A stretch of 64,000 nt of DNA from Diplonema japonicum (GCA_964019335.1 OZ025690.1:434001-498000); one strand, 5' to 3'; numbered from the stretch's first letter, positions 1-64,000 are shown. The notes: generated from the sequence alone by a model not told the origin. Numbers and translations: made by a program.

Positions 1-43
1 TGGAAGGCTGCCTGTTCAACAAAGAACGGGGCACATGCACCAT
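1..43 (-). CDS. Probable 5' end of a gene running off the left edge (MVHVPRSLLNRQPS...)
   Basis: ATG at 43-41 preceded by an A-rich run (ACAAACACAAAAGAAAA), as at several other starts in the window. The frame is open to position 1, and the sequence is GC-richer than the adjacent spacer. Confidence 0.35.
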   Translation of the reverse strand, partial: MVHVPRSLLNRQPS

Positions 44-737
44 TTTTCTTTTGTGTTTGTTGTTGCTTTTCTCTTATGGTTTTTTTTGGGGGGGGTGGGG
101 GCGAAACTATTTTCGAAAAAAAAAGAAGAAGAAAAGCATTTAAAGGTATAGTTGCGTCCATGTATGGAGGCCTGTAGGCCTATGTTTCTCCTTTTTTTAG
201 CATTTCTTTTTTTTTTTCTTTCTGTATTGACTTTCTTAAGGGGGAGAATGCCCGCCCCAGAAAATAAAAAGGGGGGGGTACACTTTCTTTTTCATTCTTT
301 CTTTTTTTTCCCTTTTTTTTTCTTCTCATTCAAAAAAGTGCTTTGATCCTTGAGGCAGAAGTTGCCTACTGTCTAGTTTTTTTTTCTTCTTTCTTACATT
401 TGCCTTCAACCAGCTAAGGTATTATGAGCAAATCTTTGTGTAGTTTCTGCATTTTTTGAGGAAACTTATTTATATTTCCACATCACTGCCCATATACAAA
501 CGTTTTTTTTTTCCCTTTTTTTTTGTTTTTTCATTTCATTCTTAAATCAAGAATCTTTTTTTTTGGGGGGGGAAACCCAATCACAAATTTTTTTTCCACA
601 TTTTTTTTTTTTGTTGTGCTTTAATATCAAGAAACGCAATTGTAGTTGGGGCAGGCAAGGAACACTTTAAAAAGAAAAAAAAAGATTAGAAAAAAAAAAA
701 AAAACAAGAAAAAGATAAGTTAAGCGTGAAGGAGAGG

Positions 738-779
<42 letters not shown>

Positions 780-2456
780 GGAAACAATCCCGCTTGAGGA
801 GAAAGTGCCCGAAGGAGTAAACTCGAAGGGGGAAGAGGTACGCTGGGAAAGTGAGGACAGTGGGGAAACAGAGGGGTAGTTTTTCTTTCAGTTTTTTTCT
901 TTTTTTTTTTTTTTTTTTTACACAATTTTTTTTTTTTTGATTCCCTTCCTTTTTCCAGCGCGTTGAGGTGGAATAATATAAAGAAGAAGTTATCTCGCGA
1001 AAAAGGGGTATAGAAATAACCACCTCTTTTTTTGTTTTGTTTTTGTTTTTGTTTTTTTAAATTTTATTTTTTTTTTTTTTTTTACTTCCCTAAGGGGCTT
1101 TAGGCTAGATTTAGATAAATAAAAGTAAACTTTATTTTATCTTTATTTAAATAACCTAACACAAGAAGATTAGCATTAGTCGGAAGTAAAAACAATAAAA
1201 TTAAAAATTATGGATTATTTGGTCTAATATGCCTTTATTCTTCCCTTGGAAGAAGAAAGTTACTTTTTTTTTTCTTCTTTTTTTTTTTTTTGAGAAATCG
1301 GAAAAATAGGAAAAATATCCCAATTCTCGATAAAAGTAAGGGCGAAAGGGCCGGGTGTATCCAAGGAAAAAAAAAAAAAAAAAAAAAAAAACAATTTGGC
1401 AAAATTTTTTTTCGCCCTCTTTCCTCCCCTATTTTCTCTGTTGGTACTATAATTCGCCGCTTTTTTTTTTTTTTTTTTAATTTGAACTCCGTTTTTATTT
1501 ACCCCCTTCTTTTTTTTTTTTTTTTTTTTTTTTTTTGTTTGTTTCTTGTTTCTTCCCCAAAGGAGAGAATGGCCAGTTGGGGAGGCTATAAAATATTAGA
1601 AGAAGAAAGGGGGGGCTGTAATGAAAGCCTGATATTGGTCATTGTTGGCCTGGGGTAAAGAAAAAAAAAATAAATAAATAATAACCCCTGCAAGTCTGTG
1701 TAATGGAATTTCTACATGACTTTTTTTTGTTTACAAGAGAAGAAGCAAAGAATTGAATAAAGTAAACAAAGGGAGGTGGGGCACAATCCAAGAAGTGAGG
1801 CGACAAGTATAAAAAAAGAAGGAGAAAAATAAAAATCCTGCAATGGAATCTGGGCAGGTGTCGTTTCTTTTCCATGTCTTTTTATCGAACCTCCTGTTGG
1901 CCCTTCGAAAAATTATTATAAAGAAAAAAAAAAGGGGGTGGGGAAAAAAATAGGAGAGAGAAGAAGAAGAAAAAAAAGAAAGAAAGAAAGAAGGAGGGGG
2001 GAAAAAAATAGTTTAGAGTGGCAACTACTTTTTACGTGGCGGCCACCTCAGTTGTGCTTTCGTTTTTTCTTTTTTTAAAGCAATAAATGTTGGGTGCCGT
2101 CCTAAAAAAAAAGTAATATAATAACCCGAAACCGATGACCCCCCGATCTCTAGTGCTAGCAAAGAAAGCCATTTTGGTAAGACGTTGCAATGGCAATCTC
2201 TGAGAATTGGGTGGCTTTTTTTTTTTTTTTAAATTTCCCTCCTTTTCTTATTCTCCTTCCTTTTTTTTTTTCTTTTTTTTTCCAAAAAAATCAATCCCAT
2301 CATGAAAAAAAGGGGACAGGTGTTCTTATTAAACATCCTTCTGTCACTCCCCCCCCTTTTTTTTTAAAATTAAAGTATCGAAAAACAATTGTGCGAATAA
2401 AAAAAAAAATTGGGGATAAAAAAAAAAACGGAATTTCAAAAAAAAATTTTTCTTTT

Positions 2457-2822
2457 CTAGTTCTTCTGGCTAAGGATCGAGTATGTAGATGAGTTTGGTG
2501 TTCGCAAACTGGAGGCAGGAGTAGAAACTGTCGAGTCGAAGTTGCACCTGTATCTGTCCACAATATCCCTAAAACTGCTGTCATGTTTCTTTGATTTAAC
2601 ACCGTTAATCGCTGTTTGAAATTTCAACATCTTCGCATTAAACCTCCGTGAAAAATCCTCTTCTCCCGCAGTACTACTGCTGCTTGTGGGGCCACTAACC
2701 GCAACATCCATGCCATCATTTCCATCAACTAGACACCCATCCACCAACCCAAGCATCTCTGCGTAGTCCGATTTTGATGAAACTCTCACCACACGACTTT
2801 CGAAGCATGACTGGCCAGTCAT
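2457..2822 (-). CDS. Hypothetical protein, 121 aa, Ser-rich
   Basis: Island of balanced composition between homopolymer spacers. ATG is immediately preceded by a poly-A run, and the strand matches all neighbours. Confidence 0.6.
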   Translation of the reverse strand: MTGQSCFESRVVRVSSKSDYAEMLGLVDGCLVDGNDGMDVAVSGPTSSSSTAGEEDFSRRFNAKMLKFQTAINGVKSKKHDSSFRDIVDRYRCNFDSTVSTPASSLRTPNSSTYSILSQKN

Positions 2823-4001
2823 TTTTTTTTTTTTTTTTTTTTTTTTTTGTTTTGCCTTTTTTTTTTTTTTTTTACATTTTCAAAAAAAAAAAAAAAAAAA
2901 AAAACAAGGGTGGGAAGAAGAAGAAGAAGAAGAAGAAAAAATAAAGAGGGAAAAAAAAAAAAAAAAAAGTAGAAAGTACTAAGATAATCGGGCTTGGGCC
3001 TGGCACTTGAGTATTTGGTGTGAAAACGCAAAAAGGAGGAAAATAGAGCTGGAGAACTAATATGGGTTGAGATGATTTTTTTTTTTTATTTCTTTCTTTT
3101 TTTTTTTCAAAAACAGGAAACTCAAAGAAAACGTAGAGAGGAAGGGAAGGGGTTATCATGACAGCCAAAATTATAAAAAGAGCGTTTGGAAGAGGGAAAA
3201 AAAAAAACCAGGTTTTTTTTTTTTTCCTGCTCTCTTTGCTATCGCAGGTTTCCATTCCCAGTAAAAAAAAGGGGGGGGGGAGAAATAGAAGAAAGAGAAA
3301 AACAAAAAAATCAAAGATTCCCGTAAAAAAAAAAAAAAAAAAAAAAAAAGTCTCACCGCCCACTGCTAGGTCCCTCTCTGGCTACCTATTTCACAGCAAA
3401 AAGAAAATACTCCTACCTAGGCCCAGCCTATTCTTGTCTTGTAAAAAAAAATATGGAAAAAAAAAAAATCATAATAGTAGAATATAAAAGCAAAAAAAAA
3501 AAAAAGAGGGGAGGGGGAAAAACGTACTTTTCCTTTGAGACTTTCCTTTTTTTTTAGTACTTCTTTTTTTCCCCCAATATTTTTAACTAACACCTGCCCC
3601 CTTGGTTTTCTTTCCTTTTTCTTTTATTCCCCAACGTCTTAGAAGGGAGGGGGGGAAAATTACAGTCTCTCTCTCTCTTATTCATAAAATACGGTGTTTT
3701 ATTTATTTTTTTTAAATTCTTTTTTTTCTTCTTGTGTTACTGTAAAATCTCTTAATTTCGTCCGAAAAAAAAAAAGAGTCTCAGCTTATGTCCCCTTTGT
3801 GTTCGGGGGGGGGGGGGGGGGAAGAAAGAGCATTACACAATACTTTTTTTTTGTCTCAAAAAAAAAGGGGGGGAGCAAACAAAAAAATGGGCAGACAACA
3901 TTTCAAAAAAAAAAAAAAAAAAAAAAATCCCATCTCTTCTCCTTTAGAGAGTCAGGGATTTTTTTTTTTTTTTTTTTTTTTTTGATTTTTTTTTCTTTTT
4001 T

Positions 4002-5429
4002 CTATTCACTCTTAATCGGCTCAGTCTGCTCTTCCTTCGGTTGCAGCTCGGTGCCGACCCACTGGAAACTCTTTGAAAACGCCGAAGCACCGTGCTCGGA
4101 ATTATCAAGCCCCGACTTCTCGACCCACTCAGGCACGCGGAGATTGTCCGTGAGCTTAAGAACCATGAAAAGAATCAAAGAAAGCCCCAACGACCATGTC
4201 AATATTATCGCCCCCGCGAGCATCTGCGTCCCCAACTGCTTCCCGTTCCCACCATAAAACACCCCCACTCTGTCATCACCATAAGTCGACCCATAAGCTC
4301 GGTTCACATTATCATGCGTGGCGAAAAATCCAACCGCAGTCAACCCCCAAAACCCACAGAATCCATGCACAGCAGATGCTTCCAACACATCGTCGACACC
4401 CATTTTTGTGACAAGCATTGAGGACCCATAGTACACCACACCACCTATTAACCCTATGATAACAGCAGCATAGGCCTCCACAACGGAACACCCAGCGGTA
4501 ATGGACACAAGGCCTCCCAAGATACCGTTGCAAACTGGGTCGAAAAGAAGTCCTTGCCCGAGGACAAGGTTCATGATCAGAACACCCATACCACCTCCGG
4601 CAGCTCCGAGAACGGTGGTGGCACCGACCTTGCCAGCAACCAATGCACCATCACCGGAAAGACCGAGGGTGGAACCGCAGTTGAAGCCGAACCAACCGAA
4701 CCACAAGATCAAAGTCCCAAGTGCGACGAGAGTCTTGTCGTGCGGGACGTACTTAGCGTCGGAGTTCCATGTTTTTCTAGGCCCGACAACGTACGCTCCA
4801 GCAAGGGCGGAAAATCCACCCACCATGTGGACCACACCCGATCCCGCAAAATCGATCAAACCGTGGTTGATCCGCTTAAATTCCGTGTTGGTTGCAGAGA
4901 GGAATCCTTGGTCAGACCACACCCAGTGCACTACCACAGGGTAGATGAACCCGCAAAGGAGCGTTCCATACACGAAATACGCTACAATGTAGCAGCGTTC
5001 TGCTATGGCACCGGAGACAATGGTGGCGGCGGTGGCGCAGAATGCCCATTGGAAGACAAATGAATGGTAATTGGAAGGGTCGTGAGGCTCGCCATCTGAC
5101 ACAAGAAAAAAATCGCCATTTCCAATGAAACCGTTCACAGTGTCGGAGCCGATTCCAGAGGCGTCGTGGCCCATTGCGAAGCCCCACCCGCAGATCCACC
5201 ATACCACAGCAGCAAGGACAGGGTCGAAGGCGTTTTTGAACAAGATGTTCGAGACGTTCATTCTGCGGACCGTGCCGGCCTCGAGCATTGCGAAGCCGGA
5301 CTGCATGAAGAAGACGAGGATCATGGACATTAAAACCCAGAACACGTCGTAGGCACCGTTCATGTCTGACAGCTTGCCTTGAAGGTCCACCATCGAGGCG
5401 TTACAGCTTTCTATCGTGCTGCAGTTCAT
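4002..5429 (-). CDS. AMT1: Ammonium transporter (Amt/Mep family, AMT1-type), 475 aa
   Basis: Motifs FFMQSGFAMLEAG, FQWAFCATAATIVSGAIAER, YPVVVHWVW, DFAGSGVVHMVGG, LWFGWFGFN, NGILGGLVSITAGC and DDVLEASAVHG (both pore histidines present); many hydrophobic helices. Confidence 0.97.
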   Translation of the reverse strand: MNCSTIESCNASMVDLQGKLSDMNGAYDVFWVLMSMILVFFMQSGFAMLEAGTVRRMNVSNILFKNAFDPVLAAVVWWICGWGFAMGHDASGIGSDTVNGFIGNGDFFLVSDGEPHDPSNYHSFVFQWAFCATAATIVSGAIAERCYIVAYFVYGTLLCGFIYPVVVHWVWSDQGFLSATNTEFKRINHGLIDFAGSGVVHMVGGFSALAGAYVVGPRKTWNSDAKYVPHDKTLVALGTLILWFGWFGFNCGSTLGLSGDGALVAGKVGATTVLGAAGGGMGVLIMNLVLGQGLLFDPVCNGILGGLVSITAGCSVVEAYAAVIIGLIGGVVYYGSSMLVTKMGVDDVLEASAVHGFCGFWGLTAVGFFATHDNVNRAYGSTYGDDRVGVFYGGNGKQLGTQMLAGAIILTWSLGLSLILFMVLKLTDNLRVPEWVEKSGLDNSEHGASAFSKSFQWVGTELQPKEEQTEPIKSE

Positions 5430-5820
5430 TTTATTTTTTTGGGGGGGGGAAATCTAGTTTTTTTAATATTTTTTTTTTAAATTTGGAGGTGGGGGAATGA
5501 AGAAAGTGTCGGGGTAAAAAAAAAAAGGAGGAGCGGATGTAGAATGAGAGACAAAAAATACAATCGGGGGGGGGGGGGGGGAAATTGAAAAAAATACAAC
5601 AGGGGGAGTTAAAAGGAAATGAAGTGTACAAGAAATCAAATAATGGCAACGGCTTTTTTTTTTTTTTTTTTTTTTTTTGTAAACAAAGATCTAAAAAAAA
5701 ATGATGACATAGAAGTAGAAGAAGAAGAGAAAAAAAAACCGGGCCGTTACTATCATATGAATGAAGAAAAAAGAAAAGAAAAAAAAAAGAAAAGAAAAAA
5801 AGAAAACACACCACTTTGTG

Positions 5821-5852
<32 letters not shown>

Positions 5853-6028
5853 CCAAAAGAAGGTGGAGGAGGGAACACGATCGAGAAACGTTTGGCAGCG
5901 ACCTACAAAAACAAAAAAACAAAAACAAAAAGAGAGAGAGAGAGAGGGAAGAAAAATCTTTACAACAGTTCTAAAGGGGAAAAAAAAGGGGGTTTTTTTT
6001 AATAAAAATATGTGTACCAATACTCAAT

Positions 6029-8281
6029 TCACGGCCGAACAGAAACAGGCCTCACAGAGAGAGGGGATGAGAGCTCCGTCTCAAGCGCAAGCCGCCTAGC
6101 TGCGAGCTCAATCTGCTCTGCCTCGATGGATCTCGTGAGCTTCGACTGGAGCTCCGCCGCACGCAAAGTCTCCTCTTCAGCATTTTTTCTTAGCATTTCC
6201 TGTTCCTTAAGAGACATAAGCTGCTGCTCTGCTGCTGTGACCAAGGACTGCTGGATGGCCCTCTCACCATCGGCAGCTAGCTTGACGGTAGTGGCGTTGC
6301 TCTCTTTGTCCTGTGCCAGGGCCATCTCTGCCTGTCTCCTCAGCAGCTCTTCCTGTGTTACGCTGACTGAAGCATGCACAGCAGCAAGATCAGCGCCTGC
6401 CTTCTGTTCGTCTACGATGGCGTTGGCCATCTCCTCGGATACCTCCTTTGACCTCGCCATCTGCTTCGCCACTTCCTCTTCTTGTTCAGAGCACAGCTTC
6501 TCCAGCTCCTCGAGCTTCTTGATGCACGTATCCAGTTCAGCGTCCTGTGCCGTCTTCCTCGCCTCAGCGGTCTTCACCAATGCGTTTGCTTCTTCGAGAC
6601 CTGTCTCCAATAGGTTCTCTCTCTCCTTTGCCCTTTCCAGTGCCAGTACCCTCCCCGCCACAGTTGCCCTTGCCTTTTCTGCTTCTGCTTGTGCCATCAC
6701 GGATGCAGCCTGTGCCTCCCTCTCCTTCATCAGCGCTTTTTCAAGCTCGCTTTCGGCATTCATAAGCTCGTCCTCTGCCTTGTGCACCGCACGCTGTGCT
6801 TCCAGAGCCGCTTGGGATGCTTCCTCCTCGCGCTCCTTGGCGGTGTCGAGGTCTGCCTTGCACCTGTTCGAGAGCTCACGGTGCCTCTCAACCTCCAGCT
6901 CTTGCATTTTGTACAGACCCTCCACTTCCTTCAGTTTGAGCTCCATCTTCACTGTCTCCTCTTCCTGTGCGATGAGCTTGATCTGCACAATGCCCACCTG
7001 CCTCTGGGCCTCCATGTGCTCGTGGCGCTTTAGGGACTCAACCTCTTTCGCAGCCTGCAGGGCGGTGATGGCGCGCTGGACGGCTTCCCTTGTGGTGCCT
7101 GCTTCCTCTGTGGCTGCCGTCATCTTCTCGTTGGCCTCGTTTTTCTTCTCGATGGCAGCCTCCTCCTCAGCCTTCGCCTCCTCGATGGCCTTCTCGCACT
7201 CCTCACTGCTCTTCTTCGCCGTCTCCAGCTGCTCCTCCATCTGCTCCACCTTCTTGGTGCATGCCGTGACATCCAACTCGCACTTCGCTTGCAAATCACG
7301 GTGGCGCTGCACCTCTATTTTGTGCTCCAGCACAAGACGCTGGATCTCTTTTAGGCGGTGCTCGGAACGTGCGGTCTCAGTGGACTGTGCATGCGACCTG
7401 CCCTCGACGATGGTCATCTGCTCCACAAGGCGGAGATGCTCTGCGGCCACCTCGCGCTCCCTGGCCTTCACTGCCTCTACAGAGGAGGCGGCGGCACCGA
7501 AGGCTTCCTTAGCCTGCGTGGCTGAGAACCTGGCTTCGGAGAGAGTGGCGGCCGCACCGTCGGCGATCTTGGTGGACTCGTGCGCCTTCATCTCCTGCAT
7601 GCTGAGGTGCTGGTTGTGCACGGCGATCTCATGCTCCGTCTCAACGACGGCAGCGTGCGCGATCTGCGTGGTGGTGACCATGTCGCCTAGGGCAAGCCCT
7701 GCACGCGTGACCGACTCGTGAGTAGGGGGAGCGATGGCGAGGGAGGCGGGGGGTGAGATGGCATGGGTCATGGGGGGTGCGATAGGGAGGGTGACGGGGG
7801 GTGCTATTGGCACCGCGATGGGGGGCGTGACGGGCAGCTGCCTACGGGGTGACACTGAAGACAAGCGACCCATGGCGGTTTCGGGCGAGGCAGCAGCACA
7901 GGGAGGCGGGGAGAAGCGCTCGATGATGGTGTTGGGATGAATGCTCACTGGGGGGCGGATAGCAGGGGGCAGCCCGCCCTGCGTGTCGTTGTGCCAGTGG
8001 TTGGGCGGCTGGAAGACATAGAGCTGGCACCCGTCGGTAATCTTGGACCCACTGGACCCAAGCTCAATCCACCCCCTGGTGGGGAGGTCGAACAGCTGGA
8101 TGTGGTCAATCTTGAACAACTCAGGCGGCGCACCTGCAGGGCGGCGCACGTCGCTCTCCCTTGTGAAGACCGCCTCCGTCTTCACTTTCAGCTCATGGAC
8201 AGAAGGGATCGTCTGGAAGTCGATCAGGTAGTTCACCTTTGCCCCATACAGGTCGGTCGCAATCTTCAGTGTGACAACCAT
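6029..8281 (-). CDS. BILBO1 N-terminal-domain protein with Pro-rich linker and long coiled coil, about 750 aa
   Basis: The N-terminus MVVTLKIATDLYGAKVNYLIDF..PSVHEL....EAVF..E..VRRP...W......DGCQLYVFQPPNHWH..QGGLPPA closely matches the trypanosome BILBO1 NTD as recalled. An E/A/K/Q-rich heptad region follows. Start moved from the ORF-track 8554 to the ATG at 8281, which lies 12 nt after a CAG preceded by a pyrimidine-rich tract. Confidence 0.85.
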   Translation of the reverse strand: MVVTLKIATDLYGAKVNYLIDFQTIPSVHELKVKTEAVFTRESDVRRPAGAPPELFKIDHIQLFDLPTRGWIELGSSGSKITDGCQLYVFQPPNHWHNDTQGGLPPAIRPPVSIHPNTIIERFSPPPCAAASPETAMGRLSSVSPRRQLPVTPPIAVPIAPPVTLPIAPPMTHAISPPASLAIAPPTHESVTRAGLALGDMVTTTQIAHAAVVETEHEIAVHNQHLSMQEMKAHESTKIADGAAATLSEARFSATQAKEAFGAAASSVEAVKAREREVAAEHLRLVEQMTIVEGRSHAQSTETARSEHRLKEIQRLVLEHKIEVQRHRDLQAKCELDVTACTKKVEQMEEQLETAKKSSEECEKAIEEAKAEEEAAIEKKNEANEKMTAATEEAGTTREAVQRAITALQAAKEVESLKRHEHMEAQRQVGIVQIKLIAQEEETVKMELKLKEVEGLYKMQELEVERHRELSNRCKADLDTAKEREEEASQAALEAQRAVHKAEDELMNAESELEKALMKEREAQAASVMAQAEAEKARATVAGRVLALERAKERENLLETGLEEANALVKTAEARKTAQDAELDTCIKKLEELEKLCSEQEEEVAKQMARSKEVSEEMANAIVDEQKAGADLAAVHASVSVTQEELLRRQAEMALAQDKESNATTVKLAADGERAIQQSLVTAAEQQLMSLKEQEMLRKNAEEETLRAAELQSKLTRSIEAEQIELAARRLALETELSSPLSVRPVSVRP
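7722..7835 (-). repeat. Degenerate 24-nt (8-aa) tandem repeat encoding the Pro-rich linker (PVTPPIAV/PIAPPVTL/PIAPPMTH/AISPPASL/AIAPP)
   Basis: Recurrent IAPP/ISPP at 8-residue spacing in the translation. Confidence 0.6.
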
Positions 8282-8913
8282 CGTGCTGCTATCCTGTGGT
8301 AGGGTGCATGTGCATGGGTGAAAGGGAATAGAAGAATAATAGTGAAAGTGGGAACTACAGGAACAAAGGAGGAACCTCTGTTGTTGTGCTTGCGGATATT
8401 TGTTTCTCCTTCGCCTGTCTTTGTCTTCTCCCCCCTTCACTTGCATTGCATGCCTGTGCTCCAGTTGGGCATGATGCAAGAGATAAGAAAGATGGGCTGT
8501 GCATGGAGGTAACAAAGAAAGGTGGGAGAAATGATTTTTGAATTCAAGAAACAAAAAGAAGAAGACAAAAAGGGGGGGAGAATCATCTATCTGTCAATAC
8601 TCCCCTTCTGGGGTGTTGCTTTCATCCCGAGGAAAGTACTGGAGGGGGGGGAGGGGGGGATCTTTCGCTGGACAGCGCAGTTTCTTTTTTTATAATAAGG
8701 CTTTCAAAAAAAAAAAAGAAAGAAAAAAAAGGATAATCAGGTAGTTTTTTTTTACCCCCTCAGCTCTTACACCCCCCTCCCCTATTTGCTTTTTTTTAAA
8801 AAAAATTCCAAACTCGAAGAAGAAGAAAAAAACCCCCCACCTTTTTTTTTGACTCAGCTCTTAAGAAGGGCTTTCAAAAGTTAAAAATAAAAACAAAGCG
8901 GGATGGACCACAC

Positions 8914-8949
<36 letters not shown>

Positions 8950-8962
8950 CCCCTCTCTTTGC

Positions 8963-10300
8963 CTAAGAGAGCATTGCCAAACAGCACCACATCCCAATAC
9001 CGCTGCACAACGTAAAGGAGATGGCGTACACCACCCGAGTGACACCCGTCAGCCTGTGTTCCTTAGGAAGGATATGGGGATGTGTTGACATAAGGTAGAG
9101 AAAGCCCAAAATAAGCGGAAGCAGCAGTGCATTGAGAACCTGAATACCAACGTTCAGCACAATATGGTTGAAATCGGCCAAGGCCGCGTACGAGGAGAAA
9201 ATAAGAATGCAAGCGAAGGTAGTGTAGAACATAGGTGCCTCGGAGCAACTACTCTTCAGAGACCCATGCCAGCCAGAAATCTCACTGATGGACCACACCG
9301 CGGTGAGCGAAACGACAACAGCACCTATGGCGGCGGAACCGAAAAATCCAAACGCAAAAAGAACCTCACCCGTCACACCCAGGTACGAGGTCAGTGTGGA
9401 CGATACTTCTTGAACAGTTTCAAATCCACGAACATCAGGGTTGCGGTTATCGTGGTTCCAAACAGTTCCCGCTGCCGTTAGCATCACTGCAATGGCAACC
9501 ATCTGTGTTATGAAAGCACCCCATTTCGTCTCGTGACGTGCCCTGTCCATTTCCATTCCCTTCTTCGTGCCCTTATCGACCACTGCGGACTGCTGGTAAA
9601 AGATCATCCACGGCTGCATAACAGCACCGATGTTCGCCGCAACAAGGATTTGAAAGTCCTTGTTTTTGTATGGTACGTTGACCACGCCCTCCACCAGTTC
9701 CCTCGGAGACGGTGCGGCCAACAACATTGTGATGAAGAATGCGAACTCAAAACAACCCAACACCAACGCCTTCCTCTCAACTTCCTCGTAGTTTCCCTGC
9801 AACGTGATGAAGAACAACCCAGTGGACACAAGAGCACAAGACACAACTGGCGGTATTCCCACCATACTTCCAACGCCGATGATGGCGGTGTACTCGGAGA
9901 TCAACGCCCCGATGCAAATGCAGCACAAAACACAGCATATCAACGCACCCCAGAATTTCCCATAATATGTACTGACGAGCTTTGCAAAACCCATTTCTGT
10001 GCAGGTTCCCAGCCTGACAGTTAGTTCCTGTGCCATGTATAACGGGAGTGCCAAGATGAGCTGAAGGGGTACTAGTGTATAACCCCACACCTTGCCTGAC
10101 TGTGCTGCGATAATCAAGCTTCCTGCGTCGCTGTCCGCAAGCATCACTACAAGTCCCGGACCCGACACAGGGCATCCCATCTCAACTTTCACACCGTGCT
10201 TCGTCACCGCTACGCTGCTCGCCATGCTGTCAGCGCTGGAAAACGACTTATTCTCCAGCGGTGTGCCCTCGTAGGCATTCTCTACGTCGCATGTTTTCAT
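8963..10300 (-). CDS. NRAMP/SLC11-related divalent cation transporter of the non-canonical bacterial type (NRMT-like)
   Basis: GPGLVVMLADSDAGS, YMAQELTVRLGTCT and ANIGAVMQPWMIFYQQSAVVDKG; about 11 TM segments. The start is either 10300 (MKTCDV) or 10354. Confidence 0.9.
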   Translation of the reverse strand: MKTCDVENAYEGTPLENKSFSSADSMASSVAVTKHGVKVEMGCPVSGPGLVVMLADSDAGSLIIAAQSGKVWGYTLVPLQLILALPLYMAQELTVRLGTCTEMGFAKLVSTYYGKFWGALICCVLCCICIGALISEYTAIIGVGSMVGIPPVVSCALVSTGLFFITLQGNYEEVERKALVLGCFEFAFFITMLLAAPSPRELVEGVVNVPYKNKDFQILVAANIGAVMQPWMIFYQQSAVVDKGTKKGMEMDRARHETKWGAFITQMVAIAVMLTAAGTVWNHDNRNPDVRGFETVQEVSSTLTSYLGVTGEVLFAFGFFGSAAIGAVVVSLTAVWSISEISGWHGSLKSSCSEAPMFYTTFACILIFSSYAALADFNHIVLNVGIQVLNALLLPLILGFLYLMSTHPHILPKEHRLTGVTRVVYAISFTLCSGIGMWCCLAMLS

Positions 10301-10783
10301 GGCCTTGTGGGCAATCGTTTTTTTTTTTTTTCCCCTGATTAATTCTTGTTGCATCGGTTTTTTTTGTGCGCACGAGCGGTATTTTACCTAATAAAATAGC
10401 TCATTACGCTGCCATCAACTAGTTTTTTAGTCTCGACAATAATATTGTTAAAACAAAAAAATCTTTTTTGGTATAATTTTTTTTTTTTTAAATTCCACCT
10501 CCTCTTGGTCTAGCCAGACCGACCCCACCTGGGCTGTGTGGAGCCAAATAAGATAGATGGAAAGAAGGACAAAAAGAGCAGAGAAGGAGGGGCAAAAAAA
10601 AGAAAATAGCGACGCGTACTACCCAAACAATTAAAATGACTTCAAGTTACTTGCCTTTTTTATTATTATTTTAGCCCTAAGGGCGCAAAACTAATTTCAG
10701 GAAAGAAGGAGGGGGGGGGGGGGGGGGGGGGTGACTTTTCAAAATTCATTGTTCGATTCGATACATAGCTATCTTCCACGCCT

Positions 10784-10958
10784 CCCCCCGAGGGCTATGC
10801 TGGCAAGAAACGGTTAACGGTTCTGTTTCCTTATTTTTCAGATACTTAAGGAAACGGCCCCAAAAAAAATATGGAAACGTTTCCGTTTCCGTTTTTCCTT
10901 ATTTTCAAAAGAAAAAAACTTGGAAACGCGTTTCCTTGCCAACATAGCCCTAGGGGGG
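10784..10958. repeat. 175-bp element bounded by imperfect ~30-bp terminal inverted repeats (MITE-like)
   Basis: Left arm CCCCCCGAGGGCTATGCTGGCAAGAAACG (10784-10812) versus the reverse complement of the right arm, CCCCCCTAGGGCTATGTTGGCAAGGAAACG (10929-10958): 2 mismatches and 1 indel. Internal GGAAAC/GTTTCC motifs and palindromes. No target-site duplication seen. Confidence 0.6.
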
Positions 10959-11638
10959 TCATATGCCCCCCTAAAAACGTGGTAAAAGTGGGGGGGGAAA
11001 AAGTTTTCAAAAGAAAACTTTTCTGAGGTAAAAGAAAACCACCCCATACCATCTAAAATGACCAAAAAATCAAAACCCGTCGGATAAGGGCACTTCTGAG
11101 CACTTAGTGGTTACCATGTTCATCAGAAATGCCGCAACACAGAAAGGTTCCAACAACGCAAGACTGTACCTGTACTCTGCCGTTCAAACGGTAGCGGCGT
11201 CCTAAAAAGCCGCGTCAAAGGGAGGTACAAACCGTGTCAAATTCTTTAGTTTTTCAGAAAAAAATCAGAAGATACAGGGGAGAAAACAGGCCAGGTCCCA
11301 AACAGTGGTCACCTTTTCTAAAAATGCAAAATAACGTAACTTGCAGGTGCCCAAAAGTACCCAGAATCGGGCGGAAATCGATTTTTTGTCAAAAAGAGGG
11401 TGTACTACATGGATTAGGTGGCTCCAGTACTCTGCACTGGCGAAATTGAAAAAACCCACTACCCATGCGACCCCCCCTCCTACCATGTAACTCCCCTTAC
11501 TCTCCCCTCCCACTCCCCAACGCTCTTGCTCCTCACAGCCTAGGGGTGGTGTCGCGTGCACAAGGATATAAATCTATCAGCACGTACGATCTAACGCCTG
11601 GCAGTTTCAAGTGCCCACAATGAAGGATCATCGGACTT

Positions 11639-12352
11639 TTAAATGTCTTTAGTTTGTATCTCGGGTTGCACCTGCAGCACAGGAACACCCTGAACGAATG
11701 TACGGTTGATCATAGGGTGCGAGGCGTGGGTAGGTCCCGAATCGGAGTCAGGGTGGAAGGCGATAAGGGTGGCAGGTGACGTTGGGGTGTGGAAGGCGTG
11801 GGGGGTGTCCTTCGGGAGGTAGATGACACTGCCAGGCATGATGTCATGTGTCCCACCAGGCGTCGTCAGGGCCAGGGTGCCAGACAACAAAACTGCGAAC
11901 CTCGCTGATGGGTGTGTGTGGAGCTGCTGGTCCACACCCTGAGGGAACCACAGCCCGTTGAGACACGGCATGCCTGCGACAGGCGGTGGGATGAGGGCTG
12001 TGTCTGTGGCACCGTTGATGTACTTCAGTCTCCCCTTGCGCTCTAAAGGCCCGCCGAAGGTGTTCAGTGGCTCAGACTCGTCCTCCACAAGTACAGCACG
12101 CCCTGCTGTGGCGTCTACATGCACCCCTTCACCGCCCTGCATCCCGAAGTACATCCCTTCTGTCATCTCCGTGGTGCCTCTTGGGGTTCGCAGTGCTATC
12201 TTCCCTCCCAGTACCACGCCCCACACCCCTTCGCTCTCCCCAGCAATTTCTGTGTGGACTAACTCTCTCAACCTGCTTTCTCTCCCAGCGAGCACTTCAC
12301 TACATAGCAGCCTGCTCGACACGGCTCTCGCCACCCTGTGCACGACGGCCAT
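11639..12352 (-). CDS. Cupin-domain protein with a possible mitochondrial presequence, about 237 aa
   Basis: Cupin motif 1 LHTHPSARFAVLLSG and motif 2 PGSVIYLPKDTPHAF. The N-terminus MAVVHRVARAVSSRLLCS is Arg-rich and lacks acidic residues. First in-frame ATG is at 12352. Confidence 0.85.
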   Translation of the reverse strand: MAVVHRVARAVSSRLLCSEVLAGRESRLRELVHTEIAGESEGVWGVVLGGKIALRTPRGTTEMTEGMYFGMQGGEGVHVDATAGRAVLVEDESEPLNTFGGPLERKGRLKYINGATDTALIPPPVAGMPCLNGLWFPQGVDQQLHTHPSARFAVLLSGTLALTTPGGTHDIMPGSVIYLPKDTPHAFHTPTSPATLIAFHPDSDSGPTHASHPMINRTFVQGVPVLQVQPEIQTKDI

Positions 12353-12547
12353 GGTCTTACGTGGTCTGTAGGTACTAAGCAATATTGGAGGGGGGGAGAT
12401 GTATTTCGATCTAAATAACTAAATAACAGATAAAATAAAGAAGAGAGAAAAAAAAAGGGGGAAGGCAAAGCGATACGTTTCTTCCGAGATGCCGTACGCT
12501 CTGGGTTTCGCCGCTCTCCTTGTAGCCGCCTTGTGGGGCTTGTGTTG

Positions 12548-14308
12548 TCAAGCTTTTTCTTCAGGGATTTCTTCATCGTCCGAGACTAAGTTTTTTGTGT
12601 CGGCCAGTGCTAGGGGGTTTGCTTCCTCTGTGTCGCTCATCTCGATGGAGCCCACGGCGCTGTCCAGCCGCACAGGGTGGTCGGCTGGGATTCTTCGCGT
12701 GTAGTAAAACCCAACCACCGCGAGCGGCACACAAACTGTTGGAATACAAAACAAGATTATGGAGAGCAGGTTGAATGCATGAGGCGTGTGCGATGGCCCG
12801 ATGGGGTCTGGGACCTCATCTATCTCGCCCTTGCACGTTGATGTGCACAGGTGTCTCAGGTGTTGTGTACAGAAGTAGCTTGCGTACCGCCCAGATAGGA
12901 TGCCTCCCGTGAAGACGCAGTCGAAGTACTGCCTGTGCACATACCCGTAGGCGAACTCCTGTGTCGTGTTCAACACTTCCCCGTTGCTCTCCCACACAAA
13001 CTTGTCGATGCTGCTGTTGTGCACGGCCCCCACCCACCCCCAGCATGAGTAATTCATCCACGACACGCACCCTGTGACGCCCTCCAGGTAGGCTGCCGCC
13101 ACCGACCTCTCTACTGGCGTCGTCAGCACAGCTTGCTGAGCACCCATTTCACCACACACGTCTTCCTGCCACGGCGCTGCCTCGTCCGACACTGCCACGC
13201 ACTTCCCCGGCAGAGTCTCGACAGTCCCCGCAGGGCAGCAAGACTTGTGTGCGGGGACCTCGCTGTTCCCGACGAGGAAGGTCAGCGTCAGGACCCCACC
13301 GCCTGACACACCCAGCTGCACAATAACGTGTGCGAGGGGTCCCGGGGGGAGGGTCAGTCCAAAGGTTAGTGCTGTGTAGTCGCCGTTGGGGAGGGGGCCC
13401 AGTGCGAAACCGTGTTCATGGCCGAGGAGAACGAGCTCAGTGCGCTGTACGGGAAGGACGTAGATATGCCCAGGGGCGGAAAGGTAACGCTGGAGGGGGA
13501 CAGGCCTGCCCCTGTGCGTGACAGTGACGGTGGCGTTGGTGTCCTGCAGGGTTAGGGTCGCCTCGTAAGCACCGTCGACGTCGGTAGCATTGTGCCACAC
13601 ACCGCATGGGCGGACACCTGAGAAGCACCCTGAGGTGGTGGCGGTGTGTCGTGGCGTGCGGGACAGCGTGACCTCCGGCAGGGCAGGGCCGTCGTCACTA
13701 ACGTAAAGCCGCGACGTGAAGCCACCATTCAGGAGCTTCGTGCCGTACTGCGCCCACAAGGCATCGGTCGTGTTGCCGGGGTTCGTGTCCAGCTTGAGGG
13801 CGAGCCCCGCCACGTTGAAGGCGACGACCCCTGTGGTGGTCACGCACAGGGGAGGGTGCGCTGCACACAGAGGTACGAGCTCATCACCCTTCAGATCCCA
13901 AAAAGCACTGTCTACGTTGTACAGGAAGATCAAGTACGAGGCAAGCAGCTTGTTGGTCTTCACAGGCACGAAGGACCACGACAGGTAGTACCACCCTGGC
14001 TTGGGCAGGGTGAACGTTACGCTGAAATCCGTCTCCACATCAGCATAAGAGACCTCCCACGACCACTCGGGGTGGGTGTGCACCACCTCGTCCACTGCCT
14101 CGGAAACCGCCAAGAAGTGTATCTTGCTTTCATGCATTGTCACCAAATCCTTCCAAGCCAGTTTGGAGTCCAGAGGGTCCTCAATAGAGAAGACCATCGT
14201 CACCTCCTCTCCAGCCTTGATCACACCAGGGTCCCTCACGACCCAAAAAGCCCCATCGGTATCTAGATGACCTCCTGCCGTTGCTAGCAACAAGACTAGC
14301 ACATCCAT
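12548..14308 (-). CDS. Type I membrane protein: signal peptide, two His-rich beta-sandwich repeats (putative metal binding), C-type lectin-like domain, TM helix, acidic tail; about 586 aa
   Basis: Signal MDVLVLLLATAG. Repeat 1: LVTMHESKIHF...VVHTHPE...TLPKPGWYYL. Repeat 2: LQRYLSAPGHIYV...GHEHG. Lectin at 12845-13240: CP....GKC....W...C...WVG.......FVWESNG...C...C....LC. TM at about 12701-12776. Confidence 0.8.
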   Translation of the reverse strand: MDVLVLLLATAGGHLDTDGAFWVVRDPGVIKAGEEVTMVFSIEDPLDSKLAWKDLVTMHESKIHFLAVSEAVDEVVHTHPEWSWEVSYADVETDFSVTFTLPKPGWYYLSWSFVPVKTNKLLASYLIFLYNVDSAFWDLKGDELVPLCAAHPPLCVTTTGVVAFNVAGLALKLDTNPGNTTDALWAQYGTKLLNGGFTSRLYVSDDGPALPEVTLSRTPRHTATTSGCFSGVRPCGVWHNATDVDGAYEATLTLQDTNATVTVTHRGRPVPLQRYLSAPGHIYVLPVQRTELVLLGHEHGFALGPLPNGDYTALTFGLTLPPGPLAHVIVQLGVSGGGVLTLTFLVGNSEVPAHKSCCPAGTVETLPGKCVAVSDEAAPWQEDVCGEMGAQQAVLTTPVERSVAAAYLEGVTGCVSWMNYSCWGWVGAVHNSSIDKFVWESNGEVLNTTQEFAYGYVHRQYFDCVFTGGILSGRYASYFCTQHLRHLCTSTCKGEIDEVPDPIGPSHTPHAFNLLSIILFCIPTVCVPLAVVGFYYTRRIPADHPVRLDSAVGSIEMSDTEEANPLALADTKNLVSDDEEIPEEKA

Positions 14309-14775
14309 GGTCTCATGCCTGTTGTGGGTTTTTTTTCTTTTTTTTCTTTTTTTTTTTTTGTATACAGCAAGACATTTTAAAAAAAGGGGCAGGCTAGAAA
14401 AGCACAAGAGAATGTCTTTGCTAAATGACGGAAGGGGAAAAAAGGGGGGAGGGGAAAGGAAAGGGAAGCAAAAAAAAAAGGGAATAAAAAAAAAGAGGGA
14501 GATCGACAAAGCAAGAATATAAGTTTGTCTTTTTTTTTTTTTTTTTTTTTTTCAAATTGTTCCTCATAGACGGGACCTCAAAAAGAAACTTCATAAGGGA
14601 AAGCAAAAGACAAAAACAAAAAAAATAAGAAGAATAAAAAAAACATTTCTGCAAAAGCCATTAAAACGGCGCAGCTTTTTTTTTTTTTTTTTTTTTTTTT
14701 TCTCTTCCTCTTCTTTTTTTTTTTTTTCATTTAAATTATCTTCTTTCCTCTTACGAAGGAGGGAGTACTTAAAAC

Positions 14776-14818
<43 letters not shown>

Positions 14819-14824
14819 GCGCAC

Positions 14825-15547
14825 CTACGCAGGCATTTTGCCAAGCAAAGCATACACACGATCTCGGACCGTCGGGTCAGCTATACGCTCAGCAGACGTT
14901 CTGATTTTCCTGCGAAGAGGCAAGAGGTCAGTCCCAATGGAAATAAGAAATTCTTGAGAGGTCTCAAGTAGCACAGAAAGATGATTAAACTTCACGGCCA
15001 AAATGGTCGGGGCTGCGATGGTCTCCGCCAAGCAGAGAAGAATGTCACAGTGAACACCTGCACGCACTATGACACGAGACAACAAAGATGTGGAGAGAAA
15101 CCCTTCAGGTGTCGCCGCTTTAGCACGAGTAGCTAGCTCGAACAAAATAGTCGTCCCGAAGTTTGGTGTGTAGCTTGATATTAAGCAAAGGAGGTCTATT
15201 GGGATTCCTTTGCGAATGCTCACAAGCAGAAGTGTTTTGTTTGTTCTTTCCGCCGCGCGTACTACAGAAACTTTGCACAACTCCTCGAAAATCCCGATCT
15301 TCCTCCCCACTCGGGACATGGCTAGCTTTCCTACCATCTTTGCAATCTCGTTCTGTGCGTCTCTCCCGCACTCTGCTGCCATGTCAGCGAACTTCATTAA
15401 ACACTTCTCATCTGATGTTGACCCGAAGCTGTTCAGCAGCCTCCTCACGCCTTTAATTTCCTCTTCCACTGACTCGTTGACCTCACCGCCTAGGTACGCA
15501 CTCTTGATCTCATTCACAAGCCGCTCTGTCTCCATAGCGTTACTCAT
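14825..15547 (-). CDS. Hypothetical protein, 240 aa, probably all-helical (ARM/HEAT-like composition)
   Basis: Clean ORF with coding composition between homopolymer spacers; no recognisable motif. Confidence 0.7.
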   Translation of the reverse strand: MSNAMETERLVNEIKSAYLGGEVNESVEEEIKGVRRLLNSFGSTSDEKCLMKFADMAAECGRDAQNEIAKMVGKLAMSRVGRKIGIFEELCKVSVVRAAERTNKTLLLVSIRKGIPIDLLCLISSYTPNFGTTILFELATRAKAATPEGFLSTSLLSRVIVRAGVHCDILLCLAETIAAPTILAVKFNHLSVLLETSQEFLISIGTDLLPLRRKIRTSAERIADPTVRDRVYALLGKMPA

Positions 15548-15903
15548 TGACGGGACACCATTTTTTTAAAATAAAAAAATGTAAAAAAGTTTTTTTTGTT
15601 GTTAGAACGGGGGGCTGTACTTTTCCTGTCGGGGGCGGTTGGCATAAAAATAAGCGGAGAATAGAAAAAAAAAGAAAATAAAACAACGGAAAGGAAAAAA
15701 AAGAAGGGGGGGGGAAATAACAGAAGGGAGGGGGGTGGAAACGGGAAGATCCAAGATCTGCTAACTAAAAGAGAAAATAAAAAAAGGGGAGGGGGGGAAA
15801 GCGTATATGAGGGGGTTTTTTCCCATTTCTCCCCCCCCATACTTCTTGCGCACCACATCAATCAAGCCCCTTCCCCTCCCTTCCCCTCTCCCGTCCCTTT
15901 ATG

Positions 15904-17466
15904 TCACAACGCAACAGAACTCTCTTGCAGGTCAAGCATGAACCGCTCAATCTCGGCATTGGTGACAGAACCGTCCGTATTGATAACGGGAAGAGCAGGG
16001 GTCGGAAGAGATGGAGGTGTGGTGGCAGCGATTGTAGATAATGCCCGGGTGACTTCTGAGAGCGGTTGCAGGTGCAGGTCTGGAGTATGGGTCAGGGTAC
16101 CCACCTCGAACGCAAACGGGAGAAATGCTTTCAACGCCTCAAAGACAATATTGCAGGCAAGGAGGACAAGCCCGACCTTGCTAGCACCAGCTATGATCGC
16201 CCGCCACACCTCCCCAGCGTCACCTTCGAAAACACGAAGGGCTATTTTAATCATGTCCTTACGTCCATTATCCAACAGCCCACCCAGAACCGCGGGGTAC
16301 ACAGGATCGCCTCTTTCAAGCTTTGCCCGCCGAGCACACCATCTTACAATGCTTTGCGGTACCATCTGTTTTGTGTCGAACCACAAAGGCGACGATGACG
16401 ACCAGAAGTGTCCTTTCAAAGGACCGCTTTTGTAGTGTATTGAACAGGGGTGTACGTTCTCTGCTCGTTCGCCAGTTTGAAAGAGAACTGAGTATCTACC
16501 CTTGTGAGGGACGAACCCTTCAAGAACCCCGGAGTACCATCCTTCAGACTCACCATCTGCCTTACCGTACCACACATCCACCTCAAGACCTACTTCGTTG
16601 TCGGTTTCATCCATAAGCCAGGTTATGAGGTTGACTCCGTTGAGGGTGAGGTCGACACCTGAGCAGGCGGCGATGGTGGCGAGCTGTCGAAGGGATTTTC
16701 CGCTGTCCCGCCAGCCGCCGGAGGATATTTTGTAGCTTGATGTTGTTTCGTCCATCATGTTGATCTGAAGCATCACCTGGCCGGTTCGCTTTCCTTCCTG
16801 TCCGCCCTCTAGTTTCAGCCACATGGTGTCCACAAAGCCTTGCCATTTGTGGTCTGAGAGGTATGAAAGGCCTGTTGCATCCAAGCGGAGGCCGTTGTGC
16901 GATTTGTGTTCCACAATGTCGCATGTTATGATGGGGTTCAGACCTAACCCGGAGTACGAGGAGTCGTGGGTGTTGAGCGACATGGAAGGGATGTCGAAAA
17001 TGGACCCGCTTCTTTCTGTGTCCCACCACGGTGTTGGAGTTGCTTTGTTTTGCTGGCTTGGATCTTGCCGTTTGCTGCCTTCGTGCACGTCTGCCAAGTG
17101 CAGCGTGATCTGTTCCATTATTTCGTTGAACTGCATGTTGCGGGCGATGCGGCCCAGCTCGCCCGTTTCCCCGGAGCGTCCCTTCGCGGTGTCGATGCCC
17201 CATTCCAACCGTTCGCTGAACCCCCGCCCCACCCCTAAAACGCGTTCCATTACAATTCTGTTCAGCTCGCCGATCTCGCGGGTGCTCAACCCCGTCTCCC
17301 CGTAGACCCCTAGCTCGTACATCGACACTGCGGCTTTCCTCGGATCGACAACAAACCCATTGTCAGCAGAACACACCGCGGACATCAGCACCGCCAGGCT
17401 TAGGTCCTCCGTTCGCTTTATGACTTCTTCCATCTCTTCCGACCGTGGTGGTGCCCCCCTTTCCAT
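15904..17466 (-). CDS. Hypothetical protein, about 520 aa, with a Tudor/Agenet-like domain
   Basis: Long ORF. EVDVWY......GWYSGVL.......RYSVLFQTGERAENVHPCSI at about 16438-16584 fits a Tudor-like barrel. The ATG at 17466 lies 3 nt after a CAG preceded by a polypyrimidine tract. Confidence 0.75.
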   Translation of the reverse strand: MERGAPPRSEEMEEVIKRTEDLSLAVLMSAVCSADNGFVVDPRKAAVSMYELGVYGETGLSTREIGELNRIVMERVLGVGRGFSERLEWGIDTAKGRSGETGELGRIARNMQFNEIMEQITLHLADVHEGSKRQDPSQQNKATPTPWWDTERSGSIFDIPSMSLNTHDSSYSGLGLNPIITCDIVEHKSHNGLRLDATGLSYLSDHKWQGFVDTMWLKLEGGQEGKRTGQVMLQINMMDETTSSYKISSGGWRDSGKSLRQLATIAACSGVDLTLNGVNLITWLMDETDNEVGLEVDVWYGKADGESEGWYSGVLEGFVPHKGRYSVLFQTGERAENVHPCSIHYKSGPLKGHFWSSSSPLWFDTKQMVPQSIVRWCARRAKLERGDPVYPAVLGGLLDNGRKDMIKIALRVFEGDAGEVWRAIIAGASKVGLVLLACNIVFEALKAFLPFAFEVGTLTHTPDLHLQPLSEVTRALSTIAATTPPSLPTPALPVINTDGSVTNAEIERFMLDLQESSVAL

Positions 17467-17548
17467 GGCCTGTGCGGTGATGAAAAAAGAGGGGGGGGAA
17501 AAAAACGAGAAAAAAAAACTCACCCATTTTTTTTTTTTTTTTTTTTTA

Positions 17549-18841
17549 TCAAGGCGAGAAAACAGTGCTCAATGCAGGGCAGAAGTGGGTGTGCAGGAAT
17601 TCAGAAAGATCGGCTTTGCCGGGGCAGCCAACGGCGATGGCGTGGTGGGTAGAGTTGTACCAAGGACAGGTGGGGAGGGTGACACGGGTGTCACGGGGGT
17701 TGCACAGGTAATGGTGGCTGTCGCAAGGGGTTCGGAAAAGCGGGCGCGCATAGGAGAAGGTGTCGTGGATCTTCCACGAGGACCCCGAAAGGAGCTTTTT
17801 GACACATAGATTCGCAGCAAAGATCTTCTCATTCGTGCGGTAGTCGGTCTCACGGTACCTCCTCCCATTGTAGCTATAAGGCGGGATCGTGCGCCATACG
17901 AACTGAACACTATCAGTGTTCACCTGCAGCTTCGCAACGTTCCCGGCAAATCTTTCCACTCGCTTGCAATACTCCTCAACACCAACATCCCGCAGGTCCC
18001 ACGACCCGTAGTTCACGACAACCACTGTTGGGACATTGGCATCTTCTTCCAACACTGTTGCGAGGTTCTGCAGCTGGTGCATCGTGTGAAGTTCCCCCTT
18101 TCTATAAGGGTCCGGTATGCTTGATGAATCAGCCTTGTCGGTCATCACAAGAGACTCGACACGTAAATATGTAACAGGCCCCATAACAGCAGGGGTCAGC
18201 TGTCCATCTTGCGGTTGGTACATTCCCATGCTTGCGAGGGTAGCGTTGACCCATGAACGCATGTGGCTGTCACCCATTATAACTAGTTTTTTGTTTTTTA
18301 AACAAGATGCTATGTCGATTCCGAAGGGCGTGCCGCATCCTTCCCATGTGTGTTTGCCACCGCCGTTGGACTTGAAATGTTGGACACAATTGTTGCCCTT
18401 CGTTCTGATCAGAATGGGTTGGGAGGCGGGGTAGGCTATCCCGAGGTATTGGGTTTGTATTTTTGTCGGGGGTATTGGGAAGCCCGCGTCGGGACCTTCA
18501 TGTGATATTGTCAAGTGAACTGTGTACAGTCCTTCTCTTGGGACCTCTGAGGAAGTTATTGTGTATTGTCCTCTTTTTTTGAGGGGTTGCACGGTACAGG
18601 GTACTATTTCGTTGTTTGTACCTTTCAGGGTGCACTCGTACCACCTTTGAGGTGTTGTTTCGTCTTCTGTTAGGAATACGTTTCTCAGCCGTCCGTTTTT
18701 TCCGTCAGATTTCGCTGTTATTGAACCGTATCTTTCGGGTGTGTTGCTCCATCGTCCCAGAACCGTCAGCGCTACCATAATGAGCAGAACGCCGCCGATC
18801 GGGGGTATTCGGGGTATTGTTGTTCTTTTGTGTGAATGCAT
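17549..18841 (-). CDS. Type II membrane SGNH/GDSL-like acyl-esterase or O-acyltransferase (NXPE / PC-esterase-like), 430 aa
   Basis: N-terminal signal anchor and an Ig-like GQYTI...GLYTVHL segment. CLKNKKLVIMGDSHMR carries the GDS nucleophile (18266-18274); also VVVNYGSWDL and a DxxH motif, DSHH (about 17711-17722). Confidence 0.85.
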   Translation of the reverse strand: MHSHKRTTIPRIPPIGGVLLIMVALTVLGRWSNTPERYGSITAKSDGKNGRLRNVFLTEDETTPQRWYECTLKGTNNEIVPCTVQPLKKRGQYTITSSEVPREGLYTVHLTISHEGPDAGFPIPPTKIQTQYLGIAYPASQPILIRTKGNNCVQHFKSNGGGKHTWEGCGTPFGIDIASCLKNKKLVIMGDSHMRSWVNATLASMGMYQPQDGQLTPAVMGPVTYLRVESLVMTDKADSSSIPDPYRKGELHTMHQLQNLATVLEEDANVPTVVVVNYGSWDLRDVGVEEYCKRVERFAGNVAKLQVNTDSVQFVWRTIPPYSYNGRRYRETDYRTNEKIFAANLCVKKLLSGSSWKIHDTFSYARPLFRTPCDSHHYLCNPRDTRVTLPTCPWYNSTHHAIAVGCPGKADLSEFLHTHFCPALSTVFSP

Positions 18842-19307
18842 TTCTTTTTTTTTTTGTTTTTGTTTTACTCCCGCTCCTCTTTTTTCTTTTTTGTTTATTC
18901 AGGTGCTACTATGGTTCTAAAAAAAAAAGAGGAAGAAATGGTAATAAAACTTGTATTCGTACTTCTGGGGGAGTTTTTTTTTTGTTTACAATTGCTTGGA
19001 GTTTTTTTTTTTTTTTTTTTTCCTTCCTTACTCGAGCGAAGCAAAAAAAAACGACAAGTTTTACCATAATTATTCTAATTTTTTTTTCCACCCCCCATCC
19101 GAAGGGAGAAAGGGGGAGAAACAATAAAAAAAAAAGGTAGAAAATAAACAACAATATGGAAGGGGAATATAAAAAAAAAAAAAAAAAATCTAAGAGAGGG
19201 GAATTTTTTTTTTTCCCCTGTAAAAATAATGTAAAGGGAGAAAAGGCGAGTTAGCACGTTATAACAAAATAAATATATTCTAACAAAAAAAAAAATTCTA
19301 ACAAGAT

Positions 19308-19565
19308 CTAAATCGTGTTTTCTACAATAGGCAAGGGCGGGGCGGAGGACTGTTGCCCGTGGACAGCTATAGTGTGGAGGTTGCCCTCAACGGGCTCCGG
19401 GGTGGCCTGGGCATTATCCAGGGCCGCAATATCGCTCCAAGTAACCTGCTCAGAGCTTCTGACCCGTCTTGTGTGCATGGCAGCGAAGACACCCCCCACC
19501 AGCATCATGAAAACAGCCCCTGCTGCTACAAAATGGTACCAAACAAGGTCGTCGAAAAAACCCAT
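19308..19565 (-). CDS. Small single-pass membrane protein, 85 aa
   Basis: ATG after a poly-A run; hydrophobic helix LVWYHFVAAGAVFMMLVGGVFAAM followed by basic TRRVR. Confidence 0.7.
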   Translation of the reverse strand: MGFFDDLVWYHFVAAGAVFMMLVGGVFAAMHTRRVRSSEQVTWSDIAALDNAQATPEPVEGNLHTIAVHGQQSSAPPLPIVENTI

Positions 19566-19658
19566 TTTTTTTTTTTTTTTTTTTTTGTTTTTGTGTCTTC
19601 TCTAAATGAATCTAGGGGAGGAGAAGTGTGTGGGAGAAAAAAAAAAAAAAAAAAAAAT

Positions 19659-20126
19659 CTAGACTAAACCCCTTCCCTGTGCCATGTGTTGGCTCTGGTA
19701 CGCCAGTGCTGTCATTACAAACGAAAGTTCTTCGTCTTTCGCAAAAAGGGCAGCTTTCAGGTCTGCAATCTGCTTGTCCTTTGTTGTGATCGCATTGGTC
19801 AGGGTGTCAATTGTAATATCTCGTTCCATAATCCCGCTTTTCGCGACCGCATCTTTTGCCTTAAGTTCCGTGTTTTCTTGTTGGAGCAAGTCAGCACGTT
19901 TCTGCTCTGAAGTGCATTTCGCTGTGAGCTCCTCGTAGTTCTGTCTCACTAGCACAAGCCTCTTTTCAACCCCCATTTCGCCGTCTTTCGTGTCACTGAA
20001 CACACCCCCTCCGGCTTTTTCAAACATTGGTAGAAGGACTCTCTTAGGGCTTTCACGCGGGCTTACCCTCCTTGGGCTCAACCTTGCATTATGCCCGTCG
20101 CTGACTGGTGTGGTAAAACTCTTCAT
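19659..20126 (-). CDS. Hypothetical coiled-coil protein, 155 aa
   Basis: SP-rich N-terminus (SPRRVSPRESPKR) and heptad-rich C-terminal half. Confidence 0.75.
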   Translation of the reverse strand: MKSFTTPVSDGHNARLSPRRVSPRESPKRVLLPMFEKAGGGVFSDTKDGEMGVEKRLVLVRQNYEELTAKCTSEQKRADLLQQENTELKAKDAVAKSGIMERDITIDTLTNAITTKDKQIADLKAALFAKDEELSFVMTALAYQSQHMAQGRGLV

Positions 20127-21261
20127 AACATCTTCTTGTGGGAATTTGTTTCTTTTTTTTTTTGTTTTTTTTTTTGTTTTAAATGTTGTATGTAATGTGC
20201 AATGTAAATAAAAAAAAAAAGGAACTTATAAAAAAAAATTTAAAAATAAATAAAAGAAAGTGTAAATGGAAAAAAAAAAAAAGAAAAAAAAAGAAAAGAA
20301 AAGAAAATACAATACGCGTGTAAATGAAGGACGGGAGGAGGGATGGATAATCAAATAAAAGAAAAAAGAAAAAAGACTTTAAATTCAAAAAAAAAAAGTG
20401 GGTGTGGTTGTTTTTTTTTTTTTTTTTTTTTTTTTTTCTGATTCCTGCTTCGTGATTTAACGAGCAAGTAAGAAAATTAAAACCAACACACCCTCTTTTC
20501 TTTTCTTTCTTTTTTCCTCGATCCCTTTCTTGCTTCTTCAATAAAGACATCAGAACAATCTAACACTCCGCAGAAAAATACAAGAAGGAGGAAAAGGGGA
20601 GACGACAGAAAAGGAGAAGAAGAAAAAAAAAAAAGTTCTTTTTTTTTTCTTCTTTTTCTTCAAAGTAACCCTACGTTGCCACTTGTCAGCTGTTAGGTTT
20701 CTTTTTTTTTTTTGTTGTTTTGTTTTTTGTTGTTTTGAGGTGTAAGAGACCTGATATATATAAAAGAAAAAAAAAAAAGAGATACTGTTTAGAAAAAGGG
20801 GGAGAAGTATTAGCAACAGCACCCTCCCCCACAAAAAAAAATCAAGGGGCAAAACAGAGTTGCAACATATAGGATATGTGCCAAGGAAGGAAGGAAGGGA
20901 GGGGAGGGGAGGGGATCATTCTATGGTGTGCTTAATTTTTTTTTCTTCTTAAGAACGGCGCAGGGTGGTTTTTTGTTTTGTTTGTTGGAACGCTCAACTA
21001 AAGGAAATAAGAAAAAAAGAAAAAACTTTTTTGACTTACCAGAACAACGGGCACTTCTTTTATAGAATTTGACCAGATACTTGGGAATGAAAGAAGAAGA
21101 ATAACAAATAAAAAAAACAGCAAAAAAAAAGAGAAAAAAAAACAATTGAAAATTTTGTGGCACTAGAAGAAAGAGAGAAAGAAAGTCCTTAGAAGAGAGA
21201 AAGCAAAGGTCAAGAAAAGAATAAATTACTACGATCGAGTGGAGTGGAGTGAGGGCTGTTA

Positions 21262-24200
21262 TCACGAACGAGGCAGTGGGTGCATCTCAGTGCCAGGAGA
21301 ACTCGCAGGACTGTCACCCCCTTCCAAAGGGGAGTACGTCTTGCCCTTAAGGTAGCAGCAGAAAGACGCAGTGATCAAGAACAACAGCACAACTACCACG
21401 AACAGCACAACGAAGAGATACACAGGCGGGTCGTTAGATGATGATGGCGCGGCAGTGGTGGGGGTTGCAGTCGCCGGTGATGCTGTCGCTGCCACGGGCA
21501 CCTCAGGGTCGTTACCGAATGTAGGCAGCCCTTCTGAGCTGTTCCTAAGCCCCGTCCCCACGACGATCAGGTACGGCGGGCTGCTTGCTGCAAAGGCGCC
21601 GCTCTTGTCACGCAACGACTTCTCAACTTCTGCGTCGAGCACCTCCTCACAGCTGCCGTCCACAGTGAAGTCCACCATGGTTGCAGAGGTTGTGACCTGC
21701 AGCACCTCAGCACCAGGCGTCGTGTGCTTGCACGCAGACCACACAACACCGCCACTCACCTCAGGACAGTACCTCAGGACCTCCGGCATACCCCCACAGA
21801 TGCCCCCCAGCACCCCTTCAAACACAACAGACGAGAAGATGTCAGCAGAGATATTAACACGCAAGCGGTACCACACCCCCACAGGGGGGACCGCCGTGGA
21901 CGGTGACGCGGGCGCGGTTGTCACATTCGGTGTCGAGCCCACCGGTTGTGGGGTACGGGGTGGCGGGTTCGGCTGTGTAGTAGGCGTCGAGCCTGTGTCT
22001 GCATTAACATTGAAAGCAGCAACGGTGGCAGGCAGGTGGTCGATGCTGCACACGACAGACTCGTCGGCCACGCTGGTTGTGCGCGCGCCCTGCTGTTTCC
22101 ACCCTTCACTTGTGCTTGTGAGGCATCGCACGAATTCCCTGTCAGCCTCCTGACACGCGTCGCACTCCAACTCCACGCTGTACTTCACACCAGTGGCACC
22201 AGTAGCACTAGTACCGCGGACAGCCACAGCCCCCGTCACGGCTGCCTCGCTCCCTGTGAAGTACGACGACGAAGCGATCACAGTCACCTCTTCCGCAGAA
22301 CCTACTTCACGGAGGATGTTGACAGCACCCCCTAGCACGACAACCCTGCCCTCACCCCTTGTGGTGATGATGGCACCCGAACGTCTACCACCTTCGCCCA
22401 GAGGTGTCGTGTACTGCCCACCATTAGGCACCGCGGTGGCCACCTGCTGCAGGTAAGTAGACATCACAGCATCTAGCTGCAGGCTCAGTGCCGTGTTGTT
22501 GGCTGCTGCAGTGTCGATGAGCTCTTGCAGCTCTCGCAAGGTGCGCAGGACGTTGCTTTGCATCAACCTCAGATCCGACCCCGGCGTCCATGTGGGCAGC
22601 TTATCGACGAGCATCGAGCAGCACGCAGTGACCACCTGAGGCACGTCGACGGTGTGTCCCGCTCGTGCAAGGTTGGCACTGATCCCGCTCAGCTTCGAGA
22701 GTATGGAGCCAACAGTGTAAACAGTCAGCTGGGTGTTGGATGTGGTGATGCTGAGGATTGTCTGCAACAGCATGTCGGAACTGAGAGGGGTAGCACGGCG
22801 TCCCAAGACCAAGAAGACATCTAAGTTGCTAGTGGTTTCCTCATCTAGCACAGAGGCGCATAACTGGATATATTGCAGGCTGTTCGAGCCGCCTGCTTCC
22901 GTCGACGTGATAGAGTCGAAGCACCCGTCGATAAGGTCCTGCGCCTTGTCCTCCGTCTTCAGCACGAACACGTATGTGGAAGCCTCCCCTCTAAGACCTC
23001 TTGCGTCCTTGACTTCACCAATAATTTCCAAACCCTCGGGTGCCTCTGGTAGTATGATGTCTGTCGCTTGGCTGTCGTTCACGAAGCCGTTGGTGATGAC
23101 CTCCAGCTCACCAGGCAGGTAGGCCATGGTTGCTGGCCTCCTGTACGACAGGCGGTACTGGAATGGCGGCGTACCAGTGACCCCTCCGATTGTGAACGAC
23201 CAGGGTGAGGTGAGCGCCACCCCTACGTCTTCCTGCACGCAGCCCATCGACGACGACTCACACACGCCTACCACGGTGCCCACCACGGGAGGCATCTCGA
23301 CAACCACTGCTACCTCGCCGCAGCTTGGCTCGGCGCCTGTGTTCACGCACAACCGGAACACGTAAGTAACGCCTCCCTGAAGAACACCCGGCTTCACCCT
23401 CAGCACATCAGTCCCTGTGAGTGGAGTTTCGCACATGTCAGAAGTCACGTGGTTCGGAGCCGCTACATGCCACGAGTACCTGTTGTGGTTGTTGTTGTTT
23501 ATTAAACGGCCATACTGCTTGAAATCCACTGCTTTGCTCGCATGGCCCTGAAGCTGTGTGGCTTCTTTGCTGCTCTGCGGCACAGTCTGTTGATTTGTAT
23601 TTTCAAAAAAAGAGGGGAAATGGTGAAATGCAAACCTCATGGGAAACCGTGATAACAACCTGCCCCCCGGTCCTCTGATGAAACCTTTCAGCAATGAGGG
23701 ACTCGGGGTCAGCATGGGGGCAGAGGTAAAGCCCTGACAGGAGGAAGGTAGTCGACTGGTCTCCAAGAGAAAAGGCGGGTGTGGGGTTGGCAGTGCCAGT
23801 GTGCCCTTTGGTGGTGCAGGACGCATCGACGCAGAAGGTGACTGTCGTAGTGTCGGCCACCAGCGAGAGATAGTACCACGTGTCGAGGGTGACAGCTGCT
23901 GTGGTATGCTGCACGCCGTTCATGAGGAAGACAAAGTGCGACTCCTCGATGCTGATGCGGTACCCAGTGCTAGTGGTTGCGTCATGCTTTCCAACTACAT
24001 GGCAGGCTGTGCACCCTTCCATGTTTCTTACCCTCACCCACACCGACATTGTCATCACAGGCCACCAGAACGGGGCCCCTTCCGCCTTGAACACTCTCCC
24101 CACCACAAGGCTGTTCTCCTCATGCGTCACAGGCCCGCTCTCATAAGCAGTAAGCAGGTACGGTGATGGGTTGGTTGTGCCGGACTTCTTGAACATCTCG

Positions 24201-27200
24201 CCAACGGTGTGTGTTTCTAGGTTGTACAGATAGCAGGTTTCCTCTTCAGGTGCGTACCCTTCGTAGCTAAGGACACAGTCCCCTGTGCACGGCAAAGCAG
24301 TGCACTGCGGTGTGCAGAGGAACGCCGTCACGTTAACTAAGGTGGAGACCTCTAAGGTGACACCGTCGGCAAGGGGTGCTTGGAACTCTATGTAAGTAGC
24401 TGCAACAGACGTTATTGTTGCCTGTTTGCCATCTACGGTTACCTGCAGCTGCGTGTCTTGGCTGGTGGGGATGTTTACTCCCGTCGCCCTGACTACGTTG
24501 CCCCCTTTCCAGTTCACAACCCTAGGCGACAGGCCCACCAGGTATGGCGTCTTCACCTTGTCGTCGTATATATTGTTCAGCCTGGTGCTGTCCATGCCCT
24601 CCTCGCATAGCATCAGCTCCTCAAGTACGCCGCTCAAGTAGTCGTTGCCGGAGTTCCCTATTACAAGCTTGCCAGCGCCACCCCATGACAGCCCCACGTT
24701 CCTTATGGTAGATGCTTCCTTGCACTCCCTGTTCACGCAGACAGTCAGGACCGTGTGTGTGTCGACCACCTGTGTTTTGTTTTTATTTTTGTTTTTTGTT
24801 TCTTTCTTTTTTTTTTTTGAAGCTTCGAAGGAAAGAAATGTTGCCGTGACTTTTGGAGACATTTTATAAGCTCGTTGGTTGAGCGATAATTCTTCGGGAA
24901 ACGAATCCCCCGGTGTTGGGACACTTTAGAAGTTATAGACGTAAAAGTAGAAAAATTTAGAAGCAGAATCTTTTTGTGGGTTAGTTAGCATACCACGAAC
25001 GACATGGCTAGGAAGTGGAACTTGTTGTCGATGGATATCACGGGTCCATCCAGGCTGTACTCGCTTGTCTCGTCTATGCCCGCCATGCGCACGGTGGCTG
25101 TATGGTCCTGTCATGGATTACATAAGTATTGGCGTGAACATACCGCTCTACGTGTCAGTGTCACAGTGTACTGTGTAGGCCCCGCTGTCCTTCGAACCAG
25201 TGTTGTCACGCCGCCCTCTGCGGCGAGATTAGAGAAGGAGGGACTCGCTAGCTGCACCCATGTAGCAATGGTGTGGTTGCCGGTAAAGGCGAACTTATCG
25301 CTGTCAGAGGTGAGCAGTGTCGTCCCTGCGCTTCCTTTGAACACAAACCCGGCACCCTCGTCGGTGGTAGTGTAGCTGGTGCAACTGCAAGGTGTGAAGC
25401 TGCACACACACTCCGCCGCCAGTGTGGGTGATGACCCCTGGTCAGCAGCAACAAGAGACCTGTCGAATGTGTAATGGTGGCACAAGCCGCTCTGTTCCTC
25501 GATGCTTGCAGAACAGTCTAAGGTGTAAAAGCCAGTTTCACATGCACACTTTGCCACACCATTCACAAGGCTGCACTGTCCTCGACCACTGCAAGGCACC
25601 CCTGCAGCCACCCCAGGACATTCGAACTCACAGCTGTCACCTTTGTAGCCATCCTCGCATGTGCATGAGCCGCTACCCTCTCTTCCGTCGTTGCACGTAC
25701 CACGCGCGTTGCACACGAGGCCATTGTGCATTGGGCACTGGCTGCTGCACGACTCGTCGTAATACCCAGAGTTGCACATGCACATTCCGTCTCCACCTAG
25801 ACCGTCATTGCAGCTCCCGTGAACACATGGCCCACACTGGCTGCACCATGCACCAAAGAAGTCGTTGGCACATGACTCGCATAACGTACCTTGTCTCCCA
25901 ACTCCGCACACACACCCACCCGCCGTACAAGAACCCCTCCCGTTGCAGGGGTGCACCCACTTCACAGGCCCGATGATGACGAGCAGGTCGAAGTCTTTTG
26001 AAACACCAAAAGCATTGGTCACCTGCACCTTGAGTGTGAAGATCTGCGGGGAAAATCCAGCAGGAAGGAACCCTTGTGACTTCGGGTCGCTGATCCTCAC
26101 GTCGCCCGTGTAGCGGTCCACTGCAAAGAGGCGCTCTACGTTACCAGAAGACAGGGCCGTGGTGGAACTCAGAGCAAATGTAGTACCCGTGTTTCCATGC
26201 TCGTTTGGTGACCCGCATTGGTGCATGCAGAGCTGGGTTGATGCGTATGTTGGGTCACATGCTGGAAGCAGCGTGGTGGTGCTAGGCAGGTAGCAATACG
26301 TTGCGCACCAAGACACTGCTGTTGCAGTCAGCTCGCCAAGGGGCGTGAGAACCCATGCACACCCAGGTACGACGTCCTCGGGTAGGGTTACCCTCCCCAG
26401 CAACTCATGTCGGGACACCGGAAGTTCTACCGCAGGCAGCGTGGGTGTGAAGAACGCACCATGTGGCTCAGGAGAAGCTGCCTTGATGATGAGCTTCAGC
26501 GTGACAGAGTGTTGCAGAGATGGCCCGTAGACGGCAATGGCATCAAGCACGTATGTCCCTTCTACGGATGTTTCCTTCAGTACCATACTGCCCTCTGGAT
26601 CAATGAAGGCTGTCACTGTCTCGGTGCCACCTTCACGCAACAAGGCGACTTCCGTCACCCCGGTCACTTCTGTACCGTTTACAGCGATCTTTAGCGGCGT
26701 ACCATCATGAGCATATGTTCTGGAGAGGAGTCCCTTCCCAACAGGCACTCTGACCTCCTGCCCCAGTTCTGCCCCAATCACGACTTCGTCAACACCTGTC
26801 ATTACACGCTCCGCAGCTATAGTGTGCACAGTAAGGTCTGCAAACCTCGCATTCACAGCATCGTACGACATGATAGCCACCTTAGAGGGTGCGCCCAGTG
26901 CCTCGACAGCACTGCTAACCACCTGTAGACCATCCACGTGCACCACAACGTTGCTTCCGTTGACCCATACCCGCACATGGGTCGACGTGCCGCGTGGTGT
27001 AGCGTCTACCTCCCCGAGCCACGTGTAGGCACCGCCTCTGCCCATCATCATTTCCTCCCACAAAGCCTCACTCGCTATCTCTCCTTTTACCCTGCCCACC
27101 ATCACTCTGCGTGATGCACTGATGGTGACCAGTAGGCAGTCCACTCTTCCGTCGCGCACTTCCTTTGGCCATGATATTCCTGCTGCCAGTCCCACGTACC

Positions 27201-30200
27201 CCTGCTTGGGGATACCCAGGGCCACCTGGGCGATCAGTGGCATGCTGTATGTGTCAGCAGTGATATGGAAGATAGGTGACATGGCAGACTCGAGCACCGC
27301 CACAGGGCCCGCCAAAATGGTACCGACAGCACACGGCTCGCTGCAAGTTCCTGCAGGTCCCATAGTTTGTGTGCTGACGAAATGTTGTGTGGGAGCGAGA
27401 GGCTGGTGATTTGTGAGGATAGGTGTCGCGGGTTTGCTGCATATCCACCTCTTGGGAGTGCTGCAAGGGAGGTCTACCCACGGCTTGCTGCTATCGACCG
27501 TTTGATACTGCATGGCCGCGCACCTGCCGTACCGAGCTGGTCTTCCCGTGTGCCAGTTCGTGTAGATTGGCACAACACCGTCTGACCATGTCCATGCGTC
27601 CCAGACCCCCGATGGCAGTGACAGCATTGTCCATATGTCATCCTTCAGCAGCCCAGCCAAGAAGTCTGCCACATCAGGGGACTTAACTTCAACAAGTGTG
27701 GCGCTCATGAGTTCGCAGCTGAGCTTCGCCTCCTCCCATGGCCTTTCCATGCTGCTCTCTTTGTAGCACGTGTCACTAAAAAGATGCCAGTCGTCACCAC
27801 AAGAGTATTCCGGTCTGCACCCTACTTCACAAGCAGGACCTTCCCACCCGTTTGAGCACAGACATTTCCCGTCGCCGTCGCATGTCCCATGCCCATTGCA
27901 AACTCCGTTCGCAGTGTTGCCAGGACACACGTGTTCGCAAGAGCTGCCCACGTAGCCTGTCACGCAAGCACACGTGCCACGTGTCGATTCGTCACACGCC
28001 CCGTGCCCGTTACAAGGCCTCTGCAGACCACCGGGACATATCATGTTGCATTCCGGGTAATTATACCTCCCAAAGGAGCAACGCTCACAAGCAGTCCCCA
28101 CGTTGTACAGGTTACACTGGCAGCCTTCAGACGTGCACACACCACGTCCCGTGCACTCCTGGGGGCCCGTGCTTTTGACAGTGAGCTCGTACGAGTACTC
28201 CTCGCCAGTGCACGCACAGCCTGGTGGCTGGTTGCATTGCAGTGTGGTAGCAAGGCAGGAATCTCCGCAAGGGTTGGTGTTCAGACACACCACGCAGCAC
28301 GAGCGCGTATAAGGCTGAGTAACAGGACAAATCTCAGTGCAATAATCACCTGAGAACGAGTCGCTGCATATGCACTTGCCCGTCCCTTCAGAACCGTCGT
28401 CACATACGCCACGGTTGTTGCAGATGGCATCCGGCCAACCAGGACACCTGCCCCCGCAGCCAGGTCCGAAGGTGCCTTTTGGGCAATCGCAAACCCCAAC
28501 CTCAGGAGTGACCTCGTTGTGCTTGCAACGCAATGGGTCTCCGCAAGGTGCTTCGGGATCGAATGCAAGAGGGTCGGTCACAACATCAGATGGAAGCTGA
28601 GCGGCGTCACCGCCATTAGTGCGTGTTATTACATCGCCGTAGAAGTATGCCGTGAAGATGGAGGGGATGGTCTGCCCTGTCATGGTGGGCAGCGCACATT
28701 TCCTCTCGCACCCCGTCTCGAGTACCCATCCCTGCGAAGTCTTGCACACATCACACTGCATCCCTGACCACCCATAGCTGCATGAACACGTGCAGTACCC
28801 ACCAACCACTGCGGAAGCCCCACGGTTGTTGCAGAAGTTTGCAGTGCATTGGCAGTTGTGCTCAACGCCAACATTGTCAGGAGTGTCTGCGGCGCATTGT
28901 GTGCAGTTACCATTGTACCCAGCAGGGCAGATGCCACACGGCGCACTACCACTTGACGGTCCCCAGTAGCCATCGCAAGCACAACTAGTGCACGCACTGC
29001 TTGGTCCGTATGTAGCACATGTTCCATGTCCTGAACAAGGTGTGCAATCAGGGTAATCAAAGTACCCCTGATTGCACATGTCACAAGACGTGCCTGTGAA
29101 TTGCGACAGGCATGTGTCGCACAACACGCCTTGCCACTGGTTGTCGCATTCGCATGCGCAGTTAGGCCCCGAGACTCCATTGGCGCACTCAGGGCACTTC
29201 ATGCAACCAGTGTTCATGTCGCCCGTCCACCCAACACTGCAAACAGCGCAGTCGAGCTCCGCATCAAACCCTGATGTGCACACACTACAGTCAACGCCAG
29301 TCCACATTGCCCTGCACACACAGCCGCACGAAGACTCATCTGAAGCAAATGATGAAGCAGCATGGCCACTGCAGTGCACAACAATGTCACATGCCACACA
29401 ATTAGGGTAGCCAACGTGCTCCACCGCACACCCTGTGCACGTCGTGTTGAAGACCGAGGGGCAAGTACTGCAGTCGTCGCCCGTCCAGTGCTGGAGGCAG
29501 GTGCAAACGCATGCTGACATGTCCACATTGCTGGTGACACCCAGCGCATTGCCACTGCAATGCTCATCTATGGTGCACTTCGCGCAATCGCTGCCATAAT
29601 GGCCTGCAGCGCATGCGTCACAATTCGTCCCAGAGAACTGCGGGGGGCACAACTCACATTTATTTCCCGTCCAGTTATTTTCACAGCTTGAACAGGTACA
29701 CGTGCTTGAGCTTCTGCAAGGCATGTTGCTAGAGTAGCACTGCGAAGCAGAGACGTTCCACGTGCACGAAGTGTGAGCAGACGCAGTCCAAGTGCCTTGC
29801 GAGGTGAGAACCTCGCCACACGTACCACACTCGCTCGAAGAGCAGCTATTCACATCGCCAGGATACCCGCTGATGGCGGTCCCTCTGCCGTTACAGTGGT
29901 CGTCGTTGGTGCACACCTCGCACCTTGGGTAGTTGTTCAGCGTGTACACCTCCTGCACAGGGTCCCATCCCGAGTTGCATGCATCACAGTCGGCACCCGA
30001 GAAGGTCGCGGGGCAGCTCTCGCAGCGGCTACCTGTCCAGCTGTTACGGCAGGTGCACAAGCACTGTCCTCGTACTGAGCTTACGGAAGTTGCTCTCCCA
30101 AGACAGTCAATACTGATCGAGCATGGTCTGCAATTCTCCCCCACGTGGCCTGGCATGCAGTCCCTGCAGTTCGAAGCCTCATCATAGTTCGAAGGACACA

Positions 30201-33200
30201 CACTGCAATCGGTACCCGACCATTGGTTACTACATTCACACACACAAGTCGTTTTGTGAAGATCTGCTGCAACAGACGTTGCATGGCTGCTGCAGTGCGT
30301 GGTGATGTCGCATGCAACGCACAGTGGGTAGCCTATCCTGCCAGAGGCACAGCTACTACATTTATCGTTGACTTGTGCGAATTTCTCAGGACACAGGGAG
30401 CAATCGGAACCCGTCCACTGATCCATGCAAACCTCGCAGAGGCAGCCATTTGCATCACTAGACACCACCAATGCATTCCCCGAGCAGTGGACATCATTGC
30501 GGCACGGCTCGCAGAAGATACCGTGGTACCCAGGAGAACATGCGCTGCAATTCTGCCCTGTGAAGTGTGGTTTGCACTCCTCGCAAGTAGGTCCTTCGTA
30601 GTTGTTGTAGCATTCACACGAGCAGTGTGTCTGTTGTGCATCGATGACGTGTGCCCCACCTACACAAGATGTGTCGCATTGAGTGCAGTTCGGGTAGTTC
30701 ACCAGACCTGGAGCGCAAGAGCTACAGGTGACTTGGTCATAGGCCACGGGGCACACAGAACAATCAGAGCCTGACCACTGGTCCTGGCACGCGCACACAC
30801 ACTGCGTGTAGGTCGGGTCAGATACTACCACCGAGGCATGTCCTGAACACGAAGTGGTAACGTCACACTTTCGGCAGATGTACCCCTCCACGCTCAAGTA
30901 ACGCTCGTAGCCCCCGGCACACCTGTCACAGTCATCACCTGCCATACTGTCAGGACACGATTCACATGCCAAACCACTCCAGAAATTGCGGCACATGCAC
31001 ATGCACCCAAGTCCAAAGAAATCAGGCAAAGTCTGTCTAGCATGCCCATTGCAGTGCTGCTCAGATGAACACAGATCACAATTCAGACCCACGTGGCCAA
31101 AGGCGCAAGTCGAACAGTCACTCATCATGTTGTAGTTGAGTGGACACTGGGAGCAGCTAGGACCTTCCCAGTGGTTTCTGCATGCACAGGAACACGTCGT
31201 CTGTGACACGTCAGGCACAGCTGCCGTGGCGTGGTTAGAGCAGTGCTGGGCCACACTGCACGGCATGCATGATGGGTATCCGATGTGGCCTGTGGAGCAG
31301 CGGTCGCATGCAACGCCGGTAAAGCCAGCACTGCACAGGCACTGGCATGCCGTTTGGGCGGCATTGGTAACTACGAGGTCGGCATGGTTATTGCAGTACA
31401 CGTCGTTGCTGCATTCTATGCAAGAGGGGTAAGCTATTCTGGCAGCTGCGCAAGAAGAACAGTCTTCCGCGAACACCGACGGGCACAGTGAGCACTGTGG
31501 TCCCATCCATTGCTCCCGGCAGGCACACTCGCACGTCGCATCAGTACGGCTGTAGCATATAGCGCTAGAAGGTGCCCCTGCAGATGCTTTCCCTCGCAGC
31601 GCAGCAGCATTGGTGCAGCCCGTCCTTATCCAGCCCACCGCATCAGGTGGTGTGCTGCTTGTGGTATACAGAGCACACCACCCAAGAGGCCCTATCCCAT
31701 AACCCACGCACCATCCACCACTGCAAAGTTTTTTGCAAGATGTTTCAGTCACGTTCATTTTGTACCACCCAGCTGTGCACCCGTCACTGCCCCAGCACAT
31801 CCCGAGCCCCACGGCTTTGAAACCCGCCACAAGCTGTACACTCACACTGTTGGCGTTTGATGAGCAGTCCGTTTCAGTGCTGCACAAACTGCAGCTGCCG
31901 TCAGATAACTGCACATAAGGACTCAGACATGCAGCACACTCCACACCGCCGTATGGTAGTGGACAGAATGAACAGTCACTGCCTGTCCAGCGGTTCGCAC
32001 ATGTGCACACGCACCTCCCTCCCTCAAACACTACACTGCCATGATTGTTACAGTGACTAGTTGTGCAGTTACCGCAGTTAGGGAAGACGTCCTCCAGCAG
32101 AGTACAACCGCCACACCCGAGCAGGCCTTCGGTCTCATTGAATTCGGGTGGGCACACATCGCAGCCAGAGCCCGTCCAGCCATTAGCACACCCGACGCAT
32201 GTGCAACCGTCTTGGGTGGGGTTCGTGACAACCGAATTCGCCCGCCCGCTGCAGTGTATATCCACATCACAGGCCGTGCACGTAGGATAGTTGTACCTTC
32301 CCACTGCACACTGATTGCAGGATGTGCCATAATGTGACGGGCAGATAGAGCAATCAGGGGCATCCCATTGCCCGCTGCATGTACACGAGCATACGCCGTT
32401 CACCGCAGCAACAACACCATTTCCCGAACAGTCTTGTTGTTCATTGCACAGCCTACAGCTGGGTCCCACTCGCCCGCTGGCACAGTGCAAACATGTTGTG
32501 TTCTCGTACTGAGCACCACACACGCTGCAATCAGGACCTTCCCAGTTGTTAGCGCATGTGCACACGCATGCATCACGGAGGCTGTTTGACATCACTAATA
32601 AAGCGTGCCCACTGCAATGCACATCGACTTCGCAGGCAAGACAATCGGGGTAATTGATGTGCCCTGCTGCACAGGTGTCGCAGTTTTCTCCTTCATACTG
32701 TCCAGGGCAGACGGAACACGACAGGCCGGTCCAGGGATACTTACAGGCGCACATGCATTTCGTGTGCTCCGCATCAGAGGTGACGCTCGTGGCATGCCCG
32801 CCGCAGTGCTGAGCATTATTGCACTTCTGGCATGTGGGGAATGAAATATACTCATCAGCACATTGGTCACACAGAGTGCCAGCGAAAGGCACTTGGCACG
32901 TGCACGTGCATGTTGCTCTATCAGGCGAACTACTGATAACAGCAGAGCCGGCACCACATTGTGTGACACAGCTCTCGCAAGAAGGCAGCACATATCCAGA
33001 AGCGCATGTTGCGCACCCGCTTGAAGCATCGTACTGCTCGGGGCACACGTCACAAACACTTCCTTGCCAGAAATCTTTGCACACACATGTGCACTGACCC
33101 ACAGCGACGACAGCAGATGCAGCACCCACACCACAGGAACTAATATCGCACGCAACGCACGCAGGCGCTTCACCATAGTACTGCTCTGCACACCCAGTGC

Positions 33201-36200
33201 AAGTACTGTTGTACATTGCTGGACACTCATCGCAGGTCGGCCCTGTCCAATATCCGCTACAAACACACAAACAACTGCGCCGGTCAGGTGCCACCACAGC
33301 ATCACCGTGAGCACACAGCGTGTCGCTGCATGGGATGCACGTCGGGTACGTGTGGCGCCCTACGTTGCACAGGTCACAGTCAGCACCGCTGTACACATGG
33401 GGGCAGATGTTGCATGAGGAGCCCGACCAGCTGTTGCGGCACTGGCATGCACATGTACCATTTACATTCCCATGATCACTGCAGTGCGTTGATGACGTGC
33501 AAGGCACGCAAAGCCCATTGAGCATGTAGTACCCATCTGTGCAAGAGGTGCATGTGGTATCAAACCCTATCGGGCACACGTTGCAAGAGGCGCCCGTCCA
33601 CGGCGTGCTGCAAGAGCACACACACACCGTTGCCATGTCATTTGCGGACACAGCTGTAGCTCTGCCTGAGCAGTGTACCGCCACGGTGCACTTGATACAC
33701 TCACCGCCTGCGTTGCTAACGTAGCCAGTGCTGCACCTCTCGCACATGGAGCCTTCATAACCTGTATCACAGGAACATAAGCACGCAGTTTGCTTATCAT
33801 TAGGGCGCGTAGTACCGTGCATGTTGCAGTGTGTAGAGGCAGTGCAGTCAACACAAGTTCCGTTGTTAATCTGGTTATTCAAGCAGTCGGAGCACCCCGT
33901 GCTATGTGGCACGGCAGGATCACACAGAACACAATCAGGGTACCCGCTGTAGCCTGGTGCGCACGCCCCACAATCTGCAGACGGATCGTATTCATTGGGA
34001 CACGTTCCACAGGTGGTACCCGTCCAGTGGTTGTTACAGGTACAAACACATTGTGTGCCTTGCGCAAGGACACCTGATGCTCTTCCGCTGCAATGGCTTT
34101 GCGTACTGCACTGTGTGCAAACAGGGTAGTTGGTAACTCGGGTTGCAGCACATGAGGTGCAACCGTTGCTGTCGTATTGCTCGGGGCACGTGTCGCATGA
34201 AGCACCTGTCCACTGACCGTTGCACAGACAGCGGCACCCCACACCATCGTAGTTGGGGACAGCTCTTCCAAAGGCACAATTCGAATCAGAACACAACACA
34301 CAGGCACCTGTCAGCGCGTTGCGAGCGTAGCCCTGTTCACACGTAGCACACGTCATTCCTGTGTAGCCCTGCGTGCACGTGCACACACACGGCGCACTTC
34401 CTCCATTCGACGAAACGCTTGCCGCATGGCCGTTGCAATGAGCACCCACCGTGCACGGCTCACAGTAGCCAGCAGCACGTGTATAGTTACTAGCACATTC
34501 GTAGCAATCACCAGAAATGTAACCCACAGGGCACACGTTGCATGAAGGACCAGACCAGTTGTTAGTGCACTCCGTACACTGGCAACTAGAACCGTCGGGT
34601 GTCGCCGTTACCGTAACAGCTCTACCATTGCAATGCTCGGTGTTGCTACATTGCATGCAATTGCTGCCAATGCATATCTCGCATGAAGTTCCAGACCAGC
34701 CATCCTGACAAGTACAAGTGCACTCTTCAGCATTTGCGACCACGCTAGCAGCTCGGTTGTTGCAATTGTGTTCATTCGAGCACACCGAACAAGTACTACC
34801 TGCGTGCCCGTCAGTGCACGTGCGGCACTCCTCCTGATCGTATTGTTCTGGACACGTATTGCAGACTGCACCTGACCAGTTGTCTGCACAGGTGCATAAG
34901 CAAATGGTTTGTGCGGTATCAGTAGTAATGCTGGCTGCATGGTTGTTGCACAACTCTGCCACACACTCAGTGCAATGGGGATAGTTGATCCGACCTGACG
35001 CACAAGCAAGGCAATCTGGAGTGAATTCCATGGGGCACAACGAGCAGTCGTCGCCCGTCCACGGTACGTGGCATGCACACTGGCACCCGTTGTATGTTGC
35101 AGTACTGGTGCCATGTCCGCTGCAGTCATCAGCTGATGAGCACCGCCTGCAACCTTCACCTTGCACAGCAGAGTACCCTACATGACCCGGGGCACATGCG
35201 TTGCACCCAGCATCGTTGTACTGTTCAGGACACGTTGCACAACTGCTCCCCGTCCACTGATCCTTGCACGTACACATACAAGCCGTCTGTGCCGCATTGC
35301 TTGTGACAACTTTAGCATTCCCAGAGCAGTGAACATTATTAGAGCATTCACCGCATATGGGGAAGTTGATGAAGCCAGGTGCACACGCTTGGCACGAGGT
35401 GCTGTATTGCGGTGGACACACGTCACACAAGTCACCAGTCCATGGTACGATGCAGCTACAGACGCACCTGTCTCGTGTGGTGCTCGCCACGACAGTTGTG
35501 CTGTGTGCGCACAGAGAACAGGGCATACAGCTCGGGTAGTCAATAGCATGAGGCAAACAGTCCCTGCAATCTCTGAGAGGATCATAAGGCCATGGACATG
35601 TAGAGCATGTGTCACCTGTCCACTTGTTGCTGCAAGTGCACTTGCATGTATCAGACTGAGCAGTTAAAACTAAGTTCAAACTGCCGTGTTCGCATAACTC
35701 GGGTGCGCACAGCGTGCATATCGGGTACCCCACACGCCCAGATGCACACTTGTCACAGTTGCCTGCATACACCGCTTGGCACTGCGAACAGTCGTCACCT
35801 GTCCATTGCCCCGTGCATGTGCAGATGCATTGGCTCCTGTCCGCTGATGAGCTGCTGACGGTACCGTGCTGGTTGCAGTGCGTGAGAGCATTGCATTCAG
35901 TACAAGTAGGGAAGTCACCAACGTAGCCACTAGCACAGCTGCCGCAGTCCCTCGAAGGGTCGTACATAACAGGGCAGATATCACACGTGTCGCCCTGCCA
36001 CTTGTTTCGGCATGAACATTGGCATTGCGATTCGTTCATAACGGCAGCAAGACCACCAACGCCACACTGGGTAACCGAACACACTATGCAGTCCGGGTAA
36101 TTATATCTGCCAGGTGCACATGTTTTGCAGTTAGTATCGTACTTCGCATTGCACACGTCGCATGCAGCACCTTCCCAGTGATCGGTGCAAGTGCACAGAC

Positions 36201-39200
36201 ACGTGCTTCGGTTAGCTGTAGCAACAGCGACAGACGCATGACCATTGCAGTGCTCACCTATATCACAAGCAGTGCAGTTCGGCAAAATATGTCCCGCAGA
36301 ACATGTCTTGCAATATGCACCGGTGTAAGCAGGCTTGCATTGACGGCAGTCAGTACCAGCCCAGTTCCCCAAGCACGTGCACACACACGTATCTCCTATT
36401 ACAGTAACGGCTGAAGCATGACCACAGTCCTGCTGCAGGGTACATCTCCTGCACCCATTCTCGGACTTGACATAGCCATGGTCGCATAGTTTGCAGTCTG
36501 AGTCACTGCGGAATCCTTCAGGACATATCGAGCAATCGTGCCCTGTCCACATGTTGCGACAATGGCACAAACAGCCTGCGTGAGTAGCACCCGATGTGTG
36601 TACATGAGTGAATGTTTCGACCGACGCCGCATGGCCATTGCAGTGTACTGCGTTGTCGCACAAGACACAGGAAGGGTAATCCACGCGGTTGTCACTGCAT
36701 TTCTCACAGGCGCTTCCTGCATAGATAGCTTTGCAGGAACACAAGCAGTCGGTACCATCACTTGTAACCGACTCGGCATTGCCAGTGCAGTCCCCAGAGA
36801 CAGTGCAGTGTCTGCATTCGGGATATGTCACACGGCCCTCAGCACAAGTAGAGCAGTCCACTGCAGAGTACTGGTCCGGACAGAGGTGGCACGAAAGTCC
36901 CTCCCATTTGCCATCGCATTGGCAAGTACAAGTCACCCCGTCAGAAGTAACACCGGTCGCATGGCCAGAGCAATGAATAGAGGAAGTACACTTGATGCAC
37001 TCGGGATATCCCACATGGTGTGGCGCGCAGCTACTGCATGTAGCTGGGTCGTAGTTCTCGGGACAGGTGTCACATTTCACGCCTGTCCATTGGTTACTGC
37101 AAGTGCACCTGCAAGTTGTGAGCGATGCATCCGGTTGAGCCGAACTCGCGTGGCCGTGACAGTGGTCATCAACAGAGCACTCACCACAGAGAGGATAACC
37201 AGTTCTCTCAGGTGAGCACTCTCCACAATCCGCATTGACATCGAACCGCGAGGGGCACGTGTTACACGAGGGCCCTGTCCACTGGTTCTTACATGTGCAC
37301 GAGCATGTGTCGTCACTGCTTCGAACTTCTACAGCATGTGAGTTGCAATGCACACCTGCCGAGCAGACTTCTTGACACTCTGTGCTGATACCTACCCTAC
37401 CGTTTGCACATTTATCACACGACGTACCACTAAATGCCGGAGGGCAGATATCACATTTGTCACCTTTCCATTGGTTGTTGCATGCACAGACGCAAGAGGT
37501 GCCGCTGCTGTCAATGCTACTTGGTGCGCCGTTGAAGGTGCAATCTTTTTCCGTGCACAGCGTACACGTGGGATAGTTCACTCTTAGGGCACTGCAGCTG
37601 CTACAATCCTGACTATATTTTCTAGGGCAAGTGTCGCACTTGTAACCAGTCCACGGTGGGGTGCATTCACACTCACACACAACGTGGGTCCCAGTCGAAG
37701 TAACCGCATGAGCGTGTCCGCTACAGTGCTCAGTAATTGAGCACATTTCACATTCAGGGTATCCCACGTAGCCGTCTCTACACGAGTTACAATTCGTTTG
37801 GTTATATTTGTCGTCACAAATAGTGCATTGCCCTCCAGTCCACTGATCAGCACACTCACACTTACAGTCGTCCATCCCACCGGTGGAGTATGAACGCAAA
37901 GCCCCAACGCTACAGTGTTCTTGTACAGTGCACAACACACAGTTACCACCACCATATCCAGGACTACATTCGTTACAAATTTTGCCCATGAACCCATCAT
38001 TACATGTGCACACACACTCCGTGTTTGCCTCGTCAGATACCACAGAAGCCGCATTATTGCTGCATTCAGCCTGACTGCATCTAATATCACATTTCCCCAA
38101 TCTGCTAATGTAGCCCTCTGCACAGGAACGACACTCAACATCTTCAAAGTTATTGGGGCAAGAACTACAATCATCACCCATCCAATAGTGGTCACACGTA
38201 CACGTACACTGCGTGCTGTTCGGTTCCGATCCGACAGCTGAGGCATGCCCGCTGCAGTGGGTGTCGAGGGAGCACGGAAGACACAGCCCGCCCACCTCGA
38301 CGAAGCCAGCCGCGCACACCGGGGAGATCCCGCTGCAGTCGTAGTTCGGGGGACAGATCCCACAGGCCGATCCCGTCCAAGGTACCTTGCACACACAGAC
38401 GCACTCATCGTTCGCAACGTATTCATCGCTGGAGTGCCCGTTGCACGCGGCCCCGTCGCACAACTTGTCGCACACGGGCCACCCGTGCAAGCCCTCGCTG
38501 CACCCGTCGCACTCGTCTCCGCCATACTGCGAGGGACACACGTCGCACCCCTCCCCAGTCCACTGGTTCGAGCATCCACTCGAGTTGCACACACAACGCT
38601 GCTGCCCAGCATCCGTAGACACGAGAACAGCCCGTCCAGAACAGTCCGCACCGTTGTCACAGGCCCGACACCCAGCCTCGCTCTGCACCGAGATGTGAAG
38701 GGAAGAACACCCATCGCAGGTAGGCCCGTTTTCCTCGAAGCGGGTTGGGCAGGTCTCGCATTGAGAACCCTCCCACCTCCCGGTACAGGTGCAAACACAC
38801 TGCGAGTGGGTCTCGTCAGAGGTCACAGAGGAGGCGTGGCCTGAGCAATCCCCTCCCACAGTGCAAGCCCTGCAGCTCGCTCCTTCCCACACGTGTCCAA
38901 CAGAGCAGGTTGCACAGTTCGGGGGAGAGTAGGCCGCAGGACACCCACAGTCGCAGCCTGTTTGGGTCGCGTTCGCCGAAGAGCTCCCGCGCCCGCTGCA
39001 GTGTCCGACAGAGGTGCACGGGACACAGGCCTCGCCGACAGAGATGTGGTTCGAAGCACAACCGTCGCAAGTGGGTCCTGCAAAGGTGGCCGCACAAGAG
39101 GAACAGTTGGATCCCGCCCACCTTGTCGTGCAGGAACACAAGCACTCGGTGCCCCCAGAGCCCACAGTCGCAGTCACAGCCCTCCCGTTGCAGGAGGCAT

Positions 39201-42200
39201 CTACACTGCACACCTTGCACTCCGGATAGTCGAACCTCCCAACAGCACACTCCCTGCACCCAGACCCAAGGGAGTACTCCTCAGGGCACACCTCGCAGTG
39301 CAAACCGGTCCAACTGTCCACGCAAGCCCCGCAGCTGCAAGCATTGTTGTTCCCAGTCACCTGCGCCCCAGAGAGCAGGCGGCCGTTGCAGTGGTCATCG
39401 TTCGTGCAAGCCGAACACATCGGATAGCCAGACCCGAAGCCCACACCGCACGCCCCGCAGTCAGCTGAGGCATCGAAGCGCCCAGGGCAGACAGAGCAGT
39501 CGGGACCGCCCCATTGGTTTCGGCAGCTGCAAGAACAGGTCGTCCCGTCGCTCGTCACCCCGGTTGCGTGCCCAGAGCAGTCACCGCTCGTCGTGCACTG
39601 CCGGCACTCGGGGTGGTTCGTCCTCCCGTTCGCACACGTCCCGCAATCCAGAGAGGAGTTGAAGCGTCCCTCGCACACAGAACAGTCGTCCCCACTCCAC
39701 ATTGCACGACAGGTGCATGAACACCCGTTGATCTGCACCGCGTGCCCGCTGCAGTGCGTCTCTGTAGTGCACTCCGCACAAGCAGGGTATCCGGTGTAGC
39801 CGAAAGAACAAGCCCCACAGTCTTTTGCAGGGTCGTACCGAACAGGGCACTCGTCGCACCGCACACCTTCCCAGAACCCGGGGGCATCACAGCTGCACAC
39901 GCACACCCTGCTCCCTCCCCTCACCTCGATACCTGCCGAGGAGGCCCGACCGTTGCACTGGGCCGTCGTGCAAGGCTCGCAGGTAGGGTAGTTGTCCAAG
40001 CTTGTGGGGGCACACTCGCTGCAGTTCGATCCCGTGAACCTCGAAGGACACGTCCCGCAGTTCGTCCCGGTCCACTGGTGCCAGCACTCGCACTCGCAGG
40101 TGCTCCCGTCGCTCTTTGCAACTGAGTTCCCGTGGTTGCTGCAGTCTCCCTGCACACACTTTCGACACCCACTGGTCCCGTCCCTCGCGTACCCGGCGTC
40201 GCTGTCGCACTGCTCACACTGCGGTCCCTTGTAGCCAGGGTTGCAAGCGCACACACAACTAATTCGCGCCGCATCGGGTGAAGCTGTCCCGCGAGCATTG
40301 CAGTGTTGTTGTCCACTGCACACTTCAACACAACCATCGGAGTAAAGGATGCGATCGCTGTTGCACTTGTTACAAGAAGTTCCAGCAAACTGCACAGGGC
40401 ACTCATCACACTGTGACCCAGACCACTTGTTTGAGCACACACAGCTACAAGAAGCTGTAGCAGGGTGGGGGGCCACAGAAAGTGCGTTCCCACTGCAGTT
40501 TCCTGCAGTCGAGCAAAGCGTGCACCCGTGAACAGGGTGCAGAACATGGTCGGAGGAGCAGGAATCACAGTCGTCGCCAGAGTGTCTCGGTCCGCACAAA
40601 GAGCAGTCAGGACCGCTCCAGTAGTTTCTGCACGTGCACACACAAGTCTCCCTGTCGTCCCCCGAGGTCACAGAGGTGGCGTGTCCACTACAGTGTGCGT
40701 TCAGCGTACATCGAGGACACCCTTCGCTGTACTTGTGGTACCCAACCTCGCAGCTTGTGCAGTTCGTGGAAATTGCAAAACCTGTTTCGCAGGTGAAGCA
40801 AGAAGGAGAAGCCCAGTTCCCACCGCAGCTGCACTCGCACCCAGTCCTCTCAGCATCCGACGTCACAGAGACTGCGTTCCCATTGCAGTGCTGGTCATTT
40901 GTACAAACCAAGCACGCCGGGTACTGAATCCTCCCCACAGCACAGGCATCGCAAGTGTTTGCCTCATACTTGGCATCACATGTTGCACAAGACGAGCCCT
41001 TCCACTGTGCAGAACATGTACACGCACACCCGTTGCGCGTGGAGTTCGTCTGCACAGCTGTTGCATGGCCCGAACAGTGATCTGCGATTGTGCACAAGGT
41101 GCAAGCAGGGTAGCTGAAGCGGTTAGCAGAGCACTCACCGCACGTGGGACCAGTGAACTCATCGACACATGTACACACACAGCCTGTGTGGTACGCATTC
41201 GAAGAAGTTTCTGACGCATGGCCGTTGCAATGTATCAATGTGTCACATCGTTTACAGCCGAGCTCCTGGTCCTGGATGTAACCTTCTGCACATGTCAAGC
41301 AATCAGAAGGGTTGTACTTCTCATCGCAAGTGTCACACGTAGGCCCCTCCCACTTGTTTTGGCAGTCACAGTCACATGCTTCTTTTAGAGGTATCCTCGG
41401 GAAGGCCTTCCCACGGGAGTTGCAGTGTTGAGCGGAATTACACCTCTCAACACACCCATCGCTGAACAGGATTCGGTCTGTGGAACAGTTGTTGCAGTCC
41501 TCGCCAGAAAATTCAAGTGGGCAAACAGAGCAACTCGGTCCTGTCCACTTGTAATCGCAGCTGCAAAGGCATGCAGTGTGCTGCTCGTTTGAAGTTACTG
41601 AGGATGCGTGACCAGTGCAGTGCTCAGCCACCGTGCAAAGTCCACAAGCCGGGTAGGTCCCGCTGTATCCAGTGGTACATTGTCCACAATCCTCTGCCTC
41701 GTCGAAAGGAGCGGGGCACTCTTCGCACATTTCACCCATCCAGCTCCCCCTGCAGCTACATGTGCAGACAGTGTGATCATCATTCGAGGTCACGGCGTGA
41801 GCATGGTTGCTGCAGTGTGCGACAACAGAGCATTCTTCCTGACATCCAGCGTCGTAGCCAATGCGACCAACAGCACACCTGTTGCAGTTTTCACCTCCAA
41901 ATACAGAAGGACACACACTGCAGTCGGGGCCTGACCACCGGTCTCGGCAAGCACAAGTGCATTTTTCTTTTGCTGCATCCGTCCCAGTTACGGTACCACC
42001 ACCAGAGCAGTCGGTGGTGTCAGAGCACTGTCTGCACAAAGACCCAACCCGCTTCTCAGAACACCCGTTACAATCTGCCGTTTCGTTGAACCTTGCATCG
42101 CACACTGAACAATCCTCACCCGCCCATTCATTTCGGCATGTACAGAAACAACTGCTTGATGTGGGCAGCACGCTCGCAGCCTTGTTGTTGCAATTGTTGT

Positions 42201-45200
42201 TGTTCGAACACTCGTAGCATGTTGGGTAATCATAGTGATCAGCAGCACACATGTCGCAGTTCGCACCACCGAAGACACCACCACACACGCCGCATGTGTC
42301 ACCACTCCACTTGTTCGCACACGTGCACATGCAAGTGGTCCGTGCTTCGTCACTCCTTGTAGCTGATGCATGCGAATTACAATGTACATCAACTTCACAC
42401 TTTGTGCAGCTTGGATAATTTACAAAGCCATCATCACACTTGCCACAATTACTTCCCGTGAAGCCTTCCTTGCAGCTACACACACATTCTGTGTTATCGA
42501 CATTACTGTCTACAAGAACAGCATTTCCATTACAGTCACTTGCCGTTGTGCATGCTCGACATGGTGCTCCTATGTAACCACCAGAGCAGGTACTGCAATC
42601 ACTCGCCTCACTGTATCCCACAAGACACGCATTACAATTGGATCCTACCCATTTGTTCCTGCACGTACACGTACACTGCGTGCTGTTCGGTTCCGATCCG
42701 ACAGCTGAGGCATGCCCGCTGCAGTGGGTGTCGAGGGAGCACGGAAGACACAGCCCGCCCACCTCGACGAAGCCAGCCGCGCACACCGGGGAGATCCCGC
42801 TGCAGTCGTAGTTCGGGGGACAGATCCCACAGGCCGATCCCGTCCAAGGTACCTTGCACACACAGACGCACTCATCGTTCGCAACGTATTCATCGCTGGA
42901 GTGCCCGTTGCACGCGGCCCCGTCGCACAACTTGTCGCACACGGGCCACCCGTGCAAGCCCTCGCTGCACCCGTCGCACTCGTCTCCGCCATACTGCGAG
43001 GGACACACGTCGCACCCCTCCCCAGTCCACTGGTTCGAGCATCCACTCGAGTTGCACACACAACGCTGCTGCCCAGCATCCGTAGACACGAGAACAGCCC
43101 GTCCAGAACAGTCCGCACCGTTGTCACAGGCCCGACACCCAGCCTCGCTCTGCACCGAGATGTGAAGGGAAGAACACCCATCGCAGGTAGGCCCGTTTTC
43201 CTCGAAGCGGGTTGGGCAGGTCTCGCATTGAGAACCCTCCCACCTCCCGGTACAGGTGCAAACACACTGCGAGTGGGTCTCGTCAGAGGTCACAGAGGAG
43301 GCGTGGCCTGAGCAATCCCCTCCCACAGTGCAAGCCCTGCAGCTCGCTCCTTCCCACACGTGTCCAACAGAGCAGGTTGCACAGTTCGGGGGAGAGTAGG
43401 CCGCAGGACACCCACAGTCGCAGCCTGTTTGGGTCGCGTTCGCCGAAGAGCTCCCGCGCCCGCTGCAGTGTCCGACAGAGGTGCACGGGACACAGGCCTC
43501 GCCGACAGAGATGTGGTTCGAAGCACAACCGTCGCAAGTGGGTCCTGCAAAGGTGGCCGCACAAGAGGAACAGTTGGATCCCGCCCACCTTGTCGTGCAG
43601 GAACACAAGCACTCGGTGCCCCCAGAGCCCACAGTCGCAGTCACAGCCCTCCCGTTGCAGGAGGCATCTACACTGCACACCTTGCACTCCGGATAGTCGA
43701 ACCTCCCAACAGCACACTCCCTGCACCCAGACCCAAGGGAGTACTCCTCAGGGCACACCTCGCAGTGCAAACCGGTCCAACTGTCCACGCAAGCCCCGCA
43801 GCTGCAAGCATTGTTGTTCCCAGTCACCTGCGCCCCAGAGAGCAGGCGGCCGTTGCAGTGGTCATCGTTCGTGCAAGCCGAACACATCGGATAGCCAGAC
43901 CCGAAGCCCACACCGCACGCCCCGCAGTCAGCTGAGGCATCGAAGCGCCCAGGGCAGACAGAGCAGTCGGGACCGCCCCATTGGTTTCGGCAGCTGCAAG
44001 AACAGGTCGTCCCGTCGCTCGTCACCCCGGTTGCGTGCCCAGAGCAGTCACCGCTCGTCGTGCACTGCCGGCACTCGGGGTGGTTCGTCCTCCCGTTCGC
44101 ACACGTCCCGCAATCCAGAGAGGAGTTGAAGCGTCCCTCGCACACAGAACAGTCGTCCCCACTCCACATTGCACGACAGGTGCATGAACACCCGTTGATC
44201 TGCACCGCGTGCCCGCTGCAGTGCGTCTCTGTAGTGCACTCCGCACAAGCAGGGTATCCGGTGTAGCCGAAAGAACAAGCCCCACAGTCTTTTGCAGGGT
44301 CGTACCGAACAGGGCACTCGTCGCACCGCACACCTTCCCAGAACCCGGGGGCATCACAGCTGCACACGCACACCCTGCTCCCTCCCCTCACCTCGATACC
44401 TGCCGAGGAGGCCCGACCGTTGCACTGGGCCGTCGTGCAAGGCTCGCAGGTAGGGTAGTTGTCCAAGCTTGTGGGGGCACACTCGCTGCAGTTCGATCCC
44501 GTGAACCTCGAAGGACACGTCCCGCAGTTCGTCCCGGTCCACTGGTGCCAGCACTCGCACTCGCAGGTGCTCCCGTCGCTCTTTGCAACTGAGTTCCCGT
44601 GGTTGCTGCAGTCTCCCTGCACACACTTTCGACACCCACTGGTCCCGTCCCTCGCGTACCCGGCGTCGCTGTCGCACTGCTCACACTGCGGTCCCTTGTA
44701 GCCAGGGTTGCAAGCGCACACACAACTAATTCGCGCCGCATCGGGTGAAGCTGTCCCGCGAGCATTGCAGTGTTGTTGTCCACTGCACACTTCAACACAA
44801 CCATCGGAGTAAAGGATGCGATCGCTGTTGCACTTGTTACAAGAAGTTCCAGCAAACTGCACAGGGCACTCATCACACTGTGACCCAGACCACTTGTTTG
44901 AGCACACACAGCTACAAGAAGCTGTAGCAGGGTGGGGGGCCACAGAAAGTGCGTTCCCACTGCAGTTTCCTGCAGTCGAGCAAAGCGTGCACCCGTGAAC
45001 AGGGTGCAGAACATGGTCGGAGGAGCAGGAATCACAGTCGTCGCCAGAGTGTCTCGGTCCGCACAAAGAGCAGTCAGGACCGCTCCAGTAGTTTCTGCAC
45101 GTGCACACACAAGTCTCCCTGTCGTCCCCCGAGGTCACAGAGGTGGCGTGTCCACTACAGTGTGCGTTCAGCGTACATCGAGGACACCCTTCGCTGTACT

Positions 45201-48200
45201 TGTGGTACCCAACCTCGCAGCTTGTGCAGTTCGTGGAAATTGCAAAACCTGTTTCGCAGGTGAAGCAAGAAGGAGAAGCCCAGTTCCCACCGCAGCTGCA
45301 CTCGCACCCAGTCCTCTCAGCATCCGACGTCACAGAGACTGCGTTCCCATTGCAGTGCTGGTCATTTGTACAAACCAAGCACGCCGGGTACTGAATCCTC
45401 CCCACAGCACAGGCATCGCAAGTGTTTGCCTCATACTTGGCATCACATGTTGCACAAGACGAGCCCTTCCACTGTGCAGAACATGTACACGCACACCCGT
45501 TGCGCGTGGAGTTCGTCTGCACAGCTGTTGCATGGCCCGAACAGTGATCTGCGATTGTGCACAAGGTGCAAGCAGGGTAGCTGAAGCGGTTAGCAGAGCA
45601 CTCACCGCACGTGGGACCAGTGAACTCATCGACACATGTACACACACAGCCTGTGTGGTACGCATTCGAAGAAGTTTCTGACGCATGGCCGTTGCAATGT
45701 ATCAATGTGTCACATCGTTTACAGCCGAGCTCCTGGTCCTGGATGTAACCTTCTGCACATGTCAAGCAATCAGAAGGGTTGTACTTCTCATCGCAAGTGT
45801 CACACGTAGGCCCCTCCCACTTGTTTTGGCAGTCACAGTCACATGCTTCTTTTAGAGGTATCCTCGGGAAGGCCTTCCCACGGGAGTTGCAGTGTTGAGC
45901 GGAATTACACCTCTCAACACACCCATCGCTGAACAGGATTCGGTCTGTGGAACAGTTGTTGCAGTCCTCGCCAGAAAATTCAAGTGGGCAAACAGAGCAA
46001 CTCGGTCCTGTCCACTTGTAATCGCAGCTGCAAAGGCATGCAGTGTGCTGCTCGTTTGAAGTTACTGAGGATGCGTGACCAGTGCAGTGCTCAGCCACCG
46101 TGCAAAGTCCACAAGCCGGGTAGGTCCCGCTGTATCCAGTGGTACATTGTCCACAATCCTCTGCCTCGTCGAAAGGAGCGGGGCACTCTTCGCACATTTC
46201 ACCCATCCAGCTCCCCCTGCAGCTACATGTGCAGACAGTGTGATCATCATTCGAGGTCACGGCGTGAGCATGGTTGCTGCAGTGTGCGACAACAGAGCAT
46301 TCTTCCTGACATCCAGCGTCGTAGCCAATGCGACCAACAGCACACCTGTTGCAGTTTTCACCTCCAAATACAGAAGGACACACACTGCAGTCGGGGCCTG
46401 ACCACCGGTCTCGGCAAGCACAAGTGCATTTTTCTTTTGCTGCATCCGTCCCAGTTACGGTACCACCACCAGAGCAGTCGGTGGTGTCAGAGCACTGTCT
46501 GCACAAAGACCCAACCCGCTTCTCAGAACACCCGTTACAATCTGCCGTTTCGTTGAACCTTGCATCGCACACTGAACAATCCTCACCCGCCCATTCATTT
46601 CGGCATGTACAGAAACAACTGCTTGATGTGGGCAGCACGCTCGCAGCCTTGTTGTTGCAATTGTTGTTGTTCGAACACTCGTAGCATGTTGGGTAATCAT
46701 AGTGATCAGCAGCACACATGTCGCAGTTCGCACCACCGAAGACACCACCACACACGCCGCATGTGTCACCACTCCACTTGTTCGCACACGTGCACATGCA
46801 AGTGGTCCGTGCTTCGTCACTCCTTGTAGCTGATGCATGCGAATTACAATGTACATCAACTTCACACTTTGTGCAGCTTGGATAATTTACAAAGCCATCA
46901 TCACACTTGCCACAATTACTTCCCGTGAAGCCTTCCTTGCAGCTACACACACATTCTGTGTTATCGACATTACTGTCTACAAGAACAGCATTTCCATTAC
47001 AGTCACTTGCCGTTGTGCATGCTCGACATGGTGCTCCTATGTAACCACCAGAGCAGGTACTGCAATCACTCGCCTCACTGTATCCCACAAGACACGCATT
47101 ACAATTGGATCCTACCCATTTGTTCCTGCACGTACACGTACACTGCGTGCTGTTCGGTTCCGATCCGACAGCTGAGGCATGCCCGCTGCAGTGGGTGTCG
47201 AGGGAGCACGGAAGACACAGCCCGCCCACCTCGACGAAGCCAGCCGCGCACACCGGGGAGATCCCGCTGCAGTCGTAGTTCGGGGGACAGATCCCACAGG
47301 CCGATCCCGTCCAAGGTACCTTGCACACACAGACGCACTCATCGTTCGCAACGTATTCATCGCTGGAGTGCCCGTTGCACGCGGCCCCGTCGCACAACTT
47401 GTCGCACACGGGCCACCCGTGCAAGCCCTCGCTGCACCCGTCGCACTCGTCTCCGCCATACTGCGAGGGACACACGTCGCACCCCTCCCCAGTCCACTGG
47501 TTCGAGCATCCACTCGAGTTGCACACACAACGCTGCTGCCCAGCATCCGTAGACACGAGAACAGCCCGTCCAGAACAGTCCGCACCGTTGTCACAGGCCC
47601 GACACCCAGCCTCGCTCTGCACCGAGATGTGAAGGGAAGAACACCCATCGCAGGTAGGCCCGTTTTCCTCGAAGCGGGTTGGGCAGGTCTCGCATTGAGA
47701 ACCCTCCCACCTCCCGGTACAGGTGCAAACACACTGCGAGTGGGTCTCGTCAGAGGTCACAGAGGAGGCGTGGCCTGAGCAATCCCCTCCCACAGTGCAA
47801 GCCCTGCAGCTCGCTCCTTCCCACACGTGTCCAACAGAGCAGGTTGCACAGTTCGGGGGAGAGTAGGCCGCAGGACACCCACAGTCGCAGCCTGTTTGGG
47901 TCGCGTTCGCCGAAGAGCTCCCGCGCCCGCTGCAGTGTCCGACAGAGGTGCACGGGACACAGGCCTCGCCGACAGAGATGTGGTTCGAAGCACAACCGTC
48001 GCAAGTGGGTCCTGCAAAGGTGGCCGCACAAGAGGAACAGTTGGATCCCGCCCACCTTGTCGTGCAGGAACACAAGCACTCGGTGCCCCCAGAGCCCACA
48101 GTCGCAGTCACAGCCCTCCCGTTGCAGGAGGCATCTACACTGCACACCTTGCACTCCGGATAGTCGAACCTCCCAACAGCACACTCCCTGCACCCAGACC

Positions 48201-51200
48201 CAAGGGAGTACTCCTCAGGGCACACCTCGCAGTGCAAACCGGTCCAACTGTCCACGCAAGCCCCGCAGCTGCAAGCATTGTTGTTCCCAGTCACCTGCGC
48301 CCCAGAGAGCAGGCGGCCGTTGCAGTGGTCATCGTTCGTGCAAGCCGAACACATCGGATAGCCAGACCCGAAGCCCACACCGCACGCCCCGCAGTCAGCT
48401 GAGGCATCGAAGCGCCCAGGGCAGACAGAGCAGTCGGGACCGCCCCATTGGTTTCGGCAGCTGCAAGAACAGGTCGTCCCGTCGCTCGTCACCCCGGTTG
48501 CGTGCCCAGAGCAGTCACCGCTCGTCGTGCACTGCCGGCACTCGGGGTGGTTCGTCCTCCCGTTCGCACACGTCCCGCAATCCAGAGAGGAGTTGAAGCG
48601 TCCCTCGCACACAGAACAGTCGTCCCCACTCCACATTGCACGACAGGTGCATGAACACCCGTTGATCTGCACCGCGTGCCCGCTGCAGTGCGTCTCTGTA
48701 GTGCACTCCGCACAAGCAGGGTATCCGGTGTAGCCGAAAGAACAAGCCCCACAGTCTTTTGCAGGGTCGTACCGAACAGGGCACTCGTCGCACCGCACAC
48801 CTTCCCAGAACCCGGGGGCATCACAGCTGCACACGCACACCCTGCTCCCTCCCCTCACCTCGATACCTGCCGAGGAGGCCCGACCGTTGCACTGGGCCGT
48901 CGTGCAAGGCTCGCAGGTAGGGTAGTTGTCCAAGCTTGTGGGGGCACACTCGCTGCAGTTCGATCCCGTGAACCTCGAAGGACACGTCCCGCAGTTCGTC
49001 CCGGTCCACTGGTGCCAGCACTCGCACTCGCAGGTGCTCCCGTCGCTCTTTGCAACTGAGTTCCCGTGGTTGCTGCAGTCTCCCTGCACACACTTTCGAC
49101 ACCCACCGGTCCCGTCCCTCGCGTACCCGGCGTCGCTGTCGCACTGCTCACACTGCGGTCCCTTGTAGCCAGGGTTGCAAGCGCACACACAAGGCTGTCC
49201 GCCTCCCACAGAATTGACAGAGGAAGCGCGGTTGCTGCAGTGAACCACGATGCTGCACCTGGAGCACGAGGGGCCCGCGTAGTTAGGAGCACAGGCCGAA
49301 CAATCCGACGAAGAGAGGTACTTGCTGGGGCAGGACTCGCAGGTGGAGCCGCTCCAGTTGTTCCGGCACTCGTGGCAGACGCAACCGGTCTGGTCACTGT
49401 TCGGGCCAACAACCGTGGCGTGACCGTTGCAGTGGGTTTGCGAGGTGCACACTCTACACTCGTTAACACGAGCGCAAAGTGAAGCCCTGCTACTTGAAGG
49501 ACTGTCAACAGGAGACAGGCCTAGTGTGTGAGAGCAGATAAGTGTGATTTGATTCCAGCTGCAGCAACCATCCAAGGACAAGGCGTTGCACCATGCCACA
49601 CAGGCTGTGGGTGTAGCAAGTGAAGTAGACTTGACATCCGTGAGAAGAGAAGGAGCAAGACATTTCTGCGATGGCTGCAGATCGGCACAGGAAGAAATAG
49701 AAGTTTGATAACGATCTGTGAAACATTGTTCACAGTGTTCACCTGTCCAGCCAGTAGTGCAAGTGCAAGTGCATGCAGTGTTGTCGGAGTTGGAGACAAC
49801 TGCAGAAGCATGACCCGTGCAGTGCTTTGCGATAGTGCATCTCTCGCAACTGGAGCCAATGTAGTTGAGCGAGCAGTCTTTACATGAACTCTCTTCTGTG
49901 AACTGTGGGGGGCAAGTGTTACACTGTGCGCCCTTCCAATTGTTCAAGCACGTACAAGTGCAAGCAGTACGGTCGGCATTCGATGCTACATGCTCTGCGT
50001 TACCAGAACAATGCAGTGTATTTGTGCAAGGGCTGCACTTGACTCCGTCAAGGATATAACCAGCAGCACACACATCACAATCAGATCCACCATACTGCGG
50101 TTCGCAAACCCCACAGCTGGAGCCACTCCAATAATGGCGACAAGCACAAAGACAGTTCATGTTGTCGACGGTGTTCGCAGTGCCCTTGTCGTTGCAATCA
50201 AAGGTGGCAGTACAACGCCTGCATGCGCGTCTGCCATTGGCCTCCACACTCGATGTGATATATCCAGGCGCGCATTCGTTGCACAAAGCACCCACAAATT
50301 CAGGTGGGCAAAAGCCGCACTTCGGGCCAGTCCAGTTGTTAAGACAGGAGCACACACACGACTTGCTTTGGAAGGAGTAGTCAACTGTGAGGGCGTTGCC
50401 CGAGCAGTGGTCTTGCAAGGAACACCCGCTGCACACAGGATAGTTAAATCTCCCCTCAGTACACTTATCACACGATGCACCACTGAAGATTGTGGGGCAT
50501 GTACCGCAAGATGGGTCCGTCCACTGATCCCAGCACAATTTGCACACACATGCAGAACGAGTCTCGTCAGAAGTAACATCTGACTGACTAGCATGACCAC
50601 TGCAGTGAGCCGCAGCAGTGCAAGGAAGACAACCGCTGGCATAATCGTAGTAACCTTCATTGCACGCTTTGCAGTCACGTGAAGCATCAAACTGCACAGG
50701 ACAAGTTGCGCAAGCATCACCTATCCACTGATTCCTGCATGCGCACTGGCACACTCCGTTTGGTGCCGATAAGTCTATAGCACCGTTATTATTGCAGTCC
50801 GCCGCAGTGCAGGCCCGGCACGCAGGGAAGCCTGTGAAGCCGACAGAGCACATGCTGCAGTAGGTGCCGTCAAAAGCGGGTGGACAGATTTCACAGTTTT
50901 CGCCTACCCATGGGTGGTTGCAGAGACAGCTGCAGCCACTCCCGTTTTCCAACACTCTTACTACACCACGTGAGTTGCAATCTGCCCGGGCGGTGCACTT
51001 TCGTTCACAGTTGCTGCCAATGTAGAACTCAGCGCAACCGTTGCAATTTTCCTCTTGTTTGAACTGCACAGGGCACTCATCACACTGTGACCCAGACCAC
51101 TTGTTTGAGCACACACAGCTACAAGAAGCTGTAGCAGGGTGGGGGGCCACAGAAAGTGCGTTCCCACTGCAGTTTCCTGCAGTCGAGCAAAGCGTGCACC

Positions 51201-54200
51201 CGTGAACAGGGTGCAGAACATGGTCGGAGGAGCAGGAATCACAGTCGTCGCCAGAGTGTCTCGGTCCGCACAAAGAGCAGTCAGGACCGCTCCAGTAGTT
51301 TCTGCACGTGCACACACAAGTCTCCCTGTCGTCCCCCGAGGTCACAGAGGTGGCGTGTCCACTACAGTGTGCGTTCAGCGTACATCGAGGACACCCTTCG
51401 CTGTACTTGTGGTACCCAACCTCGCAGCTTGTGCAGTTCGTGGAAATTGCAAAACCTGTTTCGCAGGTGAAGCAAGAAGGAGAAGCCCAGTTCCCACCGC
51501 AGCTGCACTCGCACCCAGTCCTCTCAGCATCCGACGTCACAGAGACTGCGTTCCCATTGCAGTGCTGGTCATTTGTACAAACCAAGCACGCCGGGTACTG
51601 AATCCTCCCCACAGCACAGGCATCGCAAGTGTTTGCCTCATACTTGGCATCACATGTTGCACAAGACGAGCCCTTCCACTGTGCAGAACATGTACACGCA
51701 CACCCGTTGCGCGTGGAGTTCGTCTGCACAGCTGTTGCATGGCCCGAACAGTGATCTGCGATTGTGCACAAGGTGCAAGCAGGGTAGCTGAAGCGGTTAG
51801 CAGAGCACTCACCGCACGTGGGACCAGTGAACTCATCGACACATGTACACACACAGCCTGTATTATCGGTATTGCTAGAAACTTGCGTGGCGTGGTTGCT
51901 GCAGTGTATTCCTACATCGCACGCAGAGCACGTTGGGTAGTCGTAATATCCGTCTGCGCACCCTGTGCACTGAGGTGAGAACTTGTCCTCGCACCTGTCG
52001 CAGGACTGTCCCGTCCACTGGTGGTCGCATGTGCACACACATGTTAGTTGATCGGCATCTGACGTAACTGCAGTGGCCCTGCTGCTGCAGTGGAGAGTCA
52101 CATCGCATGCTGTGCAATCGGGATAGTTGATGTTTCCAACCTTGCACCGATTGCAGTCAGATCCGCCGTATGCTGTGGGGCACACGGCACAGCTGACGCC
52201 CGACCACTGATTCCTGCACGTACAGTCACATGACGTATGCAGATCGTTGGATGTGACAGCGATTGCATGGTCGTGGCAGTTACTTAGAACTGTGCAACGC
52301 CCGCACCCAGGTCCATAATACCCCTCTGCACATGTGGAACAGTCCGAAGTTATGTCGTAGCTCGAAGGGCATAGACTACAATCAGCGCCGTACCAGTTAT
52401 TTGAGCACTCACAGACACACATGACACCGTTGTAAGCAGAAACAAATGCTGCATGGCCACTACAGTGCGTGGTCACATCACATCTAGTGTTGCAGCCTAA
52501 GTTATACTTAATATAACCGTCGATGTCGTTGCATGCATTGCAGTCGGTGCCACCAAATTGGGGTGGGCATATCGTGCATTGCTCGCCTTCCCATTTGTTT
52601 CTGCAAGTGCAGACACATCGCGAGTGCTCGTTGTCCGACGACACATAGCTTGCCCTCCCGTTGCAGTATTTCTCGCTGGTGCACAGAACGCACTCAGGGT
52701 AGTTTATCCTCTTTTCAGTGCACTGCCCACAGTCTTGGTTGCGATCGAACTTGCTGTCGCACAAGTCACAGGTAGTGCCGCCCCACTGCGCCCTGCATTC
52801 ACATGAGCAGCCATCACTTGCTGTGTTTACTCTTACTATGCTTGCATGCCCGTTGCAGTGTGTACTTTCTGTGCATCTCGCGCATGTTGGATATGCGTAC
52901 CTACCCTCGGCACACGCACTACACATTTCGTCGTACTTCGGGTTGCATGCATCACAGTACCGCCCAGTCCATTTGTTCCTGCACTCACACTGACATTCGA
53001 CTCGTGCGTCATCTGCAAGAACACTTGTTGCATGCCCGTTGCAGTGCATATCGGCTGTACACTTCGCGCAGCTTGGATAGTTTATATGTCCTTCTGAGCA
53101 ACTACCGCACCTTGGTCCTGTATAGCCAAGGTCGCACACACAGTTACAAACAGTGTGGTCAGTTGAGTGCAGCCCTTCACCATGGTGGCTGCAGTCGAGG
53201 CCCCTTTCACAAGGCCTGCAATCACTTCCCACGCCGCTGACACACCCGTTGCAATCATTTGCGATGTCAAACCTCGAAGGACAGGAGTCGCACGAAGACC
53301 CTAACCATTTGTTCCTGCACGTACACGTACACTGCGTGCTGTTCGGTTCCGATCCGACAGCTGAGGCATGCCCGCTGCAGTGGGTGTCGAGGGAGCACGG
53401 AAGACACAGCCCGCCCACCTCGACGAAGCCAGCCGCGCACACCGGGGAGATCCCGCTGCAGTCGTAGTTCGGGGGACAGATCCCACAGGCCGATCCCGTC
53501 CAAGGTACCTTGCACACACAGACGCACTCATCGTTCGCAACGTATTCATCGCTGGAGTGCCCGTTGCACGCGGCCCCGTCGCACAACTTGTCGCACACGG
53601 GCCACCCGTGCAAGCCCTCGCTGCACCCGTCGCACTCGTCTCCGCCATACTGCGAGGGACACACGTCGCACCCCTCCCCAGTCCACTGGTTCGAGCATCC
53701 ACTCGAGTTGCACACACAACGCTGCTGCCCAGCATCCGTAGACACGAGAACAGCCCGTCCAGAACAGTCCGCACCGTTGTCACAGGCCCGACACCCAGCC
53801 TCGCTCTGCACCGAGATGTGAAGGGAAGAACACCCATCGCAGGTAGGCCCGTTTTCCTCGAAGCGGGTTGGGCAGGTCTCGCATTGAGAACCCTCCCACC
53901 TCCCGGTACAGGTGCAAACACACTGCGAGTGGGTCTCGTCAGAGGTCACAGAGGAGGCGTGGCCTGAGCAATCCCCTCCCACAGTGCAAGCCCTGCAGCT
54001 CGCTCCTTCCCACACGTGTCCAACAGAGCAGGTTGCACAGTTCGGGGGAGAGTAGGCCGCAGGACACCCACAGTCGCAGCCTGTTTGGGTCGCGTTCGCC
54101 GAAGAGCTCCCGCGCCCGCTGCAGTGTCCGACAGAGGTGCACGGGACACAGGCCTCGCCGACAGAGATGTGGTTCGAAGCACAACCGTCGCAAGTGGGTC

Positions 54201-57200
54201 CTGCAAAGGTGGCCGCACAAGAGGAACAGTTGGATCCCGCCCACCTTGTCGTGCAGGAACACAAGCACTCGGTGCCCCCAGAGCCCACAGTCGCAGTCAC
54301 AGCCCTCCCGTTGCAGGAGGCATCTACACTGCACACCTTGCACTCCGGATAGTCGAACCTCCCAACAGCACACTCCCTGCACCCAGACCCAAGGGAGTAC
54401 TCCTCAGGGCACACCTCGCAGTGCAAACCGGTCCAACTGTCCACGCAAGCCCCGCAGCTGCAAGCATTGTTGTTCCCAGTCACCTGCGCCCCAGAGAGCA
54501 GGCGGCCGTTGCAGTGGTCATCGTTCGTGCAAGCCGAACACATCGGATAGCCAGACCCGAAGCCCACACCGCACGCCCCGCAGTCAGCTGAGGCATCGAA
54601 GCGCCCAGGGCAGACAGAGCAGTCGGGACCGCCCCATTGGTTTCGGCAGCTGCAAGAACAGGTCGTCCCGTCGCTCGTCACCCCGGTTGCGTGCCCAGAG
54701 CAGTCACCGCTCGTCGTGCACTGCCGGCACTCGGGGTGGTTCGTCCTCCCGTTCGCACACGTCCCGCAATCCAGAGAGGAGTTGAAGCGTCCCTCGCACA
54801 CAGAACAGTCGTCCCCACTCCACATTGCACGACAGGTGCATGAACACCCGTTGATCTGCACCGCGTGCCCGCTGCAGTGCGTCTCTGTAGTGCACTCCGC
54901 ACAAGCAGGGTATCCGGTGTAGCCGAAAGAACAAGCCCCACAGTCTTTTGCAGGGTCGTACCGAACAGGGCACTCGTCGCACCGCACACCTTCCCAGAAC
55001 CCGGGGGCATCACAGCTGCACACGCACACCCTGCTCCCTCCCCTCACCTCGATACCTGCCGAGGAGGCCCGACCGTTGCACTGGGCCGTCGTGCAAGGCT
55101 CGCAGGTAGGGTAGTTGTCCAAGCTTGTGGGGGCACACTCGCTGCAGTTCGATCCCGTGAACCTCGAAGGACACGTCCCGCAGTTCGTCCCGGTCCACTG
55201 GTGCCAGCACTCGCACTCGCAGGTGCTCCCGTCGCTCTTTGCAACTGAGTTCCCGTGGTTGCTGCAGTCTCCCTGCACACACTTTCGACACCCACCGGTC
55301 CCGTCCCTCGCGTACCCGGCGTCGCTGTCGCACTGCTCACACTGCGGTCCCTTGTAGCCAGGGTTGCAAGCGCACACACAAGGCTGTCCGCCTCCCACAG
55401 AATTGACAGAGGAAGCGCGGTTGCTGCAGTGAACCACGATGCTGCACCTGGAGCACGAGGGGCCCGCGTAGTTAGGAGCACAGGCCGAACAATCCGACGA
55501 AGAGAGGTACTTGCTGGGGCAGGACTCGCAGGTGGAGCCGCTCCAGTTGTTCCGGCACTCGTGGCAGACGCAACCGGTCTGGTCACTGTTCGGGCCAACA
55601 ACCGTGGCGTGACCGTTGCAGTGGGTTTGCGAAGTGCATTCCTCACACGAATCTACAGCTTGCGGAGCGGCATTGACATAACAATATGCAGCATAATGCA
55701 AGTGGGAATCTGAAGGGTATGTTCGCGTTCTCTGTCTGCTGGAGTGCTGCCATGCAAGAGGGTAGAATCTGCACCATTTGTGAACAGTGCGCCAGTAGCA
55801 GCATCCTTCCTGACCCATCGACTCGCAGCACTGTTGGCACTCGTAGGCATTCGAAGCGGCGGGACATCTCACGTATCGCAAAGCAGGCTGGCACGTGCGG
55901 GAGCTCATGAAGCCGTCACAGACAGCAACCTCTGATGACTGTTTTGCTGACGCAGCGGCGAAAGGTATAACCTGTGTACTACTACAGTCCTTGGGACCAG
56001 AGATCCTATCTTCCTTTGGTTCCAAGTATGTTGACCCTTCATCGCCGTTCTTGAGGTAGCACTTCTTTGTCGAGACCTTCCACGTCCAGAACTGACATCG
56101 ACTGTTTGCCTTGCAGTACGTAAGACAGTGCAACGCTGAAGTTGCTGTCTTCTTTCCAATGGCATTATCGTAGCCGCGTGCGACGTAGATTGCATTCCTG
56201 TACATGCAGCTGCATGCCTTGCACTCTGGATAGGCGTCTCCTATATACGATTTGGCGTAGTTTGGGGCCTCTCCCTGTCCCACGAGGTCAGTGATGAGAG
56301 ATCCACATGTCGTTTTCTGATAAGCAAGGGTGTTCCACGTGGGGCTATCTACACCACACGGGTCTGGAGTGCATGCACCACATTTCCACGCCTGCTGAGT
56401 TGCAGCCATGGTGCGTGCTTCGTACTCAGATAAACCATTCGCAATGTACGTAGATATCATCGACCCACACGTTGAAGAACCCACGGCCACGTCCCACACA
56501 TCGCTACAGGGGTCGGGACAGTCAACACGTACGGCGTGTAAACTAAAGGCACTGTCGCCGTCTTGGTCTGCAGCACCGAATACCAGCTTAATGTGCGTAA
56601 CACTGTTGTACTTCCTTCCAAACGCGTGTCTAGTGAAAATACCGAAACGGAACATAGGTGCCATCTCACGATACGTAGTATAAATGTGCGCCCCATAAGC
56701 ATCTCTGCGGGCATCGTAAGTGCCATACATGAGCTCGCTGTTGTAAGCAAGCAGCCACGTCCTGCCCCTGTCTGTGGACACATAGGCACGGATGCCTGAG
56801 TACCCTGTGGACACGGTCTCTTTGTTTACTAAAATAGACACGGAGCCCACATCATGTGACCCATGCAAGTCCAACGACATACTGTACTCAGATGAGTTCG
56901 CAGTACGGTACCTAATCCAGTTGATGCCGCCGTTTAAGGCGTCATTCACAATGCCACGCGCGGAGAACTTGTCGCGGTTGACGCTCTTGTCGGCACTGTG
57001 GATGGTGCCTGTGAGGTCTTTCAAGAAACATGTGCCTGGTGCGAATTCCGGCTCCCACTTGTTGATGGGATTGAGCACAATGCTATCGAAGGTAACTGCT
57101 GCGCCACGCGGCGTGAAAGTCAAACGCATGTGCCTTACATTTTGTCCATCTTGTAAATTGTGCACAAAAGACTCTGCGTTGCCTGCTGTGCTGGGGAAAA

Positions 57201-60200
57201 AGCTGCCGACCATTTGGAAGGCTTCATTCCAAGCAATGCCATCTGACGAAACAGTGATAACTAAGCCAGCGTAGCCACCAAGGGGGTCACTCACTGAGAC
57301 CGACACGCTGCGGATGTCCTGCTCACCAACCTGGAGCACCACTGTGACGGTGGCACTGGTGCTCTGTATTGTGATCGGGTTCTGGTCCCCATTCAGTACA
57401 GGAGACAGGTCGGTGAGCAGCATGACATTTCCTGCAGAAGCATAACCACTCACGAAAGGCACTGACGGTAGACCGCAACAACTGTGGTACTCACCATTGT
57501 CACCAGGGCAGCAGTTCCCTTCTATATTTGTACACTGCGGGTGCGCAGCACATTGTTCGTTTGTAAACTCTTGTGAAGCGTACCCACTAGCGCACAGGTT
57601 GCACTCTTCGCCCGACCATCCCTCTTTACACTCGCACACACATCTGCCAGCGGAGTAAATAACCGAATGAGCATTCCCGCTGCAGTGTTGCTGCAGACCG
57701 CAAGGTATGCACCGTGGATAGTCAACATAGCCGGTTGCGCATTCATCGCAATCACTTCCTGCAATGTTGTAGGGACAAGCCTTGCAGTCGGGAAGCGACC
57801 ATTGGTTGCGACACTCACAGAAGCACTCGCTCTGGTCAAGATCCAGTCGGGCCTCGTTGGCATGTCCAGCACAAGACGTCTCGACGGTACAGTAGCTACA
57901 GGTTGGAAAACCGTAGCGCCACTTGCCACACTTTGTGCAGCTATCGCTGTATTGCGGTGGACACACCTCGCAAGTGTCACCTGTCCACAACCCCACGCAT
58001 GTGCACTTGCATGTTCCCGTGCGCGACGTTTCTTGCACATTAACAAAACCGTTGTTTAAACACACGCATTCACGGCAGGTGGGGGGATCCACCCTGCCGT
58101 CTGCACACTCGTTGCAATTGCCTCCCTGACGGTACTGCAAATCGCATGTGTCGCACTTTTTACCTCGCCAGAAGTTGTTGCATGCACACAAGCACTCTTC
58201 CTGATTGCTTGTCACACTGTCAGCATGGCCGGAACAGTGCTCAGCCACCAAACATTCACCGCACGCTGGGTACCCGAAGCGCGATGCAGCGCACTCGTTG
58301 CAGTTGGTACCACTGAAACTGCTGGGACAGGTTTGGCATTGCTGACCAATCCATTGGTTGAAGCAGTTGTTGCAGATGCATGTGTCCCTAGCGGCGTTAG
58401 ATGTCACATCCGCTTGGGGAGAGCGCCCTTGGCAGTGAATGGCAGCCTCGCACTTCACACACTCGGCAGCAACAGAGACGTAGCCTTCCATGCACACAGC
58501 GCAGTCATGAGCAGTACTGTAGCCATACGGGCACAAGTTGCATGTTTGGCCATGCCAATGGTTCCTACATGAGCAAACGCAGGCACCGTTAACAGCGTTT
58601 GCCTGGCCATGTTCGGTGCAGTCGGCACTCGTGCACTGCCTGCATGTGGGGTAGTAGGCGTATTGTGCTGCGCACCTGTCGCACGTTGACTGGTCGTACT
58701 TCTCTTGGCAACTATCGCACCGCGCTCCGGTCCATTTTTTGTTGCAGTTGCAAACACACGACACCCTATCTAACGTAGATGAGTAAGGCACCCCGTGATC
58801 ACCACAGTCAATAGCGTTGCACTGCCTGCAGTGTGGTGCCACACCTACGTAGCTGTCACTGCATTTCTTGCAGTCCTCATCTACGTCAATGCCAGTGGGG
58901 CACACAGCACAGGCAGCCCCCGTCCACGAGTTGCGACAAGAGCAAAGACACGTGTCCTTGAGTACATTACTAGTCACAGACAGTGCATTGCCCGTGCAGT
59001 GTTCTTGGGTGTTGCATTTCGTGCACAACGGGAATCCGATGTGGCCTTCTGCGCAAGTGCTGCACGTTGCTTGGTCATACTTCACAGGACACACCGAGCA
59101 CGTTGGTCCCTCCCACTTTGCTGCGCATGTACAAGTGCAGGTGTTGCCATCCGTAGACCCAACGTCCATTGCGTGGTCGCTGCAGTGTGTGCTGAAAGAG
59201 CACTGCTCGCACCCCGCAGCATAATTAATCCAATTATCGAGGCATCTATCGCAAAGTGCTCCAGTAAAAGGAAACGGGCATGTTTGGCACGCAGCGCCGA
59301 CCCATTGGTTGTCACATGTGCAGACACACTTGCTGTGGTCAGAATTGGACATTGTTGTTAATGCGTGGTTGCTGCAGCTTTCCTCCACTGTGCAGCGCGT
59401 GCACTCAGGGTAGTTGATATAGCCGAGCTGGCATTCCCCACAGTCCCGTGCAGGGTCGTAGACGGGAGGGCACACATTGCACTGTAGGCCCGTCCAGCTG
59501 TTGCGGCATGCACAGTGACAAGTAGTGTTGTCAAGACTCTGCACACTTGATGCGTGGTTGCTGCAGTGCGTTTGGACCTGGCACGGTATGCAGTCAGGGT
59601 ACATGATGTGGTTAGCTGCGCACTTGTTGCAGAAGCTCCCTGCAAACTTAGGCAAGCAAGTGCACCTGCACTCAGAACCAAGACTACTAACTACACTAGA
59701 TGCATGCCCATTGCAATGCACAGCTGAGGAACACGGCTCGCAGTTCGGTATGTTATGATTGGCCGCACATATGTCACATGCCGTACCGCCATACTGCTGG
59801 GGACACGTCTCGCAGCTGTCACCCGTCCAGTGCCCCGTACAAGAGCATTCACACGCTTGGCCGTCGTATGATGTTGCGCTCGACGCGTGCCCACTGCAGT
59901 GCTCTGCAACGGTGCACCGCAAGCATCCCTGGTTGTATTTAATAAATCCGGTGGCACATGCGTCGCAATCCAGCCCCCCAAATTCGGGGGTGCATTGATT
60001 GCACTTCAAGCCTGTCCATGAGTTTCTACACGTGCAAACACATGCTGTGTGCAGATTGTTCGAGTACACAGCAGTAGCGTGTCCTGAGCAGTGTGCGTCC
60101 GTATCGCATTTGCCACATTCAGGGAACACGACAGCCGCGTACCCAGGGGCACACGTCCCACAGTCATGTGCCTCGTCGAACTTTGGTGGACATGTTGCAC

Positions 60201-63200
60201 AAGAAGTCGCCTCGCTCCATTGATTGCGACATTCACACAGACAGCGCTGCTGATCAGAGCTCGCCTGGACAGCCATCGCTTTGTTGTTGCAGTGCCTGCC
60301 CACATCACATAATGTACACGTAGGGTACGAGATGCGATTGGCACTGCAAGCACCGCAATCAGAATGTGCATCGTAAATACTAGGGCAGATATCACAATTA
60401 GGGCCCGTCCAGTGGTTCCTGCAGAAGCACACACAAGATACTTCGTCTATTGCAGTTACATTATGAGCATGATCTGAGCAGTGCAGAGAAACGCTGCATT
60501 TGTAGCAAGTGGGATACGAGACATGTCCAACCGCACATGAAGCACAGCTATTCTCTTCGTAAATAGGACTGCAGTGGTCACAAGAGGCACCCGCCCACTC
60601 CCCAGCGCAATCGCACACACACATGTCGAGCTCAGACGTCACAGCCACAGCTCGTCCATTGCAGTGCTTTGCTGTGGTGCACTGCTCGCAAGTAGGGCCC
60701 ACGTACCCCGTGGCACAAGTCGCACACGTCAGTTGATTGTACTGTACAGGACATAAGTTGCAAGTGTCACCAGTCCAGTGGACGGCACAGCTGCAGGTGC
60801 ACAAGGTATTATTGCCGTTGGAAGTCACTGTGCGTGCATGACCCGAGCAGTAGGCATCGTTGGTACATTTTCGACATGCCGGGTAGTTGATGTGCCCAAC
60901 AGCGCACTGATTGCACTTCTTACCTGTGAAACCAGTATTGCACCCTTCTTCCGGGGGCGTTTCAGGTAAGCTCTTGCCATCGCAAAGTGGACGCGCCACG
61001 TACGTGACAAGGGGCGCTCTGGTACAGATGTAACTATCGAATTCCGTGTTAATGACGCCATTGCCTGCAACAGAGACAAACTGGCACGTGTGCCAATCGT
61101 CGCCGTTCTTTTTCCACGACGTGCCTGAACACCCATATGTTTCCTCACACATCTTGCGGCACTCATCTGCAGAGGAGGCAGGGCGTGGCACTTCTTTGTA
61201 CATGCTCTGGGACCTCCAGTCCAGCGACTGCTGGATAGCTTTGTTCGACAGTATCGACCATGTGCATGGGGCAATGGGTCGCTTGCAAACCATACTGCTG
61301 AAGAGGCCTGAAGCCACACCCCGTCCTACTTTCGCGACGAAGAAGCACTTGTGGTACTGCGGGTGAGACGGGTCGTCTTTACGCCATGAGAAACCTATGC
61401 AGTCCTCCATCCCTTCGCACAAGATTTGACACTCTGCAAATGTCGCAGCATCGCTATGCAAGGCATACGACGAGTCTTCAGCAAGACTGTCGTAGTCCTT
61501 CATCAGTGCTGTGTTGTCCATCACCACCCAGTCACAGGCAATGTTTAGTGTGCTCCCCTCACATGCACAACTATGTTTCACTCCATTTTCGTCTTTCGCA
61601 CAGTGCTCGTTGTTACTACACGTATTAAGGAAATTACATGTTACGCCAGATGGCTCCCTGCAAGACTGTTTACTTAGCAAGCACTCAGGTACTTCACCAG
61701 GTGGTGTCATACACAAGCATTCCGACTTATCAGCACTTGGCCTTGCACTGTGAGCATTGCTGTTGCAATGGTCCAGGTCACAAATCGTGCAGTTGTTCCC
61801 TGCAAAGTCTTTTTTGCAAGTACCACAGTCCAATTGCGGATCAAAGCCATGCCGGCAGACACTACACTTATCACCCTCCCACTTGTTCCTGCACGTACAC
61901 GTACACTGCGTGCTGTTCGGTTCCGATCCGACAGCTGAGGCATGCCCGCTGCAGTGGGTGTCGAGGGAGCACGGAAGACACAGCCCGCCCACCTCGACGA
62001 AGCCAGCCGCGCACACCGGGGAGATCCCGCTGCAGTCGTAGTTCGGGGGACAGATCCCACAGGCCGATCCCGTCCAAGGTACCTTGCACACACAGACGCA
62101 CTCATCGTTCGCAACGTATTCATCGCTGGAGTGCCCGTTGCACGCGGCCCCGTCGCACAACTTGTCGCACACGGGCCACCCGTGCAAGCCCTCGCTGCAC
62201 CCGTCGCACTCGTCTCCGCCATACTGCGAGGGACACACGTCGCACCCCTCCCCAGTCCACTGGTTCGAGCATCCACTCGAGTTGCACACACAACGCTGCT
62301 GCCCAGCATCCGTAGACACGAGAACAGCCCGTCCAGAACAGTCCGCACCGTTGTCACAGGCCCGACACCCAGCCTCGCTCTGCACCGAGATGTGAAGGGA
62401 AGAACACCCATCGCAGGTAGGCCCGTTTTCCTCGAAGCGGGTTGGGCAGGTCTCGCATTGAGAACCCTCCCACCTCCCGGTACAGGTGCAAACACACTGC
62501 GAGTGGGTCTCGTCAGAGGTCACAGAGGAGGCGTGGCCTGAGCAATCCCCTCCCACAGTGCAAGCCCTGCAGCTCGCTCCTTCCCACACGTGTCCAACAG
62601 AGCAGGTTGCACAGTTCGGGGGAGAGTAGGCCGCAGGACACCCACAGTCGCAGCCTGTTTGGGTCGCGTTCGCCGAAGAGCTCCCGCGCCCGCTGCAGTG
62701 TCCGACAGAGGTGCACGGGACACAGGCCTCGCCGACAGAGATGTGGTTCGAAGCACAACCGTCGCAAGTGGGTCCTGCAAAGGTGGCCGCACAAGAGGAA
62801 CAGTTGGATCCCGCCCACCTTGTCGTGCAGGAACACAAGCACTCGGTGCCCCCAGAGCCCACAGTCGCAGTCACAGCCCTCCCGTTGCAGGAGGCATCTA
62901 CACTGCACACCTTGCACTCCGGATAGTCGAACCTCCCAACAGCACACTCCCTGCACCCAGACCCAAGGGAGTACTCCTCAGGGCACACCTCGCAGTGCAA
63001 ACCGGTCCAACTGTCCACGCAAGCCCCGCAGCTGCAAGCATTGTTGTTCCCAGTCACCTGCGCCCCAGAGAGCAGGCGGCCGTTGCAGTGGTCATCGTTC
63101 GTGCAAGCCGAACACATCGGATAGCCAGACCCGAAGCCCACACCGCACGCCCCGCAGTCAGCTGAGGCATCGAAGCGCCCAGGGCAGACAGAGCAGTCGG

Positions 63201-63999
63201 GACCGCCCCATTGGTTTCGGCAGCTGCAAGAACAGGTCGTCCCGTCGCTCGTCACCCCGGTTGCGTGCCCAGAGCAGTCACCGCTCGTCGTGCACTGCCG
63301 GCACTCGGGGTGGTTCGTCCTCCCGTTCGCACACGTCCCGCAATCCAGAGAGGAGTTGAAGCGTCCCTCGCACACAGAACAGTCGTCCCCACTCCACATT
63401 GCACGACAGGTGCATGAACACCCGTTGATCTGCACCGCGTGCCCGCTGCAGTGCGTCTCTGTAGTGCACTCCGCACAAGCAGGGTATCCGGTGTAGCCGA
63501 AAGAACAAGCCCCACAGTCTTTTGCAGGGTCGTACCGAACAGGGCACTCGTCGCACCGCACACCTTCCCAGAACCCGGGGGCATCACAGCTGCACACGCA
63601 CACCCTGCTCCCTCCCCTCACCTCGATACCTGCCGAGGAGGCCCGACCGTTGCACTGGGCCGTCGTGCAAGGCTCGCAGGTAGGGTAGTTGTCCAAGCTT
63701 GTGGGGGCACACTCGCTGCAGTTCGATCCCGTGAACCTCGAAGGACACGTCCCGCAGTTCGTCCCGGTCCACTGGTGCCAGCACTCGCACTCGCAGGTGC
63801 TCCCGTCGCTCTTTGCAACTGAGTTCCCGTGGTTGCTGCAGTCTCCCTGCACACACTTTCGACACCCACCGGTCCCGTCCCTCGCGTACCCGGCGTCGCT
63901 GTCGCACTGCTCACAAAGCCTCCCTTTAAAGCCAGCTGCACAAGTGCAAACACACAATGTCTTTTGACTATTCGATGTCACCCACGTTGCCTCACCTAT
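21262..63999 (-). CDS. Giant Cys-rich single-pass surface protein, at least about 14,130 aa, 5'-truncated by the window. Exons 63999-25144, 25107-24994, 24769-23636, 23586-23516, 23479-21262
   Basis: The frame is open to the window edge (IGEATWVTSNS...), so GTG 63981 is not the start. Four GT-AG introns join the pieces in frame and restore continuous LamG (NKFHFLAMSFV|VVDTHTVLTVCVN) and REJ-like (VDFKQ|YSWHV) domains. The protein ends in a TM helix, VYLFVVLFVVVVLLFLITASFCCYL (about 21349-21423), and a 28-aa tail. Confidence 0.88.
22012..22125 (-). other. Degenerate GPS motif (end of a GAIN-like domain) in the giant protein
   Basis: CLTSTSEGWKQQGARTTSVADESVVCSIDHLPATVAAF follows the C...W...G(C)......C.C.HL(T/S).FA pattern, with Pro in place of the T/S nucleophile. 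Confidence 0.6.
22960..23586 (-). other. REJ/PKD-like domain of the giant protein
   Basis: YSW....; LRVKPGVLQGGVTYVFRLCV; VVVEMPPVVGTV; GVALTSPWSFT; PPFQYRLSY; IILP; VKDARG, as in REJ modules of the polycystin-1 family. Confidence 0.7.
23480..23515 (-). other. Intron 4 (36 nt, phase 2, in frame, no stop codon)
   Basis: GTATGGCCGTTTAATAAACAACAACAACCACAACAG. Removing it deletes a low-complexity 12-residue GRLINNNNHN-containing stretch and gives FKQYSW. Confidence 0.7.
23587..23635 (-). other. Intron 3 (49 nt, phase 0)
   Basis: GTTTGC...AATCAACAG, AT-rich, resolves the frame change between ORFs 23603..24862 and 21262..23826 (VSHE|TVPQ). Confidence 0.85.
23680..24235 (-). other. Second LamG/ConA-like domain of the giant protein
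   Basis: MTMSVWVRV...VVGK......GYRISI.....VF......LDTWYYLSLV.D...VTFCVD. Confidence 0.7.
24323..24547 (-). other. IPT/TIG domain of the giant protein
   Basis: PYLVGLSPRVVNWKGGNVVRATGVNI......VTVDGKQATITSVAATYIEFQAP. Confidence 0.8.
24770..24993 (-). other. Intron 2 (224 nt, phase 0)
   Basis: Donor GTATGC, in-frame TAA at +7, A-rich 3' end ...AAAACAAAACACAG. Confidence 0.85.
25108..25143 (-). other. Intron 1 (36 nt, phase 0)
   Basis: GTATGTTCACGCCAATACTTATGTAATCCATGACAG contains the TGA that ends the 12,956-aa ORF. The downstream 114-nt exon (DHTATVRMAG...FHFLAMSFV) is open in frame. Confidence 0.85.
25970..26440 (-). other. Cadherin-like domain of the giant protein
   Basis: FALSS......LFAVDRYTGDVRI.........FTLKVQVTNAFG.......LVII; a weaker copy at about 26480-26780 (FIDPEGSMVL...GTYVLDAIA). 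Confidence 0.6.
27439..27801 (-). other. C-type lectin domain of the giant protein
   Basis: CGDDWHLFSDTCY......WEEAKLSC....ATLVEVKS...IW....WTWSDG....YTNW..GRP....RCAAM......WVDLPCS....WIC. Confidence 0.9.
38195..49192. repeat. Near-perfect tandem repeat, period 4467 bp (1489 codons), about 2.46 units, inside the giant exon
   Basis: Identical ORF-track translations recur at +4467 and +8934. Boundaries were checked at 38195/42662 and 44725/49192. One difference seen: T at 40173 and 44640 versus C at 49107. Confidence 0.95.
51062..51861. repeat. 800-bp cassette C, also at 44855-45654 and 40388-41187
   Basis: Identical translations at offsets 6207 and 10674; ends checked by eye. Confidence 0.9.
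53305..55632. repeat. 2328-bp copy of cassettes A+B, matching 47116-49443
   Basis: Offset 6189 bp (2063 codons); identical translations. Confidence 0.92.
55680..56207 (-). other. Two PAN/apple-like domains in the giant protein
   Basis: ATSALHCLTYCKANSRCQFWTWKVSTKKCYLK...RISGPKDC and AYECQQCCES....GCCYW.....WCRFY. Confidence 0.75.
56525..57440 (-). other. Two galactose-binding-like (F5/8 type C / discoidin-like) beta-sandwich domains
   Basis: Cys-poor insert with L.L.....I/V.SV.I/V, then I.VS.DG..W (ITVSSDGIAW, AYVSTDRGRTW), then VRHMRL/VTHIKL patterns. Confidence 0.6.
61026..61540 (-). other. Tandem pair of PAN/apple-like domains in the giant protein
   Basis: AECQILCEGMEDCIGFSW.......KCFFV and DECRKMCEETYGCSGTSW......TCQFV. 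Confidence 0.75.
61883..63915. repeat. 2033-bp copy of cassette A (fifth copy in the window)
   Basis: Offset 8574 bp (2858 codons) from 53309-55341; identical translations. Confidence 0.92.
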
Positions 64000-64000
64000 G

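Follow-up and report, generated by a model that had tools for sequence, protein, structure and literature searches.

A giant open frame and its proposed exons

The 64,000-nt window, that is, the whole stretch of DNA that was analysed, carries on its minus strand a frame that continues beyond the window edge into the flanking contig. A 12,956-aa ORF, open at the edge, had been reported in the original prediction, and both points were borne out; the ORF lies at 25111..63981 on this strand. With the flanking contig included, the frame stays open until extended window coordinate 84441 (19,776 aa from stop to stop), and the giant exon occupies extended coordinates 84390..25144 (G000:C43:459144-518390, minus strand), which amounts to 59,247 nt or 19,749 stop-free codons. 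Extending the contig rightwards, as had been suggested, located a first exon of 466 aa, joined to the giant exon by a 32-nt intron. It starts with MGPGGVVMLLLGCALA, has an in-frame stop upstream, and its Met opens a segment that resembles a signal peptide, as judged by eye and hydropathy.

The features in the window are collected in Table 1. The five proposed introns share the pattern GT(A/T)TG..ACAG, measure 32-224 nt, and each of them brings the frame back; their GC content is 33-41%, against 56-59% in the exons. Over 65 kb of the sense strand, a stricter version of the pattern (GTATG[TCG], 18-60 nt, [AC]ACAG) turns up just three times. The introns at all four junctions originally put forward run from GT to AG and bring the frame back, and the exon sizes given with them were matched. 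The fourth intron is optional, since this in-frame candidate contains no stop; the homologous stretch in relatives, its length counted by eye, does not discriminate between the two forms. The exact donor of intron 3 is uncertain because a GT 15 nt upstream would also preserve the frame. The full model therefore adds up to 466+19,749+38+378+774 = 21,405 aa, or 21,393 aa without the fourth intron, so the minimum of 14,130 aa first proposed was an underestimate. The predicted protein has a mass of 2.25 MDa and 2,708 Cys, and its gene model spans about 64.6 kb (G000:C43:455262-519820, minus strand). The neighbouring genes lie on the same strand throughout, forming a unidirectional array. Moreover, the 3' part of the spliced leader, of kinetoplastid/diplonemid type, is found in 232 copies in the genome against 0 for the control, in agreement with the euglenozoan host that had been proposed.

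Table 1. Features of the locus in window coordinates, all on the minus strand
Feature	Position	Description
Giant exon, window part	25144..64000	open frame in window and flanking contig
Stalk, window part	28735..64000	63-aa units; whole stalk is giant-exon aa 2258-18552
PAN/apple island in stalk	60982..61560	PAN_4 30.3 bits, PAN_1 28.5 bits
Low-Cys island in stalk	55837..57549	PAN_1 33.3 bits; F5_F8_type_C (discoidin-like) 18.5 bits, below cut-off 28.2
Recent in-frame duplications	38195..49192	4,467-bp unit x2.46 at 99.985% identity (blastn self-comparison)
C-type lectin-like domain	27433..27744	Lectin_C 49.7 bits, E 7e-13
Low-Cys segment between lectin and EGFs	25870..27390	about 500 aa
Giant-exon end	25144..25473	last EGF (EGF_2) and N-terminal strands of LamG domain 1
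Intron 1, proposed	25108..25143	36 nt, GTATGT..GACAG, 39% GC; excises stop 25113..25111
38-aa exon	24994..25107	open frame; middle strands of LamG domain 1
Intron 2, proposed	24770..24993	224 nt, GTATGC..CACAG, 34% GC, low complexity
378-aa exon	23636..24769	LamG 1 C-terminal strands aa 4-55; IPT/TIG aa 75-147; LamG 2 aa 239-337
Intron 3, proposed	23587..23635	49 nt, GTTTGC..AACAG, 33% GC
Last exon	21265..23586	774 aa (762 without optional intron); then TGA TAA at 21264..21259
Fourth intron, candidate	23480..23515	36 nt, in frame, GTATGG..AACAG
REJ-like region	22951..23574	last-exon aa 5-212; modelled as two FN3/Ig-like beta sandwiches
GAIN-like domain	22006..22950	eight helices aa 213-385, then beta subdomain aa 406-526 (AF2 secondary structure)
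Juxtamembrane beta-alpha-beta-alpha module	21547..21876	aa 571-680; conserved in Hemistasia and C74 relatives
Single TM helix	21352..21423	last-exon aa 722-745; mean Kyte-Doolittle 3.2 over 19 aa
Cytoplasmic tail	21265..21351	29 aa

LamG domain 1 is split over three exons. In a three-sequence search with a small LamG profile, the N-terminal part of the profile (positions 31-46) aligns with the giant-exon tail (E 0.05) and its C-terminal part (positions 113-160) with the head of the 378-aa exon (E 4e-4); domain continuity over introns 1 and 2 rests on these weak per-exon matches, and the 38-aa exon searched by itself against Pfam gave no match. A paralog in the same genome (C74) encodes LamG 2 and the REJ-like region in one uninterrupted ORF where the giant gene has intron 3; conversely, it has an intron where the last exon of the giant gene is continuous, and its introns are of the same style. 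In addition, a Trinity transcript of Hemistasia phaeocysticola (P0001, E 2e-31) joins LamG, REJ-like, GPS-like and TM segments in one protein. From the intron consensus, the split LamG domain, the uninterrupted paralog and the Hemistasia transcript, we infer that the exons are spliced together.

Distal head and stalk

The distal end of the predicted protein contains a Gly-rich domain, a DUF4215 and a VWA domain (50.2 bits on the VWA profile) that retains the DxSxS MIDAS motif as LDRSGS. It is followed by a stalk in which a unit of 63 aa containing 10 Cys is repeated about 243 times (hmmsearch, 243 at i-E<1e-3), with the consensus CxCxCxNxWxGxxCxxCPxxYxxxDCxxCAxGxxxYPxCxxCxxxxHCSGHA; the same repeat is present in at least 11 large frames of this genome. 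The AF2 model of the repeat (pLDDT 94.7) has a laminin-type EGF-like fold, and its best Foldseek matches are the LE modules of netrin, perlecan and laminin (E 8e-5, prob 0.98, TM only 0.2-0.27). At the sequence level, the likeness is weak, with laminin beta-1 found in a profile search of the PDB at E 0.013 and a Pfam EGF_laminin score of 18.1 bits, below the cut-off of 21.

LE modules, which contain 8 Cys in about 50-60 aa, form rigid, disulfide-rich rods in tandem, and the predicted fold of the stalk comes closest to them. In contrast to these modules, the unit described here carries 10 Cys, and about 243 units follow one another in a single chain, where laminins have a handful to about 20. 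Laminin LE rods measure about 2.5 nm per module, and the expectation that the stalk might reach hundreds of nm from the cell appears plausible for about 243 modules of this kind. Part of the array has been duplicated recently: in addition to the tandem duplication in Table 1, a 2-kb GC-rich block occurs in five copies in the giant exon (at 38195, 42662, 47129, 53318 and 61892) at 99.85% identity or more. The copy number of the blocks that are 99.85-99.985% identical could be an assembly error. However, the identity between most units is only 35-45%, so the bulk of the stalk length is independent of the recent copies.

The membrane-proximal base

After the stalk, the order is C-type lectin, EGFs, LamG, IPT, LamG, a REJ-like FN3 pair, a GAIN-like domain, Pro/Thr linkers, the TM helix and the tail. 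Much of this order had been anticipated, and the lectin, EGF (EGF_2/EGF_Teneurin, above cut-offs), TIG (21.5-22 bits) and Laminin_G_3 (33.3 bits) matches support it. The exception is the low-Cys segment after the lectin, described at first as ConA-like and cadherin-like, which has no match in Pfam and no sequence match in the PDB. No ConA-like domain was detected there, and the cadherin-like assignment is a lead only, coming from a language-model comparison that places bacterial Ig/cadherin-like Atlas clusters closest, at 0.90. Canonical sugar binding by the lectin domain is doubtful, since its calcium and sugar motifs, examined by eye, read RPA and WVD where EPN or QPD and WND are canonical.

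The REJ-like assignment is borderline. The region scores 24.8 bits on Pfam REJ (PF02010) against a cut-off of 25, over profile positions 240-417 of 452, so that about 180 aa are matched rather than 600; the C74 paralog scores 21.6 bits. A phmmer search of 1.84 billion proteins links the exon to a Picomonas fragment (P0002, E 1e-3) that itself reaches 113.5 bits on REJ, and the model of the region matches tandem-FN3 structures at Z about 9.

The GAIN-like domain is recognised by its predicted fold, in a model whose mean pLDDT is only 48. Foldseek placed the BAI3 GAIN domain first (E 5e-7), and structure comparison gave Z scores of 10.1 for CELSR1, 9.8 for BAI3, 9.5 for CD97, 8.9 for Gpr126 and 8.8 for latrophilin-1, at least six adhesion-GPCR GAIN structures matching in all. 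In a wide search, generic helical proteins scored equally high (Z 11.4), but the only chains whose match extended over the helical as well as the beta half were adhesion-GPCR GAIN domains (CELSR1, BAI3, latrophilin-1/-3 and Gpr126, Z 8.1-10.1), CD97 matching the beta half only. The beta subdomain ends in a GPS-like strand, ..VVCSIDHL/PATVAAF, which sits in the expected place and ends in HL, yet scores 13.9 bits on Pfam GPS against a cut-off of 22.5. Of the GPS-like and GAIN-like base that had been predicted, the fold finds matches and the GPS profile falls short. The autoproteolysis site, HL followed by T/S/C, is absent from the CSIDHL-P of the giant protein, and the position reads AAAL-P and QGGD-Y in the two relatives. 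Because the nucleophile is missing and the site is not conserved in these, autoproteolysis is unlikely and the GPS is probably uncleaved.

The juxtamembrane module is flanked by Pro/Thr-rich linkers and precedes the single TM helix. No 19-aa stretch of the 19,749-aa giant exon exceeds a mean hydropathy of 2.2. Profile searches for PLAT and PKD_channel gave no match, and there is one hydrophobic helix only and no 11-TM block. The description as polycystin-1-like therefore holds for the ectodomain only.

Probably one gene, and what its product may do

Starting from the open frame, the domains, the repeat fold and the paralogs observed at this locus, we think it probable that a single cis-spliced gene lies here, within a unidirectional array of a diplonemid-type euglenozoan, and that it encodes a type-I membrane glycoprotein; expressed at the surface, this would serve as an adhesive tether of long reach or as a coat fibre. 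That several ORFs make up one spliced gene ending in a single TM helix had been proposed, and the proposed frame-restoring introns support it. Euglenozoa resolve polycistrons by spliced-leader trans-splicing, and one could imagine instead several genes here, with the giant frame stopping at 25113..25111 to give a secreted, unanchored protein and the downstream ORFs being separate trans-spliced mRNAs. Both the 419-aa and the 854-aa ORF start with ATG, and a run of a relative, presumably of RNA, crosses none of the junctions. Such an arrangement would, however, cut LamG domain 1 in three; the 419-aa ORF has its ATG within a poly-A, low-complexity tract, a GT(A/T)TG..ACAG pair brings the frame back at every ORF break, and neither the C74 paralog nor the transcript from Hemistasia is interrupted over the LamG 2/REJ-like junction. 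We consider it quite improbable. We find it harder still to believe that the locus is silent or decaying, or that its size was inflated by mis-assembled near-identical blocks. The high identity of the blocks is what speaks for this, but every duplication is in frame, the divergent units make up most of the length, and a stop-free frame of 59 kb cannot persist without selection. Compared with related-strain contigs, the locus has no stops and shows an excess of synonymous over non-synonymous differences (19 against 17; third codon positions account for 19 of the 36). Over the 3' part of the gene, public contigs obtained independently show no difference at all. Of six matching public runs, five, whose kind is not recorded, contain the whole stretch, and those compared among them are genomic contigs, since they cover the proposed introns.

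The combination of C-type lectin, REJ and GAIN/GPS was said to sit normally on multi-pass bases. This is overstated, because the REJ proteins SpREJ1, 8 and 9, which carry EGF and C-type lectin domains, cross the membrane only once (PMC1934368), so the combination is not restricted to multi-pass proteins. In polycystin-1 (PKD1), the ectodomain has a C-type lectin and an FN3-like REJ region, then a membrane-proximal GAIN/GPS (PMC3677617, PMC9672506). The giant protein has a similar arrangement, with a borderline REJ match and a GAIN-like domain, but has no PLAT, 11-TM/channel-like block, PKD repeats or LRR/WSC domains, and its GPS lacks the T/S/C nucleophile. Its base resembles SpREJ1 more, with the layout C-type lectin, EGF, REJ-like, GAIN-like and one TM (PMC2120838, PMC1934368), a likeness of architecture that may reflect homology or convergence. 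In contrast to SpREJ1, an animal protein cloned as a 5.6-kb cDNA encoding a 210-kDa glycoprotein, the euglenozoan protein is more than 10 times as long and has in addition LamG and IPT domains, a laminin-EGF-like stalk of 16,000 aa and a VWA/Gly-rich head; its match to the REJ profile is borderline and covers the C-terminal half only. Similarly, the GAIN domains of adhesion GPCRs (BAI3, CELSR1, latrophilin, Gpr126, CD97) share with the modelled domain the helical then beta subdomains and the GPS-like strand before a membrane linker. There is no significant sequence similarity to them, and the giant protein has one TM helix in place of a 7-TM domain and a GAIN-like part that is probably uncleaved.

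Judging from the domain types, a role in adhesion, prey capture or mechanosensing could be proposed. It is tempting to speculate on a mechanosensor in the style of polycystins or adhesion GPCRs, in which pulling the stalk would strain or expose the GAIN-like domain and signal via a channel or a receptor subunit distinct from the protein itself, as is thought for SpREJ1 in the sperm acrosome reaction. The SpREJ1-like layout and the modelled GAIN-like fold are compatible with this idea, which we nevertheless regard as unlikely: cleavage is not expected, there is neither a PLAT nor a multi-pass domain, and no partner protein is known. With its short tail and a GPS that reads HL-P, the protein would need such a partner for any signalling. 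As a tether or coat fibre, the protein would be led by its signal peptide to the surface, where the distal head would bind, carried by a disulfide-locked rod with PAN and discoidin-like islands. The REJ/GAIN-like base, with its mucin-like linkers, would take the load at the membrane, with the TM helix and 29-aa tail as anchor. Lectin-type and VWA binding sites may thus be held up to about half a micrometre off the cell, assuming 2.5 nm per module.

Other eukaryotic proteins of multi-megadalton size that consist of repeated modules and escape standard annotation are titin, PKZILLA-1 with 45,212 aa and 4.7 MDa, and PKZILLA-2 with 3.2 MDa (10.1101/2024.01.29.577497). In contrast to these three, the protein predicted here is smaller, lies almost wholly in one 59-kb exon and would be of a cell-surface adhesion type rather than a sarcomere ruler or an enzyme line. 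If it is made, this protein, with its approximately 21,400 aa, would rank among the largest that have been predicted in eukaryotes.

Predicted exon structure and extent of the giant gene

The window corresponds to G000:C43:434001-498000. Its large minus-strand frame, a 12,956-aa ORF at 25111..63981, is still open at base 63999. Once 40 kb of flanking contig was added, it remained open up to 84441 (coordinates above 64000 continue the window numbering into the flanking contig), and a frame search of the genome gave it 19,776 aa from stop to stop. The bounds of the main exon follow from this open frame together with the short intron on its 5' side (see table). The original prediction had joined the 12,956-aa ORF to exons of 38, 378 and 762 aa through four GT-AG introns, yielding at least 14,130 aa. 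Every one of the junctions proposed to the 38-aa, 378-aa and last exons was found in the sequence, and the multi-ORF gene model is larger than had been noted, as its exons sum to 21,405 aa, 2.25 MDa and 2,708 Cys. A candidate fourth intron, in frame and free of stops, would remove 12 codons and leave 21,393 aa; neither its sequence nor the lengths of homologs decide whether it is spliced. Just 5' of the first exon, the frame contains a stop, and there is an A-rich tract with CAG at its end; this tract, similar in look to the 3' ends of the introns, may be a spliced-leader acceptor. Those 3' ends, in the 5' intron, in introns 1 to 3 and in the paralog on contig C74, are A/C-rich (..AACAACCACAACAG) and not pyrimidine-rich, and the introns are very short (32-49 nt, with one of 224 nt).

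Predicted exons and introns of the giant gene and locations of two further giant genes of the same genome (G000)
Feature	Coordinates	Strand	Size and remarks
First exon	85820..84423	-	466 aa; start reads MGPGGVVMLLLGCALARLEG
5' intron	84422..84391	-	32 nt; GTATGT..TACAG
Main exon	84390..25144	-	59,247 nt; 19,749 codons
Intron 1	25143..25108	-	36 nt
38-aa exon	25107..24994	-	
Intron 2	24993..24770	-	224 nt
378-aa exon	24769..23636	-	
Intron 3	23635..23587	-	49 nt
Last exon	23586..21265	-	774 aa, then TGA TAA
Candidate fourth intron	23515..23480	-	36 nt; in frame, without stop
Second giant gene	G000:C74:334352-366656	+	11,559-aa frame, 14% Cys, 63-aa unit (loci L014-L017, L009)
Third giant family member	G000:C9:26599-53166	-	8,600-aa frame plus own 255-aa TM exon (loci L018-L021)

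The case for one spliced gene is indirect, with several independent legs. All five introns read GT(A/T)TG..ACAG, have 33-41% GC vs 56-59% in the exons and restore the frame, and those of the C74 paralog look similar. A stricter pattern (GTATG[TCG], 18-60 nt, [AC]ACAG) has only three matches in 65 kb of sense strand, of which one is coding and another would break the frame if spliced. The stretch 77723..77682 inside the giant exon (GTATG..ACAG) codes for the EGF motif CMCEDGYKGDMC and was for that reason discarded as an intron candidate.

All searches were run exon by exon, and Pfam gave no match for the 38-aa exon or for the head of the 378-aa exon; with a small LamG profile, the first LamG domain appears spread over three exons, although the figures are weak (E 0.05 for the giant-exon tail against the N-terminal part, and E 4e-4 for the 378-aa exon head against profile positions 113-160). 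In the C74 paralog, the second LamG and the REJ-like region lie within a single uninterrupted ORF, and an intron sits where the last exon of the giant gene runs continuous. A search of 1.84 billion cluster representatives with the last exon yielded two relatives and no more. The better one, at E 2e-31, comes from the diplonemid Hemistasia phaeocysticola, in which a Trinity transcript carries LamG, REJ-like, GPS-like, linker and TM parts in one protein. As to selection, contigs of a related strain differ from the giant gene by 19 synonymous and 17 non-synonymous changes, 19 of the 36 at third codon positions, with no stops. Six sequencing runs were found. Five, of unrecorded kind, contain the whole stretch; those compared cover the introns and are therefore genomic contigs. 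The sixth, from a related organism, is guessed to be RNA, and none of its short contigs spans a junction. A contig end at 24769 that could be taken for a splice site is an artefact, the repeat 24770-24823 having been skipped in the alignment, and DNA contigs are also cut there.

Head, stalk and base of the predicted protein

In the head, Pfam recognizes Gly_rich_2 (31.5 bits), DUF4215 (29 bits) and a VWA domain with its DxSxS motif (50 bits). The segment CRRKWEWQSCRVGDCCAGNTRCYEYNRWYAQCKRSC at the end of the first exon (84423-84560, minus strand; L006:723-860) resembles by eye a CBM1, the fungal-type cellulose-binding module (N-x-W-Y-x-Q-C); Pfam reported no CBM1 there at E 0.01.

The stalk consists of a 63-aa unit with ten near-invariant Cys, of which a unit HMM finds 243 copies, 223 of them nearly full length, between aa 2258 and 18552 of the giant exon (13,809 residues covered). 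Pairwise identity between units is only 35-45%. A three-unit model (pLDDT 94.7) has its best fold matches in the laminin-type EGF (LE) modules of netrin, perlecan and laminin, with a sequence link at E 0.013. Laminin LE rods measure about 2.5 nm per module, and at that spacing the LE-like rod would be roughly 0.6 µm long. It is interrupted by PAN domains and by a weak discoidin-like match; Pfam missed both the lectin of the base and the PAN domains on long pieces and detected them on short ones.

Parts of the main exon are nearly identical to each other. A 4,467-bp unit is present in 2.46 in-frame copies at 99.985% identity, and a 2-kb GC-rich block (~62% GC) in five in-frame copies at 99.85% identity or more (window 38195-63915). 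The pattern suggests recent duplication or gene conversion within one exon, while an assembly error is a conceivable alternative. A 340-bp partial copy of the 2-kb block lies beyond the window (G000:C43:503546-503885), and 45655-53304 has diverged although its flanks are identical.

The base continues with EGFs, a C-type lectin (Lectin_C, 49.7 bits), ~500 unassigned residues, EGFs, LamG, TIG and LamG. The unassigned residues had been called ConA-like and cadherin-like, and for the second label the only support is an Atlas lead; PDB sequence searches with this 507-aa segment and with the last-exon alignment gave nothing useful. Within the last exon, aa 5-212 reach 24.8 bits against the Pfam REJ cut-off of 25, show a link to a Picomonas fragment that itself matches REJ strongly, and are modelled as two FN3-like sandwiches, in agreement with REJ modules being FN3-like (PMC3677617). 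The following residues are modelled as eight helices (aa 213-385) and beta strands (aa 406-526), and no chains other than GAIN domains match both halves: those of CELSR1 (Z 10.1, 218 aligned), BAI3 (9.8, 241), Gpr126 (8.9), latrophilin-1 (8.8) and latrophilin-3 (8.1). CD97 GAIN matches the beta half only (Z 9.5). A GAIN fold for aa 213-526 is no more than probable, because the model has a pLDDT of 48 and, on the helical half by itself, helical repeat proteins do just as well (Z 11.4). Pfam GPS is the top match at the expected place, albeit a weak one (13.9 against a cut-off of 22.5); the sequence at the site is HL-P and the relatives have not kept it, which makes autoproteolysis unlikely. Then come Pro/Thr linkers, a small conserved alpha/beta module and, as originally predicted, a single TM helix (aa 722-745), with a 29-aa tail. 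The module (21547-21876, minus strand) lies close to the membrane on its outer side, with a Pro/Thr linker at either end. It has 3-4 Cys and is modelled, at low confidence, as a beta-alpha-beta-alpha arrangement; it is common to the Hemistasia and C74 relatives and may be SEA-like.

A predicted family of stalked proteins in a diplonemid genome

At least 11 large open frames of the genome contain the 63-aa unit: one each of 19,776, 11,559, 8,600 and 4,123 aa, a group of four (2,132-2,251 aa) and a group of three (1,055-1,211 aa). Outside the genome, a profile search restricted to proteins of ~100-330 aa found three fragments in ENA and JGI records. After its 11,559-aa frame, the C74 gene has LamG, IPT, LamG, REJ-like and GPS-like/TM exons; some of its introns sit at other positions than in the giant gene. 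The C9 gene carries a pentraxin, a C-type lectin and LamG_3 (69.7 bits) in its head and is without the REJ-like base, which in this genome is confined to the giant gene and C74. Heads and bases seem interchangeable on one kind of stalk.

A search for the 3' part of the spliced leader of kinetoplastids and diplonemids gave 232 occurrences in the genome, vs none for the control. They read ..CCAACGATTCTAAAGCTACAGTTTCTGTACTTTATTG, which we take to be the diplonemid form; the perkinsid/dinoflagellate leader was searched for and is absent. These 232 places are not confined to tandem gene arrays: they are scattered across the majority of contigs, frequently close to a contig end (for example L011:1490-1519 and L012:1483-1519). 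CRE-clade retrotransposons target spliced-leader genes. The neighbours of the giant gene all lie on its strand, resembling the unidirectional gene arrays of Diplonema (PMC10161547). Every large, coding-looking ORF between 4002 and 20126 is on the minus strand, and two intron-less ones resemble, on visual inspection, an ammonium transporter (4002-5429) and an NRAMP-type metal transporter (8963-10354).

A predicted long-reach surface protein

The original interpretation, a receptor with a polycystin-1-like base, is supported in part; this is not polycystin-1 proper, because the PLAT domain and the 11-TM block are absent. The base is nearest to sea-urchin SpREJ1, a single-pass protein with EGF, C-type lectins, REJ and one TM (PMC2120838, PMC1934368). 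Judged by its sequence, the predicted giant protein is a variant of known modular surface proteins, notable mainly for its scale and host. Although titin and the PKZILLAs (10.1101/2024.01.29.577497) are larger, it is, unlike them, predicted to be a surface protein; a literature search on giant proteins in diplonemids returned nothing relevant. The best reading is a predicted long-reach adhesive tether or coat fibre, in which binding domains would sit at the tip and along the rigid LE-like rod, and the REJ/GAIN-like base would act as a load-bearing anchor.

It is tempting to go further and speculate that diplonemids make micrometre-scale, disulfide-locked 'fishing-line' receptors of hundreds of laminin-EGF-like modules, whose uncleaved REJ-GAIN anchor reports load to a separate partner, although we regard this as rather unlikely. 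If true, the force-bearing REJ-GAIN anchor of polycystins and adhesion GPCRs would not be limited to animals and their nearest kin: here it would be joined to a stalk of record length, encoded in a single 59-kb exon, within a family whose heads are interchangeable.

If expressed, the protein would be among the largest predicted in eukaryotes. Standard gene calling on such genomes splits giant genes into several ORFs and loses small exons. The long-stalked family, whose heads are of lectin, VWA, PAN and pentraxin type, supplies concrete candidates for a role in adhesion or in contact with prey, and the presence in Euglenozoa of a base that combines REJ-like and GAIN-like parts bears on the age of the polycystin/adhesion-GPCR ectodomain module.
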